Assembly: GCA_038845975.1 (NCBI GenBank)
Contig: JAWBQF010000007.1
Location: 30,351 to 94,350, forward strand
DNA length: 64,000 nucleotides
Source of the DNA: Candidatus Methanomethylicia archaeon
Lineage (GTDB): Archaea > Thermoproteota > Methanomethylicia > CALHIW01
Reading direction: 5' to 3'
Positions within the stretch are counted from its first letter, which is position 1; every line of letters begins with the position of its first letter. Below are positions 1 to 64,000 of this stretch, piece by piece. The notes beneath the pieces were generated by a model. That model searched no databases. It worked only from the letters and a program-made list of their open reading frames with translations, and had not been told where the DNA came from. The translations under genes were made by a program, and so were the position numbers.

Positions 1-6
1 GTTGAT

Positions 7-423
7 ATGGGGCTTGAAACAGCATATCTTAAGCCAAGTAGCCGAATTAAAGTTTATAGAACTGCATTGATTCTTAATAGTGCTGTTGAAATTATGAAGT
101 TTGAGCTTGTAGGTTTAGATGATGAGCTTTGGGCATGTGCAGATCTTAGCATTCAATCCATAAATGAGGGGGAGTTTAATGACACTATTGCTGCGTTATT
201 TATAGGTTTAACAACAATAGTTGTTAAGCTTGGCCTTGAGGAAAAGCTTAAAACTTCAATGTTTACAACACTAATTCAGATGTTAAAGGAAAGAATTGAA
301 AAAGGCTTTAAACCTGAAGATCTCCTTAACTTTCTTACTAGACGTGCAGGTATGGATGAGAAGCTGGCGAGGCAACTTATTATGGAAGCATCTGGTAGAC
401 AGCCACCAATAATGTATCGTTGA
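7..423 (+). CDS. hypothetical protein
   Basis: 138-aa ORF with typical composition; no motif recognised; upstream context cut off by the window edge. Confidence 0.55.
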   Translation: MGLETAYLKPSSRIKVYRTALILNSAVEIMKFELVGLDDELWACADLSIQSINEGEFNDTIAALFIGLTTIVVKLGLEEKLKTSMFTTLIQMLKERIEKGFKPEDLLNFLTRRAGMDEKLARQLIMEASGRQPPIMYR

Positions 424-443
424 ATTTAGATGTTCAAAAAGGT

Positions 444-836
444 TTAGGTTTGCTGTTCCGGAGAAGTTGCTTGAGATGGGGGTGGAATATAGGGCTGTGG
501 TGGTGTTGGTAGAGGCTTAACCTCATCTATAATTGTTTCAGTTAAGTATTTAATAAATGTTGCCGTATAGCCGAGGATAGCTATTAGAAATCCTATAAGC
601 ATAACAATTAAGCCAACCATAAATGTTGTTGAGGGAATTATTGAAGATATTGTTGTTGGCTCTATTATTGGATATTCCTCAGTCATTATCGATCGAAGAA
701 GTATCCTTGAACTTTCTCCAGTCATGAAGGCCCCTATCAGGACTATTATTCCTCCTATTATACCCCATATTATTGTAAATACTAGAATTAATACTGCTTG
801 CCTAAATGCTTTACTCCATGAAACCATATTAATCAA
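444..836 (-). CDS. hypothetical membrane protein, 2 TM segments, Pro-rich C-terminal tail
   Basis: Two long hydrophobic stretches; tail PLPTPPQPYIPPP; TATA-like TTTAAATA upstream. Confidence 0.65.
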   Translation of the reverse strand: MINMVSWSKAFRQAVLILVFTIIWGIIGGIIVLIGAFMTGESSRILLRSIMTEEYPIIEPTTISSIIPSTTFMVGLIVMLIGFLIAILGYTATFIKYLTETIIDEVKPLPTPPQPYIPPPSQATSPEQQT

Positions 837-918
837 GTATTAATCTACTAGACTTATTTAAATCTACCGTATTATGATGCTAATTTAGTGAAAACATTTA
901 AATATTTATAAATGTATT

Positions 919-1113
919 TTGATTGGGATTTGCTTGGTTGAAGTTTACAGATTTAAGAGGCAGAGTACTCATGAGCCTATGAAGGAGGCTTGGAATCGTC
1001 TTGTAGACTTTCTAGTTACAAATAAGCTTCTTAATGAGAAGATAGATATATCTTTTGAATACGATATTAACAATGGACTTCACAGCTATGTATTAAGGGT
1101 TTGGAGGTCGTAA
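919..1113 (+). CDS. small hypothetical protein
   Basis: 64-aa ORF downstream of TTTATAAA (907-914); true start may be the TTG at ~934. Confidence 0.45.
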   Translation: MIGICLVEVYRFKRQSTHEPMKEAWNRLVDFLVTNKLLNEKIDISFEYDINNGLHSYVLRVWRS

Positions 1114-1547
1114 TATCATTTTTCCATTTTCATTGTAAACAAACCAATATCAAGCTCTCCATAACTAAACTAGAGATCTGAGTAACTTACACTATGGAGT
1201 TCATAGATTTCATCTTTTCTAAGATTCGTGAAGTCTTATTGCTAATATTATAAAGCAATGTATTGAAGACCATATTAAGCCCATGTGGCTCAGAACCTCT
1301 TTTAGATATGTCCATTTGGCTTACTTAATTCACTATATCGTCTTAAATATTTCTCGTAGCATCATATGAATACACCGGAAGCTAATGGTTTACTAATACT
1401 CTATGGACTTAAGTATTAGAATATGTAGTTGAAGATTTTAGATCCATAATTCTTATTGTTCTGTTAACTTAAGTCATAAACTACAAGTCTGGGATTTAAA
1501 AACTTTCCATCATAGTCAGATTTAAATATTTGTATTGTTAACTTCTC

Positions 1548-2843
1548 ATGGTATTTATGACTGGGCTTATGATAGCTGCTAGAAGTGGTAGTACTCCAGA
1601 GGAGGTTGTAGAAGTTGCACGTATTGAGGGATTATCACCAGATGTACTACGTCAGAGGCTCTCACGTGGAGTAGTTGTAATTCCTAAGAATAGTCTTGCA
1701 AGGAATAGAAGAATAGTTGGTATAGGTGAGGGTTTAAGAACTAAGGTTAATGTTAATATTGGAACCTCTACTTTTCATGTAGATCTTGGAATGGAACTGG
1801 AAAAGGTTAAGATAGCGCTTAAATATGGTACTGATACGTTAATGGATCTTAGTGTAGGTGGAGATCTAAAATATATTAGAAGGGAAATTCTTAAAATTTT
1901 AGATGTTCCATTTGGAACAGTTCCAATATATCAAGCATACATGGAGTCTGTAAGAAAACATCATTCAGGCATTGATATGAGCGAGGATGATGTCTTCAGA
2001 GTTCTTGAAGAACATTATAGAGATGGAGTTGACTTTGTAACTGTTCATGTCGGTTTAACACGTGAACTTGCTGAGAAAACTGTTAAGATAGGACGTAGAA
2101 CAGGAATTGTAAGTAGGGGCGGTGCAATACTTGCGGCATGGATGCTACATAATGAACAGGAAAACCCACTATATAAAAACTATGATTATCTTCTTGAACT
2201 TTCAGCTCAATACGATGTTGTTTTAAGTTTAGGTGATGCTTTAAGACCCGGATCAATTATGGATTCTCATGACTACCCTCAAGTTGCAGAAATGATTAAT
2301 GTTTCACAGCTAGTCAAGAGGGCCTGGGAGAAGGGGGTTCAAGTAATGGTTGAAGGACCTGGACATTTACCAATAAATCAAATTGCTGCAAATGTAAGGC
2401 TTGAAAAGTCTCTATGCCATGGTGCTCCATACTATGTTCTCGGTCCTCTAGTAACTGATATTGCAGCAGGCTATGATCATATAGCTGCAGCTATAGGTGC
2501 TGCCCTAGCTGCAGCTGAAGGAGCTGATCTAATATGTTATCTTACACCTGCAGAACATCTTTCACTACCTACGCCTGAAGATGTTAAAGATGGACTTATA
2601 GCTGCTAAGATAGCAGCACACGCAGGGGATATTGTAAAACTTGGAGAGAAAGCGTTAAGGATTGATATTGAAATGTCTAGTGCTAGAGCTAAGCTTGATT
2701 GGGAAACAATGTATAAATTATCTCCAGATCCCCAGCTTGCAAGAGATAAACATAAGAAGTTTAAGGAAGTTGATGTAGGACCATGTACTATGTGTGGTGA
2801 TATGTGTGTCTATGTAATACTCAATAGGTTTAGAGGTGCTTAA
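1548..2843 (+). CDS. thiC: phosphomethylpyrimidine synthase ThiC
   Basis: Motifs [53 protein letters not shown]; C-terminal CTMCGDMC cluster ligands. Confidence 0.97.
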
Positions 2844-3332
2844 ATGAACCTACTTAAGATATGGGTTAAAACATCTCAACTCCATAATGCAGATATAGTA
2901 ATCTTTGGTGAATGTGTAAGATTTATTAATTCAGAAATATTTGAGAAGCTTTCTAGAAACCATGTTGTTTTAACCTATTGTCCTGAGGCTGAAGGATCAC
3001 TATCGTATGGTAAAATAGCATCAATAATTAGATCAAGTAAGCCGAAAAGCATACGGATAGTTACCATAGATGGGTCCCCTCACTGCTTCACCTTACATAC
3101 AGCGCTTAACGAGGCTTTATACATTTTAAATGAGGATATTGATAGGGAACACTACGTACTAGTAGATGGAAAGGATCTTGTTAAAATATCACCGGATACT
3201 GTAAGGATTGCTAGGTATCTACATATTGTTGATGATCTTCTAAAGAAGAATCCTGAAGCATTATCTGACTTGATTGGTCATAGTTTAGAATATAAATATG
3301 CTTATGAAAAACTTAAACCTAAACTATCTTAA
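2844..3332 (+). CDS. putative Fe-S/metal-binding protein (domain type often found next to hcp)
   Basis: Cys motifs GEC, YCPE, DGSPHC; ATG immediately follows the thiC stop. Confidence 0.6.
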   Translation: MNLLKIWVKTSQLHNADIVIFGECVRFINSEIFEKLSRNHVVLTYCPEAEGSLSYGKIASIIRSSKPKSIRIVTIDGSPHCFTLHTALNEALYILNEDIDREHYVLVDGKDLVKISPDTVRIARYLHIVDDLLKKNPEALSDLIGHSLEYKYAYEKLKPKLS

Positions 3333-3401
3333 CCTGATCATTAAGATATGGTAATTGATAAAATAAATTTATGATTATTCTGAATCATTTAAGTATTGAT
3401 T

Positions 3402-3929
3402 CTAGGATTCTATTTTAGGTATACTTAATATATGTTTCTCCTCCTTCATTACTTCCATTACGGCTTTCCATATTCTGTCATTTATGTGATGTATGTTTCT
3501 AGCTATTTTACCTTTCCTCACCTTCAGCATCTCATCCCAATTCTTTAAAACCTTAACTATTGCTAACGGTATATTCTTTGATTGTTCAGCTACTACTGCT
3601 ACTTTCCCTTCAGCTAATTGACCAATTACTTTTACTACTCCTGGAGCCATTAAGTCAGCACCGTTAATTATATGGGGAACTGCTCCATGATTAACCCATA
3701 TAACCGGTAGTTTAAACAAGTTACATGAGAAAAGTGATGGAATATATTCATTATCTACCTCAATTATAATGGGTTTGCTGTCCATTAGGTATAGTTTTTC
3801 CCCACTTCTTAACTCTAAGTATTCTAGGCTTCCCTCAAGCGTTAATATGAGGTCAATACTAGCTAGCATTTCAGAAAACTCTCTTACAGCTTTCTTACTT
3901 AGTTTAAACCTTTTCCTAATTAGACTCAT
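3402..3929 (-). CDS. PUA-domain RNA-binding protein (DUF1947/MCT-1-like)
   Basis: PUA signature GAVPHIINGADLMAPGV; C-terminal HHINDRIW. Confidence 0.9.
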   Translation of the reverse strand: MSLIRKRFKLSKKAVREFSEMLASIDLILTLEGSLEYLELRSGEKLYLMDSKPIIIEVDNEYIPSLFSCNLFKLPVIWVNHGAVPHIINGADLMAPGVVKVIGQLAEGKVAVVAEQSKNIPLAIVKVLKNWDEMLKVRKGKIARNIHHINDRIWKAVMEVMKEEKHILSIPKIES

Positions 3930-4035
3930 AACACCATTAATAAGACTACAATATTAAATTTACGCTTTTAACCCTTACACTTATAATAAACGTATTAAGT
4001 AGACTTTTTGGAAAACCTTGATTACATTATTATTT

Positions 4036-4590
4036 CTAGATTACCATGATTGCTCCTGTATTGTTTCTATGTCTAGTTCTTTTCTCTTTGTATGCTTCCT
4101 TTATCATGTTTACTCCTATAACTTTTCTTCCCGCTCTCTACCTATTATTTTCTCTATACTTTACATTTCCAGTTAGACGTTCAACATCATCTATTTCTAT
4201 TAGGATTTTAACCTCTATGTTTTCATTATGAACATATAGGTATAAATCTATTCTAATCTTTCTTAAAGTATCTACTAAGAACATTAACCATAATCGGCTT
4301 AAATACCATAAATCTTCCAATACATACCTATAAACACCTGAAATTATCCTCTCTGAATCTACTTTAAGTCTCCTAGTAATGCTGCTAACTTAAACCTATT
4401 ACTATGTTTAAGCAATGTAGTTTCCACAATTCCAAATTTCTTACTAAAACTTTCAAATCTTCCTTCATGTATGTTACTAACGATTTCGCTACTTCAGTTA
4501 TTATACGTGTTTCTCTAGTTTTTAGCTTCCTTTACAGTCTTCTTAATTATTTCTCCACACCCTTCCATGCAACCTTGGTTTAATAGACAT
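4036..4590 (-). pseudogene. fragmented PD-(D/E)XK-type (DUF3782-like) nuclease-domain gene
   Basis: Fragments across several minus frames: SERIISGVYRYVLEDL..IDLY..VHNENIEVK..IEIDDVER..GRKVIGVN..KEAY..KELDIETITGAI; TTTATAAG upstream. Confidence 0.4.
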
Positions 4591-5054
4591 AATTCTACAA
4601 CATAGGTCACTTATAAACCTACTAACTAGCATAAATTACAAAACTCAACAGAGAAAGTAGGCTAACAAGTAGTGGCATATTCTTTGCTTCTAAGATGTAA
4701 GCCGTGAAAGATGAAGAAGCCGCTGATGGATTGCTAAGCTATGAACCATTATTAAATCTCCAGCTGTGTGGAGAGTAATAAGGAGCCTTATAGTTTTTAG
4801 TTTATAGTAGTTTTAAATTCTTAGAGCCCAAATTACTGTGCCTGCGGTTTCAGATTCGTATTGTTTACTATTAGCTTAATTAAGTTTCATTTAGAGCTAT
4901 AGTTCTTCTAGGAGGTTCTATGATTAATATTTATCTTCCTCTAAGCTTATTATCCTATTAACAGCTGTATTAGAGATCTTATAAACTTCAAATAATACCT
5001 TAAACCTTTCTTAAATTAGACATTTAATATAGAAGACTATATCGATATCTTAAC

Positions 5055-5081
5055 ATTCAATGGAATTTTATTCCATTGAAT
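5055..5081. repeat. perfect inverted repeat, 12-bp arms, 3-nt spacer
   Basis: ATTCAATGGAAT-TTT-ATTCCATTGAAT, 60 bp past the GGPP synthase stop. Confidence 0.8.
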
Positions 5082-5140
5082 ACAATCCTATGAAATCTCT
5101 AACATAGAGGGATAAAAATCTATGAGCTGCATAATGGTCA

Positions 5141-6166
5141 CTAGTATTCTCGGTATAGTATTAAGTCTGCAAGTTTAAGAAGTGTTTGTTTTGCATCTGT
5201 ATCTGGAAGTATCTTTAAGCTTTCTTTAGCCTTCTTAACATAGGATAGACCAAAGCTGTATGCCTCCTCCTTTACTCCTTTAGATTCCAGTATTTCAATT
5301 ATTTTTACTACATCATTATAATCTACGTAATCCCTTCTAAGAGTATTGAAGATTATATTAGCTTCATTGGGGAAATTCTTTACATATAGTAGAAGAACTA
5401 TGTTTCCAAGCTTATGCTCAATAATGTCTTTACCTACCTTCTTCCCTATTTTTCTCTCTTCACCAAATAGATCAATTATATCATCAGCTACTTGAAAAGC
5501 TATACCGATATTAATACCGTAGCTACCTAGAGCATTAATAAAGTCTTCCTTAGCATCTGCAACTATAGCTCCGGCCATACAGCATGCTTTAAGTAATGCG
5601 CCGGTTTTACATTTAACCATCTCAATATATTCATTAATGCTAACATATTGTCTTCTATGTTTAGCTATGTACTCATCATTTCTTCCAGTCTGTTCAAAAA
5701 GTACGTCGAGTCTCTCACCTTCAACAAGAGCTTTTATAGTTTCAGCTACAAGCTTATGAAGACGGATAGAGTTTTTTGAGTTGTTTAAAGCCTCAGTTAT
5801 GGCTTCTCTATAGTGTATAGCTGCTAGAATAGCCATGGTATCACCATACCTTTTCCTTGTGGTTGGTTTACCACGTCTTAGTTCACCACGATCAATTATA
5901 TCATCGAATATGAGGGAGTAGTTATGTATAAGCTCCATAGCTGCAGCTACTGGAAATACGTCTTCAATCCTTCCATTACAGGCCTTACATGACAATATAA
6001 CTAGAGCAGGTCTAATCCTCTTACCGCCTGCTTTAACTTGATGTAATACAACTTCCTTAAACTCCTCGGAGGTATTGCTTACGAGGTATTTCTCAATTAA
6101 GAACTCTACTTGAGCTCCTATAGATGAAATTTCATCCAGTAGATCCATAATGATGGAGAGAAACAA
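5141..6166 (-). CDS. idsA: polyprenyl diphosphate (geranylgeranyl-PP) synthase
   Basis: GGKRIRP, first Asp-rich motif DDIID..RRG, KTG, second motif FQVADDIID; probable start 6148. Confidence 0.93.
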   Translation of the reverse strand: MFLSIIMDLLDEISSIGAQVEFLIEKYLVSNTSEEFKEVVLHQVKAGGKRIRPALVILSCKACNGRIEDVFPVAAAMELIHNYSLIFDDIIDRGELRRGKPTTRKRYGDTMAILAAIHYREAITEALNNSKNSIRLHKLVAETIKALVEGERLDVLFEQTGRNDEYIAKHRRQYVSINEYIEMVKCKTGALLKACCMAGAIVADAKEDFINALGSYGINIGIAFQVADDIIDLFGEERKIGKKVGKDIIEHKLGNIVLLLYVKNFPNEANIIFNTLRRDYVDYNDVVKIIEILESKGVKEEAYSFGLSYVKKAKESLKILPDTDAKQTLLKLADLILYREY

Positions 6167-6193
6167 AGTATTTAAAGCTTAACTCAACTATTT

Positions 6194-7066
6194 ATGGATT
6201 ATATGAAGACACTATACATGAAACACATAATACCTATTTTGGTATCTATATTGATGAGTTGGGGGTTTACATTTATAATTCAGCTCTCTAATCTTCCATC
6301 GCCAACACCTATTATAACACCATATCCTGAACCTGAACCTACAACACCACCAGTTGAAGCACTTACTAGACTAGAACCATACTATAATGCCTTAATCTTT
6401 ACTGGAGTAATAGCAGTAGGTGGATTGATTGTCTACTTCATCGTTAAGATTAGGAGAAAGCTTTTAAGAAGCCTACTTATTATCTCATATATTATAAGTG
6501 GTTTTGGAATTTGTTATCTATACAACATAATGATATTTAGCATTATCACAATAAATATAGATAGAGGTATTTTAGAAACTTTACTTATTACTATACCGGT
6601 AATTGAAACTATTGTGATGGTGTATCTTATATTTCATGTTAAGGGGTTTCTTCAAGCAGTCAGTATGATAATTTTCGGTACAGCTGCAGGATCATGGATT
6701 GGATCTACATTAAACGTATGGTCAACAATACTACTACTCATAATGCTTTCAATATATGATATTGTAGCGGTATATAGAGGACCTATTAAGGCCATAGTTG
6801 AAGATAATCCTAAGGACCTTACGGGACTCGTAGTAATGTTTAAAGAGATAAACATAGGACTAGGAGATATTGTATTTTACTCTCTGACACAATCCTTCTC
6901 AATAATAAACTACGGATACATGCCAGCATTAGGAGTATCTTTTGGATTAATTGTAGGATTCTACATAACAGTAATAATAGCAGAGAGAACTAAAAAGCCA
7001 GTACCTGCTCTTCCAGCATCACTAATTCTTGCCCTTATAATCATTCAAACACTAAGGTTAATCTAA
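6194..7066 (+). CDS. presenilin-family intramembrane aspartyl protease
   Basis: About 9 TM segments with YD, GLGD and PALP motifs. Confidence 0.9.
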   Translation: MDYMKTLYMKHIIPILVSILMSWGFTFIIQLSNLPSPTPIITPYPEPEPTTPPVEALTRLEPYYNALIFTGVIAVGGLIVYFIVKIRRKLLRSLLIISYIISGFGICYLYNIMIFSIITINIDRGILETLLITIPVIETIVMVYLIFHVKGFLQAVSMIIFGTAAGSWIGSTLNVWSTILLLIMLSIYDIVAVYRGPIKAIVEDNPKDLTGLVVMFKEINIGLGDIVFYSLTQSFSIINYGYMPALGVSFGLIVGFYITVIIAERTKKPVPALPASLILALIIIQTLRLI

Positions 7067-7174
7067 TACTAAATCCAGCTATAATCTCTAAACCGTTAGT
7101 AGCTTAACATTATAGTATTAAACACACTATCCCTTAACATAATAATTTATAAGCATGGTTAACATCTTTAATCA

Positions 7175-7780
7175 ATGAGGATCTATAAGTGTACTTTAGG
7201 TAGTAGTAAGGTAGTAAAGCTTATTGTCGGTGGCCTACATGGTAATGAAGGTAAAATTATAGGCCCAATTCTAGAAAAGCTTAAACACATGAATTTAAAG
7301 ATTAATGGTAAAGTTATTCTTGTTCCATGTATTTCCCACGGTGAGAAATATGTAAGTACTCTAAGTAGAAAGTACTACAAGACAAAAGCTGGAAGAAGAC
7401 TGCTTAAACTCATAGAAATGTTTAAGCCAAACATATATGTTGAGATTCACTGCTATAAAAGATCAGCCTATGAAAAACTTACAGATCCCTTTAGAAGATT
7501 CAGTATGGGGATACCTCCATTACTAAGTCTTGATGATGGAGTACTTATAGGTGCAGCTTTACCTCAACTCTTTAAAGCACATATGTTTGACTTAGGGCTT
7601 GTAATTGAGAAGACATGTAAAAAGGGGGGTGAAGAAACAATACTTAACATTTTGAAAATTATAGTTGAGATACCTGAATACTTAGAGATAACTTCAAAAC
7701 TAAGCTTAAAATATCCAAAGCAAATCTCAAAAATAATAGCATATCATAGCCTAATAAAATCGAAAGTTAGGAATATGTAA
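7175..7780 (+). CDS. DUF2119 family protein (M14-like metallohydrolase fold)
   Basis: GGLHGNEG, YVSTL..YY, YVEIHCY, GIPPL. Confidence 0.8.
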   Translation: MRIYKCTLGSSKVVKLIVGGLHGNEGKIIGPILEKLKHMNLKINGKVILVPCISHGEKYVSTLSRKYYKTKAGRRLLKLIEMFKPNIYVEIHCYKRSAYEKLTDPFRRFSMGIPPLLSLDDGVLIGAALPQLFKAHMFDLGLVIEKTCKKGGEETILNILKIIVEIPEYLEITSKLSLKYPKQISKIIAYHSLIKSKVRNM

Positions 7781-7828
7781 ATACTATATATAGTTAAAAG
7801 TTATAAGCTAGCTCTTCACCGTAAACTT

Positions 7829-8671
7829 ATGGAGCTAGCTAGAAATCTATGGTATCTATGTAAGCCAAGAGTACTACTAGCTATAGCTTCACTTGCAGTT
7901 ATAGCATATCTAAAGGCTTCAAGATTTCAAGTACTATTAAACTATGAAGTATTGATGTCTACTATAGCTCTTTTCTGCGGTGTTGGTGGTGCTAATGCTC
8001 TTAACAACTATATTGATAGGGATATTGATGTATTAATGGCGAGAACTATGAGAAGACCAATACCATCAGGTAAGATTAAGCCTAAGCTAGCACTATCATT
8101 TAGTTTATCTCTAATACTTACATCGCTAATTGCTGCATACTCAGCAGGTATTGTTACGTTTTCACTTCTCATATTAGGATTATTAAGCTACATTGTAGCC
8201 TACACAATCATAGCTAAGAGGAAAACAACCTTAAACATAGTTACTGTTCTACCCTCTATAGCATGCCCTATTTGGGGTGGATGGTGGATAGGTAAGGGAA
8301 TGCTGAATTTTGAAGGGTTTATGCTTGGATTAGTGATTATGAGTTGGGGAGTCCTACACCTATGGGCTTTATCCTTTGCCTTTTCAAAAGACTACGTAAG
8401 AGTAAATGTTCCAATGCTACCAGCTATAGTAAGTAGAAGTAAGGCTAAATGGCATATTACTATTTCATCTACAATACTTATAATATTGGCTTTAACTATG
8501 AGTATATATGTAAGCTTAGCATATACATTATCAGTTTCAATATTAAGTATGGCAATGCTATATTTAGTAGCTAAATTTATAATAATGCCAACACCTAGAA
8601 AAGCATGGCTAATATATAAGTATACTTCTCCATATATTCTATTAGTATTACTAGTATATCTTTTCAGTTAA
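7829..8671 (+). CDS. cyoE: protoheme IX farnesyltransferase (heme O synthase), copy 1
   Basis: KPR, UbiA/CyoE motif NNYIDRDID..M.RT..RPIPSG, H.W.L....DY..VNVPMLP. Confidence 0.88.
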   Translation: MELARNLWYLCKPRVLLAIASLAVIAYLKASRFQVLLNYEVLMSTIALFCGVGGANALNNYIDRDIDVLMARTMRRPIPSGKIKPKLALSFSLSLILTSLIAAYSAGIVTFSLLILGLLSYIVAYTIIAKRKTTLNIVTVLPSIACPIWGGWWIGKGMLNFEGFMLGLVIMSWGVLHLWALSFAFSKDYVRVNVPMLPAIVSRSKAKWHITISSTILIILALTMSIYVSLAYTLSVSILSMAMLYLVAKFIIMPTPRKAWLIYKYTSPYILLVLLVYLFS

Positions 8672-8743
8672 ATAATACATACTATAATGACTTATACTAA
8701 CAGTGTAAATAAAAAATATTTAAAAACTTAATAAGTATGAATA

Positions 8744-9301
8744 TTGATACTTATAAGTTATATGTTTGAGCTATCTACACCAGGATTAATAGATATTATT
8801 TTAACAATTGTGATAGTTCCATTATCAGTTGCTGTTATAACGCTTGCAGTATTGTTTACAAGGTTTTTTAAGAAAACCCCATTTGAAAAACCCTGGAAAA
8901 TACTGTTTATAATTCCGGTTTTTCTATTTCTTATAACGTTAATGGATCCTATTGGTAAAGCCTTAAACATATATGGAGAAATATATTATAATCTAAGACT
9001 TTTTATACTCTGCATATCAATGTTTATGTTTCTATATAGTCTCTATAATTTCTATCAAGTCCTTGCATACGTTCAACCCTATACTGGAGCTGTTGTAATT
9101 AAGTATGAGAATCCTAATCGAAGCTATAAATCTAATCCATATCAGGAGAGGGAGAGAATATCTATAGGTAGAGATATTTATGAAGAACTTAAAAAGCTTG
9201 CTGAGGAGAGGGGAATGACTATAAACCAGTTTGTTTATAGTGTAATTGTTCCTGAATGGCTGAAGCAAAGAGAGTGGAGACAATACACTAGTAAAACTTA
9301 A
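8744..9301 (+). CDS. membrane protein (3 TM) with C-terminal ribbon-helix-helix-like domain
   Basis: Hydrophobic N-terminal half; C-terminal RISIGRDIYEELKKLAEERGMTINQFV fits the CopG/RHH pattern. Confidence 0.6.
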   Translation: MILISYMFELSTPGLIDIILTIVIVPLSVAVITLAVLFTRFFKKTPFEKPWKILFIIPVFLFLITLMDPIGKALNIYGEIYYNLRLFILCISMFMFLYSLYNFYQVLAYVQPYTGAVVIKYENPNRSYKSNPYQERERISIGRDIYEELKKLAEERGMTINQFVYSVIVPEWLKQREWRQYTSKT

Positions 9302-9333
9302 ATCCCGGTTTTTATGTCGTAATCTGAAGTAAT

Positions 9334-10698
9334 GTGAATAAATATTTGGGTCTAACTAGGATAAAAGCTCTTAAAATATCACTTCTAGCTGTTTCCACAA
9401 TTGTAATTGTTGAGTTTATATCAGGATTTCTGCTGAATAGCTTAGCGTTGGTTAGTGATGCAATGCATGCATTATTTGATGCATTTACAACCTTTATACT
9501 TCTCGTAACGGCAAGAATAAGCTTAAAGCCTGCAGATGAGGATCATTCTTACGGTCATGGAAAATATGAAGCTATAGGAGGATTTATTGGAGGAATTATA
9601 CTTCTAGGAGTTACAGTAACTATAGGTTTCAACGCCTTAGAGAGGATTTTATTAGGAATTAAGCCTTTAGAGCCAGGATTTATAGGATTTGGTGCTGTTC
9701 TATATGCTTTCTCTATACATTTAATAAGAGTATTTATATTAAATCCAGGAAGATTCCGTGAAAGCTATATTATTAGAGCAGATTTTATCCATGCATTCTC
9801 TGATCTATTTTCAACAGTTATAGCTTTTATAGGCTTAATTCTTGTAAACTATAACTTAAAAATTAGTGATGCTATTGCTGGAATGGTTTTATCAGTTCTA
9901 TTATTGTTTGCTAGCTTAAGACTTATACGGTCTACAATCCTCGACCTAACCGATACAGTACCTAAATCAACATATAGAAAGGTGTTATCAACAATACTTA
10001 AAGATAATAGCATTACTGAGCTTAAAAGCTTAAAAATGAGGAAAATAGAATCTAAATATTTCATTGAGGCGATAGTTACTTTAAGAAATGGATTAACATT
10101 TGAGAAGGCACATGAGGTAAGCATGAGAATAGAAGAATCTATTAGAAAAATTCTGGGAGAAGCTGAAGTAACAATACATATGGAGCCTAAGAATAGTGAA
10201 AACTTAATATCAAAAATTAAAAGCATAGCTTTAGAGCATGATGAAGTTAAGGGAGTACATAATGTAAAAGCTATATGTACAAGTAGAGGAGTGAATGTAA
10301 GCCTTCATGTTGAGTTTGATCCTGAGACATCTCTTGAAAAAGCACATAAAACAGCGGAGGCAATAGAGGAAAAAATACATAAATACATAGATAAAGTAGT
10401 AACGGTAACAATACATATTGAACCTAGTATTAATAGAGTTTTTGATGAGGAACATGCAAGGGAAGATTTAGAACTAGTAGAAACTGTTAGAAGAATAATT
10501 TTAAAACATCCTGAAGTAAGGGGAATAAATAGAGTAGTAGCATTTACATATATGGGAAGAAAATACATCAACATATCATTCTTCCTAAATAGCGATCTTA
10601 AGCTTAATGAAGCACACAACATAACTACAAAAATAGAAAGAGATATTAAAAGAAGGATACGTAGCTCAGAGGTAACAATACATTCAGAACCACTATGA
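9334..10698 (+). CDS. cation diffusion facilitator (FieF-like) with three cytoplasmic ZT-dimer-type domains
   Basis: SLALVSDAMHALFD, KPADEDHSYGHGKYE, HAFSD; three repeats of AH...IE....V.IH.EP. Confidence 0.92.
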   Translation: MNKYLGLTRIKALKISLLAVSTIVIVEFISGFLLNSLALVSDAMHALFDAFTTFILLVTARISLKPADEDHSYGHGKYEAIGGFIGGIILLGVTVTIGFNALERILLGIKPLEPGFIGFGAVLYAFSIHLIRVFILNPGRFRESYIIRADFIHAFSDLFSTVIAFIGLILVNYNLKISDAIAGMVLSVLLLFASLRLIRSTILDLTDTVPKSTYRKVLSTILKDNSITELKSLKMRKIESKYFIEAIVTLRNGLTFEKAHEVSMRIEESIRKILGEAEVTIHMEPKNSENLISKIKSIALEHDEVKGVHNVKAICTSRGVNVSLHVEFDPETSLEKAHKTAEAIEEKIHKYIDKVVTVTIHIEPSINRVFDEEHAREDLELVETVRRIILKHPEVRGINRVVAFTYMGRKYINISFFLNSDLKLNEAHNITTKIERDIKRRIRSSEVTIHSEPL

Positions 10699-11182
10699 GA
10701 TTCATATATTTGCACTACCTTTACTAAAGCGTGTTAAAGTATTAATTTAGATACTTCACAACACCTATAAACTATTCCTAGCTTCCATTTCTTAACTGGG
10801 GCTTCGCATTTTCAGTCACATCTACTAGCCTAAGGATAAAAGCTCCTTCATTCCATAAATCTCATTAAGATATAAACTATATTTATTTATACATGTGTTC
10901 AGATCTTTGCCATCTAACCTATTCTGCAAGAGAACATCCCTAGTAATTACTATGCTCTGAAACATTTAAACCTATCAACATCTCAGAGCTAAGCTCTAGA
11001 TTTTCTTGTCGGTTTTTATAAGAAACATTTACAACTTCTATGCTAAGTTTAGAAATAGGAATTAGTTTACATTAAATTCACAGTACTATTTTTAATATTT
11101 AAACTATGTATTATACATCATGTAAACATTTAAACTGCATAGAGCTTATATTACTTTATCAATAGCTGCTTCTCCACTAACA

Positions 11183-11198
11183 GGGAAAAATTTATAAA
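11183..11198 (+). promoter_or_regulatory. BRE-TATA promoter of the Glu/Trp peptide gene
   Basis: GGGAAAAA-TTTATAAA; RBS GTGAGGTG at 11228-11235. Confidence 0.65.
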
Positions 11199-11242
11199 CC
11201 TCCTGAAAAGCTCCTCTTGGATAATTAGTGAGGTGTATAGTA

Positions 11243-11329
11243 TTGTTTGAGGAAGAATGGGAGGAGGAAGAACCAGAGGAATGGGAAGAAGAGGAATGGG
11301 AAGAAGAGGAATGGGAAGAAGAGTGGTAA
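11243..11329 (+). CDS. 28-aa Glu/Trp repeat peptide MFEEEWEEEEPEEWEEEEWEEEEWEEEW
   Basis: TTG start 7 nt after the RBS, own TATA box, 15-bp tandem unit GAGGAATGGGAAGAA; below the ORF-track cutoff. Confidence 0.7.
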   Translation: MFEEEWEEEEPEEWEEEEWEEEEWEEEW

Positions 11330-11413
11330 ATAAATAACAAATTTTTACATTTAGAGCTTCTAAACGCTACATACATAAGCTGTAGAGGAATACATTGCTA
11401 ACTACAAATTTTT

Positions 11414-12104
11414 GGCTTTGCTAACTTAAGCATGTTTTATCACATCTATTTTTGGTATTGTATTTTCTATGAATTCTTAGCTTTTATTTTCCTGTTAATC
11501 CATGTTTCGTTTAGCTATGCTATTGACTTCATAAGCATTAATGCATGCTCATTATCGCATTTATCCTTCATGCACGGTATATAGTTATCGAATACTCTAT
11601 CCTTAATGTATTGTATTATTCTCTCCATTAGATTCCTAACCTCTAAACTATATCATGTTTTTAATATTTTAGATGCTTATAGTATTGCTTCATTACTTAA
11701 TACAACTATATTTGAACCATAGATAGCTCTAACCTTTTAATGTTAGGGATGTAAGTATGTTTGCAACATCATAAACCCATATGTAGAGAATTCTCCTCAA
11801 TAATGGCTTAAACGCAACATAAATAACCTTCTCTTAGAATCTACACTAATAATAGTATCATCAACCATAAATTCTAACATCCCCCTATCAAACTCAAATA
11901 GCTTAAGATAAACCACGATAATATAGATACTTCTAGTAACGATAAAGCTTATAATATCTGAAGCCATTCTAGATGAATGGAAATATTGAGCAATAAACAA
12001 CTAGAGTAAATGGAGTCCCCTCCCTAACAAACTTAACAAATTTAACCATATTAACACCATAAATAGGGAGAGAACTCTCAAATAAATCTAAAGTTAACAA
12101 AGCC
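11414..12104 (-). mobile_element. degenerate IS6-family element, type A (TIR GGCTTTGTTAACTT)
   Basis: 14-bp TIRs at both ends; reverse-complement similar to the copies at 52981 and 58471; transposase frameshifted; no TSD. Confidence 0.85.
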
Positions 12105-12521
12105 GTATAGGGAGGAGGCATATACTTATGGCTTAATCATATTTTTCCCTTCCCAAATTGCGATATAGTTCGCTTAGTACCATCTATCATAATCAATACG
12201 ATTTAACATTCCCCTCATATTTGATTGGGGTTAAATATTAGTGTCTTAAAAGATTTCGCTATATGAATTAATGAGTACGTCATAACTATTATAGTAAATA
12301 CAGTCTTAGGCTAATTATTGATTTTAAAATCATTAATTACTCTTCTAAATATAACAGTCAACTAAATTAAGCATTATTATATACTGATAACTAATTCTAA
12401 ACTTAGTTAATAAGAGTTTTCATGGTTTCAATTCATGTTAAATGTTATCTGAAGTTAATATAGAAAAAATAGTATATCAATAGTATGGAATGAATTAAGT
12501 TATAAGCTAAAGTTTAAATAG

Positions 12522-12875
12522 TTGCTGATAAATACATTTAATATGTCTGAGGAAATTATGGTTGTTAATACTGATTATGTTCCTGGAGTGGAGGTTGAGA
12601 GGGTTTTAGGTATTGTATGGGGTTCTTCTGTTAAAGCAAAACATGTTGGTAAGGATATTAAAATGGCTTTTAAACACTTGATTGGTGGGGAGTTGACGGA
12701 TTATGCTGATATGCTTGAGGAGGCTAGAAAGATGGCTTTTAAAAGAATGATTGAGAAGGCTAAGGCCCTAGGTGCTGATGCCGTAGTAAATGTAAGATTT
12801 ACAACTTCAAATATAATGTCTGGAGCAGCCGAAATGGTTGCTTATGGTACTGCTGTAAAGCTTAAAAAGCAGTAG
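12522..12875 (+). CDS. YbjQ/UPF0145 heavy-metal-binding family protein
   Basis: LGIVWG, IGGEL..Y..MLEEAR, GADAVVNVRF, AYGTAVK; probable start 12543. Confidence 0.92.
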   Translation: MLINTFNMSEEIMVVNTDYVPGVEVERVLGIVWGSSVKAKHVGKDIKMAFKHLIGGELTDYADMLEEARKMAFKRMIEKAKALGADAVVNVRFTTSNIMSGAAEMVAYGTAVKLKKQ

Positions 12876-12879
12876 TCTC

Positions 12880-13035
12880 TGGTAGTTTCCTTAAAACAAT
12901 TTTCGTCCCCTCTGTAAGAATATATTTATTATTAAACCTATGCTAATGTATCCTTTATCTTCAAGTTTTTGAAGTCTTATTCTTAAACCTTCATCATCAA
13001 CATCCATTTTCTCTCTAGTACTCTCAAACTTACAT
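12880..13035 (-). pseudogene. possible winged-helix gene remnant
   Basis: Minus-strand fragment EGLRIRLQKLEDKGYI...KYILTEG, truncated next to an IS remnant. Confidence 0.3.
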
Positions 13036-13069
13036 ATTAAGTATTGGGGATAAATTACTCAAACCTTAA

Positions 13070-13269
13070 CAATGCTTAATATGTATTTCCATTCATCTAG
13101 GATGACTTCATATATTCTAACTTTGTTATTGATAGGAGTTATATTATCATGGTTTAGATCTTTAAGCTTGATTGTTATGATTATGGACTAATGAGAAAAT
13201 AAGCACCAAGAATTCATAGAAACACAATACCAAAATGGAGGTAATAAGACATGCTTAAGTTCATAAGTC
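13070..13269 (+). mobile_element. internally deleted type A IS6 remnant with right end
   Basis: AAGAATTCATAGAAACACAATACCAAAATGGAGGTAATAAGACATGCTTAAGTTCATAAGTC matches the right end of the full copies. Confidence 0.75.
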
Positions 13270-13287
13270 TTTCATATGTTAAATAGA

Positions 13288-13295
13288 TTTATATA
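13288..13295 (+). promoter_or_regulatory. TATA box of the alpha/beta hydrolase gene
   Basis: TTTATATA ending 29 nt before the start codon; 18 bp after the IS right end. Confidence 0.65.
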
Positions 13296-13324
13296 TTTCA
13301 GTTTTCTCACTAAATGGTGATACT

Positions 13325-14017
13325 TTGGGTTTATATCCAATAGTGTTTATTCATGGTGCAGGAGGTAATCATAAGGTTTGGGCTTATCAAGTTAAATATT
13401 TTAAGAATTCTATTGCTATTGATTTACCTGGTCATGATGGTGGTGAGGGTAAGCGAAGTATTGAGGAGTATGTGGAGTATGTAAGGGATTTTCTTGATAG
13501 GAATAGCTTGAGAAATGTTGTTTTGGTAGGGCATTCAATGGGTGGTGCTATAGTTCAAATGTTTGCATTGAAGTATTCAAACTATTTAAAAGCAATAGTT
13601 CTAGTATGTACTGGAGCTAGACTTAGAGTTTTACCTAAAATATTTAAGTTGATACATGAGGATTATTCTAAAGCTGTTGATTTTATTGTCAGTATGGCTG
13701 TATCGAGTAATGCAAGTCAGACTATTAGAAACCGAGTTAAAGAGGAACTGCTAAAGACTAGTCCTGAAGTGATTTATGGGGATTTTGAAGCATGTGATAA
13801 ATTCGATTTAATGAACCAAATTAGTAGTATAAGTGTGAAGACATTAATTATATGTGGCTCCGATGACCTATTAACCCCTGTAAAATATTCGAAATATCTT
13901 AATGAGAAGATATCTGGCTCTACATTAAGAGTAGTTGAAGGCTCAGGACATATGGTAATGATAGAGAAACCTGAGGAATTCAATAATATACTATATGAGT
14001 TTATCCATTCACTTTAA
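13325..14017 (+). CDS. alpha/beta fold hydrolase
   Basis: FIHGAGG, DLPGH, GHSMGG nucleophile elbow, catalytic Asp (SDDL) and His (GHM). Confidence 0.93.
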   Translation: MGLYPIVFIHGAGGNHKVWAYQVKYFKNSIAIDLPGHDGGEGKRSIEEYVEYVRDFLDRNSLRNVVLVGHSMGGAIVQMFALKYSNYLKAIVLVCTGARLRVLPKIFKLIHEDYSKAVDFIVSMAVSSNASQTIRNRVKEELLKTSPEVIYGDFEACDKFDLMNQISSISVKTLIICGSDDLLTPVKYSKYLNEKISGSTLRVVEGSGHMVMIEKPEEFNNILYEFIHSL

Positions 14018-14100
14018 ACAGAATATCTGTAAGAAACTTATATTTTACTTTTATTAGTTAACATCATAAAGCTTAACCGTAAATTCCTAAAGGTTTAGGT

Positions 14101-14727
14101 ATGAAGGGTATCGGTATCATACCTGTTAAACATTTAAACTATGCTAAGAGTAGGCTTTCTAATATTCTAGATACTAATAATAGAATTAAGCTTTGCCTAC
14201 TTATGCTTACAGATGTTCTTAATGCTCTAACATCATCCAAGCTTTCAAGTATAATTGTTATTTCACCTGATAGTAGAGTTTTAGGTCTTGCTAGGTCTTT
14301 TGGTGTTGATACTGTTAGTGTTGATTTAGGATTAAACGAATCCATAAACTACGTTAAAAACATCACTAACAATTTCGATTTAAGTATCGTTACTCCATTA
14401 GATATTCCATTAATTGAACCTATGGACATCAATAGAATTATTGATTTAAGCCTAAACTATAATGTTATTATATCCCCTTCACGTGATATGTGTGGTACAA
14501 ACATTTTATGCCGTAAGCCACCAAACAACATGGAAACATTCTTCGGTGATTTAAGCTTTAAGAAACATATTGATGAAGCAACTAGGAGAGGATTAAAAAT
14601 TAAGATTTATAGTTCTCTTAGAGTATCTATTGATATAGATTCAAGTAGAGATCTTGATTTTGCCTTAAAATATTGTCGTGAACATAATGTAAATAAACGA
14701 TTTATAAGCATGTTTAATTCTAAGTAA
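14101..14727 (+). CDS. cofC: 2-phospho-L-lactate/PEP guanylyltransferase CofC
   Basis: IIPVK...AKSRLS, MLTDVL, GLN, DIPLI, GTN, FG..SF..H, DID. Confidence 0.88.
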   Translation: MKGIGIIPVKHLNYAKSRLSNILDTNNRIKLCLLMLTDVLNALTSSKLSSIIVISPDSRVLGLARSFGVDTVSVDLGLNESINYVKNITNNFDLSIVTPLDIPLIEPMDINRIIDLSLNYNVIISPSRDMCGTNILCRKPPNNMETFFGDLSFKKHIDEATRRGLKIKIYSSLRVSIDIDSSRDLDFALKYCREHNVNKRFISMFNSK

Positions 14728-14765
14728 TATATATTAACATTAGCCAATAGAATTCATTACCGATG

Positions 14766-16121
14766 CTAAGTTGTTAGTAGAAACATAACTGTTAATATTA
14801 ATGCTACTATTATTATTGTTCTCTGTATTATTCTTATCTTAAGCCCCCTCATTGAAGCTAGCTTCTCAACTGTTAAAATTCCTAAACATGCTAATATTGT
14901 TAGTATTATATATGGAGTTACTGTTCCTATGTTTAATGCTACTATGTTTATTAGTGACTCTACGGGTTGATATGGTAGCTTAGCTATATAGTATGTTGTT
15001 ACTGGTGCTATACATGGCATTTTAACTAGGGAGAATATAAGCCCAAGAATGAAGTATAAATATAAGCTTCTAGATGAAACCACCCTATTCGCTAATCTTA
15101 GTAGGAGTTTAGGTGTTCTAAATAGTGGAAGTACTCCTCTACTAGCATCCATAGCTATACCTATTTTTTCCACTTTTATTTCTAGAATTATTTCAATCAA
15201 ATAGTAAGCTATTAATACTAGGAGTACTATTATTAGAGCTGTTGTTGCATGCTGAATGTTTTGAATTATTATTGGTGATGAAAACACTATGAAACTAAAT
15301 ATAAGATACGAGTAGAGCACTCCTAACGCTACTGCTATAAGCTTCATAAACCTTCCACTTCCGCTTATAGTTGCAATGATAAATGTCATTATGGCTATTA
15401 TACATGGATTAAATCCCTGAATAGCTCCAACTATGAAGGCTACTATTGGGCTTTCAATAGGTTGTGTTTGAGGTTTTTGGCTTAGCTCCGGTATTTCTGG
15501 AATGATTATCCTAAGATCCCTGCTTGATACGTTTCTCAACTCAAACATTTTCTCTATTGCCTTAATGATTGCTTCATCATTTAAATCCCATGAAAGCTTT
15601 AATGCTAAATCACCATATAAAGCTATAATTTCTATAGTATTCAATTTCGGTTTTGAGCTGTTTACCTCTCTATATATCTTATCAGCTATTGAGGAGTTTT
15701 TAGCTATATTTATGAATTCCTTCTCTATATCTATAATCTCTGAAATCCAGTTTTTAACTCTAGAGTTGAACTGTTGCTTATAGTCTTCCTCGCATGATGG
15801 GCAATTTGTGTTTAAAAAGACGTATACATGTACCACTGTATTGTTAAATATTGGCTTTATCCTATATGGTATACTTCCTGTTAAACTATATATTTCAGCT
15901 TCAATTCCCATTTCTAAAGTTAACAATTCAGCTTTCTCTCTTAGCTCCTTAAGCTTATTCATTAAAACGTTTAAGTCGCTTATCTGTTTCTCTAATTTCT
16001 CCCTCTCTGCCTGTAATGCTGTTATCTGTGCATTTATGTAAAAATGTGTAAGTATCAATATTAATACTAATGTAAATGTTAACATCTTAACTATGCTGTA
16101 AGCATAAAGTACTTTAGACAA
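14766..16121 (-). CDS. membrane redox protein: TM + coiled coil + CxxC thioredoxin-like domain + CcdA/DsbD-like TM domain
   Basis: CPSC motif; GFNPC and KMPC Cys motifs in TM helices; probable start 16085. Confidence 0.7.
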   Translation of the reverse strand: MSKVLYAYSIVKMLTFTLVLILILTHFYINAQITALQAEREKLEKQISDLNVLMNKLKELREKAELLTLEMGIEAEIYSLTGSIPYRIKPIFNNTVVHVYVFLNTNCPSCEEDYKQQFNSRVKNWISEIIDIEKEFINIAKNSSIADKIYREVNSSKPKLNTIEIIALYGDLALKLSWDLNDEAIIKAIEKMFELRNVSSRDLRIIIPEIPELSQKPQTQPIESPIVAFIVGAIQGFNPCIIAIMTFIIATISGSGRFMKLIAVALGVLYSYLIFSFIVFSSPIIIQNIQHATTALIIVLLVLIAYYLIEIILEIKVEKIGIAMDASRGVLPLFRTPKLLLRLANRVVSSRSLYLYFILGLIFSLVKMPCIAPVTTYYIAKLPYQPVESLINIVALNIGTVTPYIILTILACLGILTVEKLASMRGLKIRIIQRTIIIVALILTVMFLLTT

Positions 16122-16672
16122 TTAGTATACACCTCTAAATCTGATAATATGGTGTTAAGATCAAGTATTAACATTTCATTTCTATTAAGGAAAACTACAT
16201 ATTCATATTGCATGTGGGGTCTAGTCTGATATGCTTTACTGAATATTTCTTTAAGTATATTAAAGTTTGATGGAGAATATATTTGTAAGTATGCTATACT
16301 AACATTTTCTAGAAATACTCCTTTAAAATATTTTTCCAATGATGTTTTATTATGTTCTGGATATAAAACATCATTATAAAACACCAGTACAGTTACTGTA
16401 CTAACATTATTTCCAATGCTTAAAGGTTTAATACCTCTGTTAAGTAGCCATAGTTTAATATTGTATACTTCTCTCATTTTAATATGTTTTTCATTAGCTT
16501 CATTAATTTCCTCCCTTAAGTTATTAGCTTTACTAATTAGAATTGAAAGACTTGATTTAATACTGCTAAATCTCTCCACTTCATCCTCAAGCATTCTAAT
16601 ATCTTGAACTATTGCATATATCAGTATAATTGTAGCTATTAGAGTAGCGGCTAGAAACAATTTATTAATCAC
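16091..16672 (-). CDS. membrane-anchored coiled-coil protein resembling the N-terminal half of the downstream gene
   Basis: N-terminal TM, heptad region, IKP...NN...V.V.VF segment shared with its neighbour. Confidence 0.6.
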   Translation of the reverse strand: MINKLFLAATLIATIILIYAIVQDIRMLEDEVERFSSIKSSLSILISKANNLREEINEANEKHIKMREVYNIKLWLLNRGIKPLSIGNNVSTVTVLVFYNDVLYPEHNKTSLEKYFKGVFLENVSIAYLQIYSPSNFNILKEIFSKAYQTRPHMQYEYVVFLNRNEMLILDLNTILSDLEVYTNCLKYFMLTA

Positions 16673-16776
16673 AAGCTAAGTTTAACCCCTACTTTATAAA
16701 ACTAACGTTACGAAACTTAACCACATGAATTACATGAAGATTAATAATACTGTTTCCATGAAGTAAAATATTATGT

Positions 16777-17643
16777 CTAAATACTTACATATTTACTTTT
16801 TAGTAGTATAGCATCCCCCTCAATATTTGGTGATTCGCTTATAATTACTCCCTTAATATTGAAGTCTTTTAGGGCTCTTGCTAGATCATAGTAGTTATAG
16901 TCAGCCTCCTCAAGATTAACATGTTTTACTTCTCCTCTCTCACCATATATTATTCCTGAGAAATGCATATGCATATTGTTTAAAGCCTCTCTACCAAGCT
17001 TTTCTTCAATCTGTTCAAATATTGAAGCTATTTCACCATATTTATTGTATCCACCAATACTTCTAGCATGTAAATGGGCGAAATCTACACATGGAAGAAC
17101 CCCCTCAAAATTCTGGCTTAATGCTAGGACTTCTTCAAGAGAGCCGAATTCTGCAAGTCCTCCTGAGGTTTCCGGTCTTATCCAAATTTTAATTCCCTCA
17201 TCTCTTAATGTCTTTACAATCTCTTTTAGTGCATTATTAACTCTATCGTAAACTATTTTCAACTCGTCTTCACCATAATATGCTGCATGGAAGACAATAG
17301 ACCATCCTCCAGCAGTATGAGTAATCCTAGCAGTATCAAGAATTCTCCTAATACTAGCCTTAACCTTATCTTTATCTGGAGAGTTTAGATTAATATAGTA
17401 GGGAGCGTGTGCTGTTAAAACTACATTCTCCTTTACACTTACCTCTTTCACCTCTAAGGCTGTTTCTCTACTCATCTTTATACCTCTAACAAACTCCATC
17501 TCCATAGCATCTAAACCTAAAATCCTAACCTGCTTAATCCCGTTAATACTTGATGGTTTAGGAGTACTTATAGGTACTCCAGCTGTACCAAATAGTAAAC
17601 TATTAATATTCACCTTATCCACCGACAATATTAATCCGCACAA
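16777..17643 (-). CDS. nfo: endonuclease IV (AP endonuclease family 2)
   Basis: FGTAG, HAPYYINLNS, RPET.G, DFAHLHAR, HMHFSGI, ISESP; probable start ~17610. Confidence 0.92.
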   Translation of the reverse strand: MCGLILSVDKVNINSLLFGTAGVPISTPKPSSINGIKQVRILGLDAMEMEFVRGIKMSRETALEVKEVSVKENVVLTAHAPYYINLNSPDKDKVKASIRRILDTARITHTAGGWSIVFHAAYYGEDELKIVYDRVNNALKEIVKTLRDEGIKIWIRPETSGGLAEFGSLEEVLALSQNFEGVLPCVDFAHLHARSIGGYNKYGEIASIFEQIEEKLGREALNNMHMHFSGIIYGERGEVKHVNLEEADYNYYDLARALKDFNIKGVIISESPNIEGDAILLKSKYVSI

Positions 17644-18110
17644 AAATTAAAGCTTACTACTTAACAGCTTATTCTTAACATCTATAGTGAAGATATTTTG
17701 ACGTATTCCCCACTTATAAAACATGTCTAATTCACTTGTTAATCTTATATACTCTTGCCCGCTAGTACCCATAATTATAGTCCAGAGATTGGTGTGATGC
17801 TAGATCAAGCTTGAATATACATTTAACCTAGCTATAGTTAATAAATAGTAGCTTAGGTATGGATCTACGCAAGACTTCTAGTAAATTCTTCAAGCTGCTT
17901 AAATCTATGAAATATTAAGCATAATATTACTAAGAGGCTAATGTATATCTCTATAGCCTTAAAAGCCTACTAATTCTATCATTCATATACTTAAACCCAT
18001 CATTGTATCTATCAGCAAATCTAAGACTTAAATTAAACCCATCACATCCAATAAGTTTCCTATCAATAACTCTCTAATCCATAGATAAAGTAAAAGTTAA
18101 TCCATAAGTA

Positions 18111-18401
18111 TTAAATTTCTATTTGAGACTCATCATTAACATTTAGAAACACAACTCTTCCCTTAATATGTGTTGCTAGTACTGGTAGTCCACCAGCTTT
18201 TAAAGCTACATCGATTAAATTCTTTGCAATAGTATTTCTTCTCCATTTACATTGTATAAGCAGTATTTTACCATTCTTTACAGCTAGTAAATCAAAGGGA
18301 CCCTTACTCCCAGCACTTCTTGTAACAATCCATCCCTTAGCTTCAAGCTTATCTTTAATATAATGCTCAAAACGTCTACCCTTAACGTATGATCTACTCA
18401 T
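18111..18401 (-). CDS. hjc: Hjc-like Holliday junction resolvase / PD-(D/E)XK nuclease
   Basis: KGRRFE, RSAGS, FDLLA, IQCK. Confidence 0.8.
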   Translation of the reverse strand: MSRSYVKGRRFEHYIKDKLEAKGWIVTRSAGSKGPFDLLAVKNGKILLIQCKWRRNTIAKNLIDVALKAGGLPVLATHIKGRVVFLNVNDESQIEI

Positions 18402-18632
18402 ACTAATATAACTATTTAAACCTATATATTAACTCATCTATTATATAAATGTAAATTTATGAGGTAAGCTTATAGTTATCTAGTAAAGAGTAAATGTTCT
18501 AGTAGTATGTACATTATAATAGAGTAGAATACAGGATAAATCAGATATTTCATTTGAATATTGTGAATTAACTATAAATTTTAAGATTTTAGCTGATAGT
18601 AAAGTTTTTAGCTTTTGATATTTTGATATGCT

Positions 18633-19514
18633 ATGGGTTTTACTGGGATTTTAACAAGGAATCCTATGGGCTGGTGTAGTATTCAGCTTCAGGAAGCTCT
18701 TTCAAGAAGAGGTGTTAAATTTGTTTGTTTCCGTTTTCAGGATATTGTTGCTCATGTGGGGTTTAAGCCTATAGTTCTTATTAAGGGTATTGATGTCTTA
18801 AGAGATGTTGATGCTATTATTATTAGACCTATTGGCCGTGGGAGTCTTGATGAATGTATTTTTAGAATGGATGTTTTACATAGGCTTTCACGTTTTGGTG
18901 TTTATATTGTTAATCATCCTTCAGCTATTGAGAAATGTGTTGATAAATACCATGCATTAGCAATATTGGAGGAGAATAGTTTACCTGTACCTAAAACTGT
19001 TGTTACTGAAAACATAAGTGAAGCATTGAGAGCGTTTAGAGAGCTTGGCTGTGATGTGGTTATTAAGCCTGTTTTCGGGTCTAGAGGTCATGGAGTTACA
19101 AGGATAATTGACCCTGATATTGCAAGAACGGTTTTTCATTCATTAAGCTTTACACATAATGTTTTATATGTTCAGGAGTTTATACCTCACGGTACTAGGG
19201 ATATTAGAGCCTTTGTTGTTGGGGATGAAGTTATTGCTGCTATGTATAGGGAGTCATCCTCATGGAAGACAAATGTTGCTATGGGCGGTAGACCTAGACC
19301 GTTAAAGCCTGAAGGCGAATTTGCTGAGTTAGCTGTTAAAGCCGCTAAAACACTTGGATGTGAAGTTGCTGGTGTTGATATTATGGAGAGCTCTAATGGT
19401 TTTGTCGTGAATGAAGTTAATAGTCAGCCTGGATGGATGGGTCTCCAAACGGTTACACATATAAATATTGCTGATAGAATTGTTGATTATGTTTTATTAA
19501 GAGCTAGGAGGTAG
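18633..19514 (+). CDS. RimK-family ATP-grasp glutamate ligase (MptN/CofF-like)
   Basis: KP.FGSRG.G, YVQEFI, DIRAFVVG, WKTNVA.G, GVDI, EVNSQPGW; adjacent to citG. Confidence 0.88.
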   Translation: MGFTGILTRNPMGWCSIQLQEALSRRGVKFVCFRFQDIVAHVGFKPIVLIKGIDVLRDVDAIIIRPIGRGSLDECIFRMDVLHRLSRFGVYIVNHPSAIEKCVDKYHALAILEENSLPVPKTVVTENISEALRAFRELGCDVVIKPVFGSRGHGVTRIIDPDIARTVFHSLSFTHNVLYVQEFIPHGTRDIRAFVVGDEVIAAMYRESSSWKTNVAMGGRPRPLKPEGEFAELAVKAAKTLGCEVAGVDIMESSNGFVVNEVNSQPGWMGLQTVTHINIADRIVDYVLLRARR

Positions 19515-19520
19515 GATTTA

Positions 19521-20453
19521 ATGGGTCTTATTGATTTTATTGTAAGGTGTGCTCAGCTTGCATTGTTATTAGAGGTTTCTGGATATCCTAAGCCTGGTAA
19601 TGTTCATAGAATATCTGATTTTAAAGATACTAGATATGAGCATTTCCTAGCTTCAGCAGTAGCTATTGAGCCCTGTTTAAGACGTGCAGCTTATAGAGGA
19701 TTAAAAGCTTCACGTAATTTAATTGGTTTAGATGATCTTCGCTTAGGTTATCTTATAAAGTATGGTGTTAAAGAAGTTTCTAAATGGCAAAGTGGAGGTA
19801 ATACTTGTTTAGGTATATTGACGTTAATAATTCCATTGACATGTGCAGCAGTTATATCGTTTAGAGAGGGTTTAGCTAATTTTAGAAGCTATGTTGAAAA
19901 GATTGTTAAATCAACAACTCCTAGGGACTCTATTGACTTTTATGATGCTATATCTATTGCAAATCCTGGTGGTCTAGGTAGTTCTCCTAGGCTTGATGTT
20001 AAAGATTTAAAATCAAGAGATCAAATTGTTAGGGAGAATATAGGATTGTTTGAGGTGTTCAAAATATCTGCAAGCTACGACCTAATATCTCGCGAGTGGG
20101 TTACTGTCTTTGAGATAAGTTTTGAAGTTGGCTCACCCTACTTTACCAAACTTATGAATGAGCTTGGAGATGTCAATGTAGCTACAGTACATACATTTCT
20201 AAAAATACTCTCCACATATCCAGATACATTAATAGCCCGTAAAGCCGGTTTAGATAGAGCTCGTGAAGTATCGGATAGAGCTCGTGAAGTTCTTAATGCT
20301 GGTGGTCTACTAACTGAGGATGGTAAGAGAATGATATGGAGCTTTGACAGAGAGCTTAGAAATGAGGGGAATAAGCTAAATCCTGGAAGTACTGCAGATC
20401 TTGTTGCATCAAGCATTATGATATCGCTTCTAATAGGTAAAATTAAGCTGTGA
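19521..20453 (+). CDS. citG: CitG-family triphosphoribosyl-dephospho-CoA synthase (archaeal type)
   Basis: LEVS..PKPGNVHR, NT.LG, DTLIARK, NPGSTADL. Confidence 0.9.
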   Translation: MGLIDFIVRCAQLALLLEVSGYPKPGNVHRISDFKDTRYEHFLASAVAIEPCLRRAAYRGLKASRNLIGLDDLRLGYLIKYGVKEVSKWQSGGNTCLGILTLIIPLTCAAVISFREGLANFRSYVEKIVKSTTPRDSIDFYDAISIANPGGLGSSPRLDVKDLKSRDQIVRENIGLFEVFKISASYDLISREWVTVFEISFEVGSPYFTKLMNELGDVNVATVHTFLKILSTYPDTLIARKAGLDRAREVSDRAREVLNAGGLLTEDGKRMIWSFDRELRNEGNKLNPGSTADLVASSIMISLLIGKIKL

Positions 20454-20454
20454 G

Positions 20455-21216
20455 GTGTGGTTTTTGCTAAGTAAAGTTAGGATTTTAAGGTTTGTTGATG
20501 GTGAGGGATATAGTGAACTTGAAGATCTTGTTGCTGTAGAATCTATATTAAATATCCATATCAATAATAAGCCCTATATTACTTTGTTTTTAACGCCGGT
20601 AATGATTGAGGAGTTGGTTATTGGTAATTTGTATACTTCAGGTATTGTTAAGTCAATCAGCGACATCAACTCCATTAAGATTAGCGGTGAATCTGTATAT
20701 GTAGATGTTAGGGGTAATGTGGAAACTAGATATAAGGGTGTTAAGCCCTCTTCATGTATGGATGATGTTTTAAATTTAACTATTGAATATAAGGTATGCA
20801 GCTTCAATTTTAGGGTTAAGCCTAAAAACATACTTGAAGCTTCTAGACTAATGCATAGTAAAGCTGTAATATTTAAGCAGACAGGATGTACACATTGTGC
20901 CGCCATTTTTAATGAAAACTTAGAAATACTTGCATTAGCGGAGGATATTGGGAGACATAATGCTATAGATAAAGTAATAGGATACATGATTAAAAATCTA
21001 CTACCAACAGAGAAAAGCATACTTACAGTTTCAGGTAGATTAACATATGAAGTTGTTCTTAAAGCTGCTATAGCTAAAATACCAATAGTAGCATCCATAT
21101 CAGCTCCATCAAAGGCTGGGATTAATCTTGCTAGCAAGATAGGTATAACACTAGTAGGCTTTACTCGCGGACGTAGATTTAACATATATACATATCCTGA
21201 GAGAATAATACAGTAA
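20455..21216 (+). CDS. fdhD: formate dehydrogenase accessory sulfurtransferase FdhD
   Basis: F.QTG.THCAA, EDIGRHNAIDK.IG, SGRL, SAPS, LVGF.RG. Confidence 0.93.
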   Translation: MWFLLSKVRILRFVDGEGYSELEDLVAVESILNIHINNKPYITLFLTPVMIEELVIGNLYTSGIVKSISDINSIKISGESVYVDVRGNVETRYKGVKPSSCMDDVLNLTIEYKVCSFNFRVKPKNILEASRLMHSKAVIFKQTGCTHCAAIFNENLEILALAEDIGRHNAIDKVIGYMIKNLLPTEKSILTVSGRLTYEVVLKAAIAKIPIVASISAPSKAGINLASKIGITLVGFTRGRRFNIYTYPERIIQ

Positions 21217-21313
21217 CAGCGTGATTCATAGTGACTTAAGCTAATTAGAAAGCCATTGAAGTCTATATTAAGATTTACGTAGAGTTTAAATTCTACGGTT
21301 TCTCTATTATTTA

Positions 21314-21366
21314 GCGATGATTTGAAGTCCAGCGGATGACGTGATGATATAATAAACCATCTGAGC
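21314..21366 (+). ncRNA. candidate C/D-box methylation guide sRNA
   Basis: C box GCGATGA, 15-nt guide, D' ATGA, C' GTGATGA, 13-nt guide, D CTGA; TTTAAATT at 21285, about 29 nt upstream. Confidence 0.7.
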
Positions 21367-21372
21367 CTTAAG

Positions 21373-21771
21373 GTGTTAGGTATGTTTCAATGTATTAAAT
21401 GTGGAAGATGCTGTGAGAATACTGAAATGATCTTGTTAAGGGAGGATATTGAACGTATAGCTTCATTAGGATTTAAAACTGAAGACTTTGTAGTTTATAA
21501 TAAAGGTTTCCATAGACTTAAAAACATTAATGGTAAATGTGTATTTCTAAATCCTAAAACAAGACTATGTAGTATTTATGATTGGAGACCTAAAGGCTGT
21601 AAACTCTACCCTATAATATATGTTGTTAGAAGCTGCTTTGAAGAAATAACTGTAGATAACAATTGTCCACAAGCACATACAGTTGACAATAATGATGTTA
21701 AATTGGCTGCCCCTCAAATAGCTGATTTAGTATCTAGTATTTTGAGAGAAAGAATATGTTATAGATCTTAA
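21373..21771 (+). CDS. YkgJ-family CxxCxxCC cysteine-cluster protein
   Basis: CIKCGRCC, CVFL, CSIY..RP.GC..YP; probable ATG at 21382. Confidence 0.9.
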   Translation: MLGMFQCIKCGRCCENTEMILLREDIERIASLGFKTEDFVVYNKGFHRLKNINGKCVFLNPKTRLCSIYDWRPKGCKLYPIIYVVRSCFEEITVDNNCPQAHTVDNNDVKLAAPQIADLVSSILRERICYRS

Positions 21772-22491
21772 ATCCCTATAAAAAATTGTTAGTATTTTAA
21801 ATAAGTTTTCATATTATTATTTCACTTAGTTAGATTAGGTATTTGCATACCTTTAGATTGAATCCTCATCCCTGAAGAATTTTCAACCCTTACCTCATAA
21901 GTCTTACTATTAATTAAGTTTAAATAACATGACCAAACTTAGCTAACCCTGATGCCAATTCGATCCTTATATGCTAAAACTTCAATCGCTCTTAACAATA
22001 ATCTACATTCATCCTCAAAATATAGTTTAATTGAATAATATCCTTCACCCACTTTAAACTTAGGCTATAAATTTCCTATTAGCTACGTGTTGTTCTAGGC
22101 TTAATAAGTCTATAACTTAAACTTTTAACTTCATTACTGAGCTTAGCTTATAACTGTACTCCTTTTCAAGCTTGATCCTTAATATCTTAACAGTTTGGAT
22201 GTTATACCCTAATTCTTTAAGGCTTTTCCTAATAAGCCTTAAAATTATTTATTGTTTCTTCTCTTTTAGTTTGCCCGATATTCCGTTTGAAAATAAGTAG
22301 TGTATGTACTGGTTTAAGTATTTTCCTATTCCCTATGTTAAGCTTTGAACTGCAATGGAGGAAGTTACTACGTCAAGCGCCCCTTTATTTGCTGTTGAGT
22401 TGGTTCTAGGACTATAGTTTTCTATGTTTATAGTTCCCTCATATAGTAAGAATTCACCTCTGTAAAGCTAGATAATTTTCCATAGTGGTAT

Positions 22492-23135
22492 TCATCTCAA
22501 AATCACCTTCTGTCCTGTTACGATGTAGATTATTGATTCACAAATATAGGTTGCATGATCAGCTATTCTCTCAAGATATCTTACTATTAAAATACTGGAA
22601 ACTGCACATTTTATCGTAATATTTGCTTTTTCTATTAGTTTATCGAGGAAATCAAAATACATTTCATCTACTTCCTTCTCCATTTGAGCTACCTTCTCAG
22701 CAAGTTGCGAGTCATGAGTTCTAAGAGATGTTATGCTTAAACTAATCATTTTTAATGCTTTTTCACCCATTTCTTTAATATGCGAAATTACCCATGTCTC
22801 ACAATTTCTTACCCGTCTAATTTTTGATTTGCATAAGACATATCGAGAGCATATCTTCCAAATCGGACAAAGTCATAGGCGATCTTCATATAAGACTTAA
22901 TAGTTCTCAGATCTGAGGCTACTGGCTGAAATCTTGCAATGAGTTCAAATGCTTTATCTTCAATATTGTCCGCCATTAAAACAAGAGCATCTGCCATTTT
23001 GCGAACCTCATTATAGGCTTGTCTGTTTTGGATACATTCACTAATGGCAGATAAAACAATGCGATACGCCAGCTCTCCCATCTTATGTAGGGTTACTGAA
23101 AGTTCTTCAAGACCGGAGTCTATAATTCTACTCAT
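22492..23135 (-). pseudogene. phoU: phosphate uptake regulator PhoU, frameshifted
   Basis: ORFs 22809-23147 and 22492-22770 join if one G is restored at ~22812 (..KLDG/VRNCETW..MGEK); QPVASDLR and YLERIADHA motifs. Confidence 0.85.
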
Positions 23136-23143
23136 ATTCTCCC

Positions 23144-23902
23144 TCAACCAAACTCTCCAGTTAAGTATTTTTCCGTAAGTTCATGTTTAGGATTTTCAAA
23201 GATCTGCTTGGTTGGACCATATTCTATTAGCTTACCAAGATAAAGGAAAGCCGTATAATCAGAAACCCTAGCTGCTTGCTGCATATTATGAGTTACAATT
23301 ACAATTGTATAGTTTTCAGCTAGTTTTCTAATGAGTATCTCTATTTTTGCTGTTGCTATTGGGTCGAGAGCTGAGCAAGATTCATCCATTAGCAAAACCT
23401 CTGGCTCGACAGCAAGAGCCCGTGCTATACAAAGTCTCTGTTGTTGTCCACCAGAAAGGCTAGCTCCTGAATTGTTTAATTCATATTTAACCTCATCCCA
23501 AAGATTTGCAAGTTCTAGGCTTCGCCTAACAACTACATCAAGAGTTTTCTTGTCTCTGACACCGTTTAACTTTAGGCCTGCTGCTACATTGTCGTATATG
23601 GACATCATTGGAAACGGATTTGGCTTTTGAAAAACCATACCTATTTTCCTCCTTATCATAACAGGATCAACACCATTATCGTAGATATTCACGCCATTAA
23701 ACAGCACTTTCCCAGAAACTCGAGCACCTGGAGTTGCTTCATGCATTCGGTTAAGACAACGGATAAAAGTTGTTTTACCGCATCCAGAAGGCCCTATGAT
23801 GGCTGTTACTGCTTTTTCCTCAATTTTCATATTAATGTTTTTCAGCACTTGTTTTGAGTTAAACCATGCATTTAAATCCTCTATTTCAAATTTAGGCGCC
23901 AT
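23144..23902 (-). CDS. pstB: phosphate ABC transporter ATPase PstB
   Basis: [33 protein letters not shown]; DESCSALDP replaces the usual DEPCSALDP; ATG overlaps the pstA stop. Confidence 0.93.
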
Positions 23903-24741
23903 TAATATCTCCCCTTTGTAAGTACTCTTACAGCGATACTTATCCACAGAACAAGCAGTATTAGTAAAAAAGCAGATCCCCAAGCGAGAGCTATCCAATT
24001 TTCGAAAGGCGACATGGCGAAAACAAACACATTTAATGCTAGGTTAGCAACAGGTCTGTCTAGGCCTTCAAACCACCATCGCCAATACCCCATTGTAACA
24101 AGTATGGGAGCTGATTCCCCAGCAATCCTTGCAATGGAAAGCAGAATTCCTGTTGTTACTGCCTTTCTAGCACTTCTTAATACTATTGCGATAACTGTCT
24201 TCCATCTAGGAACGCCTAAAGCAATAGCTGCCTCACGAAGACTTAATGGTACAATTTTCAATGCTTCTTCAGTTGTCCTGGTTATAATAGGGATCATAAT
24301 TATGGCTAATGCAAAGGCCGCTGCAATAACTGAAAAACCAATTGAACGAACAATTAATGCGTAGGCGAAAACTCCAATAACAATAGATGGGATACCGCTC
24401 AAAACATCGCTAAAGAATCTAACTATTAAAGAGAGCTTATACTCGCTATATTCACTTAGGAAAACGCCAGACATTAATCCTATAGGTGTACCGATAATAG
24501 AAGCTAAACTGATAGTTATCAATGTTCCTTGAATAGCGTTTGCAATACCTCCTCCTTTCTCCCCAACAGTTGGTGCTGAGTTGATAAAGAAATCAAGATT
24601 GATAACAAAAACACTTCTTTGAACAACTTCATAGAGTATACTAATTATGGGAATTAACGCTAATGTAAGAGATAGATATACAAGGAAACGTGCGATATAA
24701 TCCTTAATGATTCTGAATTTATAACAATTTATTTTACTCAT
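23902..24741 (-). CDS. pstA: phosphate ABC transporter permease PstA
   Basis: [26 protein letters not shown]. Confidence 0.93.
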
Positions 24742-25739
24742 TCTTTCGCTAACCCCCTAACCAGCATAAGCACTCGCCAAACAATCAGCCGAGAAAGAAT
24801 ATTAATCATTAAAGTCACAAATAACAAAACAAGCGCAACATTCATCAATGCGCTTACATAAAGGTCATATGTAGCTTCTAGAAGCTCGTTTGCAATTATA
24901 GCTGACATAGTATACCATGCATCAAAAAGTGAAGATGGCCAAACCTGAAACTTATTTCCAATAACCATTGTTATTGCCATAGTCTCCCCAACAGCTCGTC
25001 CCAATCCTAAAATCACAGCACCTATAATCCCGGAACGTACATAGCTAATCACAATTTTGACTGTTTCCCATTTTGTAGCACCAAGAGCTATTATTGCTTC
25101 TCGTTGAGAATTCGGTACAGCTGAGAACAAATCCCGCATGACAGCGGAAACCGTTGGAATAATCATTATAGCCAAAACTATACCGCCTGTTAGAACACCG
25201 CCACCATAAATAGGTCCTGAAAAAATGGGAATAAATCCAAAAAATGTTTGTAAATATGAATAAACATAATCACGTAAAAATGGTATTAGAATAAATATTC
25301 CCCAAAGTCCATAGATGACACTTGGAACAGCAGCTAAAAGCTCTACTAGAAAGGAAATTGCAAATCCAAATTTTCTAGGCATATATTCTGAAAGCGCTAA
25401 GCCTACTCCAATACTTATTGGCACTCCTATAATAAGCGCAATAGCTGAGGTAACAATTGTTCCAAATATTAGCGGTAAAGCTCCAAAAACTTGGAGTATG
25501 GCTGGATCCCACTTGGTGCCGAAAATAAAGTTTAATCCAAAAGCTTGAATAGATAACCATGATCCATTAATCAACTCGTAAATCATTAAACCAAGAAGTA
25601 AGAGAATGCTGGAAGCAGACAATATGCCTATAAGCTTAAAGATATTATCACCATTAACCTGCCGCTCAAAACGTGAAAAATGTTTTATATCTAATCTATG
25701 AAAAAAAGGTATTTTATAAAAACTTCTCATGTTTATCAC
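24738..25739 (-). CDS. pstC: phosphate ABC transporter permease PstC
   Basis: ELLAAVPSVIYGLWG, REA..ALGAT.WE, GRAVGETMA. Confidence 0.93.
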   Translation of the reverse strand: MINMRSFYKIPFFHRLDIKHFSRFERQVNGDNIFKLIGILSASSILLLLGLMIYELINGSWLSIQAFGLNFIFGTKWDPAILQVFGALPLIFGTIVTSAIALIIGVPISIGVGLALSEYMPRKFGFAISFLVELLAAVPSVIYGLWGIFILIPFLRDYVYSYLQTFFGFIPIFSGPIYGGGVLTGGIVLAIMIIPTVSAVMRDLFSAVPNSQREAIIALGATKWETVKIVISYVRSGIIGAVILGLGRAVGETMAITMVIGNKFQVWPSSLFDAWYTMSAIIANELLEATYDLYVSALMNVALVLLFVTLMINILSRLIVWRVLMLVRGLAKE

Positions 25740-26680
25740 TTATGTAGCTGTTGCCCATTATAAGTTATTAGCTGAATCGTTGCTTCATTATGCATGACAA
25801 TACTTGATGGTAAAGGAACATAGTATAGTTCAGATGCATAGTTTTGTCCATCATGTATTGCCCACCACAAGAATTCAACTAGCGCCCTTGCAGCTGCTTC
25901 ATTCATATTTGGTAGTACATTTAACTCCTTGTATACTAGGATATAAGAGAAGCTTGTTATTGGATAGGCGCCCATAGCCTGTATGTCGCCAGCTAAACTG
26001 TCAACTATTGAAACTTTCGACCAGTTTTCGTCACCTCTCGGCAAGGTAACTACAGCATAATCTGCAGCTTTAGCAAAGGATTCTATGCTTGGCTCTATAA
26101 ATTCACCTGCAGCGTTTTGCATATAGCCGTATGCTAAGTTATTCTTTTTTGCATAGGTGAATTCTACATATCCAATTGAATATGGAGTTTGCTGAACAAG
26201 AGCTGCAACCCCATCATTTCCCTTACCTCCAATACCAACAGGCCAGTTTACTGAAGTTCCCTTCCCAACGTTTTTCCTCCATTCTAAGCTTATGTTTGAT
26301 AAGTAGCTTGTCCAAATGAAAGTTGTTCCACTTCCATCAGATCTATGTACTACGACTATTTTCTGATCTGGAAGACTAACATCAGGATTCGCAGCAGCTA
26401 ATTTTTGATCATTCCATTTCGTAATCTTTCCGAGATAAATATCTGCTAATACTTCTCCAGTAAACTTCAGCCCTTTCGATATGCCTGGAATATTATAGAT
26501 TGGAACAACCCCGCCTATCGTTATTGGTATGTGTAAAGTATTAGGTGCCTTTCTAGCTTGATCCTCTGTAAGTGGTGCATCGCTAGCTGCAAAATACACA
26601 GTCTTTTCGATATGCTGTTGGATACCTCCACCACTTCTAATTCCTTGGTAGTTGATTTTAATGTTAGGTTTAATTTTAAC
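25736..26680 (-). pseudogene. pstS: phosphate-binding protein PstS, 5'-truncated
   Basis: PstS similarity (INYQ..SGGG, FAASDAPL, HRSDGSGTT, IGYVE) begins at ~26680; anchor and GAGATFP segment absent; the ORF-track extension to 26989 is antisense to the neighbour. Confidence 0.85.
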
Positions 26681-27557
26681 TCCTAAGGAAATGGCTAAAC
26701 CCTCATCCCAATCCGTTGAGGCAACCATAATAATTTCAAGCAAAGACAGCTCTGACACAATAGTAAGAAAAATAATCTCCCTATATTTAGTGGGGTATAA
26801 CTTCATTACTGTAAAGACAAAAGATGAGCGTATAAGTACTCTACAAAGAAACACTATAAGAGAATTAGTGAGAAGGAAACTTGTAGGAACAGAAATCATA
26901 TCTGAAACTTCAAATGAAATTAAACTACAAACATTGCTAAGCCATCCAGAGTTATCAATTGAAAATGCTTTAAGACGCATGAGCCTCATTACAGTATCAA
27001 TGCATGACGATGCTTTACAAGCATTAAAAAATTTAGATAAAAGACTAGCTACAGAAGTAATACAACTTGATGACGAAGTAGACCGTTTCAGTTTCTATAT
27101 AGTGCGACAACTAAAGACGGCTATTCAAAATGAAAGAATCCTTAAAGATATCAAGCTTCCTAATCCACGAGAATGTTTAGGATATAGAGTAATTGTTAAG
27201 TTTGTTGAAAGAATAGCTGATCATGCAGCAAGAATCGCCGAATATATCCTAGCACTAGAAGAAAAACCAAGTGAATCTGTCTTTCAAAAAATCTATGAAA
27301 TAAGCATTTTCGCTAGAACAGCATTTGAGGATGCCATAAAGTCATTATTTAAAAAAGATTACATGCTAGCTGACCAAGTGATTTCAAAAGTAAAAACAAT
27401 ACTGCCTATTGAAAATGAAATAATAAAGGAGATTCAATCTAAAATCAAGCAAACAGATGCTCTCAACATGAGGATGATGATAGAAAGCATACGAAGAATA
27501 GCCGAGTATGCAAGCGACATCGCAGAAATAGTCCTAAACTTAAATGTAACCAAATAA
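26670..27557 (+). pseudogene. archaeal AbrB-PhoU-PhoU phosphate regulator, 5'-truncated
   Basis: Starts at LILTPKE (end of the AbrB region); RKIISLYLVGY, DDEVDRF, ERIADHA, RRIAEY; DNA-binding N-terminus missing. Confidence 0.8.
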
Positions 27558-27660
27558 CTACAATTCGGTAAGACTTAGGATATCTAAAAACCATCTAAAT
27601 GAACAAGTATAAGCATTAATAAATAACAAACATGGATACTGCCCTTTCCAATAAATTTAG

Positions 27661-27706
27661 CCATAAATAAAGTGAAAACTCAAATAAAACTAAAGCTCAT
27701 GAAATG
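27661..27706 (-). mobile_element. eroded left end of a type A IS6 element
   Basis: CCATAAATAAAGTGAAAACTCAAATAAAACTAAAG resembles CCATAAATAGGGAGAGAACTCTCAAATAAATCTAAAG at 12057-12093. Confidence 0.45.
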
Positions 27707-27772
27707 CTAAGTATCCAGTAATAATTAAAGTTAAAAATACTTAAACTATAAAGATTTAATAAACTATATGTA

Positions 27773-28894
27773 TTAACCTCTATACTTATACTGCTCCACA
27801 TATGATTCATCTATCTCTACTCCTATTCCTCTTTTATTAATGACTCTTGCCCATCCATCCTCAATAGTTATACAGTTCCTTAATATTCGATCTCTAAACT
27901 CCCATTTCCTGCCATAAACAACGTATTCAGCTATTAATCCATTTGGTGTTGCTGTTAGCATATGGAGACCAGCAGCTAGTCCTACTACTGAATGTAGATG
28001 TGGTGCAAACATCACATCATAGCATTCAGCAAGTGAAGCTACCTTCCTAATTTCAGTTATTCCACCAACATGATTTAAGTCGGGCTGAATTACATCTACA
28101 ATACAGTTCGTTACCACCTCTATAAATTCACTTTTAGTATAGTAGTTTTCACCTATAGCTATTGGTATTTCTGATTTGTTTGCTAGAATTCTTAATGCCT
28201 TAAGATTATATATGTTGATCGGCTCCTCAAGCCAATAGATATTGTAATCCCTCCCCCTCTTTGAAAACATAATTGCTTGGGATAAACTATATCCCTGATT
28301 TGCGTCAGTCATCAGGTCAAAATCATAGCCTATACATTCCCTAATCTCCTTAATTTTCTCTAAATCTTTCTCTACATCAAATCCAACTTTAACTTTTACA
28401 GATTTAAATCCTTGCCTTATAAATTCCTTCAGCTCCTCTACTGTTACCTCACCCATAAAGCTTACATACAGCTTTACCTTATCTCTATACTTCCCGCCAA
28501 GGAGATTGTATAGTGGAGTATCTAGTAGCTGACCGACTATATCCCATAGTGCCATGTCTATCGCTGATACAGCACTAGTAATCGCTCCCTTTGTACTTAA
28601 TGCAAATGCACTTGACCCTTTACCAATCATTTTTATCCATAACTTCTCCCTATCAAGCGGATTCTCCCCGACTATCTGCCCTTCAAGTTTCTTCTTAATT
28701 ATTGCTTCAAAAATCGGCATCTCCCTACCATGAAGTGGGGAAATTTCACCTATTCCAATCAATCCGTTACTTGTTATTACTCTTACTAATACGCAGTTAA
28801 ACTCACTCCATTTAGCTGTAGCATCAAATGCTTCCTCTTTTAATGGGTAAGATATTGGAATAACATCTATGCTTGAAATCTTCATGTTCATCAA
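27773..28894 (-). CDS. mandelate racemase/muconate lactonizing enzyme family (enolase superfamily)
   Basis: SAIDMALWD, KVK, DANQ, WLEEP, GE, QPD, APH. Confidence 0.92.
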   Translation of the reverse strand: MMNMKISSIDVIPISYPLKEEAFDATAKWSEFNCVLVRVITSNGLIGIGEISPLHGREMPIFEAIIKKKLEGQIVGENPLDREKLWIKMIGKGSSAFALSTKGAITSAVSAIDMALWDIVGQLLDTPLYNLLGGKYRDKVKLYVSFMGEVTVEELKEFIRQGFKSVKVKVGFDVEKDLEKIKEIRECIGYDFDLMTDANQGYSLSQAIMFSKRGRDYNIYWLEEPINIYNLKALRILANKSEIPIAIGENYYTKSEFIEVVTNCIVDVIQPDLNHVGGITEIRKVASLAECYDVMFAPHLHSVVGLAAGLHMLTATPNGLIAEYVVYGRKWEFRDRILRNCITIEDGWARVINKRGIGVEIDESYVEQYKYRG

Positions 28895-29005
28895 TTCAAA
28901 TAGTAATCTAACTTAATAAGTTTTTTGTAGCATGCTAACTTTATCAACAATTTAATCAATCTTCAATATTACGATACATTAAATAAGGGGATAAATTCTA
29001 GTTAA

Positions 29006-29587
29006 TTGGTGTTGTTATTGAATGATTTATGCTTTATTGACGTTGAAAGTACTGGTTTAGATGCTGAAAGCAGCTTTATTGTAGGCTACGGCTTAATGAG
29101 GCTTGACGGATCCTGGACTCATAGCTTTGCTAAAACAGTAAATGATGAACCAAATATAATAGTTAACCTTCTAAACAATATTAGAGATTATGAATGTATA
29201 GTTACATGGTATGGTTTAGGATTTGATATCCCAATAGTAACTGCTAGAGCAGTTAAGAACGGTATTGATCCAAGCCCAATATTAACCATAAACCATATAG
29301 ATTTGTTCATTGTATTTAAAACATTATTTAGACTTAGCAAGTATGATCTTGATAGTGTATGTAAGTTTCTAGGAATACCTAAACGTGTAGAACTTAAAGG
29401 AAGCGATATGCCTCCTCTATATTTTAAGGCTTTAAGCGGTGATTCTGAAGCCCTAAAACTAATAGAGGAGCACTGCTATGATGATCTTCAAGGTCTTAGA
29501 AACATATATTTAAAAGTTGAGAGTATTATTAATAAGGTTATTAAGGGATGTATTGATCTATCTAAATGGCAGCTTTCATTTAAATAG
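29006..29587 (+). CDS. RNase H-like DEDD exonuclease domain protein (YprB-like)
   Basis: FIDVESTGL, TWYG..FD.P, HIDL, HC.DDL. Confidence 0.85.
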   Translation: MVLLLNDLCFIDVESTGLDAESSFIVGYGLMRLDGSWTHSFAKTVNDEPNIIVNLLNNIRDYECIVTWYGLGFDIPIVTARAVKNGIDPSPILTINHIDLFIVFKTLFRLSKYDLDSVCKFLGIPKRVELKGSDMPPLYFKALSGDSEALKLIEEHCYDDLQGLRNIYLKVESIINKVIKGCIDLSKWQLSFK

Positions 29588-30340
29588 CCATTTTTCTTTA
29601 TCCATATTAAGTTTTTCTGCAGTATGATTGTTCTCAATCTTAATCTTTAATCCCTTCACTATAGCAACTGGAATTTTCTCCTGTGCTTGACCCATAACTA
29701 GCTCTGCTGCTGAAGCAATTTCATCAGCTAAGGCTATATTTTTAATATGTAGTGTGTAGCCAGCTAGATCCTTCATTCCTCTATAATCTTTAAATGGGTT
29801 TATACCGGATAAGCCTATAGCAACATTTATTTGCCCATTTCTTAGAGGTCTTCCGTAAGTATCAGAAATAACTACAGCAACATTTCTACCTGTAAGTACC
29901 TTTATCTTCCTCCTTATTTTTTCAGCTGAAACATCAGGATTTATGGGTAGTAGAGTAACGATGTTTTCTAATCCTGAAACATTAGATCTATCAATACCTG
30001 CATTAGCACATGTAATACCATGTCTAGTTATAGTTATCAAATGTCCAGGGGATGCTTTCACAACCTCTCTAGACTCCATTAGAACAGCCTCAATAAACCT
30101 AGCATCTTTACCAGTAACTTCAGAAAGTTTCAATGCTTCATCTGATGGCCTTAAACTATTAATATCAAGAATTCTTCCTTCAGCTTTTGAAACTATTTTC
30201 TGAGCAACTACAATAACATCTCCATCATCAATATTAATCCCCTCCTGAATGCATGATTTAACAATTAAGTCTGCAATATCGTCTCCGGGCTTTATATTAG
30301 GTATTGTTTCAAGACCGATTATTCTTAACGCCCTCGCCAT
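29576..30340 (-). CDS. cofE: coenzyme F420-0:L-glutamate ligase CofE
   Basis: QKIVSKAEGR, ANAGIDRSN, LLP.NPD.SA, SDT.GRP.R.G, ADEIASAA.LVMG. Confidence 0.95.
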   Translation of the reverse strand: MARALRIIGLETIPNIKPGDDIADLIVKSCIQEGINIDDGDVIVVAQKIVSKAEGRILDINSLRPSDEALKLSEVTGKDARFIEAVLMESREVVKASPGHLITITRHGITCANAGIDRSNVSGLENIVTLLPINPDVSAEKIRRKIKVLTGRNVAVVISDTYGRPLRNGQINVAIGLSGINPFKDYRGMKDLAGYTLHIKNIALADEIASAAELVMGQAQEKIPVAIVKGLKIKIENNHTAEKLNMDKEKWLFK

Positions 30341-30408
30341 AATCTCAACACTAATAGCTAAACTACTAAAATATAAATTAAACCACTATAATTAAACTGT
30401 GGCTCATC

Positions 30409-31398
30409 ATGGCTAAGAGAGCTATCGCTTCAGCTCCAGGTAAGACTATACTTTTCGGCGAGCACTTTGTAGTTTACGGTTCCCCCTCTATTGTAATGGC
30501 TATTAGTAGGAGAGTTTATGTAGCTGTTGAGAAATATGAGGCTGAGGAGGTTATTGTAGAATCTGATTTAGGATATACAGGCTTATTTACTGGAGACATA
30601 TATAAACCTTTGATTGGAGGGCTAGACGGTGAATTTATTCTTAAGCCAATATATATTGCGGCTATTAAAACTCTTAAGTTTTTAAGTATTAATAGCGGTT
30701 TGAAAATATCTATCAACTCTGAAATTCCTATTGCCTCTGGCTTAGGTTCATCGGCTTCAACTTTTGTTGCTACGATCGCAGCTACTGCTCATCTATTTGG
30801 TTATAGTTTAAACTATAGAGAGCTATTCAATCTTTCACTTGAAGCTGAAGAATATGTTCATGGAACACCCTCAGGAGTTGATCAAACAATAGCTATTAAT
30901 GGAGGTCTAGTAGAGTATAATAGGTTTTCAGGTTTTGAAAAAATAAAATCATCAGTAGATATCCCACTTATTATAGGTAATACAGGTATTCTAAGAAGTA
31001 CTGGCAAACTAGTAGCTAAGGTTCGAAAGTTTGCTGAGGAAAACCCTAATACCATGGAGTCCCTCCTTCTCCAGATTGGAGAGATAGTTGGTGAAGCTAA
31101 AAACCTTCTTGTAAAGGGTGATTTGGAGGGTTTAGGGCTACTTATGGACAGAAACCAGGAGCTTTTAAGAATTATCGGTGTATCACATGAAAAACTTGAA
31201 GAGCTTATATTAACAGCTAAGAGAGCTGGAGCTCTTGGAGCAAAGCTTACAGGTGCAGGAGGCGGTGGATGTATGATTGCTCTAGTAACAGATAAAGTAA
31301 GAAGTAGTGTTGCTAAAGCTATAGAAGATGCTGGAGGAAAATCACTACCAGCAAATATATCTATTAGTGGGGTTGAAGTTAAGCTATATAATAACTAG
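30409..31398 (+). CDS. mvk: mevalonate kinase
   Basis: APGK.ILFGEHFVVYG, PIASGLGSSA, HGTPSGVD, KLTGAGGGGC. Confidence 0.95.
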   Translation: MAKRAIASAPGKTILFGEHFVVYGSPSIVMAISRRVYVAVEKYEAEEVIVESDLGYTGLFTGDIYKPLIGGLDGEFILKPIYIAAIKTLKFLSINSGLKISINSEIPIASGLGSSASTFVATIAATAHLFGYSLNYRELFNLSLEAEEYVHGTPSGVDQTIAINGGLVEYNRFSGFEKIKSSVDIPLIIGNTGILRSTGKLVAKVRKFAEENPNTMESLLLQIGEIVGEAKNLLVKGDLEGLGLLMDRNQELLRIIGVSHEKLEELILTAKRAGALGAKLTGAGGGGCMIALVTDKVRSSVAKAIEDAGGKSLPANISISGVEVKLYNN

Positions 31399-31650
31399 AT
31401 TCTATAATTCTATTTCAGCCTAGATTTTCACCATATCTATAATGATTTACATAAAACTCACAAAAGTCTCTACAGCCTAAACTGTAAGATAGATAATGCT
31501 GTTAACAGATTCTGATACTTAGAAATAAGGAAGCTACAATATGTTAAGTTGTCACGTTCTAGGCCATTACAGTAAACTTAAAATAGCAATAGTTAGATAT
31601 TTATATATAGAGCAAACTATTAACTAATTGGGTTACACTTACATCCTTCA

Positions 31651-32073
31651 TTGTGGTCGAATATGGTTGAAATTGAGGTAATATCATCTATAGATAGGTT
31701 TAGATACTTTATTATATTAAGTACCTGTAGATCATTTATTCCCAAAGAATATTTTAAGATGCGTGACGTTTTTCCTGAAAGAGATAGAGCTCATGGACTT
31801 ATCTATGTTGAAGCTGCAGATAAGGTGACTTTAAGTAAGGTACGTGAAGTATCATTTGTAAAGGTTAGTGATGTTCTTGGAGTTATTTACGAGTCTAAAA
31901 GCGGTAGTACTAAGCTTAAATGGCGTAGGATAACTGGTATTAAAGGTAAAGTAACTGGAATTGCTTCAATAAATGCTATAGTTAATCTTAGTATTGCAGG
32001 AATAATAACTGCTAATGATGCTAAAAAACTTGTTAAATCTAGGGAAATAGAATCCTTGAAACTTCTTCAATAG
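31651..32073 (+). CDS. hypothetical protein
   Basis: 140-aa basic ORF with upstream TTTATATA; 3' end overlaps the convergent ATPase gene by 35 bp. Confidence 0.6.
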   Translation: MWSNMVEIEVISSIDRFRYFIILSTCRSFIPKEYFKMRDVFPERDRAHGLIYVEAADKVTLSKVREVSFVKVSDVLGVIYESKSGSTKLKWRRITGIKGKVTGIASINAIVNLSIAGIITANDAKKLVKSREIESLKLLQ

Positions 32074-33004
32074 CTTCTAGACCCTTAACTTCCTCAGGAA
32101 GCTGAGGAACTATTGTTATTCCAATATCTCTAAATTTCTCCTCAAGTATTTTCAAATATTTCCTTTGCATTTCAAATCTTTTCTTATGGAAACTACATCT
32201 ACACATTTCTTCAAGAGAAACATAGTTAATAACTATTTTACCTATTCTTAATCCAAATGTTTTAAGCTCTTTAACTATACGTTCAGTTTGCTTAACTCCA
32301 AGTGCTTCAGCAATTGTAACTATAATTACATGTGTTTTATCATTTCTTAACATGTCCAGAACTTCCTGTGCAAGCTTCTCCCAGCTTGAAATGATTTCAA
32401 GAGGATCTCTCTTAACTCTACCCTTTACAAGTACATCTAACGCTTTACGGACTCTAATATATAGCCTAGCAGCTTCGCCTAAGTGTCTATAGAACCTATC
32501 TTGAAGATTTATTAGGGAAATTGTTCCACCAGCTGGAGCTGTATCCCATACAATAATATCGTATCTCCCGTTTTTATAGAAGTCAAGAACATAGCTTAAT
32601 GCAAATTCCTCATCAATACCTGGAGCGCCAGCAACATAATCAATAATTTCTCTATCAACAGGTAGAAACGATGATACCACCTCATATACTTCACTTCCAA
32701 ACTTCTCTATCCACTTTCTAACCACAAGATCATAATCAAGCTCAACAGCTTCAAAACTATTAAATCCGGGGATGCGTGTAACCTCTCCTTTAACATTTAC
32801 TTCAAGAATATCTGATAGTGATGGTGTAGGATCGGTTGATAATAGTAATGTTTTAAATCCTTTCTTTGCAAAATGTAATGCTGTAGCAGAAGCACATGTT
32901 GTTTTACCAACTCCACCCTTACCACAGAACATAACTATTCTTGGTTTTTCAATGTTAAGATAGCTAAGCCCCTCCATACAGATGCAAGTAAACACGTTAT
33001 TCAA
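32039..33004 (-). CDS. ArsA/Get3(TRC40)-family ATPase, single domain
   Basis: GKGGVGKTT, STDP, PG.DE, DTAP; probable start 32977. Confidence 0.92.
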   Translation of the reverse strand: MNNVFTCICMEGLSYLNIEKPRIVMFCGKGGVGKTTCASATALHFAKKGFKTLLLSTDPTPSLSDILEVNVKGEVTRIPGFNSFEAVELDYDLVVRKWIEKFGSEVYEVVSSFLPVDREIIDYVAGAPGIDEEFALSYVLDFYKNGRYDIIVWDTAPAGGTISLINLQDRFYRHLGEAARLYIRVRKALDVLVKGRVKRDPLEIISSWEKLAQEVLDMLRNDKTHVIIVTIAEALGVKQTERIVKELKTFGLRIGKIVINYVSLEEMCRCSFHKKRFEMQRKYLKILEEKFRDIGITIVPQLPEEVKGLEAIEEVSRILFP

Positions 33005-33236
33005 ATATTTAAATCTTCTGTACTGTGGTTCTCGTAGGATTTTCTCTTTAAATCATCAATTAAATGGTTTCGACAATTTCAAAATAAGTCTATTTCCATA
33101 ATAGTTTTTATGTAGCTATTAATTCAAGTCCTTGAATGTTTATTTATTATATGATTCTATGAGGTGGTTGAAAACTATAAAATTGGGCTAGTAATACACT
33201 ATGGTAATTACATGTTTGCCAATTCAAAAACTACAT

Positions 33237-33943
33237 GATACTGTCAAGTTATTTTTAGGGAGCTTTGAGAAGCCGCTTTTGGAGGTGATCACCATTAGGT
33301 GGCTTCTCAAAGCCCTTGAGAATAGTGGTTTGTTAGGATTAATAGGTTTTCGCTCCAGGGTTAGGGCTGTTCTGCTATATGGCTGGCCTAAGCTATAGGG
33401 AAGTAACCTATGTTCTGAGAGTTATTTCATGTAGCTACGAGGCTGTAAGGCTTTGGTTAGAAGCTGGAATGCGTGACCGTTAACGTTGGGGTTAAGCCTA
33501 GGTGTATGGTAGCCGTTGATGAGGCTAAGATTAAGGCTAATGGGGAATGATGATACGTATGGGCTGCTATAGATGTTGATACGCGTAACGTATGGGTTTC
33601 ATGGCGGAGGAACATCCTACATGAAGCCTTTCTGAGGAAGGTTCTGGAAGCATGCGTGAACAAGCCCATTATCCTCGTTGATAAGGGTCCTTGGTATCCT
33701 GAGGCGCTTCAAGCCCTTGGGCTTGAATGGGTCCATAGAACCTTCGGTGAGAGGAACCGTATTGAACGATGGTTCAGAACCATGAAAGCCAGGACTAAGC
33801 ACTTCTTCAACAACTTCCCAATAAGGAAAAGCCTATCTTCAAGATAAAACTCTTCATAAGGCTCTTCGTCCTATGGTACAACTTCATAAGGCCGCATCAA
33901 ACCCTAGGAAGACCGCCAGCAATACCGATAACTTGACAGTATC
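33237..33943 (+). mobile_element. IS6-family element, type B (TIR GATACTGTCAAGTTAT), transposase pseudogene
   Basis: Perfect 16-bp TIRs; flanking direct repeat AAACTACAT; fragments VAVDE.K, WAAID, VDKGPWY, RNRIERWF; higher GC than flanks. Confidence 0.92.
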
Positions 33944-34009
33944 AAACTACATAAGCGAAAAGAATAAGTAGACTTAGCTTAATTAGTTAAGCGGTATGTG
34001 GTGTGAAAT

Positions 34010-34885
34010 GTGTTGTTTAAGGCCTTAGTAGATTTAGTGAAGCCTAAGCAAACACTACTATTACTATTTACTGCTTTAGCCTCCTATACAGTAGCTGCAG
34101 GTAGTCAGTTTATGTTTTCAATATTTACATTACTAGCAGTATCAGGTTTTCTACTAATATCTGGTGTAACAGTATTTAATATGGTGCTTGAAGTAGATAT
34201 AGACAGCATCATGGAGAGAACAAGGATAAGACCTATTCCATCTGGTATGATAAATAGAGTCTACGCTACCGTATATGGTATACTGATATATACTTTGGGT
34301 TTGGTATTAGCATACATGTTAAGTATTTGGATAGTAGTAGCTGGTGTTTTAGCATTGGTATTTGATATTATACTGTATACTCTATGGCTGAAGAGGAAGG
34401 TAGAGATAAGCATAATTGTTGGAGGAGTTGCCGGAGGTATGCCTGCTTTTGGGGGGTGGTGTACTGCAGTAGGCTATCCTACAATTGAATCTATTCTAGT
34501 AGCTGTATTAATCATGTTATGGATTCCAATGCATATATGGTTTATAGCCTATTACTATATGGAAGACTATAGGAAAGCCGGTATCCCAATGCTACCTGTA
34601 ACTAGAGGGGTTAAAGTGACCGTAAAAGCTATTACGATAAGTCTAATTCTATTCCTCTTTATTATTGCGATGATGTATGCTAGAGGAGCTCTAGGTCTTA
34701 TGACTCTTACGCTTTCAGTATTCATAACAGCACTAGCTTTAAAGAGAACAATTAACTTTCAATCCAACCCCAATAAGGAAGTTGCTAAAAGATTATTTAA
34801 GGTAGCCAGCCCATATCTAGTAGTAGTTTTCTCATCGATGATTATTGAGAAGACACTATATATTCTAATAATAAATCTAAAATAA
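34010..34885 (+). CDS. cyoE: protoheme IX farnesyltransferase (heme O synthase), copy 2
   Basis: NM..E.DID..MERT..RPIPSG, YT.WLKR, GGVAG.MP, W.P.H.W, EDY.KAG.PMLP. Confidence 0.9.
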   Translation: MLFKALVDLVKPKQTLLLLFTALASYTVAAGSQFMFSIFTLLAVSGFLLISGVTVFNMVLEVDIDSIMERTRIRPIPSGMINRVYATVYGILIYTLGLVLAYMLSIWIVVAGVLALVFDIILYTLWLKRKVEISIIVGGVAGGMPAFGGWCTAVGYPTIESILVAVLIMLWIPMHIWFIAYYYMEDYRKAGIPMLPVTRGVKVTVKAITISLILFLFIIAMMYARGALGLMTLTLSVFITALALKRTINFQSNPNKEVAKRLFKVASPYLVVVFSSMIIEKTLYILIINLK

Positions 34886-35245
34886 GAATACCTTAATATT
34901 ATTAAAATCTATTACTCCATAGTAGCAAGATTTCTCAACATATAATCTATTAGAGTTGGTAGCTTAAGTTTATCTTCTAGATGGTATGAGTAGCTTAATG
35001 AGTAGACTTTCCGGAATTCAAGTATTTTTCTATTACCTAGTAGCTTATTAGATTAAGAATGTTCTATTTCCTACTGGGCGATAAACATCCTATTTTAGTA
35101 TGTCTATTGAAAGGTTTAATATATGATGATTTGGCTCTTAATAAGTCTAGAACGCTGTAACGCACTATTTAATGAAAGTAAATTACCTAGACGAGAATAG
35201 TTAAGCATACAGTAATATTCTTAAGTAATCTATTGTTTTACTATC

Positions 35246-36841
35246 GTGGCTAGCATGTCTGGGTGTGCGGATTTGGTTCTTATGAATGGTAACGTTATTA
35301 CTATGTCTAATTTTACTCAGAAAGCTGAAGCTATAGCTATAATTGGTAATAGAATAGCTTTTGTTGGTAGTAATAGCAAATGTAGAGAATTTATTGGTTC
35401 TAACACTAGAGTTATTGACTGTAAAGGTATGACTATTCTACCTGGATTTATTGATGTTCATAATCATCTCGTAAGTTATGGCTTGAAGCTTGATTGGATT
35501 GATCTTAGAAATACCTTTTCAATCAATGATCTTAAAAAGCTTGTTAGGAAAAGAATTGAGGAAATTGGTAGTGGTAAATGGGTTTTTGGTTATGGTTGGG
35601 ATCAAGAAAAATTTAGTGAGAAGCGGTATCCTTTACGCTATGATCTTGACGAAGTCTCTCCTGAAAATCCTGTTGTACTTGTAAGAATTTGCAGTCATAT
35701 ATGTGTTGTTAACACGCTTGCTTTAAATATAGCTGGTATAGATTCTAATACTATAAGTCCTAAGAACGGCTATATAGATAGGGACTCTAAAGGTGAGCCT
35801 ACAGGTATACTTATGGAGGAAGCTATGAATTTAGTTATGTCAAAGATTCCTAAGCCAAATATTAATGATTTAGTAACTGCTATTGAAAAAGCTTGTTTTG
35901 AAGCTATTAGAAATGGATTAACAACAATACATGTAGTTTCAGCTCAACCAGATGAAATTAGGGCTTTTCAGAAGCTTCGAAGAGAAGGGAAGCTTCATGT
36001 AAGAATAATACTATATGTTGACCAAAGTATGCTTAAATGTTTAAGAGAATTAGGTATTGAGTACGGGTTTGGAGATTTATTTTTAAAGATAAATGGTGTT
36101 AAACTATTTATGGACGGATCATTTGGTGCACGTACAGCTGCATTAATGGAGCCGTATAGTGATAATCCAGCTGTAACTGGTATTCTTTGTAATGTGGATG
36201 ATGTTAAGGAAAATGTTAAACTAATTCATGAATCTAACTTACAGGTAGCTCTGCATGCTATTGGAGATAGAGCAGTTATTGAAGCTATTAAAATCTTTAA
36301 AGAGCTTAATAATGTTGATTTGAGGAGACATAGAATAGAACATGCATCACTACTTCTACCAGAAGTGTTTAGTGAAGTATTGAGATTAGGAATAGTATTA
36401 ACCGTTCAACCATCATTTACAATATCTGATTTTTGGATTGTTAATAGGTTAGGTGATGAAAGGGCTAAATATGTGTATCCAATTAGCAGTCTTATTAGTA
36501 GTGGTATTAAGATTGCTGGAGGATCTGACTGTCCTGTTGAGAATATGTCACCACTATATCAGATATATTCTGCAGTAACTAGAGGAAAATATGAAGGAGT
36601 GAAGCTATACAAGTATACAGAGAGTGAATGTGTTACTGTATTAGATGCTATTAAGTTATTTACGATGAATGCTGCATATGCAGGCTTTGAGGAGAAGATT
36701 AAGGGGTCAATAGAACCCGGAAAGCTTGCAGATGTTATTGTTCTATCAGAAAATCCATTAACTACGAGTCCTGAGAGAATTAAGGATATAAAGGTATGTA
36801 TGACGATAATTGATGGTGATATTAAGTATTCATGTTTATAA
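35246..36841 (+). CDS. YtcJ-like metal-dependent amidohydrolase (Amidohydro_3)
   Basis: PGFIDVHNH, KLFMDGS.G.RTA, HAIGD, RIEH, GSDCP, GKLAD. Confidence 0.93.
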   Translation: MASMSGCADLVLMNGNVITMSNFTQKAEAIAIIGNRIAFVGSNSKCREFIGSNTRVIDCKGMTILPGFIDVHNHLVSYGLKLDWIDLRNTFSINDLKKLVRKRIEEIGSGKWVFGYGWDQEKFSEKRYPLRYDLDEVSPENPVVLVRICSHICVVNTLALNIAGIDSNTISPKNGYIDRDSKGEPTGILMEEAMNLVMSKIPKPNINDLVTAIEKACFEAIRNGLTTIHVVSAQPDEIRAFQKLRREGKLHVRIILYVDQSMLKCLRELGIEYGFGDLFLKINGVKLFMDGSFGARTAALMEPYSDNPAVTGILCNVDDVKENVKLIHESNLQVALHAIGDRAVIEAIKIFKELNNVDLRRHRIEHASLLLPEVFSEVLRLGIVLTVQPSFTISDFWIVNRLGDERAKYVYPISSLISSGIKIAGGSDCPVENMSPLYQIYSAVTRGKYEGVKLYKYTESECVTVLDAIKLFTMNAAYAGFEEKIKGSIEPGKLADVIVLSENPLTTSPERIKDIKVCMTIIDGDIKYSCL

Positions 36842-37702
36842 CTTCTCCCTAATAGATCTTGAAATACTCGAAAATGATAACCCTCCAATTCTAAACCTTC
36901 TTTTAACCTCACTAATACTTCCACCAACTATCTCAATACTGTTAAGATCACCAATACCTAACCCCATTTCATGTGCTTTCCTGATGTACTCTATACTCAT
37001 AGGGTTAAAGCCCATAATTGCTGCACTAACAGCATCAACCGCAATCAAGTCATTACCTGCAATAATAACCCCAATTTTAACAGGTATTGAACCAATTTCT
37101 CCCCCCTCCCCCGCAATAATGCCATCGACAACAGCAAGTCTAGGCTTTAAAACTCTAAATAGATCAATAAGTTTTTCATGAATATGACTATGCATAACTC
37201 CCTTATCATGTAGAGTTCCCATAAGATTCTTAACGCTTAACGTAACTGTTGCTAAACGGTGAACTTTAAGCTTAGGAATACTAACTATAGCATTACATGA
37301 AAGTGCTGTTTTAGCTATTCTAATACTTTTCAGTCTTAAAGCATTTGGAAGATTAACCTCAACATAGTCATCGAGGTTAAGATTAACGAGTTTAAAGCCA
37401 TATTTAGCTGCAAAATCTACTAATCCAAGTAGTTTAAATGCTCTATCAGCAGTATCGGATCCTAATCCTCCCTCCCCAATTGTTATATTATGTACTCCAT
37501 GATTTAGAAGATATGTAGAAACAGCTTCAACTACCTTAGGGTCAGTAACCTCCCCATATTCAGGTTTGTTTGCAACGATATAGTTGGGTTTAATTAAAAC
37601 TTTATCATCACTGCTAAAAAACATATTTGCCTTAATCAGATCTAAAGCTTTATAAGTGGCTTCTAGTGGGTCTTCACCCCTTACTAATGCAACTCTAACC
37701 AT
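36836..37702 (-). CDS. DUF362 domain protein
   Basis: VLIKPN, TDP, PKLKVH, TLSVKNL.G, D.IAVD. Confidence 0.88.
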   Translation of the reverse strand: MVRVALVRGEDPLEATYKALDLIKANMFFSSDDKVLIKPNYIVANKPEYGEVTDPKVVEAVSTYLLNHGVHNITIGEGGLGSDTADRAFKLLGLVDFAAKYGFKLVNLNLDDYVEVNLPNALRLKSIRIAKTALSCNAIVSIPKLKVHRLATVTLSVKNLMGTLHDKGVMHSHIHEKLIDLFRVLKPRLAVVDGIIAGEGGEIGSIPVKIGVIIAGNDLIAVDAVSAAIMGFNPMSIEYIRKAHEMGLGIGDLNSIEIVGGSISEVKRRFRIGGLSFSSISRSIREKL

Positions 37703-37763
37703 AACCTAGAATTAGGCTAATACATATAAATACTCCTATAAGTTAATGTCCAATTCTAAATCC

Positions 37764-38567
37764 CTATATAGCTTTAAACAATAGTTTCCTCTCGAAGAGC
37801 CTAGTAGCCTCCCTAATTTTCTCTACTGTTGCTAGTTTAAGTGCAGATATTACACTTACTAGGTCTATTAGGCTAGATTTAACTTCTAATGGTAAATGTG
37901 ATAGGTCCTCATTGATTACTTCTTCTATTTCCTCTTGAAATCTAGGACTTGCTTTAAATGGAAATATAAATGCTAAATCCTTCAGTAATGATGCTAAATG
38001 TATTTGAACTAGCTTACGGTTTCCTCTTACAATTGGCCATAGAGTTTTCTGACTATTTAACTCTTTTTCAACTATTTTCTTGAAGAAAGCTACTTGATCT
38101 TCAATAAATCCATTCTCAAATAGAAGATTAGAAACTTCAAGGTCCTTAATAGCTACCGTTATGAGGTAAAATGCTTCAGGTAGTATTTTAGAGTTTGGTA
38201 GTTGTGTAATTATGTAGTATTCAAGTTCGCCATGGAGTACTGCATGTCCAACCTCATGTCTTAAACATCCTAATCCAGCTTTCTCGCCTAGAGCTTTTAG
38301 TGTTTCAGTTGAATATAGTATTCTAGGAGCCCCAGTCCAGGCATCGTGAAATGCGTAGAATTCTTCACTTAAACTCCATGTAGGAACCCCATATTTAAAT
38401 CCCTCACTCATAGTATAACTTCTCATTAGTGATAAGCTATTAAATATATAGAGATATATTAATGGAGGCTTATACTTTATCCTTAATAGGAAATCCTCAA
38501 CAATATCCTTAAGTCTTTTCTCCTCACTAATACTTACTCCAAAGTTTATAGTAGCAATCTTGACCAT
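37764..38567 (-). CDS. putative zinc metallopeptidase (HExxH)
   Basis: HEVGHAVLHG plus downstream VAIKDLEV. Confidence 0.65.
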   Translation of the reverse strand: MVKIATINFGVSISEEKRLKDIVEDFLLRIKYKPPLIYLYIFNSLSLMRSYTMSEGFKYGVPTWSLSEEFYAFHDAWTGAPRILYSTETLKALGEKAGLGCLRHEVGHAVLHGELEYYIITQLPNSKILPEAFYLITVAIKDLEVSNLLFENGFIEDQVAFFKKIVEKELNSQKTLWPIVRGNRKLVQIHLASLLKDLAFIFPFKASPRFQEEIEEVINEDLSHLPLEVKSSLIDLVSVISALKLATVEKIREATRLFERKLLFKAI

Positions 38568-38662
38568 TTCTACATAGAGTTAACAGTATTCCAACTATAG
38601 AATATGATGGTTTAAGCATTTATTCTCAGCATTACTAAGTAGATTCTCATAACTAACCCAGT

Positions 38663-38929
38663 TCAGAACTTGATGAGTGGAATCTTAATTAAATAAGTTT
38701 GAAATGTAGAAGTACTTCCACCACTTATAATCGGCATGAATACAACAGTATCTTCATCATTAACGTAATCATTCCAGTCGGCTGACTTGCCATTTACTAA
38801 AGCTATAATTCGCTCTCTATCTTTTACAGGTAGAAGCTCATAAACCCTTACATTTTTCTCTAGCTTTATATTAGTTTCAGAAGTACCAACTATAGAGGCT
38901 ATGTATCCAATATATTTAATCTTCACCAT
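38663..38929 (-). CDS. MoaD/ThiS/SAMP ubiquitin-like protein with a 17-aa extension after GG
   Basis: LVNG...D.V.F.P.ISGG followed by STSTFQTYLIKIPLIKF; directly downstream of aor. Confidence 0.8.
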   Translation of the reverse strand: MVKIKYIGYIASIVGTSETNIKLEKNVRVYELLPVKDRERIIALVNGKSADWNDYVNDEDTVVFMPIISGGSTSTFQTYLIKIPLIKF

Positions 38930-39093
38930 AGCTACACGATCTTTATTAAACTGGAATTTAAATTTTTAGATTAAATATAGGGCGTATCAACTTGACATAT
39001 TGTAGTTCTCTCCTTAAGTTTCAAGATCTAAATATAATGTTGATGTGTTTCTCTTAAATTTAAAATTAATATTGGATTTAAGTTTAATAGAAT

Positions 39094-40938
39094 TTATGGT
39101 GTTAGGTTCACTGTTTTCTCAAGTTTTTCAATCGTATAGTCTAGTCCTAGCTGTTTTAATGTAGCTTTTCTAGGTATTCCGTTTTCATCCCATCCTCTCA
39201 ATTCATAGTACCATGATAGTAGTTTACTATATGCACTTCTATCTAGTTTTTCTCCTTTAAACGGTCCTCTTGTTAATGGATTATTAAACCATCTTTGTGG
39301 TGGCCAATCCATTTCCCTACTCCATCCACCCATCTCCCTTATCCAAAATGCTCTTATTAAATTATATATTCGATCAGCTATTACATATAGCTCATCCATT
39401 GTAAGCGCTACTCCTGTTGCAGCTTTAAGATATTTAAGATACCATTCAAGCTCAAATCCTAGCTCAATCCATGGGAATCTACATAGTGTTAAACTTTCAA
39501 AAACTCCCCCTCTTATTCTTTGAAGCTCAATAACTTTTTCAGCTTTACCTCTATTTACTCCAAACCTATCTGTTTTAACTTCCCATGATATAACCCAAGA
39601 ATCCTTATGATGCGCACCTATCGGTGAGGTTGCATACGCTAAAGCCATAGCTATAGCTGTATGACAGTTATATGCTGATATTTCAAGCCCTTTAACATGC
39701 ATAGCCCATTCATAGGATCCTCCACCAATCTTTTCTGAAGCTTTTCTAACACCCTCAGCCAATATTTCTCCAATATCTTCTCTATTAACTATCTTAATCA
39801 TGAGCTCTCTTGCAGCCTTATAGTCTCCCCACTCAATTCTTTCACTTATAAGTTTTCTTTCAGAGGCTTCCATAGCAAAACCTATAACGTTTCCCACTGA
39901 TATCGTATCAACGCCATACTCGTCTGCAAGTCTATTAAGTGTTGATACTAAATTCAAATCTCCAACTCCAATATTTGATCCAAGCATAGCCACATTCTCA
40001 TAGTCAAGTTCAACATATCTATCTTCAGAATCTCTTACAACGTTTCCACAAATCATATTACAGTATGGACATCCTCTCTGTGAAATCTTTATTTTCTCCA
40101 TAGTATAGCCATCAATGTTTTTGGCATAATCGAAAACCCCCTCCCTAAAGTTATAAGTTGGTAGTACTGAGTTTTCTTGACTCCACTCTATAGTCATCAT
40201 CGTACCCTGTCTCCGCCAGAAATCATATCCCTCCCTGCTCTTTATGTTTGCATATCCATCTGCTCCAAGCCTCTTCAAATCATCAACATTTGCAACAGGT
40301 ATATCTTTATTACCTCTTATAACTATTGCTTTAAGCTTCTTAGAGCCCATGACAGCTCCTATTCCAGGTCTTCCTCCTGCTCTTCCCTCCTGTGATAGTA
40401 TGTTAGCATACTTAACAAGATTTTCACCAGCAGGCCCAATAGTTAATACACCTACGTTTTTACCATGTTTCTGCTTAAGTTTTCTCTCACATTCAAAAGT
40501 TGTTAAACCCCATAAATCATCAGCATTAACCACTTCAGTAAAATCATCTTCTATGTTTATATAGCATGGTTTTTCAGCCTTTCCCTCAATGACAATAGCA
40601 TCATAGCCTGCCTTTCTAAGCTCTGTAGCAGCTACACTTCCAAGATTTCCATCACCATATCCGCCAGTCAAGGGACTTTTCGATGCAACAACAATTTTAC
40701 CACTACTAGGAATAGGTAAACCAGTAAGAGGACCTGTAGCTAGGATAAGCTTATTCTCAGGTGATAATGGATCAATACCTGACGGCAACTCATCCCATAA
40801 TATTTTTATTGCAAATCCTCTCCCACCGAGAAAGCTTAATGCAAGATCAGAGTTAAACTTTTGAATTGAAACCTTGCTTAAGGATAGATTTATTCTTAAA
40901 ATTTTCCCATTCCATCCAAACATTAAACCACCACTCAA
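39094..40938 (-). CDS. aor: tungsten-dependent aldehyde:ferredoxin oxidoreductase family protein
   Basis: GGRG, SKSPLTG, IGPAGE, GAVMGSK.LKA, CPYCNMIC, DYE, HVKGLE. Confidence 0.93.
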   Translation of the reverse strand: MSGGLMFGWNGKILRINLSLSKVSIQKFNSDLALSFLGGRGFAIKILWDELPSGIDPLSPENKLILATGPLTGLPIPSSGKIVVASKSPLTGGYGDGNLGSVAATELRKAGYDAIVIEGKAEKPCYINIEDDFTEVVNADDLWGLTTFECERKLKQKHGKNVGVLTIGPAGENLVKYANILSQEGRAGGRPGIGAVMGSKKLKAIVIRGNKDIPVANVDDLKRLGADGYANIKSREGYDFWRRQGTMMTIEWSQENSVLPTYNFREGVFDYAKNIDGYTMEKIKISQRGCPYCNMICGNVVRDSEDRYVELDYENVAMLGSNIGVGDLNLVSTLNRLADEYGVDTISVGNVIGFAMEASERKLISERIEWGDYKAARELMIKIVNREDIGEILAEGVRKASEKIGGGSYEWAMHVKGLEISAYNCHTAIAMALAYATSPIGAHHKDSWVISWEVKTDRFGVNRGKAEKVIELQRIRGGVFESLTLCRFPWIELGFELEWYLKYLKAATGVALTMDELYVIADRIYNLIRAFWIREMGGWSREMDWPPQRWFNNPLTRGPFKGEKLDRSAYSKLLSWYYELRGWDENGIPRKATLKQLGLDYTIEKLEKTVNLTP

Positions 40939-41059
40939 ATTTAGACTTCAAATATATAAACTATTAGGTAATCTAAAAGGACGTGGCAACTTAAGTTCAT
41001 ATTCTAGGTGGTTGTAGTATAACATGAATGGATTCAGTATTTATCTGCTTTTTACTGTC

Positions 41060-41227
41060 CAGGATATTGTTTATTGCGATGTTATTGTTAAGAGTATTCT
41101 AGTTCTCTGCTGAGTGATGAATATCCTATTCTACTATTTTCTCTTGCTAAAAGATTTTAATTTATTTAGTTCTTCAAGAGATTTAGGAAGCCGTGATGCC
41201 TCATCAAGAAGAAGATCTGTTTCCATC
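41060..41227 (-). pseudogene. possible Lrp/AsnC-type HTH remnant
   Basis: Frameshifted fragments LEELNKL / LARENSRIGYSSLSRELEYS upstream of aor. Confidence 0.25.
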
Positions 41228-41697
41228 ACAATAACTTAATATTTCATTATTTATGAATTGTTAGATATAGTGTTGTTCCTTTTAGCTTTAACTATATAGC
41301 ATTTTAGATTCAGTAATAACATTATAACACCGTATTCCTCAAAACTTTTAGAACATGTAACATCAAGATTACTATTTGAGAATAATATGTTAAGGCATTG
41401 CCAAGTTAATAAATGTAAAATTCTGGAGTTTCCATATTCTAAGCTTGAAAGTCTAAAGAGGTCATGAATTAAATAGTAGCCTCTAATGGATTTATGATAT
41501 TAAGAAATATTTAAGACTACGTGTAGTAGTTAGATAAGCTGGATGGCTTGTATAAGAGGCTTTTGAGGTGCTGGTATGACTTCAACATGTCTACTAATGA
41601 ATTTTAAATTGTAGAGTTGAATTTGTGAATTCTAAAACAATGTCTAATTTACTTTTAGGCTTTGTAAATTTATAAGCTTGTAGTATTAGAAACTGCT

Positions 41698-42765
41698 ATG
41701 AGAATTAGAGCTATTACCCTATTTGCAGATTATATTAGATATAGAATGAATTTACCGTTAATAGCTAAACTTTTCTATAATGAGTCTCTTAAATCTTCTT
41801 TAAAGCATAATGTTAGTATTTGGACTTGGAGAATTGCTTTAAACCCAATTAAAAAAGATATGCTTATGGATGTAGCTAGTAGTATTGAATCTATTCCTAA
41901 GGAAATAAACTATATAGCGATTCCATTAGATGGTTTAAGCGTAGATGATGTAGATAACATTATAAACCTACTTGCTAATACAGATCGTATATTTCTATCC
42001 ATTCATGGTGGTGAAATGGAGTACTCCATATTTATTCAAATTCTAAAAAGGCTTTCATCAAATCCCCAGTTATGTACACGTATAGCGTTTGCTATTGATA
42101 AACCCATATTAACACCGTATTTTCCATTAGCTTCATCTCCTGAAAATGGATTTGGTGTTGCCTCTGCTCTTCTGTATGTTAATGATCTTCTAAATACTCA
42201 GGAATTAAATCGGAGAATTAATGAAGTGTTTTTAAAAGCTTACAGTATAGTTAATGAGGTTTCGCTTAAGCTTAATGCTGAATGCTATGGTGTTGATCTT
42301 TCACTATCCCCATGGATGGAGGAGAGTGTAGCTTTATTTATTGAGAGAATTAAAGGTAAGCCGTTTAATGAAGGTGGTACTTATAAAGCTATATTTAATC
42401 TTAACTGTTTAATTAAGTCTATTTCAAATCAATCTAAGTGTGTAGGATTTAATGAAGTTATGCTGCCTTACGCTGAAGATTTACGGCTAATGAATCTTGG
42501 TGAAAGAGGTTTACTTAGTGCTTATGACTTAATTTCTCTAGCATCTGTTTGTGTTGCTGGGTTAGATATGGTTGTAGTTCCATATGGAGAGCTTGAAGAT
42601 ATACTTTGGGATGCTTATGCAGTATTGAAGAGTAAGAATCAGCCATCAGGAGTGAGAGTTATTCCTGTTAAAGCAAATTCTGGAGATAAAATTAATCTTG
42701 GAAGATTTGGCACGGTTCCCGTTATGGTGTTGAAGCATAATGTTAACAGGTGTTGTACATGTTGA
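41698..42765 (+). CDS. DUF711 (UPF0210-related) family protein
   Basis: IRAIT, TPYFP, GVDLSLSPW, GFNEVMLP.AED..L, SVC.AGLD. Confidence 0.82.
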   Translation: MRIRAITLFADYIRYRMNLPLIAKLFYNESLKSSLKHNVSIWTWRIALNPIKKDMLMDVASSIESIPKEINYIAIPLDGLSVDDVDNIINLLANTDRIFLSIHGGEMEYSIFIQILKRLSSNPQLCTRIAFAIDKPILTPYFPLASSPENGFGVASALLYVNDLLNTQELNRRINEVFLKAYSIVNEVSLKLNAECYGVDLSLSPWMEESVALFIERIKGKPFNEGGTYKAIFNLNCLIKSISNQSKCVGFNEVMLPYAEDLRLMNLGERGLLSAYDLISLASVCVAGLDMVVVPYGELEDILWDAYAVLKSKNQPSGVRVIPVKANSGDKINLGRFGTVPVMVLKHNVNRCCTC

Positions 42766-44114
42766 GGGTTGTTGATGAGTATTTAGAAATGGATAATGTA
42801 AACCTCTATGAGCTAGCTAAATTATACGATACCCCACTTATAGTGTTTTCTGAACGTAGAATTTTAGAAAATCTAAAATCAGTTAATGATTTGAAAAACA
42901 TTTATGATAAGATTAAAATATACTATGCTGTTAAAGCATGTTCTAATGTAAGCATTCTTAAGATTATTAGGGAGATGAATATAGGGGTTGAAGTAAGCTC
43001 TATAGGTGAGCTTTTTAAGACATGTGTAGCAGGGTTTAAGTCAGAAAACATAATATTTAATGGCCCTGCTAAAAAGCTAAAAGATATTGAGATAGCTGTA
43101 AGGCTTGGAGTTAAATGTATTAATGTTGACTCCATGTCGGAGCTAATAAAGATATCTCATATAGCTAATAAGTTAGGTAAACCTGTAGATATTGCTTTAC
43201 GTATAGATGTACCAGTTAAGAGCGATGGTATTGCTATTAAGAGTACAAATACGAAGTTTGGCTTTGATTTAAAGGATATTAATGATACTATAGACTTCAT
43301 ATTAGGATCTAAATATTTAAATCTTATTGGTTTACATGCACATATAGGTAGCCAGAATACATGTCTAGATTCATGGGTTAAATCTGCTGAATTTCTTGCT
43401 TCAGTATATAATATGATTGAGAATAGGGGAATTAAGCTTCAACATGTAAATCTAGGTGGTGGATTACCTGTAGATTATGCTCATAATGCTCAAAACATTC
43501 CCTCCATTTTCAAACCCTCAGTATCCGATCATGAAATAGTTGGCCTAGTAACCAATGTTTTAAGAAGGAATATTGGTGATATTGAAGTATATTTTGAACC
43601 TGGAAGAAGAATTATTGCAAATACATCTCTCCTCCTCTCATCCATTGAAGCTATTAAGTTGAAGAATGGTGAGAAGTGGATAATCATAGATGCTGGATGG
43701 AATATCTTGAACAGCGTTAGAGTTTTAAGATGGTACTATGAAATAGTTCCGGTAAATAAAGCTAATGTTAAAGAGTTTAGTAACTATAGGATTGGAGGCC
43801 CTCTTTGCGATAGTAACGATGTATTTCATGATATTCAGGGTGAATCTCAAGGTAATCCTATTCTTCCTAAATATAGATTACTACCTAAATCTCTTGAGGT
43901 TGGTGATGTTATTGCCATTCTTGATGTCGGTGCTTACCTTCTTGATTTAATGAATAATTTTAATGGTTATCTTAAACCTGAAGTTTTAATGATTAAGTTA
44001 AATCGTGACATAGTATCTATAAAAAGTAGGGAAAAACTTATGGATCTTGTAATGTACGAAGTTAATACTAAGGATCTTAAGGAAGCTTATAGGATCTTAG
44101 AAACGTTGATGTAG
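42750..44114 (+). CDS. fold-type III PLP-dependent decarboxylase (LysA/ODC family)
   Basis: YYAVKA, NGPAK, HAHIGSQ, NLGGG, EPGR, GPLCDSND, GAY; probable start 42759. Confidence 0.9.
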   Translation: MLYMLRVVDEYLEMDNVNLYELAKLYDTPLIVFSERRILENLKSVNDLKNIYDKIKIYYAVKACSNVSILKIIREMNIGVEVSSIGELFKTCVAGFKSENIIFNGPAKKLKDIEIAVRLGVKCINVDSMSELIKISHIANKLGKPVDIALRIDVPVKSDGIAIKSTNTKFGFDLKDINDTIDFILGSKYLNLIGLHAHIGSQNTCLDSWVKSAEFLASVYNMIENRGIKLQHVNLGGGLPVDYAHNAQNIPSIFKPSVSDHEIVGLVTNVLRRNIGDIEVYFEPGRRIIANTSLLLSSIEAIKLKNGEKWIIIDAGWNILNSVRVLRWYYEIVPVNKANVKEFSNYRIGGPLCDSNDVFHDIQGESQGNPILPKYRLLPKSLEVGDVIAILDVGAYLLDLMNNFNGYLKPEVLMIKLNRDIVSIKSREKLMDLVMYEVNTKDLKEAYRILETLM

Positions 44115-44116
44115 CT

Positions 44117-44521
44117 ATGAGAAGAGTTAATCCAATCTTAGCAGCAATACTTAACTTTATAGTTCCAGGATTAGGATTTATATATATTGGGAGGCGCTTA
44201 CTTGTAGCTGTGGGTTTAATTCTTATTAGCGTGTCAATTATTGGAGCTATGTTAGATTACAAAGACCTAACATTTACTGATTTGATTGCTTCTCTTATGT
44301 ATAGTGTTGTTATGGCTTTACTTGCATACATAGCTGCTAGGAAGGTAAATATGAATCAGCTAAATCAATTTGTATTCATAGCTAGAAGATCCTTAAGAAA
44401 ACGTCTATTAATACCTCCACCGCCAGGAATATATGTAGTCTACTGTAGGCAATGTGGATGTTCAAATCCTCCAGATAGTGATACATGTATTAAATGTGGT
44501 GGGAAACTGTTTGAGTATTGA
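44117..44521 (+). CDS. membrane protein with C-terminal double-CxxC zinc ribbon
   Basis: LNFIVPGLG.IY TM motif, PPPP linker, CRQC...CIKC. Confidence 0.7.
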   Translation: MRRVNPILAAILNFIVPGLGFIYIGRRLLVAVGLILISVSIIGAMLDYKDLTFTDLIASLMYSVVMALLAYIAARKVNMNQLNQFVFIARRSLRKRLLIPPPPGIYVVYCRQCGCSNPPDSDTCIKCGGKLFEY

Positions 44522-44531
44522 TAATTCTAAG

Positions 44532-44765
44532 TTAAACGTATATATTGGATTTTAAGTCTTTATCATGCTCATTTAATCCAAGTATTTTATATAGTGTACT
44601 TGTTATTTTATCAAGCTTTCCACATACTTTATCTAGAATATCTATCTGTTTCTCAACCACACTAGTATATTTTTCTAAAATATTTAGTAAAGCTTCCAGA
44701 TCAACTCTAATTTGAACCATTTCCCTCTTAAGCTCAGTAATAGATTCATCATTTTTCTTATTCAA
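44532..44765 (-). CDS. small coiled-coil protein
   Basis: Heptad pattern; RBS-like GAGGGGG upstream; in operon after the beta subunit. Confidence 0.55.
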   Translation of the reverse strand: MNKKNDESITELKREMVQIRVDLEALLNILEKYTSVVEKQIDILDKVCGKLDKITSTLYKILGLNEHDKDLKSNIYV

Positions 44766-44775
44766 ACTATCCCCC

Positions 44776-45645
44776 TCAAATGTTAGTAATCTCCCTAATT
44801 AAGCTTTCGTAATTGTTTTCTTCAAGTGATATGTTAGCATCTATAGGTGCTCCTCCTATAGAGTTTGCTATGAGTTCTTCAAATGTATCCTCAGTACTCT
44901 GATATATTAGACCTATAGGTATTTTACTTGATGTTAAAATTATTTTAAATGCTTCAAGCCTATTTGATGGGCTATGGTTTATCTGTTCAACATCTAAAGT
45001 GTTTTTTCTAAACCATTCATAGGTGTTTAACTTATTAAATGTTACACATGGACTTAAAACATCTATTAAAGCATAGCCCTTATGTCTTAGGCCTCCCTCT
45101 ATAAGTCTTATTAGTTGATCTAAATTACCTGAAAATCCTCTTGCAATATATGTTGCACCAGCAGATAGAGCTAATAAAACTCCATCTATTGGTTTCTCTA
45201 TTTTTCCCTTAGGGCTTGTTGATGATATAAATCCCCTAGCTGATGTTGGGCTATACTGTCCCTTAGTTAATCCATATATTTGATTATTCATTACAATATG
45301 TGTTATTCCAATGTTTCTTCTAGCTGTATGTATAAAGTGGCTCATACCTATAGCATAAGTATCTCCATCTCCGCTTGCAACTATAACCTTAAGTTTTGGG
45401 TTTGCTAACTTTATTCCTACAGCGGCTGGAAGAGCTCTTCCATGTATTCCATGAAAGCCATAGGATCTGAAGAAATCTGTAAATCTACTTGAACATCCAA
45501 TACCTGTTACAAGCACTATTTCTTCTGGTTTCAAATTGTTTTTTACTACAGCTCTTCTAAGTGCTGTTAGGACAGCGTAATGACCACATCCAGGACACCA
45601 TACTGGATTCTTAAGGATAAATTCCTTTTCATCAACCATTTTCAA
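44776..45645 (-). CDS. korB: 2-oxoacid:ferredoxin oxidoreductase beta subunit
   Basis: WCPGCG, GIGCS, HGRA, GDGD, NN.IYGLTKGQ.SPT, SPCVTF. Confidence 0.93.
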   Translation of the reverse strand: MKMVDEKEFILKNPVWCPGCGHYAVLTALRRAVVKNNLKPEEIVLVTGIGCSSRFTDFFRSYGFHGIHGRALPAAVGIKLANPKLKVIVASGDGDTYAIGMSHFIHTARRNIGITHIVMNNQIYGLTKGQYSPTSARGFISSTSPKGKIEKPIDGVLLALSAGATYIARGFSGNLDQLIRLIEGGLRHKGYALIDVLSPCVTFNKLNTYEWFRKNTLDVEQINHSPSNRLEAFKIILTSSKIPIGLIYQSTEDTFEELIANSIGGAPIDANISLEENNYESLIREITNI

Positions 45646-47341
45646 TCACCTCTAGAACATCTATTGGTCTAAAGGCTCTACCATCATATTTCAGTACCTT
45701 ACCAATATTAACACCAGTATTCCATCTAATCAGTTCGCTAAGCTGTCCTTGAGCATTATGTTCAACAACATATACCTTAGCAGTATTACGTATAAATTCA
45801 TTAATTTCCTCTGAAGGGAAAGGCCATAAATACCTTAACTGTAAGTATTTTACTTTAGACTCTCTACTATTAAGTCTCTCAACTACTTCAAGAATAACTC
45901 CATGAACTGAGCCGTAACCTATAAATGCTATTTTAGCATCTCTGTATCCATAGATTTTATGTGGAAAGAGCTCTTTAAGAATTTTCTTAGCTATCTTCAA
46001 CTTCCTTAATCTCTTATTAACCATAGCCTCTCTAATCCATGGATTCTCAGCTGTATATCCTTTCTCATCATGTTCATTACTATTAGCTAGATATATTCCA
46101 CCCTTAACTGGAGGTATTGTTCTGGGAGATATTCCATCATCTGTTATTTCATATCTCCTATAATCACCTATAACTTCACTTGTAATAAGTTTACCCCTCT
46201 CAATTCTAACTCTTGAAAGATCTAGTGTATTAACCGTCTCTCTATTCTGAGCTATGAATTGATCTATAAGAATTATTACTGGGCACTGAATCTTCTCAGC
46301 TAGATTGAATGCTTCAGTAGTCATGTAGAAAGCCTCCTCAACAGTTCCTGGTGTAAGAACTATTCTTGGAAACTCACCATGACCGCTAAATAACGCCTGT
46401 AAAGTATCTGCCTGTTCCGTTTTTGTTGCAATACCTGTACTTGGCCCAACTCTCTGTACATAAACAATTACTATAGGTACTTCAATCATTCCTGCAAGCG
46501 ATAATGACTCAGTCATTAGTGAGAATCCTGGACCTGACGTAGCTGTCATAGCTCTCAATCCAGCATATGATGCTCCAATAACCATGTTTATAGCTGCAAT
46601 CTCATCTTCTGCTTGAATAGCTATACCCTGATACCTCGACATATGCGCTATAAGTAGCTCCATGATTTCAGTTGCAGGTGTTATAGGATACCCAGCATAA
46701 AACCTACAGCCAGCAATTATAGCTCCTAGAGCTATTGCCTCATTACCATTAAGTAGGAATCCTTCCTCTCCTATAGTTTCAGTAATTACTTTTTCCCTTC
46801 CAATATTTCCAGCAGCATATTCTCTACCAATTCTATATGCTTTAATGTTCTTATCTAGAATATCTTCCCCTCTCTTCATGAACGTCTCCATCAATACTTT
46901 AAGAACATGTTTTTCATCAATACCTAAAATATAAGTTAAAACACCAAGTGCAATAGCATTTTTAAACAGTTCACTTCCTAAACTATTAATAGACATTTTT
47001 TTAAATGGTATTCCATAGTTTCTAATGTTTAAATCCTTAACTTCTCTTATTGAATTATCATATATTATTACTGTATTCTCACTATAAGCCTTCTTAAAGT
47101 ATTCTATTGCTTCAAGCTCAAATGTTACAAGATAATCTATAAAATCCTTAACTGCGTATATAGGCTTATTAGAAACTCTTACTGAATAATATGTTGGTAA
47201 TCCACGGATATTACTTGGAAAATCCCTATATGTTAACACATCATAACCAATAAATCTAAATATTTTCGCCAATATATCTCCTACTAGGAAGCTTCCATCT
47301 CCAGCCCTACCACCTATAGTAATAAACAAGTCTAAGTTCAT
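45632..47341 (-). CDS. korA: 2-oxoacid:ferredoxin oxidoreductase alpha subunit (gamma-alpha fusion)
   Basis: GYPITPAT, QAEDEIAA, TATSGPGFSL, QR.GPSTG, VEHN..GQL. Confidence 0.93.
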   Translation of the reverse strand: MNLDLFITIGGRAGDGSFLVGDILAKIFRFIGYDVLTYRDFPSNIRGLPTYYSVRVSNKPIYAVKDFIDYLVTFELEAIEYFKKAYSENTVIIYDNSIREVKDLNIRNYGIPFKKMSINSLGSELFKNAIALGVLTYILGIDEKHVLKVLMETFMKRGEDILDKNIKAYRIGREYAAGNIGREKVITETIGEEGFLLNGNEAIALGAIIAGCRFYAGYPITPATEIMELLIAHMSRYQGIAIQAEDEIAAINMVIGASYAGLRAMTATSGPGFSLMTESLSLAGMIEVPIVIVYVQRVGPSTGIATKTEQADTLQALFSGHGEFPRIVLTPGTVEEAFYMTTEAFNLAEKIQCPVIILIDQFIAQNRETVNTLDLSRVRIERGKLITSEVIGDYRRYEITDDGISPRTIPPVKGGIYLANSNEHDEKGYTAENPWIREAMVNKRLRKLKIAKKILKELFPHKIYGYRDAKIAFIGYGSVHGVILEVVERLNSRESKVKYLQLRYLWPFPSEEINEFIRNTAKVYVVEHNAQGQLSELIRWNTGVNIGKVLKYDGRAFRPIDVLEVIENG

Positions 47342-47501
47342 AGTTAAGAAAGTTAATATCCCTAAACTATAAACTTTTCTACTAAGTAAAAATTGTACTA
47401 TTCTGAATATAACTGAAAAAACATTTTCTACTGTTTATGTGCTAACACCATGTTTCTAGTATACAATTGTCTAATAACTAAGATTATTTGGAATCAACTA
47501 A

Positions 47502-47526
47502 TTACAAGATAATCTATAAAATCCTT
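47502..47526. repeat. 25-bp exact intergenic copy of korA coding sequence 47125-47149
   Basis: TTACAAGATAATCTATAAAATCCTT occurs at both positions in the same orientation. Confidence 0.85.
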
Positions 47527-47647
47527 TATCCCCATCACATTGTTTCCATAGTAGTACTAGTAAGCTAGTAACATGACTACATATAGCCAATAACTCTAAA
47601 CCCAACTCCTAACTTTAATCGATGAATAGCCGGCAAGGTGTAGTATA

Positions 47648-47754
47648 GGCTTCGTGAATTTTAGCCTATATTGAGTTTGATAGGAGAATTAATCTAAGAA
47701 TTCATAGAACAATACTGAAATAGAGGTAATAAATATGCTTAAGTCCACAAAGCC
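47648..47754 (+). mobile_element. 107-bp MITE derived from type A IS6
   Basis: Ends GGCTTCGTGAATTT and AAGTCCACAAAGCC; body matches the type A right end; 8-bp TSD GTAGTATA at 47640-47647 and 47755-47762. Confidence 0.88.
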
Positions 47755-47772
47755 GTAGTATACGTAGTAATC

Positions 47773-47780
47773 TTTTTAAG
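47773..47780 (+). promoter_or_regulatory. TATA box of the nitroreductase gene
   Basis: TTTTTAAG ending 22 nt before the ATG; 18 bp after the MITE end. Confidence 0.6.
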
Positions 47781-47802
47781 TTTAGCTTAGAAGTTTTAGT
47801 TT

Positions 47803-48417
47803 ATGAATGTTAGAGAAGCAATATATAGTAGAAGTAGTGCGAGATTTTTTAGGAATGTTAAGATACCTAGAAATATTGTAATTGAAATACTTAATATTGC
47901 TAGATTTGCTCCCTCAAGTAAAAATGCTCAGCCATGGAGAATTATAATTGTTGAGAATGAAGATATTAAGAAGAAAATTGCTGATGCATCCTACGGTCAG
48001 GAATGGATTGCATCAGCATCCATGATTTTGGTTTTCCTAGGTGATATGGAGGCCTATCTAAGAGAGGATTTGTTCTCTGCCTTTCAAACTCTTGTTGACT
48101 TGGGTATTGTTAGTCCTAGCAGTAATGATTTAATGAACTATATTTCTAAATGTTCTGATAGTGAGGTTAAGTTAGCTCGTTTATTAAATTGTATACTTAA
48201 TGTGGCGGTAATAATTGATCATCTAACTCTACTAGCTGTAGATTACGGTTTAGCTACATGTTGGGTTCGGAAATTCGATGCTTCTAAAATACGTAGCATG
48301 CTTAACATTCCGGATAAATATGTAATTGTTGCGCTTCTACCATTAGGCTATTCTGAAGCTAAATTTCTATCTAAAAATAGGCTTAGTGTAGATGATATTG
48401 TTATTAAATGGTTATAG
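47803..48417 (+). CDS. nitroreductase family protein
   Basis: R.S.R.F, APSSKNAQPW, GL.TCW, LP.GY. Confidence 0.92.
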   Translation: MNVREAIYSRSSARFFRNVKIPRNIVIEILNIARFAPSSKNAQPWRIIIVENEDIKKKIADASYGQEWIASASMILVFLGDMEAYLREDLFSAFQTLVDLGIVSPSSNDLMNYISKCSDSEVKLARLLNCILNVAVIIDHLTLLAVDYGLATCWVRKFDASKIRSMLNIPDKYVIVALLPLGYSEAKFLSKNRLSVDDIVIKWL

Positions 48418-49461
48418 CTTTTTCCTAATATGTTTCCCAGTTAAATGAATTTTGAAGCCACATCTAGGACATTTATTATCAATAACCTCATATTTTACGA
48501 TATTAAATCCATATCTCTTAATCAATGTATAGTTACAGTTCGGACAGTAAGTATTTTCGTATTGGCTTCCTGGAACATTTCCAATATATGGATAATATAT
48601 TCCTGCTTTCTTAGCCATTCTATATGCTTCTTCCAATGTTTCTATTCTTGTAGGTGGATTGTGGAATCTATATGCTGGGAAGTATCTTGTAAAGTGTATT
48701 GGTGTTTCCGGACCTGCCTCCTTTAGATGTCTTTCAATAATTTCACGTATACACGCCTCATCATCATTAACGCCAGTAACTACTAGGTTAACAACCTCAA
48801 CATGCAGCCCCATATTTCTAGCTTCTCTAATATTTCTCCATACGATATCTACATCACATCCGCCAATATAGTTCCTATATACTTCCCTATCTCCCTTAAC
48901 ATCTACTTTAAGCCCTGTCAATCCAGATTTAGCTAGCATTTTTAGTGCTTCAAGACTCATGTATCCGTTTGAAACATAGCAGCAATAAAGTCCTTTTCCA
49001 CTACCAATTCTAAAGACATCTATAGAGTATTCAAAAAGCATTGTAGGTTCATTGAAGCTTACACATAAACCATTATCGCCATGCTTTAATGCAAGATTAA
49101 CCATTCTGTAAGGATCTATGTAGTTTACATGTCTAGTATCCGGTTTAACTTTAGATAAACTACTATTTTGACACCATGGGCAGTTAAAATTACACGACCA
49201 TGTTGAGAAGGTTAAAGATGTTGAGCCTGGCCAGTAATGATAGAATGGCTTAATTTCTATAGGTCTACTTTCTAAACCACTAATATCCCCGTACACAATA
49301 GTATATAGATCTCCATTAATATTTATCTTAGTTCCACACCATCCATAGCTATCTACTGGAATTATACATTTTCTCTCGCAAGTATTACATTGAACATTAT
49401 TGTTAATTCTAGTATATAGTAGAGCTCTCTTAACTGTAGGCTTACTTAATATTTTATCCAT
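48412..49461 (-). CDS. AmmeMemoRadiSam system radical SAM enzyme
   Basis: N-terminal C..C...C, PIEIKPFYH, CNFNCPWCQN, FNEP, HFTRYFP, Y.GN, CPNC/CPRC; start reassigned to 49461. Confidence 0.9.
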   Translation of the reverse strand: MDKILSKPTVKRALLYTRINNNVQCNTCERKCIIPVDSYGWCGTKININGDLYTIVYGDISGLESRPIEIKPFYHYWPGSTSLTFSTWSCNFNCPWCQNSSLSKVKPDTRHVNYIDPYRMVNLALKHGDNGLCVSFNEPTMLFEYSIDVFRIGSGKGLYCCYVSNGYMSLEALKMLAKSGLTGLKVDVKGDREVYRNYIGGCDVDIVWRNIREARNMGLHVEVVNLVVTGVNDDEACIREIIERHLKEAGPETPIHFTRYFPAYRFHNPPTRIETLEEAYRMAKKAGIYYPYIGNVPGSQYENTYCPNCNYTLIKRYGFNIVKYEVIDNKCPRCGFKIHLTGKHIRKKL

Positions 49462-49486
49462 TTTATTAATTGCTATGTGTTTAATC

Positions 49487-50215
49487 CTATTTAGGCTGTT
49501 GGTTTCTGCCAATCCACATGGAGTATGCATTATCAAAGCCGTAAACCTCAACATCCCTAATGAATTTAACATGATCCCTAATAAGCTTCTCTATTAATTC
49601 ATCATCTAACTCCTCTCCCTTCATTATTTTTTCTCTAGCTAAGCTAAGCAGACTATCCAGCGGTAAACTTCCCACTCCTCTAAGATCTATAATGTTTACA
49701 TCAATATTGGTCTTTAAATAATCGAAAAGCTCATAGTATGGATCTAAACATATATTAACATCACTACATTTACTAACAATGTATTCAGCATCTTTCTCAG
49801 CATATTTTCTACATAGCTCAATATGTTTCATAATAATATCTCTCCAACTTTTCACATCAACTCTATCTCTAATCCTAACTTTTAAAAGCTCCTTTACCGT
49901 TTTCCAAGCTAGTAGGTTAAGCTTCTTAGAAAGCTCATCACTTACAAAACAGTAAATACCTTGATAATACTGAGTTTTAAATATAAGATATCTAGCTAAA
50001 GGTTCTGCAAACCTAAACCATAGTTTAAACTCCTGATCTACAACTTTAACTAATATGCTGAGATCTCTTGAGATAGCAGCATCTCTAATAATGTTTTCAA
50101 ATTTTCTAGGAAGGTTAATAAATATATTGTCATACTCCATTGATGTTAAATATTTAGTAAGACTACTTTTACACTCTCTACTTCTATCAGTTATGAAAAC
50201 GTGAAGTAATCCCAT
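49487..50215 (-). CDS. hypothetical protein
   Basis: 242-aa ORF, co-oriented upstream of the radical SAM gene. Confidence 0.65.
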   Translation of the reverse strand: MGLLHVFITDRSRECKSSLTKYLTSMEYDNIFINLPRKFENIIRDAAISRDLSILVKVVDQEFKLWFRFAEPLARYLIFKTQYYQGIYCFVSDELSKKLNLLAWKTVKELLKVRIRDRVDVKSWRDIIMKHIELCRKYAEKDAEYIVSKCSDVNICLDPYYELFDYLKTNIDVNIIDLRGVGSLPLDSLLSLAREKIMKGEELDDELIEKLIRDHVKFIRDVEVYGFDNAYSMWIGRNQQPK

Positions 50216-50466
50216 TCCAATATATTATTCCAGCTACGTTTATTTAAACCTTACAACAGTAATCCTGTAAACTTTAGCTTTATCATAAAGCAGAGTTTTC
50301 ATTCTTTTAATAGTTTTGGTTACTGACGTTTATTTAAGTTTTCTCTTATTTACATGAAGCCAACCTGCAAACTTAAGCTATTAGCTACATATATCTTTCA
50401 TATCTAAGATTCATAGAATCTTCTGCTATTGGGAAAGTTTAAATATATCTCTCTACTGTAGTTTTC

Positions 50467-50700
50467 ATGGCTAAGAAGTATGTAATTCCTGATTTTATAT
50501 TTAGGTGTCCTATATGTGATTTAAGATTTAGAAAGTCTAGAGCTGTAGCTCAACATTTATTCATGAAGAGAGATCGTGAGCATATTGAATGGTTAAAGAA
50601 GAATAATATCAGCTACGATGAGAAAGATGAAGCTAAGAAAAGAGAGACTATATTGAAAATTAAAGGAATTGTTGAAAGCAATTCATTATTTAGAGTTTAA
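50467..50700 (+). CDS. small C2H2-type zinc-finger protein
   Basis: CPIC...F.....V..H........H; BRE/TATA GGGAAAGTTTAAATA upstream. Confidence 0.75.
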   Translation: MAKKYVIPDFIFRCPICDLRFRKSRAVAQHLFMKRDREHIEWLKKNNISYDEKDEAKKRETILKIKGIVESNSLFRV

Positions 50701-51039
50701 CATGTTAAATGAATTACAAGAGCAACCTTCTTGGATTCTCTCTTTAACCCATTATAAGCTCTACATGCCTTAACGTTCTTTTCAACTATAGTGTCAATTC
50801 CCTTGTCTTTAAGAGTTTTAAATACCATCATCCATCATCATTAACCCATTGTAGCCAGAACCGATTACAAGTATTTCTGGCTTATCTTTTAAAATGTCTT
50901 CAATATCTCTTATACTAAGTCAATGTCCCTCTAATCTTCACCATCTATCTTTAATTCTTCCATTATGGAAAACTATTAGATCATGAATGTACTTTCTACC
51001 ATTGATAATTATTTCACCAAAACCATAATGTTCAATCAT
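50697..51039 (-). pseudogene. Mth938-like (DUF498) protein pseudogene
   Basis: MIEHYGFGEIIINGRKY..DL...W*RLEGH*L...KPEILVIGSG..G...AC..YN.....HLTC; two TGA stops plus frameshifts. Confidence 0.8.
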
Positions 51040-51270
51040 AACTATGTATCAATAATTTATATTTTGCTAATCTTAAATTAATAAACGGTTTATCATACTT
51101 ACTAAACTTACTCAAAATATTATAGTGTAATATATTGTCTTTGTTCTCAACAACAAACTATATCCTTCTCAGCTAGCAATGTAAAGTATCTGAAATCCTA
51201 ATATTTAACTTTACAATTAATCCAGAACTAAAGTTCTAGTTTCTCTGTTAAACTTTATGTAGTTATCTAT

Positions 51271-51939
51271 CTATATTAGATCTAGATGTGTTTGTTGCGG
51301 ATTAAAGTTATGTTTTATGTTTTTAGCTCTTTCAGTTGCTATTATATGTGCGTTGTAGATAGGTTCAGGTAGACTATGTCCCTTCATGAATTCTTTAACT
51401 ATTGTGATGGATTCTCTAAGGCTTATCATATGTCCAATGCTAATGTAGATTTTAAACGATTCCATCTTTAAGACAGCACCTATTATTTCTTCCCCATTTA
51501 TTATCTGATATAAATTTTCATTGACTTTAACCTCTCGGCCATAGAGTCTTTTCCTAGCTACGCCTATTGTTGGCTTGTTGGTGAGAATCCCAATATGGCA
51601 TGCAATGCCGAATCTACGTGGATGAGCTAACCCCTGTCCATTGACAAGGATAATATCAAAGTTTTTCTTAACATTTTTTAATGCTCCATACATGCATGGA
51701 AACTCTCTAAAGGCAAGCAGTCCGGGTATATATGGGACTTTAACATCTAAAACCTTAATACCAGTATCAATAATGTTATTATCTCTATCCATAATTACAG
51801 CTACTCCAACACCCTTACCATTACTATAGGCTACGTCTAATCCCACAATATATCTAAAATCTTTAACTTTATTTTCCCTAATAACTTTACCTGCAAGTTT
51901 TAATTGTGCATTTTTAGCTTTTTCAATGGAGAAGTGCAT
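51271..51939 (-). CDS. nfi: endonuclease V
   Basis: GLDVAY, PYIPGLLAFRE, G.G.AHPRRFG.A.H, GVA, S.GH, LPEP. Confidence 0.93.
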   Translation of the reverse strand: MHFSIEKAKNAQLKLAGKVIRENKVKDFRYIVGLDVAYSNGKGVGVAVIMDRDNNIIDTGIKVLDVKVPYIPGLLAFREFPCMYGALKNVKKNFDIILVNGQGLAHPRRFGIACHIGILTNKPTIGVARKRLYGREVKVNENLYQIINGEEIIGAVLKMESFKIYISIGHMISLRESITIVKEFMKGHSLPEPIYNAHIIATERAKNIKHNFNPQQTHLDLI

Positions 51940-51985
51940 GGAGATACATTTAATGTGGTTACAACATCTATTTACTTAGCTTAAA

Positions 51986-52933
51986 TTATCTTTCAGGATC
52001 TCTAATTCCCTGCTCTGTTATTGAGAATACTGTTTCAGCTTCTGGTAGGCATGGTGAATCCGTAACTTTAGCTATTCTTAGATTTCCCTTACTCTTTCTT
52101 AAATATACTCTATGAGTTGATGCATGGCTTAATATGTGTCCTCCTGCAGGTGCTGTTGCATCACCCCAGAATACGTCTGGTCTTGCCATAACCTGATTTG
52201 TTACGTATACTGCTATATTGTATGCTCCTGCTATTCTATTAAGCTCATGCATATGTCTATTAAGTTTCTGCTGTCTCATAGCTAGGCTTTCCCTACCTGG
52301 ATATTCAGATCTAAAATGTCCTGTAACACTATCTATAACTACAAGCTTAATATCCTCTTTCTGAATAAGATCTTTAACTTGTCCGGCAAGAAGCATTTGA
52401 TGATCACTATTGTATGCTCTGGCATAAATTATATTTCTAAGCGTTTTCATAGGGTCTAAATCGAAGGATTTTGCTATCTGCATAATTCTTTCAGGTCTAA
52501 AAGTTCCTTCAGAATCTATATATAATGCCTTACCATTAATTCCACCTTTTTCTGGAGGTAGTTGAACTGTAACGCAGAGCTGATGAGCTATCTGGGTTTT
52601 TCCCGTACCATATTCCCCATAGAATTCTGTAACACTTCCAGTTTCAATTCCTCCTCCTAGCAGATTATCTAGGTTTTTTGAGCCTGTTGAAATTCTTACT
52701 ATTTGACTTCTTTTCTGTAAAAGCTCCTCTGCAGTCATAAATGTAATTTCAAGCCTTTCTCTTGCTGAAGCAATTATCTTTGCAGCTATAGATTCTGGAA
52801 TATCTGCTGATGCTGCAAGCTCTCTTACTGATGCTACAGCTATAGACTCATACGTAGTGTATCCAGCATCCTTAAGTTTTTGAGCTGTTGATGGTCCAAC
52901 ACCATCAAGCTCGGTTAAATCTACTTCAGCCAT
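51986..52933 (-). CDS. radA: DNA repair and recombination protein RadA
   Basis: HhH N-terminus, [33 protein letters not shown]. Confidence 0.97.
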
Positions 52934-52954
52934 CAATAAAGTATAGAGTTTAAA

Positions 52955-52962
52955 GATATAAA
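52955..52962 (-). promoter_or_regulatory. radA TATA box
   Basis: TTTATATC ending 21 nt before the ATG; 18 bp from the IS left end. Confidence 0.65.
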
Positions 52963-52980
52963 GCTAACGCATAAAATTTG

Positions 52981-53645
52981 GGCTTTGTTAACTTTAGATT
53001 TATTTGGTGGTTCTCTCCCTTGTTTATGGTTAAATTTGTTAAGTTTGTAGGGAGAGGGGTTCATTTACTTTAGTTGTTATGGTGCTTATATATTTCCGTT
53101 CATCTGGAATGGCTTCAGAATTTAGTTTATTGTTGTTGGGAGTTATTCTATATTATGGTTTATCTTAATCTTCCATTTGAATTCGATAGGAGGGATGCTA
53201 GGATTATGGTTGATCTATTGTAAGTAGGTTTTAAGAGAAGGTTGTTTATGTTGTGTTTAAGCCATTATTGAGGGGATTCTATATGTATGGGTTTTATGCT
53301 GCAGCATGCTTACATCCCCAACATTAAAAGGCTAAAACTATCTATGGAATATAGTTTATTAAGTGATGAAGCAATACTATAAGCATCATGAGAATATTAA
53401 AATTAAACATTATATGGTTTAGAGGCTAGAATTAATGGAGGGAATCATACAGTATGTTAAGGATAGATTATTCGATAATTATATACCATGCATGAAGGAT
53501 AGATGTGATGGTAAGCATGCATTAATGCTTAAAATCAATAATATACATACTAAACAAACATGGATAAGGAAAATAAAAGCTAAGAATTCATAGAAGATAC
53601 AATACCAAAATAGAGGTAATAAAACATGATTAAGTTAACAAAGCC
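52981..53645 (+). mobile_element. degenerate IS6-family element, type A
   Basis: Perfect 14-bp TIRs GGCTTTGTTAACTT; heavily frameshifted transposase; no TSD. Confidence 0.9.
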
Positions 53646-53663
53646 TTTGGAACAGTCGGAAAA

Positions 53664-53671
53664 TTGATAAG
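53664..53671 (+). promoter_or_regulatory. TATA-like box of the amidohydrolase gene
   Basis: CGGAAAA-TTGATAAG; 18 bp after the IS right end. Confidence 0.5.
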
Positions 53672-53699
53672 AGGCTAGAATATATATTAGTGTATATAT

Positions 53700-54644
53700 A
53701 TGATTATAGATTTCCACATTCATTCAGCATATAGGGAAAATATAGTAAGGGAAATGAATAGGGCTGGTGTTGATATAGGTGTAGTAGTAACCATTGATGC
53801 TGATCCTAACGATATTTATAGTAAAGAGGCTAAAGCTAAAGTTAGAAGTAGATTTAGCAATTCACAAAACATATTCTATAGTTTAGGCGGCAGATTTATA
53901 CGTGGCTTAGGTAGGCAAACACCTATAGAAGATTGGATAAGAAACTTCATGTATGAGGCAGCATTAATATATCCAGGTATTGCTATAAGCAATGAGGAGC
54001 TAGGTAGATTTGTAAGTTTAAATCCCGAACGGCTTATAGGGTTTGGATCGGTAAACCCTAATAAATCTATAAGCTATGTTGAGGAGAAACTTAAAGAAAT
54101 CAAAAATCATGGTTTAAGGGGAGTTAAGCTTATACCTACAATACAGTTTTTTAATCCATCTGAAAACAGAAATATTAGTAAAATATTTGAGTTTTGTGAG
54201 AGAAATAGGCTAATAATACTCTATCATACTGGATGTGATCCTGGACCGTTTGAAATACCTGAGCTTTCAGAAGATGCAAATCCTAAATATCTACATAAAG
54301 TTCTAGATATATATAGTAATGTTAAACTTGTACTTGCACATATTGGAAGCTACTCAGCAATTAGGCCTGGAATATGGTTTAATGAGGCTTTAAACCTCAT
54401 GAGGAAGTATGATAACGTATATGCAGACACGTCAGCTGTTACAGATATACTTTATAATGAAAAAATGATTAAGAAAATTAGAGAAACAGTAGGGTTTGAA
54501 AGAATAATATTTGGATCAGATTATCCAATAGTAGATGGGAGAAACATATTAACTGAAGTAGAGAATATTAAGAGAAGCGTTTTGAAAGAATATGAAAAGG
54601 AACAAGTACTAGGATTAAATGCACAGAGCCTACTAAAACAATAA
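53700..54644 (+). CDS. amidohydrolase_2 family TIM-barrel protein
   Basis: IIDFHIH, GVKL.P, HTG, LAH.G, YADTS, FGSDYP. Confidence 0.92.
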   Translation: MIIDFHIHSAYRENIVREMNRAGVDIGVVVTIDADPNDIYSKEAKAKVRSRFSNSQNIFYSLGGRFIRGLGRQTPIEDWIRNFMYEAALIYPGIAISNEELGRFVSLNPERLIGFGSVNPNKSISYVEEKLKEIKNHGLRGVKLIPTIQFFNPSENRNISKIFEFCERNRLIILYHTGCDPGPFEIPELSEDANPKYLHKVLDIYSNVKLVLAHIGSYSAIRPGIWFNEALNLMRKYDNVYADTSAVTDILYNEKMIKKIRETVGFERIIFGSDYPIVDGRNILTEVENIKRSVLKEYEKEQVLGLNAQSLLKQ

Positions 54645-54666
54645 CTGTACTAAATCGTAAAATATT

Positions 54667-54696
54667 GGTAATAAACATGCTTAAGTTCACAAAGCC
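54667..54696 (+). mobile_element. solo right end of type A IS6
   Basis: GGTAATAAACATGCTTAAGTTCACAAAGCC. Confidence 0.7.
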
Positions 54697-54779
54697 TTAT
54701 AGCTGAATTCTAAGCAATCTAACAATATCGTTATGAGCTTTCATTCAAATAATAATATAATTACTATTTAGTTGTAAAG

Positions 54780-54932
54780 CTAGGCAGATCTGTCTTTCTC
54801 CCTCTCTTCCCTATCCTTCTTACTATAATATATTCCTCCAGGTGAATGCCAAGCATTATAGTGGCTTTCTAAATCTTCGGCGGATAGAAATAAGCATTTA
54901 CATTTAGGGCATTTAATTAATTTTGACTCCAC
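54780..54932 (-). CDS. 50-aa classical C2H2 zinc-finger microprotein
   Basis: GTG start; MESKLIKCPKCKCLFLSAEDLESHYNAWHSPGGIYYSKKDREEREKDRSA fits C-x2-C-x3-F-x5-L-x2-H-x4-H; TTTATAAG 30 nt upstream. Confidence 0.75.
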   Translation of the reverse strand: MESKLIKCPKCKCLFLSAEDLESHYNAWHSPGGIYYSKKDREEREKDRSA

Positions 54933-55041
54933 TTCTAACCCTATAATAATCTATAGTCTGCTCTTATAAACTTTAATAAATATAAAGTATAAAAACCAAT
55001 AATACTACCATGTTAATAAGCATACTAAAAATTCTATTAAT

Positions 55042-56112
55042 GTGCAGAGGAAAAATAGAAGTTTAGGCTTCAATATTAGAGACTTTATACTTCTAATTCT
55101 ACTATTAATAATGCTATTTATTGTTAAGAAGCCGCTTATACAGCTATCAAGTATTCCACTAGTAGCCTTAAACCTACTCATAGTAGTTTCAGCAGTTACT
55201 ATTTTGACTTTAACTATTAAAATTAGAAATATGGTTTTCATAGGGTTTAGTGGATTTAGCCCTGTCTTTATTAGACTCACTACACCAATAGTAATTACTG
55301 GTGTAACTGGAACTGGGAAGACATGCTTTACAAAGTATTTATTAAGGAAACTAAGAAAAAAGTTTAAAGTCATGGTTTTTGATTGGAATGATGAATACTC
55401 TAATGTAGCGGTATCCACAACAATTAGTATCAGTAACTATAAGTTTAGAATATTAAGTAGAAGAGATGCTATTGAAGCTAGAGATTTAATTGCTGCTTCA
55501 CTTAACCTAACAGATCCTCAAACAAATCTACTTGGAAAGATATTATCTAGCTTAATTGGTAGTGAAGTATACATTAAGGATCTAGTGAAACATATAGGTA
55601 ACTATCCGATAGATGATACCGTTACGCTAACCGTTCGAGAAGCATTATTGAGGAAAATATCTCCATTTACTGGAGGTGAAGATATGTTAGATTTTCAAAA
55701 CGTTGATGATGGAGCTATAGTTATTGATGGAGGTGAGGTTGAAAGAAAAGTAGGCTATGCACTAATATTAAAGGATTTATGGCAAAGGAAAATTAGGGAA
55801 GGTAGGAAGAAGGATTTTGATATGATTCTAGTTATTGAGGAGGCACATAACCTAATACCATATAGAGACAGTTCAGAACTTAGCGTATTTGAAAGATGGA
55901 TTCTTGAAATACGAAAATATGGTGTAGTAACAATACTTGTCTCACCATCAATGAGTCTACTAAGTAATGTCGTATCTGCAAATACAGCTATGTACATAAA
56001 CTTCATAGAGCCAAGAAGAGCAAAAATCAAACTATATAGTAAAGAATTCAATATTAATGTACCGTCTTTAAAGGATGAAATAGATGTGAACTATATTAAC
56101 AAAATAACTTAG
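55042..56112 (+). CDS. membrane-anchored HerA/VirB4-like ATPase
   Basis: N-terminal hydrophobic helices, GVTGTGKT, VFDW..EY, Walker B LVIEEAH, EIRKYG. Confidence 0.75.
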   Translation: MQRKNRSLGFNIRDFILLILLLIMLFIVKKPLIQLSSIPLVALNLLIVVSAVTILTLTIKIRNMVFIGFSGFSPVFIRLTTPIVITGVTGTGKTCFTKYLLRKLRKKFKVMVFDWNDEYSNVAVSTTISISNYKFRILSRRDAIEARDLIAASLNLTDPQTNLLGKILSSLIGSEVYIKDLVKHIGNYPIDDTVTLTVREALLRKISPFTGGEDMLDFQNVDDGAIVIDGGEVERKVGYALILKDLWQRKIREGRKKDFDMILVIEEAHNLIPYRDSSELSVFERWILEIRKYGVVTILVSPSMSLLSNVVSANTAMYINFIEPRRAKIKLYSKEFNINVPSLKDEIDVNYINKIT

Positions 56113-56564
56113 ATAGCTGTTTACGTTTACTCCATGTTCAATTGTTTATATATGTTCACTAGCTTTATTTTAGCTTAAAATTATATTCTTCTTTCTGTTG
56201 TTTAAATAATGTTGTGGTAGACTGCTAGACTGGAAAGTTGTTTATGTTGTAATATCTAATCTTAGCGTTCCCATAGCTAGACTTTGGACAAGCGCTAAAT
56301 ACTATTAAAATTATTAACATAGTGAAATATGGTAGTGAAAATTCTCTGGTTTAGTTCCTTCACATTAAGCTTAAACCACATTAATCAGTTCTAGATAAAG
56401 TATATAGCTAGTTTTATTACTTAGAATGGTTTGAATCCTATTAGCATAATCTCTCATTTATAACTTCCTTTAATTATAGTTCTTTTCTATAAATCCTGTA
56501 GATTTAGATGCTGATAGATATCCTGGCATTACATTTTCAATGGATTCCGTAAGAAAATTTATAA

Positions 56565-57587
<1,023 letters not shown>

Positions 57588-57714
57588 GCTTTAAAACATT
57601 AATAATTTTTATATTTAACCCACGAATCAATAGCTAATAAAAACAGCTCTTAACCACCACATTACTAACAGTTCTTCCATTAATAATGCGATGATCAAGA
57701 GCATATGTTCCATA

Positions 57715-58418
57715 TTAACCATAGGATGTAAGCTCCGTAGTCATTGTTAGCACATTATCCTCATACATTTCAGTTTTAACCACTCCCCATATTGGTACGC
57801 TACTATGTGCCCATGTTTTCACGACAACACCCCCTTCTCCAGATACTTCTACTCTAAGACAGTTTATGAAAGTACCTGCTGGAACAGTTATGGTTTCATA
57901 TCCAGTAGTATACCTCACATCAATAGGCTCCGGCTCTTCAACTCCAGAGGGCATTTCACCCGGATCAAATTCCTGTTGCATTACTAGATTATTACCTACA
58001 TATACTTGCATACGTCCATGAACAAAATTATATTCAGTTTTAGTAATCCACCAAGTTGTTATCATCTTCGTCTCCTCCTCTCTCTGAGTTATAGTCATAG
58101 ATAGTAGCCAACATAAATTACCTTTATAATTTTCCTCACTATCAACACTTAGCTTATACGTTCCCATCACCGTCAACTCATCATCCTCAATCCCCTTCAT
58201 AATATACTCAGCATAAGCTCCAACTTTAAAGTTAACTATAGGCTGTATAGGTAATGGAGTAGGGCTTGTAGGCGAACTTATAGGTGTTGTAGAGGGTGAT
58301 GTAGCTGGAGTTGTGAAGGTCTAGGTGTGAGAAGTAGAGTGGTTGCTGCAACAGCTATAACTATTACAATGACCGCAATTATAGCTATAATCTTGGAAAT
58401 GGCTTTGCTACTCATCAT
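57715..58418 (-). pseudogene. secreted/membrane-anchored protein with Ser/Thr/Pro linker, frameshifted
   Basis: Signal anchor MMSSKAISKIIAIIAVIVIV at 58418 is out of frame with the downstream domain (ETITVPAGTF..C); break at ~58320. Confidence 0.75.
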
Positions 58419-58444
58419 TCTCCCCTCTCTTTATAGTGGAGAGA

Positions 58445-58452
58445 TATATAAA
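58445..58452 (-). promoter_or_regulatory. TATA box of the secreted-protein gene
   Basis: CAAAAGA-TTTATATA; 18 bp from the IS left end. Confidence 0.65.
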
Positions 58453-58470
58453 TCTTTTGCCTTGCCAACT

Positions 58471-59145
58471 GGCTTTGTTAACTTTAGATTTATTTGGGGG
58501 TTCTCTCCCTTATTTATGGTGTTAATATGGTTAAAGTTATCAAGTTTGTTAGGGAGAGAACTCCATTTACTCTAGTTGTTTATGGTGCTTATATATATTT
58601 TCGTTCATGTTCATCTAGAATGGCTTCAGATATTCTAAGCTTATTGTTGTTGGGAGTTATTCTATATTATTGTGGTTTAGATCTTTAAGCTTCCTATTTG
58701 ATTTTGATAGGAGGGATGTTAGGATTATGGTTGATGATACTATTGTAAGTAGGTTTTAAGAGTAAGGTTGTTTATGTTGCATTCGAGCCATTATTGAGGA
58801 GAATTCTCTACATATGGGTTTGCGATGTTGCAACATGCTTACATCACTAACATTCCTTAAGAAAATTAGAGCTATTTACGGTTCAAATATAATTGTATTA
58901 AGTGATGAGACTCAATACTATAAGCATCATGTAAATATGAATTTAGAACATGAATTATACTGTTTAGAGATTAGGAATCTAATGTAGAGAATCATACAGT
59001 TAAGGATAAGCTATTCGATAACTATATACCGTGTATGAAGAATAAATGTGATAGTGGACATGGATTAATAGAGGATAAAGCTAAGAACTCATAGAAACAC
59101 AAAATCAGAATAGAGGTAATAAAACATGCTTAAGTTAACAAAGCC
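58471..59145 (+). mobile_element. degenerate IS6-family element, type A
   Basis: Perfect 14-bp TIRs; fragments RERTPF..VVYGAYIYF, IMVDDT, VLSD, RNL.E, KD; no TSD. Confidence 0.9.
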
Positions 59146-59164
59146 ATTACTATAATAGTTTAAG

Positions 59165-60529
59165 TTATTCACTAGTTTTAACTAGGAGACTAGTTAACTC
59201 GGAGATCTTATTAACTTTTTCAAGTACGTTTATAATGTTTATGATTTCTTGTGCTTGTTTCATTGTAAAAGTAATTGTAGCTAAGTTTAGAAATTTATTT
59301 TGAAGCTCCTCATTAGTTAAGGGATTTTTATAGGAACCCTTAGGATAATATTCCGTTTCCGAGTAACTTCTTCCATCTTTAAGAGTAACTTTTACTTCAG
59401 CTGGAAACATTTCAGGATAAAGTTTATCCAACTCAGAGTCTCCTTCTACCCTAATTCTCTTCATAAACTCCCTAATTTTAGGATCAAATATTTTCTCCCA
59501 AGTAAAGTTTTGAATTGTTACATGTCCCTCTACAGCTGCAAGAGCTAGGCAGAAAGGTATGCTTAACCTTGCAGCCATAAGTGTTTGAGGATTATAGTTG
59601 CAGAAGGATGAAGCAGCAAGATTATATGTTTTCAAGCTTATTTCATCGATTTCATCTACTTTTATACTTCTTGACCTTATGATTTTTATTAATGCTTGTA
59701 TTGGTGTATGACTAGCTAGAATTGATGGGAAAGCTTTGATACCGTTAAAAGATAGTTCAAATGGTTTACCTAAATTCTCCGATATTTTCTCTATTTTAGG
59801 ATTGTTTGAATATATTCTACAATATCCTTTCTTATATTCAAAAATATCTCTTGGACCTATTCCTCCTTTCTTAACAAGCCATGCAGCAAGTAATCCTTTC
59901 ATAGCTGCCATTCCTGAATGTAGGCTTTTAGTTATATCTCCAAATTCTATACACGCATAGGTTCCTGATGCTATATCAGCAGCTATTCCAAAAGCCATAT
60001 TCATTTGCTCAACATCTAGTTTAAGAAGCTTTCCACCAAGAGCTGCAGCCCCTATAGTTCCATTTAGAGCTGTTGAATGCCAAAACCTTGCGAGATTAGG
60101 CATAACGCTTTGACCAACTTTCGCTGCAGCTTCAAATCCTAAAGTAAAGGCTGTTACTATTTCTTTACCATTTGAGTTTAACTTTTCACCTAGGGCTAAA
60201 GCTGCTGGAACAAGAACGGAGCTTGTATGGGTTAGGGCTGCTGGATGGGTATCATCGAAATCTATTGAATGTATAAAGCTTCCATTAGCTAATGCTGCGT
60301 AAAGAAAGTTTGTTTTAAAACCATCAACTATAACTGTTGATTCACTACCTCTAATCTCTTTTATAAGTTCCAGAATTGGTTTCAACATTTCCTTCTCTAA
60401 GGTAAAGCCAGCTATGCCAACGCCTAGAGCATCAAGAAAGCAAATCTTCACTTTATTAACAATATCTATGGGTATATCTTCAAACTCAGTTTCAACAATA
60501 AATTTTGAGAGTATCTCAGTTACTCTCAT
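59165..60529 (-). CDS. MmgE/PrpD family protein
   Basis: AALANG...H..DFDDTH, H.S, WH.T, K.LH.G, K.FP, S.PF, PKG...NPL; start reassigned to 60529. Confidence 0.92.
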   Translation of the reverse strand: MRVTEILSKFIVETEFEDIPIDIVNKVKICFLDALGVGIAGFTLEKEMLKPILELIKEIRGSESTVIVDGFKTNFLYAALANGSFIHSIDFDDTHPAALTHTSSVLVPAALALGEKLNSNGKEIVTAFTLGFEAAAKVGQSVMPNLARFWHSTALNGTIGAAALGGKLLKLDVEQMNMAFGIAADIASGTYACIEFGDITKSLHSGMAAMKGLLAAWLVKKGGIGPRDIFEYKKGYCRIYSNNPKIEKISENLGKPFELSFNGIKAFPSILASHTPIQALIKIIRSRSIKVDEIDEISLKTYNLAASSFCNYNPQTLMAARLSIPFCLALAAVEGHVTIQNFTWEKIFDPKIREFMKRIRVEGDSELDKLYPEMFPAEVKVTLKDGRSYSETEYYPKGSYKNPLTNEELQNKFLNLATITFTMKQAQEIINIINVLEKVNKISELTSLLVKTSE

Positions 60530-60539
60530 TTCCGCCACT

Positions 60540-62492
60540 CTAGATTTTAAATGCGATTTCAAAACCATCATTAATTGCTGATAATATATTTCCAGGTTCT
60601 CTACAGTCTCCAATAGCATAAACCTCCCTAAATCTTCCTTTTAGCTTATCGATAAGATCACTATTTACTCTAAATCCTGTAGCTAATACTATGGTGTCAG
60701 CCTTTATAAATTGGCTTTTCCGTCTTCTACTTACTATCACTCCATCCTTAGTTATCTGTATAGGTATTGTTTTAGTAAGAATAGTTACTCCATGATCTTC
60801 TAGGCTTTGTATAAGAGGAAGCTTTGAGATGTTGGGCATATCGCCTCCCACATCTTCTAGCATTTCAATTACTGTTACGTTCTTCCCTGTTTCGGCTAGG
60901 TATTCAGCTACTTCTAAGCCAACTTGGCCACCACCAATAATTACAACTTTCCATCCAGTTTTAACATCTCCCTTAAGAACGTTCTCAGCTAGCACAACGT
61001 TTTCGCTATTGATTCCAGGAATATCTGGAATGTATGGTTTCCCTCCAACAGCTACAATTATAACTTCAGGATTAATCTTCTCAATGATTTCTGGTCTTGC
61101 TTCTAAACCTAGTTCTACGTTTATATTTAGTTTTCTAATTTGATCCTTCATGTAGTCTATTAGTCTTTGAATATCCGACTTTCCTGGCGGTATGGTTGCT
61201 AATAGCATTCGTCCACCAAGTTCTTTTTCTTTCTCAATAATGTAGACTTCATGTCCTCTCTTCGCCAGTACTATAGCAGCCTCCATTCCAGCTGGGCCGC
61301 CACCAATAATTAATACCTTTCTACGTTTACTAGCTAAGCTAAATACGTATTCACCTTCTCTTCCAGCTATGGGATTTACCTCACAGCAGATAGATGTTTC
61401 CTTCTCTAGAACATACTGAATACATTTACAACATGATGTACATGGTACAATATCGTTGATTCTACCCTCTGAAGCCTTCTTCGGGTAATCTGGATCAGCA
61501 ATTAGTGGTCTTCCTAACGCTATAAGATCAGCTTTACCATCTCTTAAAATTTTTTCAGCGAAATCTACATCTCTAATTTTATTAGCGATGATTATAGGTA
61601 TTGATACTGCTTTCTTAACGTTCTCAGCAAGATGTATAATACATCCCTGTGGAAAACGCATAGGTGCAACAGATGGTATAAACTCTCGAGCCTTAATCGC
61701 AGCACCAAAACCTACAGAAACACCAATAGCATCAACTCCAATCTCTTCAAGCCTCCTCGCTATTATCTGAATATCTTCAAGAGTATTTCCACCTTCAGGT
61801 TCCTCACCATTTATCCTACATACAATTGGTTTATTACCTATATTTTCTCTTATCCTTCTTATAACTTCAATAACGAATTTAAGTCTACCATTAAGGTCCC
61901 CACCATATTCATCCATTCTTTTATTCGCCCATGGAGATAGGAATTGGCCACATAGATACATATGTGCGCAATGTAGTCCAATACCATCGAATCCAGCCTC
62001 TATGGCTCTTCTTGCAGCTTCGCCAAACTTCTCTACCAACTCTTCTATTTCATCTAATGTTAGCTCTCTAGGAACAACATATCCTGGAACTGGATGAGCT
62101 ATGCTTGAGGGAGCTACTGGTATTAATCCACGTGTTACCTCCAATCTACCAGTAGTCTTAGATACTCTTCCAGCTCTTCTTCCACCATGAGATAATTGCA
62201 TGACGATTTTTACGTCATGAGCTTTTACAGCTTTAACCAATTTTTCTAGTCCAGGTATATACTTATCATTATCTACGGCTAAGGCCTCCTTTGAGTTGTT
62301 CCCAATAGGGAAATCCACTATTCCATCTCCAATTATTATTAAGCCTACACCTCCTCTTGCTCTCTCCTCAAAGAATTTAATCATTCGCTCCGTTACAAAT
62401 CCATCCTTACAAAGATTAAGTGTCATAGGAGCCATAACAAGTCTATTCTTAAGCTCCATTTTACCTATATAAATAGGCTCAAATAACTTCAT
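60540..62492 (-). CDS. NADH:flavin oxidoreductase, OYE/2,4-dienoyl-CoA reductase-like (FMN, FAD, 4Fe-4S)
   Basis: KNRLVMAPM, QL.HGGR, H.AH.YL..QFLSP..N.R.DEYGG, GR..IADP, C..C..C, GGGPAG; probable start 62492. Confidence 0.93.
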   Translation of the reverse strand: MKLFEPIYIGKMELKNRLVMAPMTLNLCKDGFVTERMIKFFEERARGGVGLIIIGDGIVDFPIGNNSKEALAVDNDKYIPGLEKLVKAVKAHDVKIVMQLSHGGRRAGRVSKTTGRLEVTRGLIPVAPSSIAHPVPGYVVPRELTLDEIEELVEKFGEAARRAIEAGFDGIGLHCAHMYLCGQFLSPWANKRMDEYGGDLNGRLKFVIEVIRRIRENIGNKPIVCRINGEEPEGGNTLEDIQIIARRLEEIGVDAIGVSVGFGAAIKAREFIPSVAPMRFPQGCIIHLAENVKKAVSIPIIIANKIRDVDFAEKILRDGKADLIALGRPLIADPDYPKKASEGRINDIVPCTSCCKCIQYVLEKETSICCEVNPIAGREGEYVFSLASKRRKVLIIGGGPAGMEAAIVLAKRGHEVYIIEKEKELGGRMLLATIPPGKSDIQRLIDYMKDQIRKLNINVELGLEARPEIIEKINPEVIIVAVGGKPYIPDIPGINSENVVLAENVLKGDVKTGWKVVIIGGGQVGLEVAEYLAETGKNVTVIEMLEDVGGDMPNISKLPLIQSLEDHGVTILTKTIPIQITKDGVIVSRRRKSQFIKADTIVLATGFRVNSDLIDKLKGRFREVYAIGDCREPGNILSAINDGFEIAFKI

Positions 62493-62548
62493 TAAGTCAC
62501 CATATACTTTTAAAGACAAGTCATTTAAGGCTTTCGGTATTTTAAAAT

Positions 62549-63164
62549 GATGTTGTTAAGTTTTCTGATTAGCAACATGTTATACCAAGCTATGTAGGTT
62601 TCCAGGAAGTTATTAGGCTTTTAATGATGGAATTGAAGGGAAATCATGTAGAAACGTTTGTCTAGATTTCCAAACCAGGCGTTCTATACGATTACTAGAC
62701 CGAGACTTGACGTCTCTACTTAAGGTCTAAGCTCATGTTTTCCGATACCATAAACCCTTTATCTATCTAGGAACTTATAGAACATGTCTCCAGCCTTTGT
62801 AGGAAGTTTACATCCAGCTCCTCGTCCAGGAACCTAGGCCAATACCCTAGTTCCCGTATCTACTGCTGCTCAATATAAAGTTACTATCCTCCAGCTTGAG
62901 TTTACCTTATCCATAGCTATAATCCTCCTACGTCTTTGTTCAGGCTTAGGAAGAGCTTTCTTTAACCTTGAACAAAAGCCACTTCGTGACCGAACCCGCC
63001 TCTAAAAGACCTTGGTGTAGGCCGGATTAATAGAGGAGAGCGGACATAACTTTAACCCTAAGGGACAGCTGGTTCTAACGAAATAAGCCTACCATATACA
63101 CAAAGCCGAAAAGGAATTAAACCACCTGAAAGAAAGAAGCATATCAACTAAACTTGACGGTACC
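62549..63164 (-). mobile_element. degenerate IS6-family element, type C (TIR GGTACCGTCAAGTT)
   Basis: Ends GGTACCGTCAAGTT and eroded GATGTTGTTAAGTT; 8-bp TSD TTTAAAAT; fragments IAMD..K, AAVD, DKG.WY, NRIER. Confidence 0.8.
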
Positions 63165-63317
63165 TTTAAAATTATTTTAATAGACTTTAAGGTGAAAAAC
63201 TAGCAATTTACTTTAAATTATTTAATACATATAACATATTGCGAGCTTATCGTTCCATATTCATTATAACCATATCAATAAGCTAAATATAAACATTTAA
63301 AGTCAACTCATTTAGTT

Positions 63318-63891
63318 GATACTGTTACTTTTAGATTTTTGAGGTGCTTTGAGAAGTTATTCTTTGGAGGTGATATTAATAGATAAGCTTCTCAAAGCCT
63401 TAAAGGATAAAGATTTCGCTTAAAAGAAGCTGAGAGCATCATTCTCTACATGGCTTAGCTATAGGGATATCGTTTACGTCTATTGTTGATGTGAACCACA
63501 TATTGTATGACGTTGGGTTCAAAATTGAGGGTGTAAGGCTTATGCGAATCTAAACATAGAAGGATGACAGCTATTGATGAGATGAAGCTAAAGAACAGGA
63601 GTCCTAAGTCCTTAAGACATGCGTTAACAAACCCTAATTCTAGTAGGGACCTTGGTATTTCCAGGCATAACCATGATAAGATGAAGACATCAGATCTTCG
63701 CTAAGGAATGCTATAGAACGATGGTTTCGAACACTTAAGGATAGAATAAAGGATTCTACAACAACTTCCAGACGAGGAAGCTTCATCAAGGTAAATCTAT
63801 TCCTCGATTTCTTCATATTGGTATAACTGGATAAGATCTCATCAAACTCTAGGAAGGCCGCCAGCAATAACGTAAACCTAAAAGTAACATC
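63318..63891 (+). mobile_element. degenerate IS6-family element, type B-related (TIR GATACTGTTACTTTTAG)
   Basis: TIRs with a 3-nt deletion in the right one; direct repeat CATTTAGTT on both sides; fragments AIDE.K, GPWY, RNAIERWFRTLKDR. Confidence 0.85.
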
Positions 63892-63900
63892 CATTTAGTT

Positions 63901-64000
63901 GGCTTTGTTAACTTTAGATTTATTTGGTGGTTCTCTCCCTTGTTTATGGTTAAATTTGTTAAGTTTGTAGGGAGAGGGTTTCATTTACTTTAGTTGTTAT
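63901..64000 (+). mobile_element. type A IS6 element, left end (continues past the window)
   Basis: 99/100 identical to 52981-53080. Confidence 0.9.

Follow-up and report, generated by a model that had tools for sequence, protein, structure and literature searches.

The 64-kb window, by which we mean the whole stretch of DNA analysed, contains IS6-like elements and remnants of several subtypes. Their ends were re-scored by an independent promoter model, and scores are given in bits. A degenerate type-A element of 665 bp lies at 52981..53645 (+ strand), with its L tip at 52981, its R tip at 53645, and no target duplication. Both of its ends face promoters. Outward from the L tip, the TATA box of the radA promoter (BRE and TATA, 52955..52968, - strand; TATA TTTATATC at 52962-52955) starts at base +19 and the promoter scores 11.3 bits; radA (51986-52936, - strand) is identified by a Rad51 match of 340 bits. 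Outward from the R tip, the BRE GGAAAA and a weak TATA box, TTGATAAG (53664-53671), form a promoter at 53658..53671 (+ strand; 6.5 bits), again at +19, upstream of an amidohydrolase gene (53700-54644). Because the duplication is missing and both ends face promoters, this element is probably a recombinant of two copies. Metatranscriptome contigs, which are weak evidence and too thin for mapping transcription starts, cover radA up to 52932 and leave the IS uncovered.

A second degenerate type-A element without target duplication (675 bp, 58471..59145, + strand) faces a promoter only at its L tip, 58471. The BRE AAAAGA and TATA box TTTATATA (58452-58445) occupy 58445..58458 on the - strand, at +19 and with 9.8 bits. 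The first-pass annotation had placed a secreted-protein gene beyond this tip; the flank holds only ATGATG at bases 53-58 and a 46-aa ORF (58418-58278) with a hydrophobic N-terminus. A type-A R-end remnant (47731..47754, + strand; tip 47754) is followed at +19 by the BRE GTAATC and TATA box TTTTTAAG (47773-47780; promoter 47767..47780, + strand, 7.7 bits) and by a nitroreductase gene (47803-48417). Another R-end remnant (13084..13270, + strand) is degraded, its tip showing four mismatches to the 14-mer. Beyond it lie a BRE and TATA box TTTATATA (13288-13295; promoter 13282..13295, + strand, 8.2 bits) and an alpha/beta hydrolase gene (13325-14017). The promoter reported here earlier was recovered on re-scoring, with a distance that had been off by one, the tip aligning at 13270 rather than 13269 and the spacing being +18 rather than +19. 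The +19 spacings reported for tips 47754, 52981, 53645, and 58471 were all recovered on re-scoring, and the hydrolase, nitroreductase, Rad51/RadA, and amidohydrolase genes are as first named.

Two ends in the window had been attributed to other subtypes with a box at base 18-20, and both have it at +20. One belongs to a 707-bp type-B element (33237..33943, + strand; TIR GATACTGTCAAGTTAT, 9-bp duplication AAACTACAT), whose transposase frame is disrupted by stops and shifts. Its tip at 33943 faces a BRE-like CGAAAAG and a weak TATA box (33956..33970, + strand, 4.3 bits) upstream of a UbiA-family gene (34010-34885). The other is the tip of a further IS6-like subtype (62549..62565, + strand; tip GATGTTGTTAAGTTTTC), which faces the BRE CGAAAG and TATA box CTTAAATG (62529-62522; promoter 62522..62536, - strand, 13.3 bits) of an FMN/pyridine-nucleotide oxidoreductase gene with its ATG near 62502. 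A degenerate type-C element (63318..63890, + strand; TIR GATACTGTTACTTTTAG) adjoins the L end of a further type-A copy (63901..64000, + strand) that continues past the window edge. Ends 11414, 12104, 54696, 59145, 63901, and 33237 were negative for a promoter on re-scoring. They include the counter-examples conceded at first reading: a solo type-A R end (54673..54696, + strand) that lacks a promoter at +19, and both ends of a 691-bp type-A element (11414..12104, - strand). The latter lacks a target duplication and is consistent with recombination that brought together two non-promoter ends.

The type-B transposase frame in the window matched DDE_Tnp_IS240 (PF13610) with 27.9 bits at a cut-off of 27, and a whole-genome scan for this domain gave only two matches, both broken. 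An intact relative in genome G347 encodes a 201-aa transposase with one PF13610 domain (50.7 bits). Neither of the longest type-A frames, of 115 and 120 aa, matched PF13610; the 115-aa frame resembles the PF13610-positive G347 transposase (37% identity over 94 aa, E = 4e-21) across the second D and E region. The archaeal catalytic signature E--F---K-R, as defined in PMC6807381, reads ERWFRTMKAR in the type-B frame and ERTMQYIKDR, with M replacing F, in the G347 protein. The type-A TIR, GGCTTTGTTAACTT, is present at both ends, starts with GG and has G at base 7; beyond base 14 the L and R ends differ in sequence. The B/C TIRs begin GATACTGT, and many archaeal members are described without a GG start in the same source (Harmer and Hall, PMC6807381). 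Of 64 paired type-A elements, 51 fall within the 650-749 bp length bins. The longest ORF in any element copy was 120 aa for type A and 110 aa for B/C, the 64-copy consensus held no intact ORF either, and no intact transposase was found anywhere in this assembly, all assembled copies being defective. The copies in this genome are all old (median pairwise identity, 86%), and IS DNA amounts to about 150 kb in this archaeon. The elements are best explained as relics of archaeal IS6-like DDE transposons comprising subtypes A, B/C, and D and 60-bp MITE derivatives.

Across the whole genome (2.77 Mb), 218 type-A ends were counted. A promoter model was trained on 1,925 gene upstream regions without an IS tip nearby and was applied with a score threshold of at least 6 bits. 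The TATA box started at outward base +19 at 80 of the 218 ends, at +18 at 9, and at +20 at 10, and any other position between 10 and 54 had at most 3. Random intergenic DNA gave a flat background of 0.92 per position, so the sharp peak at +19 that had been predicted is present. TTTAWATA with at most one mismatch started exactly at +19 at 53/218 ends (6 at +18 and 5 at +20), the expectation from 40,000 random intergenic positions being about 1.2 per position. Among the B/C ends, 25/73 had the box at +19/+20, and 7/36 ends of the 60-bp MITEs had it at +19. A mixture model fitted without any promoter model assigned a fixed-register motif to 54% of the type-A ends (119/218). This motif correlated with the genome promoter matrix over 16 positions (r = 0.979; at most 0.53 in shifted registers).

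Random insertion followed by purifying selection, with only those copies surviving that spare genes and promoters, would suit a compact genome in which an insertion nearer than the BRE breaks the promoter. Such selection gives a lower bound on the distance, not a spike. Of the type-A ends whose promoter match fell within 54 nt, 99 lay at 18-20 and 29 at 21-54, a narrow peak instead of a broad spread of tip-to-TATA distances, and an IS6-like element of the AT-rich genome G419 showed no register peak (19 ends only). We consider this explanation extremely unlikely. Since selection alone cannot yield a spike at one register, insertion was promoter-directed, and it is strongly supported that the type-A elements inserted upstream of host promoters at a constant spacing.

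Bacterial IS6 members are described in passages of PMC7986276 as creating hybrid or outward promoters themselves, which raises the question of whether the promoters here belong to the elements as outward promoters within longer true ends. That is scarcely conceivable, given that the 8-bp duplication sits between the IS tip and the BRE, outward bases 1-11 carry no information, and the flanks of motif-positive ends show no relatedness beyond the motif (mean identity 31%, maximum 59%) and run into different host genes. The promoters are host sequence, as had been proposed. An outward ORF starts at flank bases 41-60 in 38 of the 80 promoter-matched cases, and one matched flank has a tRNA-like gene beginning at base 48; across the genome, the position of the TATA start relative to the start codon peaks at -28/-29 and -37. 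Compared with 726 ordinary promoters, the IS-flank promoters showed no difference at p<0.001 over bases 13-45 (the closest was 0.0014, at base 18), although some of this likeness is forced because both sets were picked with one matrix, which the mixture model avoids. The only differences are near the cut, where base 1 is C in 34 vs 14% and base 10 is G in 26 vs 12%.

A perfect 8-bp duplication flanks 24 of the 64 paired type-A elements, 9 more have one with 1-2 mismatches, and 31 have none; B/C types show duplications of 8 or 9 bp. An end was counted as promoter-facing here when it scored at least 3 bits at 18-20 (pseudo-register background, 6/218 ends). Exactly one end faced a promoter in all 24 elements with a perfect duplication. 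The duplication-free elements had zero, one, or two such ends in 5, 17, and 9 cases, which is what inter-copy exchange would give and may hint, indirectly, at replicative or cointegrate transposition. These data show a staggered cut of 8 bp (sometimes 9 bp). On the promoter side its edge precedes the first T of the TATA box by 10 bp and the BRE by about 4 bp, at roughly -48 to -41 relative to transcription initiation. Whichever way round it inserts, the IS thus comes to lie immediately beyond the core promoter, and gene and promoter stay intact. A search for empty, pre-insertion sites found none.

The same register was observed for distinct IS6-like elements in two distant genomes, G222 and G347, more weakly than in the main genome. 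In G222, a TATA-like 8-mer starts at +19 in 8/43 ends, with at most 2 at other positions, and the flanks (44% GC) are enriched in A15, A16, T21, A22, and A24. In G347, 18 and 25 of 118 ends have it at +19 and +20, with about 4 elsewhere. There the duplication is perfect in 45/58 elements and the transposase ORF is intact where examined. Fifteen of these 45 elements lack a TATA-like box at 19-21, and the split of zero, one, and two promoter-facing ends (15/25/5) is consistent with independence. A register common to three distant lineages suggests an old, conserved trait and not a quirk of one genome.

Differential retention could in principle produce such a register: insertion would be broad, and only copies followed by a TATA box after exactly 18 bp would be kept as useful, for instance as a regulatory site or divergent promoter. 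Old, defective copies have had a long time to be sorted, the bias is weaker in G347 with its mostly intact duplications, and the type-A L end holds a promoter-like motif of its own, directed inward in the same register (median 7.2 bits, inward base 19). Yet the L and R ends, unlike as they are beyond base 14, are found next to promoters equally often (38 L and 42 R among the matched ends; the first-pass annotation had noted that both kinds of end occur), and the register is kept by the 60-bp MITEs and by subtypes whose inner sequences are unrelated. With 24/24 intact events at promoters, and the G222 and G347 elements already peaking at the register, we regard retention as very unlikely.

The most probable landmark is a promoter that TFB/TBP have occupied and bent, with integration of these IS6-like relics directed to it; we give this proposal, drawn from sequence patterns, an even chance. 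The transposase or transpososome would dock at the upstream (TFB) edge of the TFB/TBP-promoter complex. Later recombination among some 100 or more copies would have shuffled flanks and left elements without duplication and with two or zero promoter-facing ends. Docking of this kind is compatible with all observations, namely the genome-like BRE/TATA motif, its one-sidedness, the use of both orientations, and the cut about 4 bp from the BRE. The motif is one-sided relative to a symmetric cut, one target is common to subtypes with different TIRs, and the IS-flank promoters depart from ordinary ones only near the cut; all three observations bear on a TFB/TBP landmark.

The transposase or transpososome might instead read naked BRE/TATA sequence or shape 5-18 bp beside the cut, with no host factor, which is possible but somewhat doubtful. 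The signal is strictly sequence-defined and exact in register. The gene-proximal share of IS-associated motif sites is 38/80 vs 14% for all intergenic motif matches, a difference that vanishes at matched high motif score (17/37 vs 195/424), so that IS sites are then not more gene-proximal. A protein might also read such DNA as its own end, given the inward motif of the type-A L end, and archaeal ISH6 elements are reported to favour an AT-rich target (in a passage of PMC3942029). Against direct reading, the degenerate promoter preferences are matched at all 16 positions. To achieve that, the transposase would have to carry an additional DNA-reading surface that imitates TFB plus TBP, and transposases of this clade are small, as the single-domain G347 protein illustrates. 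Nor would it readily account for a one-sided motif when the cut is symmetric and either end may face it, or for a target shared by subtypes with different TIRs. Returning to the TFB/TBP landmark, we suggest tentatively, and at a little less than an even chance, that an entire clade of archaeal IS6-like elements targets TFB/TBP-bound promoters. The element's own transposase promoter would sit within the L end, likewise in an 18-bp register, and one transposase-TFB/TBP contact could then serve end recognition or regulation as well as target capture.

Ty3, a yeast LTR retrotransposon that uses an integrase, targets the transcription start of Pol III genes, where a TBP-containing initiation complex positions it base-pair-precisely; TFB is homologous to the TFIIIB subunit Brf1. 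The elements described here share with it, and with other Pol III-directed retroelements, a safe-haven logic and a base-pair-precise distance, but they lie upstream of the BRE and not at the transcription start. Tn7 uses a dedicated target-selector protein (TnsD/attTn7) for a single site per genome. It likewise inserts beside, not inside, an essential gene by means of a landmark that is recognised some way off from the cut, whereas here hundreds of sites have promoter architecture alone in common.

The closest bacterial analogues in behaviour are TnGBS, ISLre2, and ISKra4, whose insertions, according to PMC3942029, lie 15-17 bp ahead of the -35 box in sigma-A promoters. For TnGBS/ISLre2, its authors drew a parallel with Ty3, which that paper links to TFIIIB/TFIIIC, and suggested contact with the initiation complex. 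These too are DDE elements at a fixed short distance upstream of a core promoter that spare gene and promoter. Their transposases are Mutator-like (p-MULT 3/4), unlike the PF13610/IS6-like ones here, so the behaviour is similar without common membership, and they act in bacteria on sigma-A promoters, whereas here BRE/TATA is read by TFB/TBP in archaea. Most TnGBS/ISLre2 insertions put IRr beside the promoter; the equal use of both ends here resembles the ISKra4/ISLbu1 cases with symmetric IRs (same passages of PMC3942029). ISH6, an archaeal Mutator-like IS, has a suggested preference that possibly favours promoter or intergenic DNA, but its AT-rich motif AANATNTT is itself the duplicated target, and a fixed BRE/TATA offset is unreported in those passages (PMC3942029). 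The elements resemble IS6/IS26 (bacterial members such as IS26, IS257, and IS6100) in their short TIRs with GG and G at base 7 and their 8-bp duplications, and probably also in size, at about 0.7-0.9 kb, and in having had one DDE transposase each. Their frequent duplication loss via inter-copy events fits the IS6/IS26 cointegrate life style, and promoter-type target specificity is absent from the IS6/IS26 review passages concerned (PMC7986276). Archaeal IS6 members are treated as distant and without experimental data in PMC6807381, where their removal from the family is proposed.

The earlier statement that no equivalent of Ty3 positioning is known for archaeal IS stands in so far as literature searches and the passages of PMC7986276 and PMC6807381 gave no archaeal precedent for a promoter-targeted IS; bacterial analogues do exist, as PMC3942029 describes. 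Promoter-directed safe-haven integration is known for bacterial Mutator-like elements and yeast retrotransposons, and in these sources we found no report for Archaea or for IS6-like transposases. By analogy, the IS6-like elements look like an archaeal counterpart of promoter-seeking bacterial and yeast transposons. If TFB/TBP targeting is true, they would be a DNA-transposon, archaeal counterpart of Ty3/TFIIIB targeting and the first case outside eukaryotes of transposon targeting through archaeal/eukaryotic-type basal transcription machinery. The system could be reconstituted: archaeal TBP, TFB, and promoter DNA suffice for a complex in vitro, which makes transposase read-out of the basal complex testable. 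Insertion beside promoters, with adjacent gene and promoter intact, would account for the many copies and the tolerated load of IS DNA, and should affect upstream regulatory DNA and divergent transcription in a systematic way. Archaeal IS6 ends would also be base-pair-accurate natural promoter markers, pointing annotators to a TATA box 19 nt from the IS tip.

The window (contig C7, 30351-94350) contains several copies and remnants of a type-A element (665-730 bp), one of the subtypes of IS6-like elements found there. The type-A terminal inverted repeat is GGCTTTGTTAACTT, which continues as TAGATTTATTTGG at the left (L) end and AAGCATGTTTTAT at the right (R) end. The type-B tip is GATACTGTCAAGTTAT, the type-C tip is GATACTGTTACTTTTAG, and a fourth kind of tip is located at 62549. 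The IS6 transposase domain PF13610 was matched by the broken type-B frame at 27.9 bits (cut-off, 27). This frame also shows the archaeal IS6 catalytic signature described in a review (PMC6807381), as ERWFRTMKAR. Two tandem in-frame TGA codons (33548-33553) break the type-B frame; their 30-nt context is unique in the genome (G000), so the lesion is private to this copy. The type-A frames are too decayed and had no Pfam match; the longest shares 37% identity (E = 4e-21) with the intact, PF13610-positive transposase of 201 aa from G347, a genome of another class. Elsewhere in the window, a 15-nt unit (GAGGAATGGGAAGAA and variants) is repeated three times in tandem at 11261-11320, within the minus-strand frame 11146-11376.

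The G000 genome (2.77 Mb, 76 contigs) was scanned for type-A ends, defined as a 14-mer with at most two mismatches from the terminal inverted repeat, followed by 10 bases fitting the L or R type. A total of 218 ends (104 L and 114 R) was obtained. Counted outward from the tip, flank bases 1-11 carried no information, and bases 12-25 read a-G-w-A-A-a-a-T-T-T-A-w-A-t. Of the 218 ends, 53 had a strict TATA word (TTTAWATA, at most one mismatch) starting at base 19 (+19), 6 at +18, and 5 at +20, with a mean of approximately 1.8 at other positions; the random expectation was 1.0-1.4 per position (40,000 intergenic positions, scaled to 218 ends). The genome-wide flank alignment proposed in the first-pass annotation therefore gave a sharp +19 TATA peak relative to random intergenic positions. 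Outside the motif, identity among motif-positive flanks averaged 31% (maximum, 59%); hence, the signal does not derive from one duplicated locus or a longer repeat.

A promoter model was built independently of the insertions. Briefly, EM was run on the sequences upstream of 1,925 ORFs (100 aa or longer, no IS tip within 120 nt) to learn a 16-column motif. The resulting motif, ATAGTAAAATTTATAT, comprises a BRE (the TFB-side promoter element) followed by a TATA box; strict TATA words peak genome-wide at -28/-29 and -37 from start codons. By this model, flanks scoring at least 6 bits had the TATA box at 19 in 80/218 ends, at 18 in 9, and at 20 in 10, and no other position between 10 and 54 had more than 3 matches (random intergenic expectation, 0.92 per position; maximum, 1.12). 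A two-component mixture was also fitted to all 218 flanks in a fixed register, without the promoter model. It assigned a positional motif to 54% of ends (119/218), and this motif correlated with the genome promoter matrix at r = 0.979, against 0.53 or less when the register was shifted by 1-4 bases. Approximately half of the ends is the proportion expected if each element has one promoter-facing end. Purifying selection against gene or promoter disruption, as sole cause, would set a lower limit on the tip-to-TATA distance rather than a 3-base window, and 99 of the 128 promoter matches at bases 18-54 fall within 3 bases.

Both ends were present in one contig for 64 type-A elements, and a soft promoter call (3 bits or more at 18-20, against a pseudo-register background of 6/218 ends) was applied to these pairs. 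Each of the 24 elements that retain a perfect 8-bp duplication had exactly one promoter-facing end; none had zero or two. Elements without a duplication had zero, one, and two such ends in 5, 17, and 9 cases, respectively, which is what exchange between copies would produce. Such exchange would account for the window copies 52981-53645, with two promoter ends, and 11414-12104, with none. Promoter-facing ends comprised 38 L and 42 R ends, so that the use of both ends, noted in the window, holds genome-wide and is equal. The promoters had also been taken for host sequence. This is borne out, since the duplicated 8 bp sits between the tip and the BRE and the flanks are mutually unrelated.

The flanking BRE/TATA are real promoters in the target DNA. 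ORFs of 60 aa or longer that read outward start at flank bases 41-60 in 38/80 positive ends (36/81 by the word-based TATA call), that is, 22-41 nt past the TATA start, as in the genes of this genome generally. At a type-A R end on another contig (C33:12073), a promoter at +19 is followed by a tRNA-like gene from flank base 48, which suggests that promoters of non-coding genes are also targets and that transcription starts near this base. Support from RNA is thin. In one metatranscriptome, the contigs extended over radA as far as 52932, a position within a few bases of the start codon and 30 nt from where the TATA box begins, and left the IS uncovered; three raw-read RNA runs yielded 0, 0, and 2 reads, too few to map start sites.

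The type-B and type-C ends had a promoter match at 19 in 10/73 and at 20 in 15/73; no other position had more than 2. Among B/C pairs with intact duplications, the TATA box was at 19 in 2/2 with 8-bp duplications and at 20 in 2/3 with 9-bp duplications. These few pairs hint that, of the two cuts, the one facing the promoter has the constant position, 10 bp upstream of the TATA box. The genome also harbors 17 or 18 palindromic MITEs of 59-60 bp made of two IS6-type tips (C1:70313-70372, C1:109757-109816, C2:39911-39970, and 15 more), several with 8-bp duplications; 7/36 of their ends had the TATA box at +19. Repeats amount to approximately 152 kb in 294 segments, of which 273 belong to one IS6-linked component; thus, no unrelated IS family could serve as a control.

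The exact type-A end had no match in the genomes of other species in the public genome collection. The only congener, G001 (62% complete), had 28 type-A-end matches versus 11 for the reversed control, which are few and doubtful. Metagenome contigs with the exact end came mostly from the same population, and 128/158 unique flanks were letter-for-letter in G000. Among 15 metagenome flanks sharing nothing with G000, the strict TATA word began at 19 in 4 and at 20 in 1; further ones appeared TATA-like by eye. A search for unoccupied versions of the IS loci in 113 metagenome contigs (approximately 883 kb) revealed no clean empty site. Four apparent empty sites were rejected, since they proved to be a promoter occupied by another element, a flank duplicated within G000, or sequence variants. 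The duplicated sequence is the right flank of one type-A copy (C34:24626) and recurs on C76 (minus strand, approximately 637) with a different left neighbour, and it mimicked an empty site in one metagenome contig (L096).

IS6-like elements of other genomes were read in the same way. G347, whose transposase homologues are named by the sources as Candidatus Nitrosocosmicus, carries 59 copies of a 667-bp element; the one copy examined has an intact transposase ORF. TATA-like words (two mismatches or fewer) started at 19 in 18/118 ends and at 20 in 25/118, with approximately 4 elsewhere; the per-end rate at 19-21 was 0.39 versus 0.10 in the pseudo-register. Among its perfect-duplication elements, 15/45 had no TATA-like word, and the split of 15/25/5 for zero, one, and two such ends fits independence. 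Its flanks gave a small signal with the G000 BRE+TATA matrix. The G347 element also prefers G at duplication base 1 (40/118 ends) and C at base 8 (41/118), and its ends (L241-L299) show A/T at bases 11-12, separate from the TATA-like enrichment at 19-22. G222, of a third family, has approximately 100 ends of an element with the terminal inverted repeat GATAGTGTCCAAATAA, in flanks of 44% GC. In 43 unique ends from 30 loci, A15, A16, T21, A22, and A24 were enriched, and a TATA-like word started at 19 in 8/43 and at any other position in at most 2. MITE-sized pairs of this element (approximately 108 bp, e.g. C11:31714-31821 and C32:144-251) and a second element with the tip GGGTACTGTCAAGTT, like type B of the window, were also seen in G222. 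No peak was found among 19 ends read for the G419 element. The promoter register is common to several, not all, of the archaeal IS6-like elements sampled.

A model in which copies were retained because the IS end was beneficial is difficult to reconcile with the equal use of L and R ends, with the same register in 60-bp MITEs and unrelated subtypes, and with the peak that the elements of G347 and G222 already show. Given the register spike and these points against selection and retention, integration is very likely targeted to promoters. The fixed register seen in the window is confirmed and extended genome-wide and to other elements, and its reading as promoter targeting is supported.

The landmark read by the transposition machinery may be TFB/TBP-bound promoter DNA. 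Several features were counted for this reading. The IS flank motif from the mixture fit matches the genome promoter motif down to its degenerate positions. Compared with 726 ordinary promoters, the flanks differ only at bases 1 and 10, beside the cut, with no difference at p<0.001 over bases 13-45 (nearest, 0.0014 at base 18). The landmark is one-sided though the cut is symmetric, and the transposases are small. The cut falls just beyond the BRE, at the point where TFB, with its C-terminal cyclin fold, stops in the ternary complex of Archaea. The transposase may instead read the BRE/TATA DNA directly. In favor of this, targeted sites were no more gene-proximal than other motif matches of equal score, and the type-A L end holds a promoter-like BRE/TATA with the TATA box at inward base 19 (median 7.2 bits, 104 L ends). 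The L-end motif can be read either way; it may be no more than the promoter of the transposase gene. GGTG and ATG come after it, near bases 45-59 (e.g. 52981-53040 and 58471-58530 in the window), and the R end has no inward match of this kind. The distance from IS tip to TATA box is 18 bp both within the element and at the target.

According to passages of PMC6807381, archaeal IS6 members lack experimental data and may merit a family of their own. Promoter specificity of this kind is not described in the passages of two IS6 reviews (PMC7986276, PMC6807381) or mentioned in a Pyrococcus furiosus re-annotation in which the IS6 copies of that genome are discussed. The first-pass annotation knew of no equivalent for archaeal IS. 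For Archaea this stands in the literature searched, which took in few subscription journals; in bacteria, an equivalent is known. As described in PMC3942029, TnGBS ICEs and the ISLre2/ISKra4 IS, with Mutator-like DDE transposases, integrate at sigma-A promoters, 15-17 bp upstream of the -35 box, and the authors invoked Ty3 and contact with the initiation complex. They are the closest precedent, sharing insertion upstream of the promoter; in contrast, the present elements differ in transposase family and have no fixed orientation. New here would be promoter-directed DDE transposition in Archaea, by an IS6-like family and keyed to BRE/TATA.

Every assembled copy in G000 is defective. Roughly 100 or more IS6-like copies were assembled, all without an intact transposase frame; the longest frame is 120 aa among 64 type-A copies and 47-110 aa in 15 B/C copies, and the two PF13610 matches of the genome are both broken. 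No intact transposase was found in the genome, in 563 ORFs of metagenome loci, or in the 64-copy type-A majority consensus. Type-A copies are approximately 86% identical to each other. For thirty unpaired ends, the contig stops within 400 nt (in several cases at 99-126 nt), and many contigs (e.g. C30, C32, C58, and C76) end approximately 100-127 nt inside an IS copy. Such breaks are typical at near-identical repeats, so the assembler has probably collapsed younger copies, and an intact gene may be absent from the assembly for this reason. Alternatively, what was amplified may have been a non-autonomous derivative of the family.

The window ends were re-scored with the independent promoter model (BRE+TATA matrix from genes without nearby IS). 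The +19 TATA boxes at 47754 (7.7 bits), 52981 (11.3 bits), 53645 (6.5 bits), and 58471 (9.8 bits) were all upheld. The promoter at the remnant 13269 is present, but the tip aligns at 13270, one base off the original coordinate, which places its TATA box at +18 instead of +19. The TATA-like boxes reported at 62549 and 33943, ends of other subtypes, both start at +20 (13.3 bits and a weak 4.3 bits, respectively). Ends 11414, 12104, and 54696, the first two belonging to one copy and already listed with the solo end as counter-examples, had no promoter match in register. The flanking genes were correctly named as encoding an alpha/beta hydrolase, a nitroreductase, RadA, and an amidohydrolase; a UbiA-family gene and an FMN oxidoreductase gene also adjoin window ends. 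The 58471 promoter is followed only by a 46-aa frame whose N-terminus is hydrophobic (58278-58418, minus strand), and beyond it, in a different reading frame, a 161-aa frame (57715-58200). The 58278-58418 region may be a broken secreted-protein gene.
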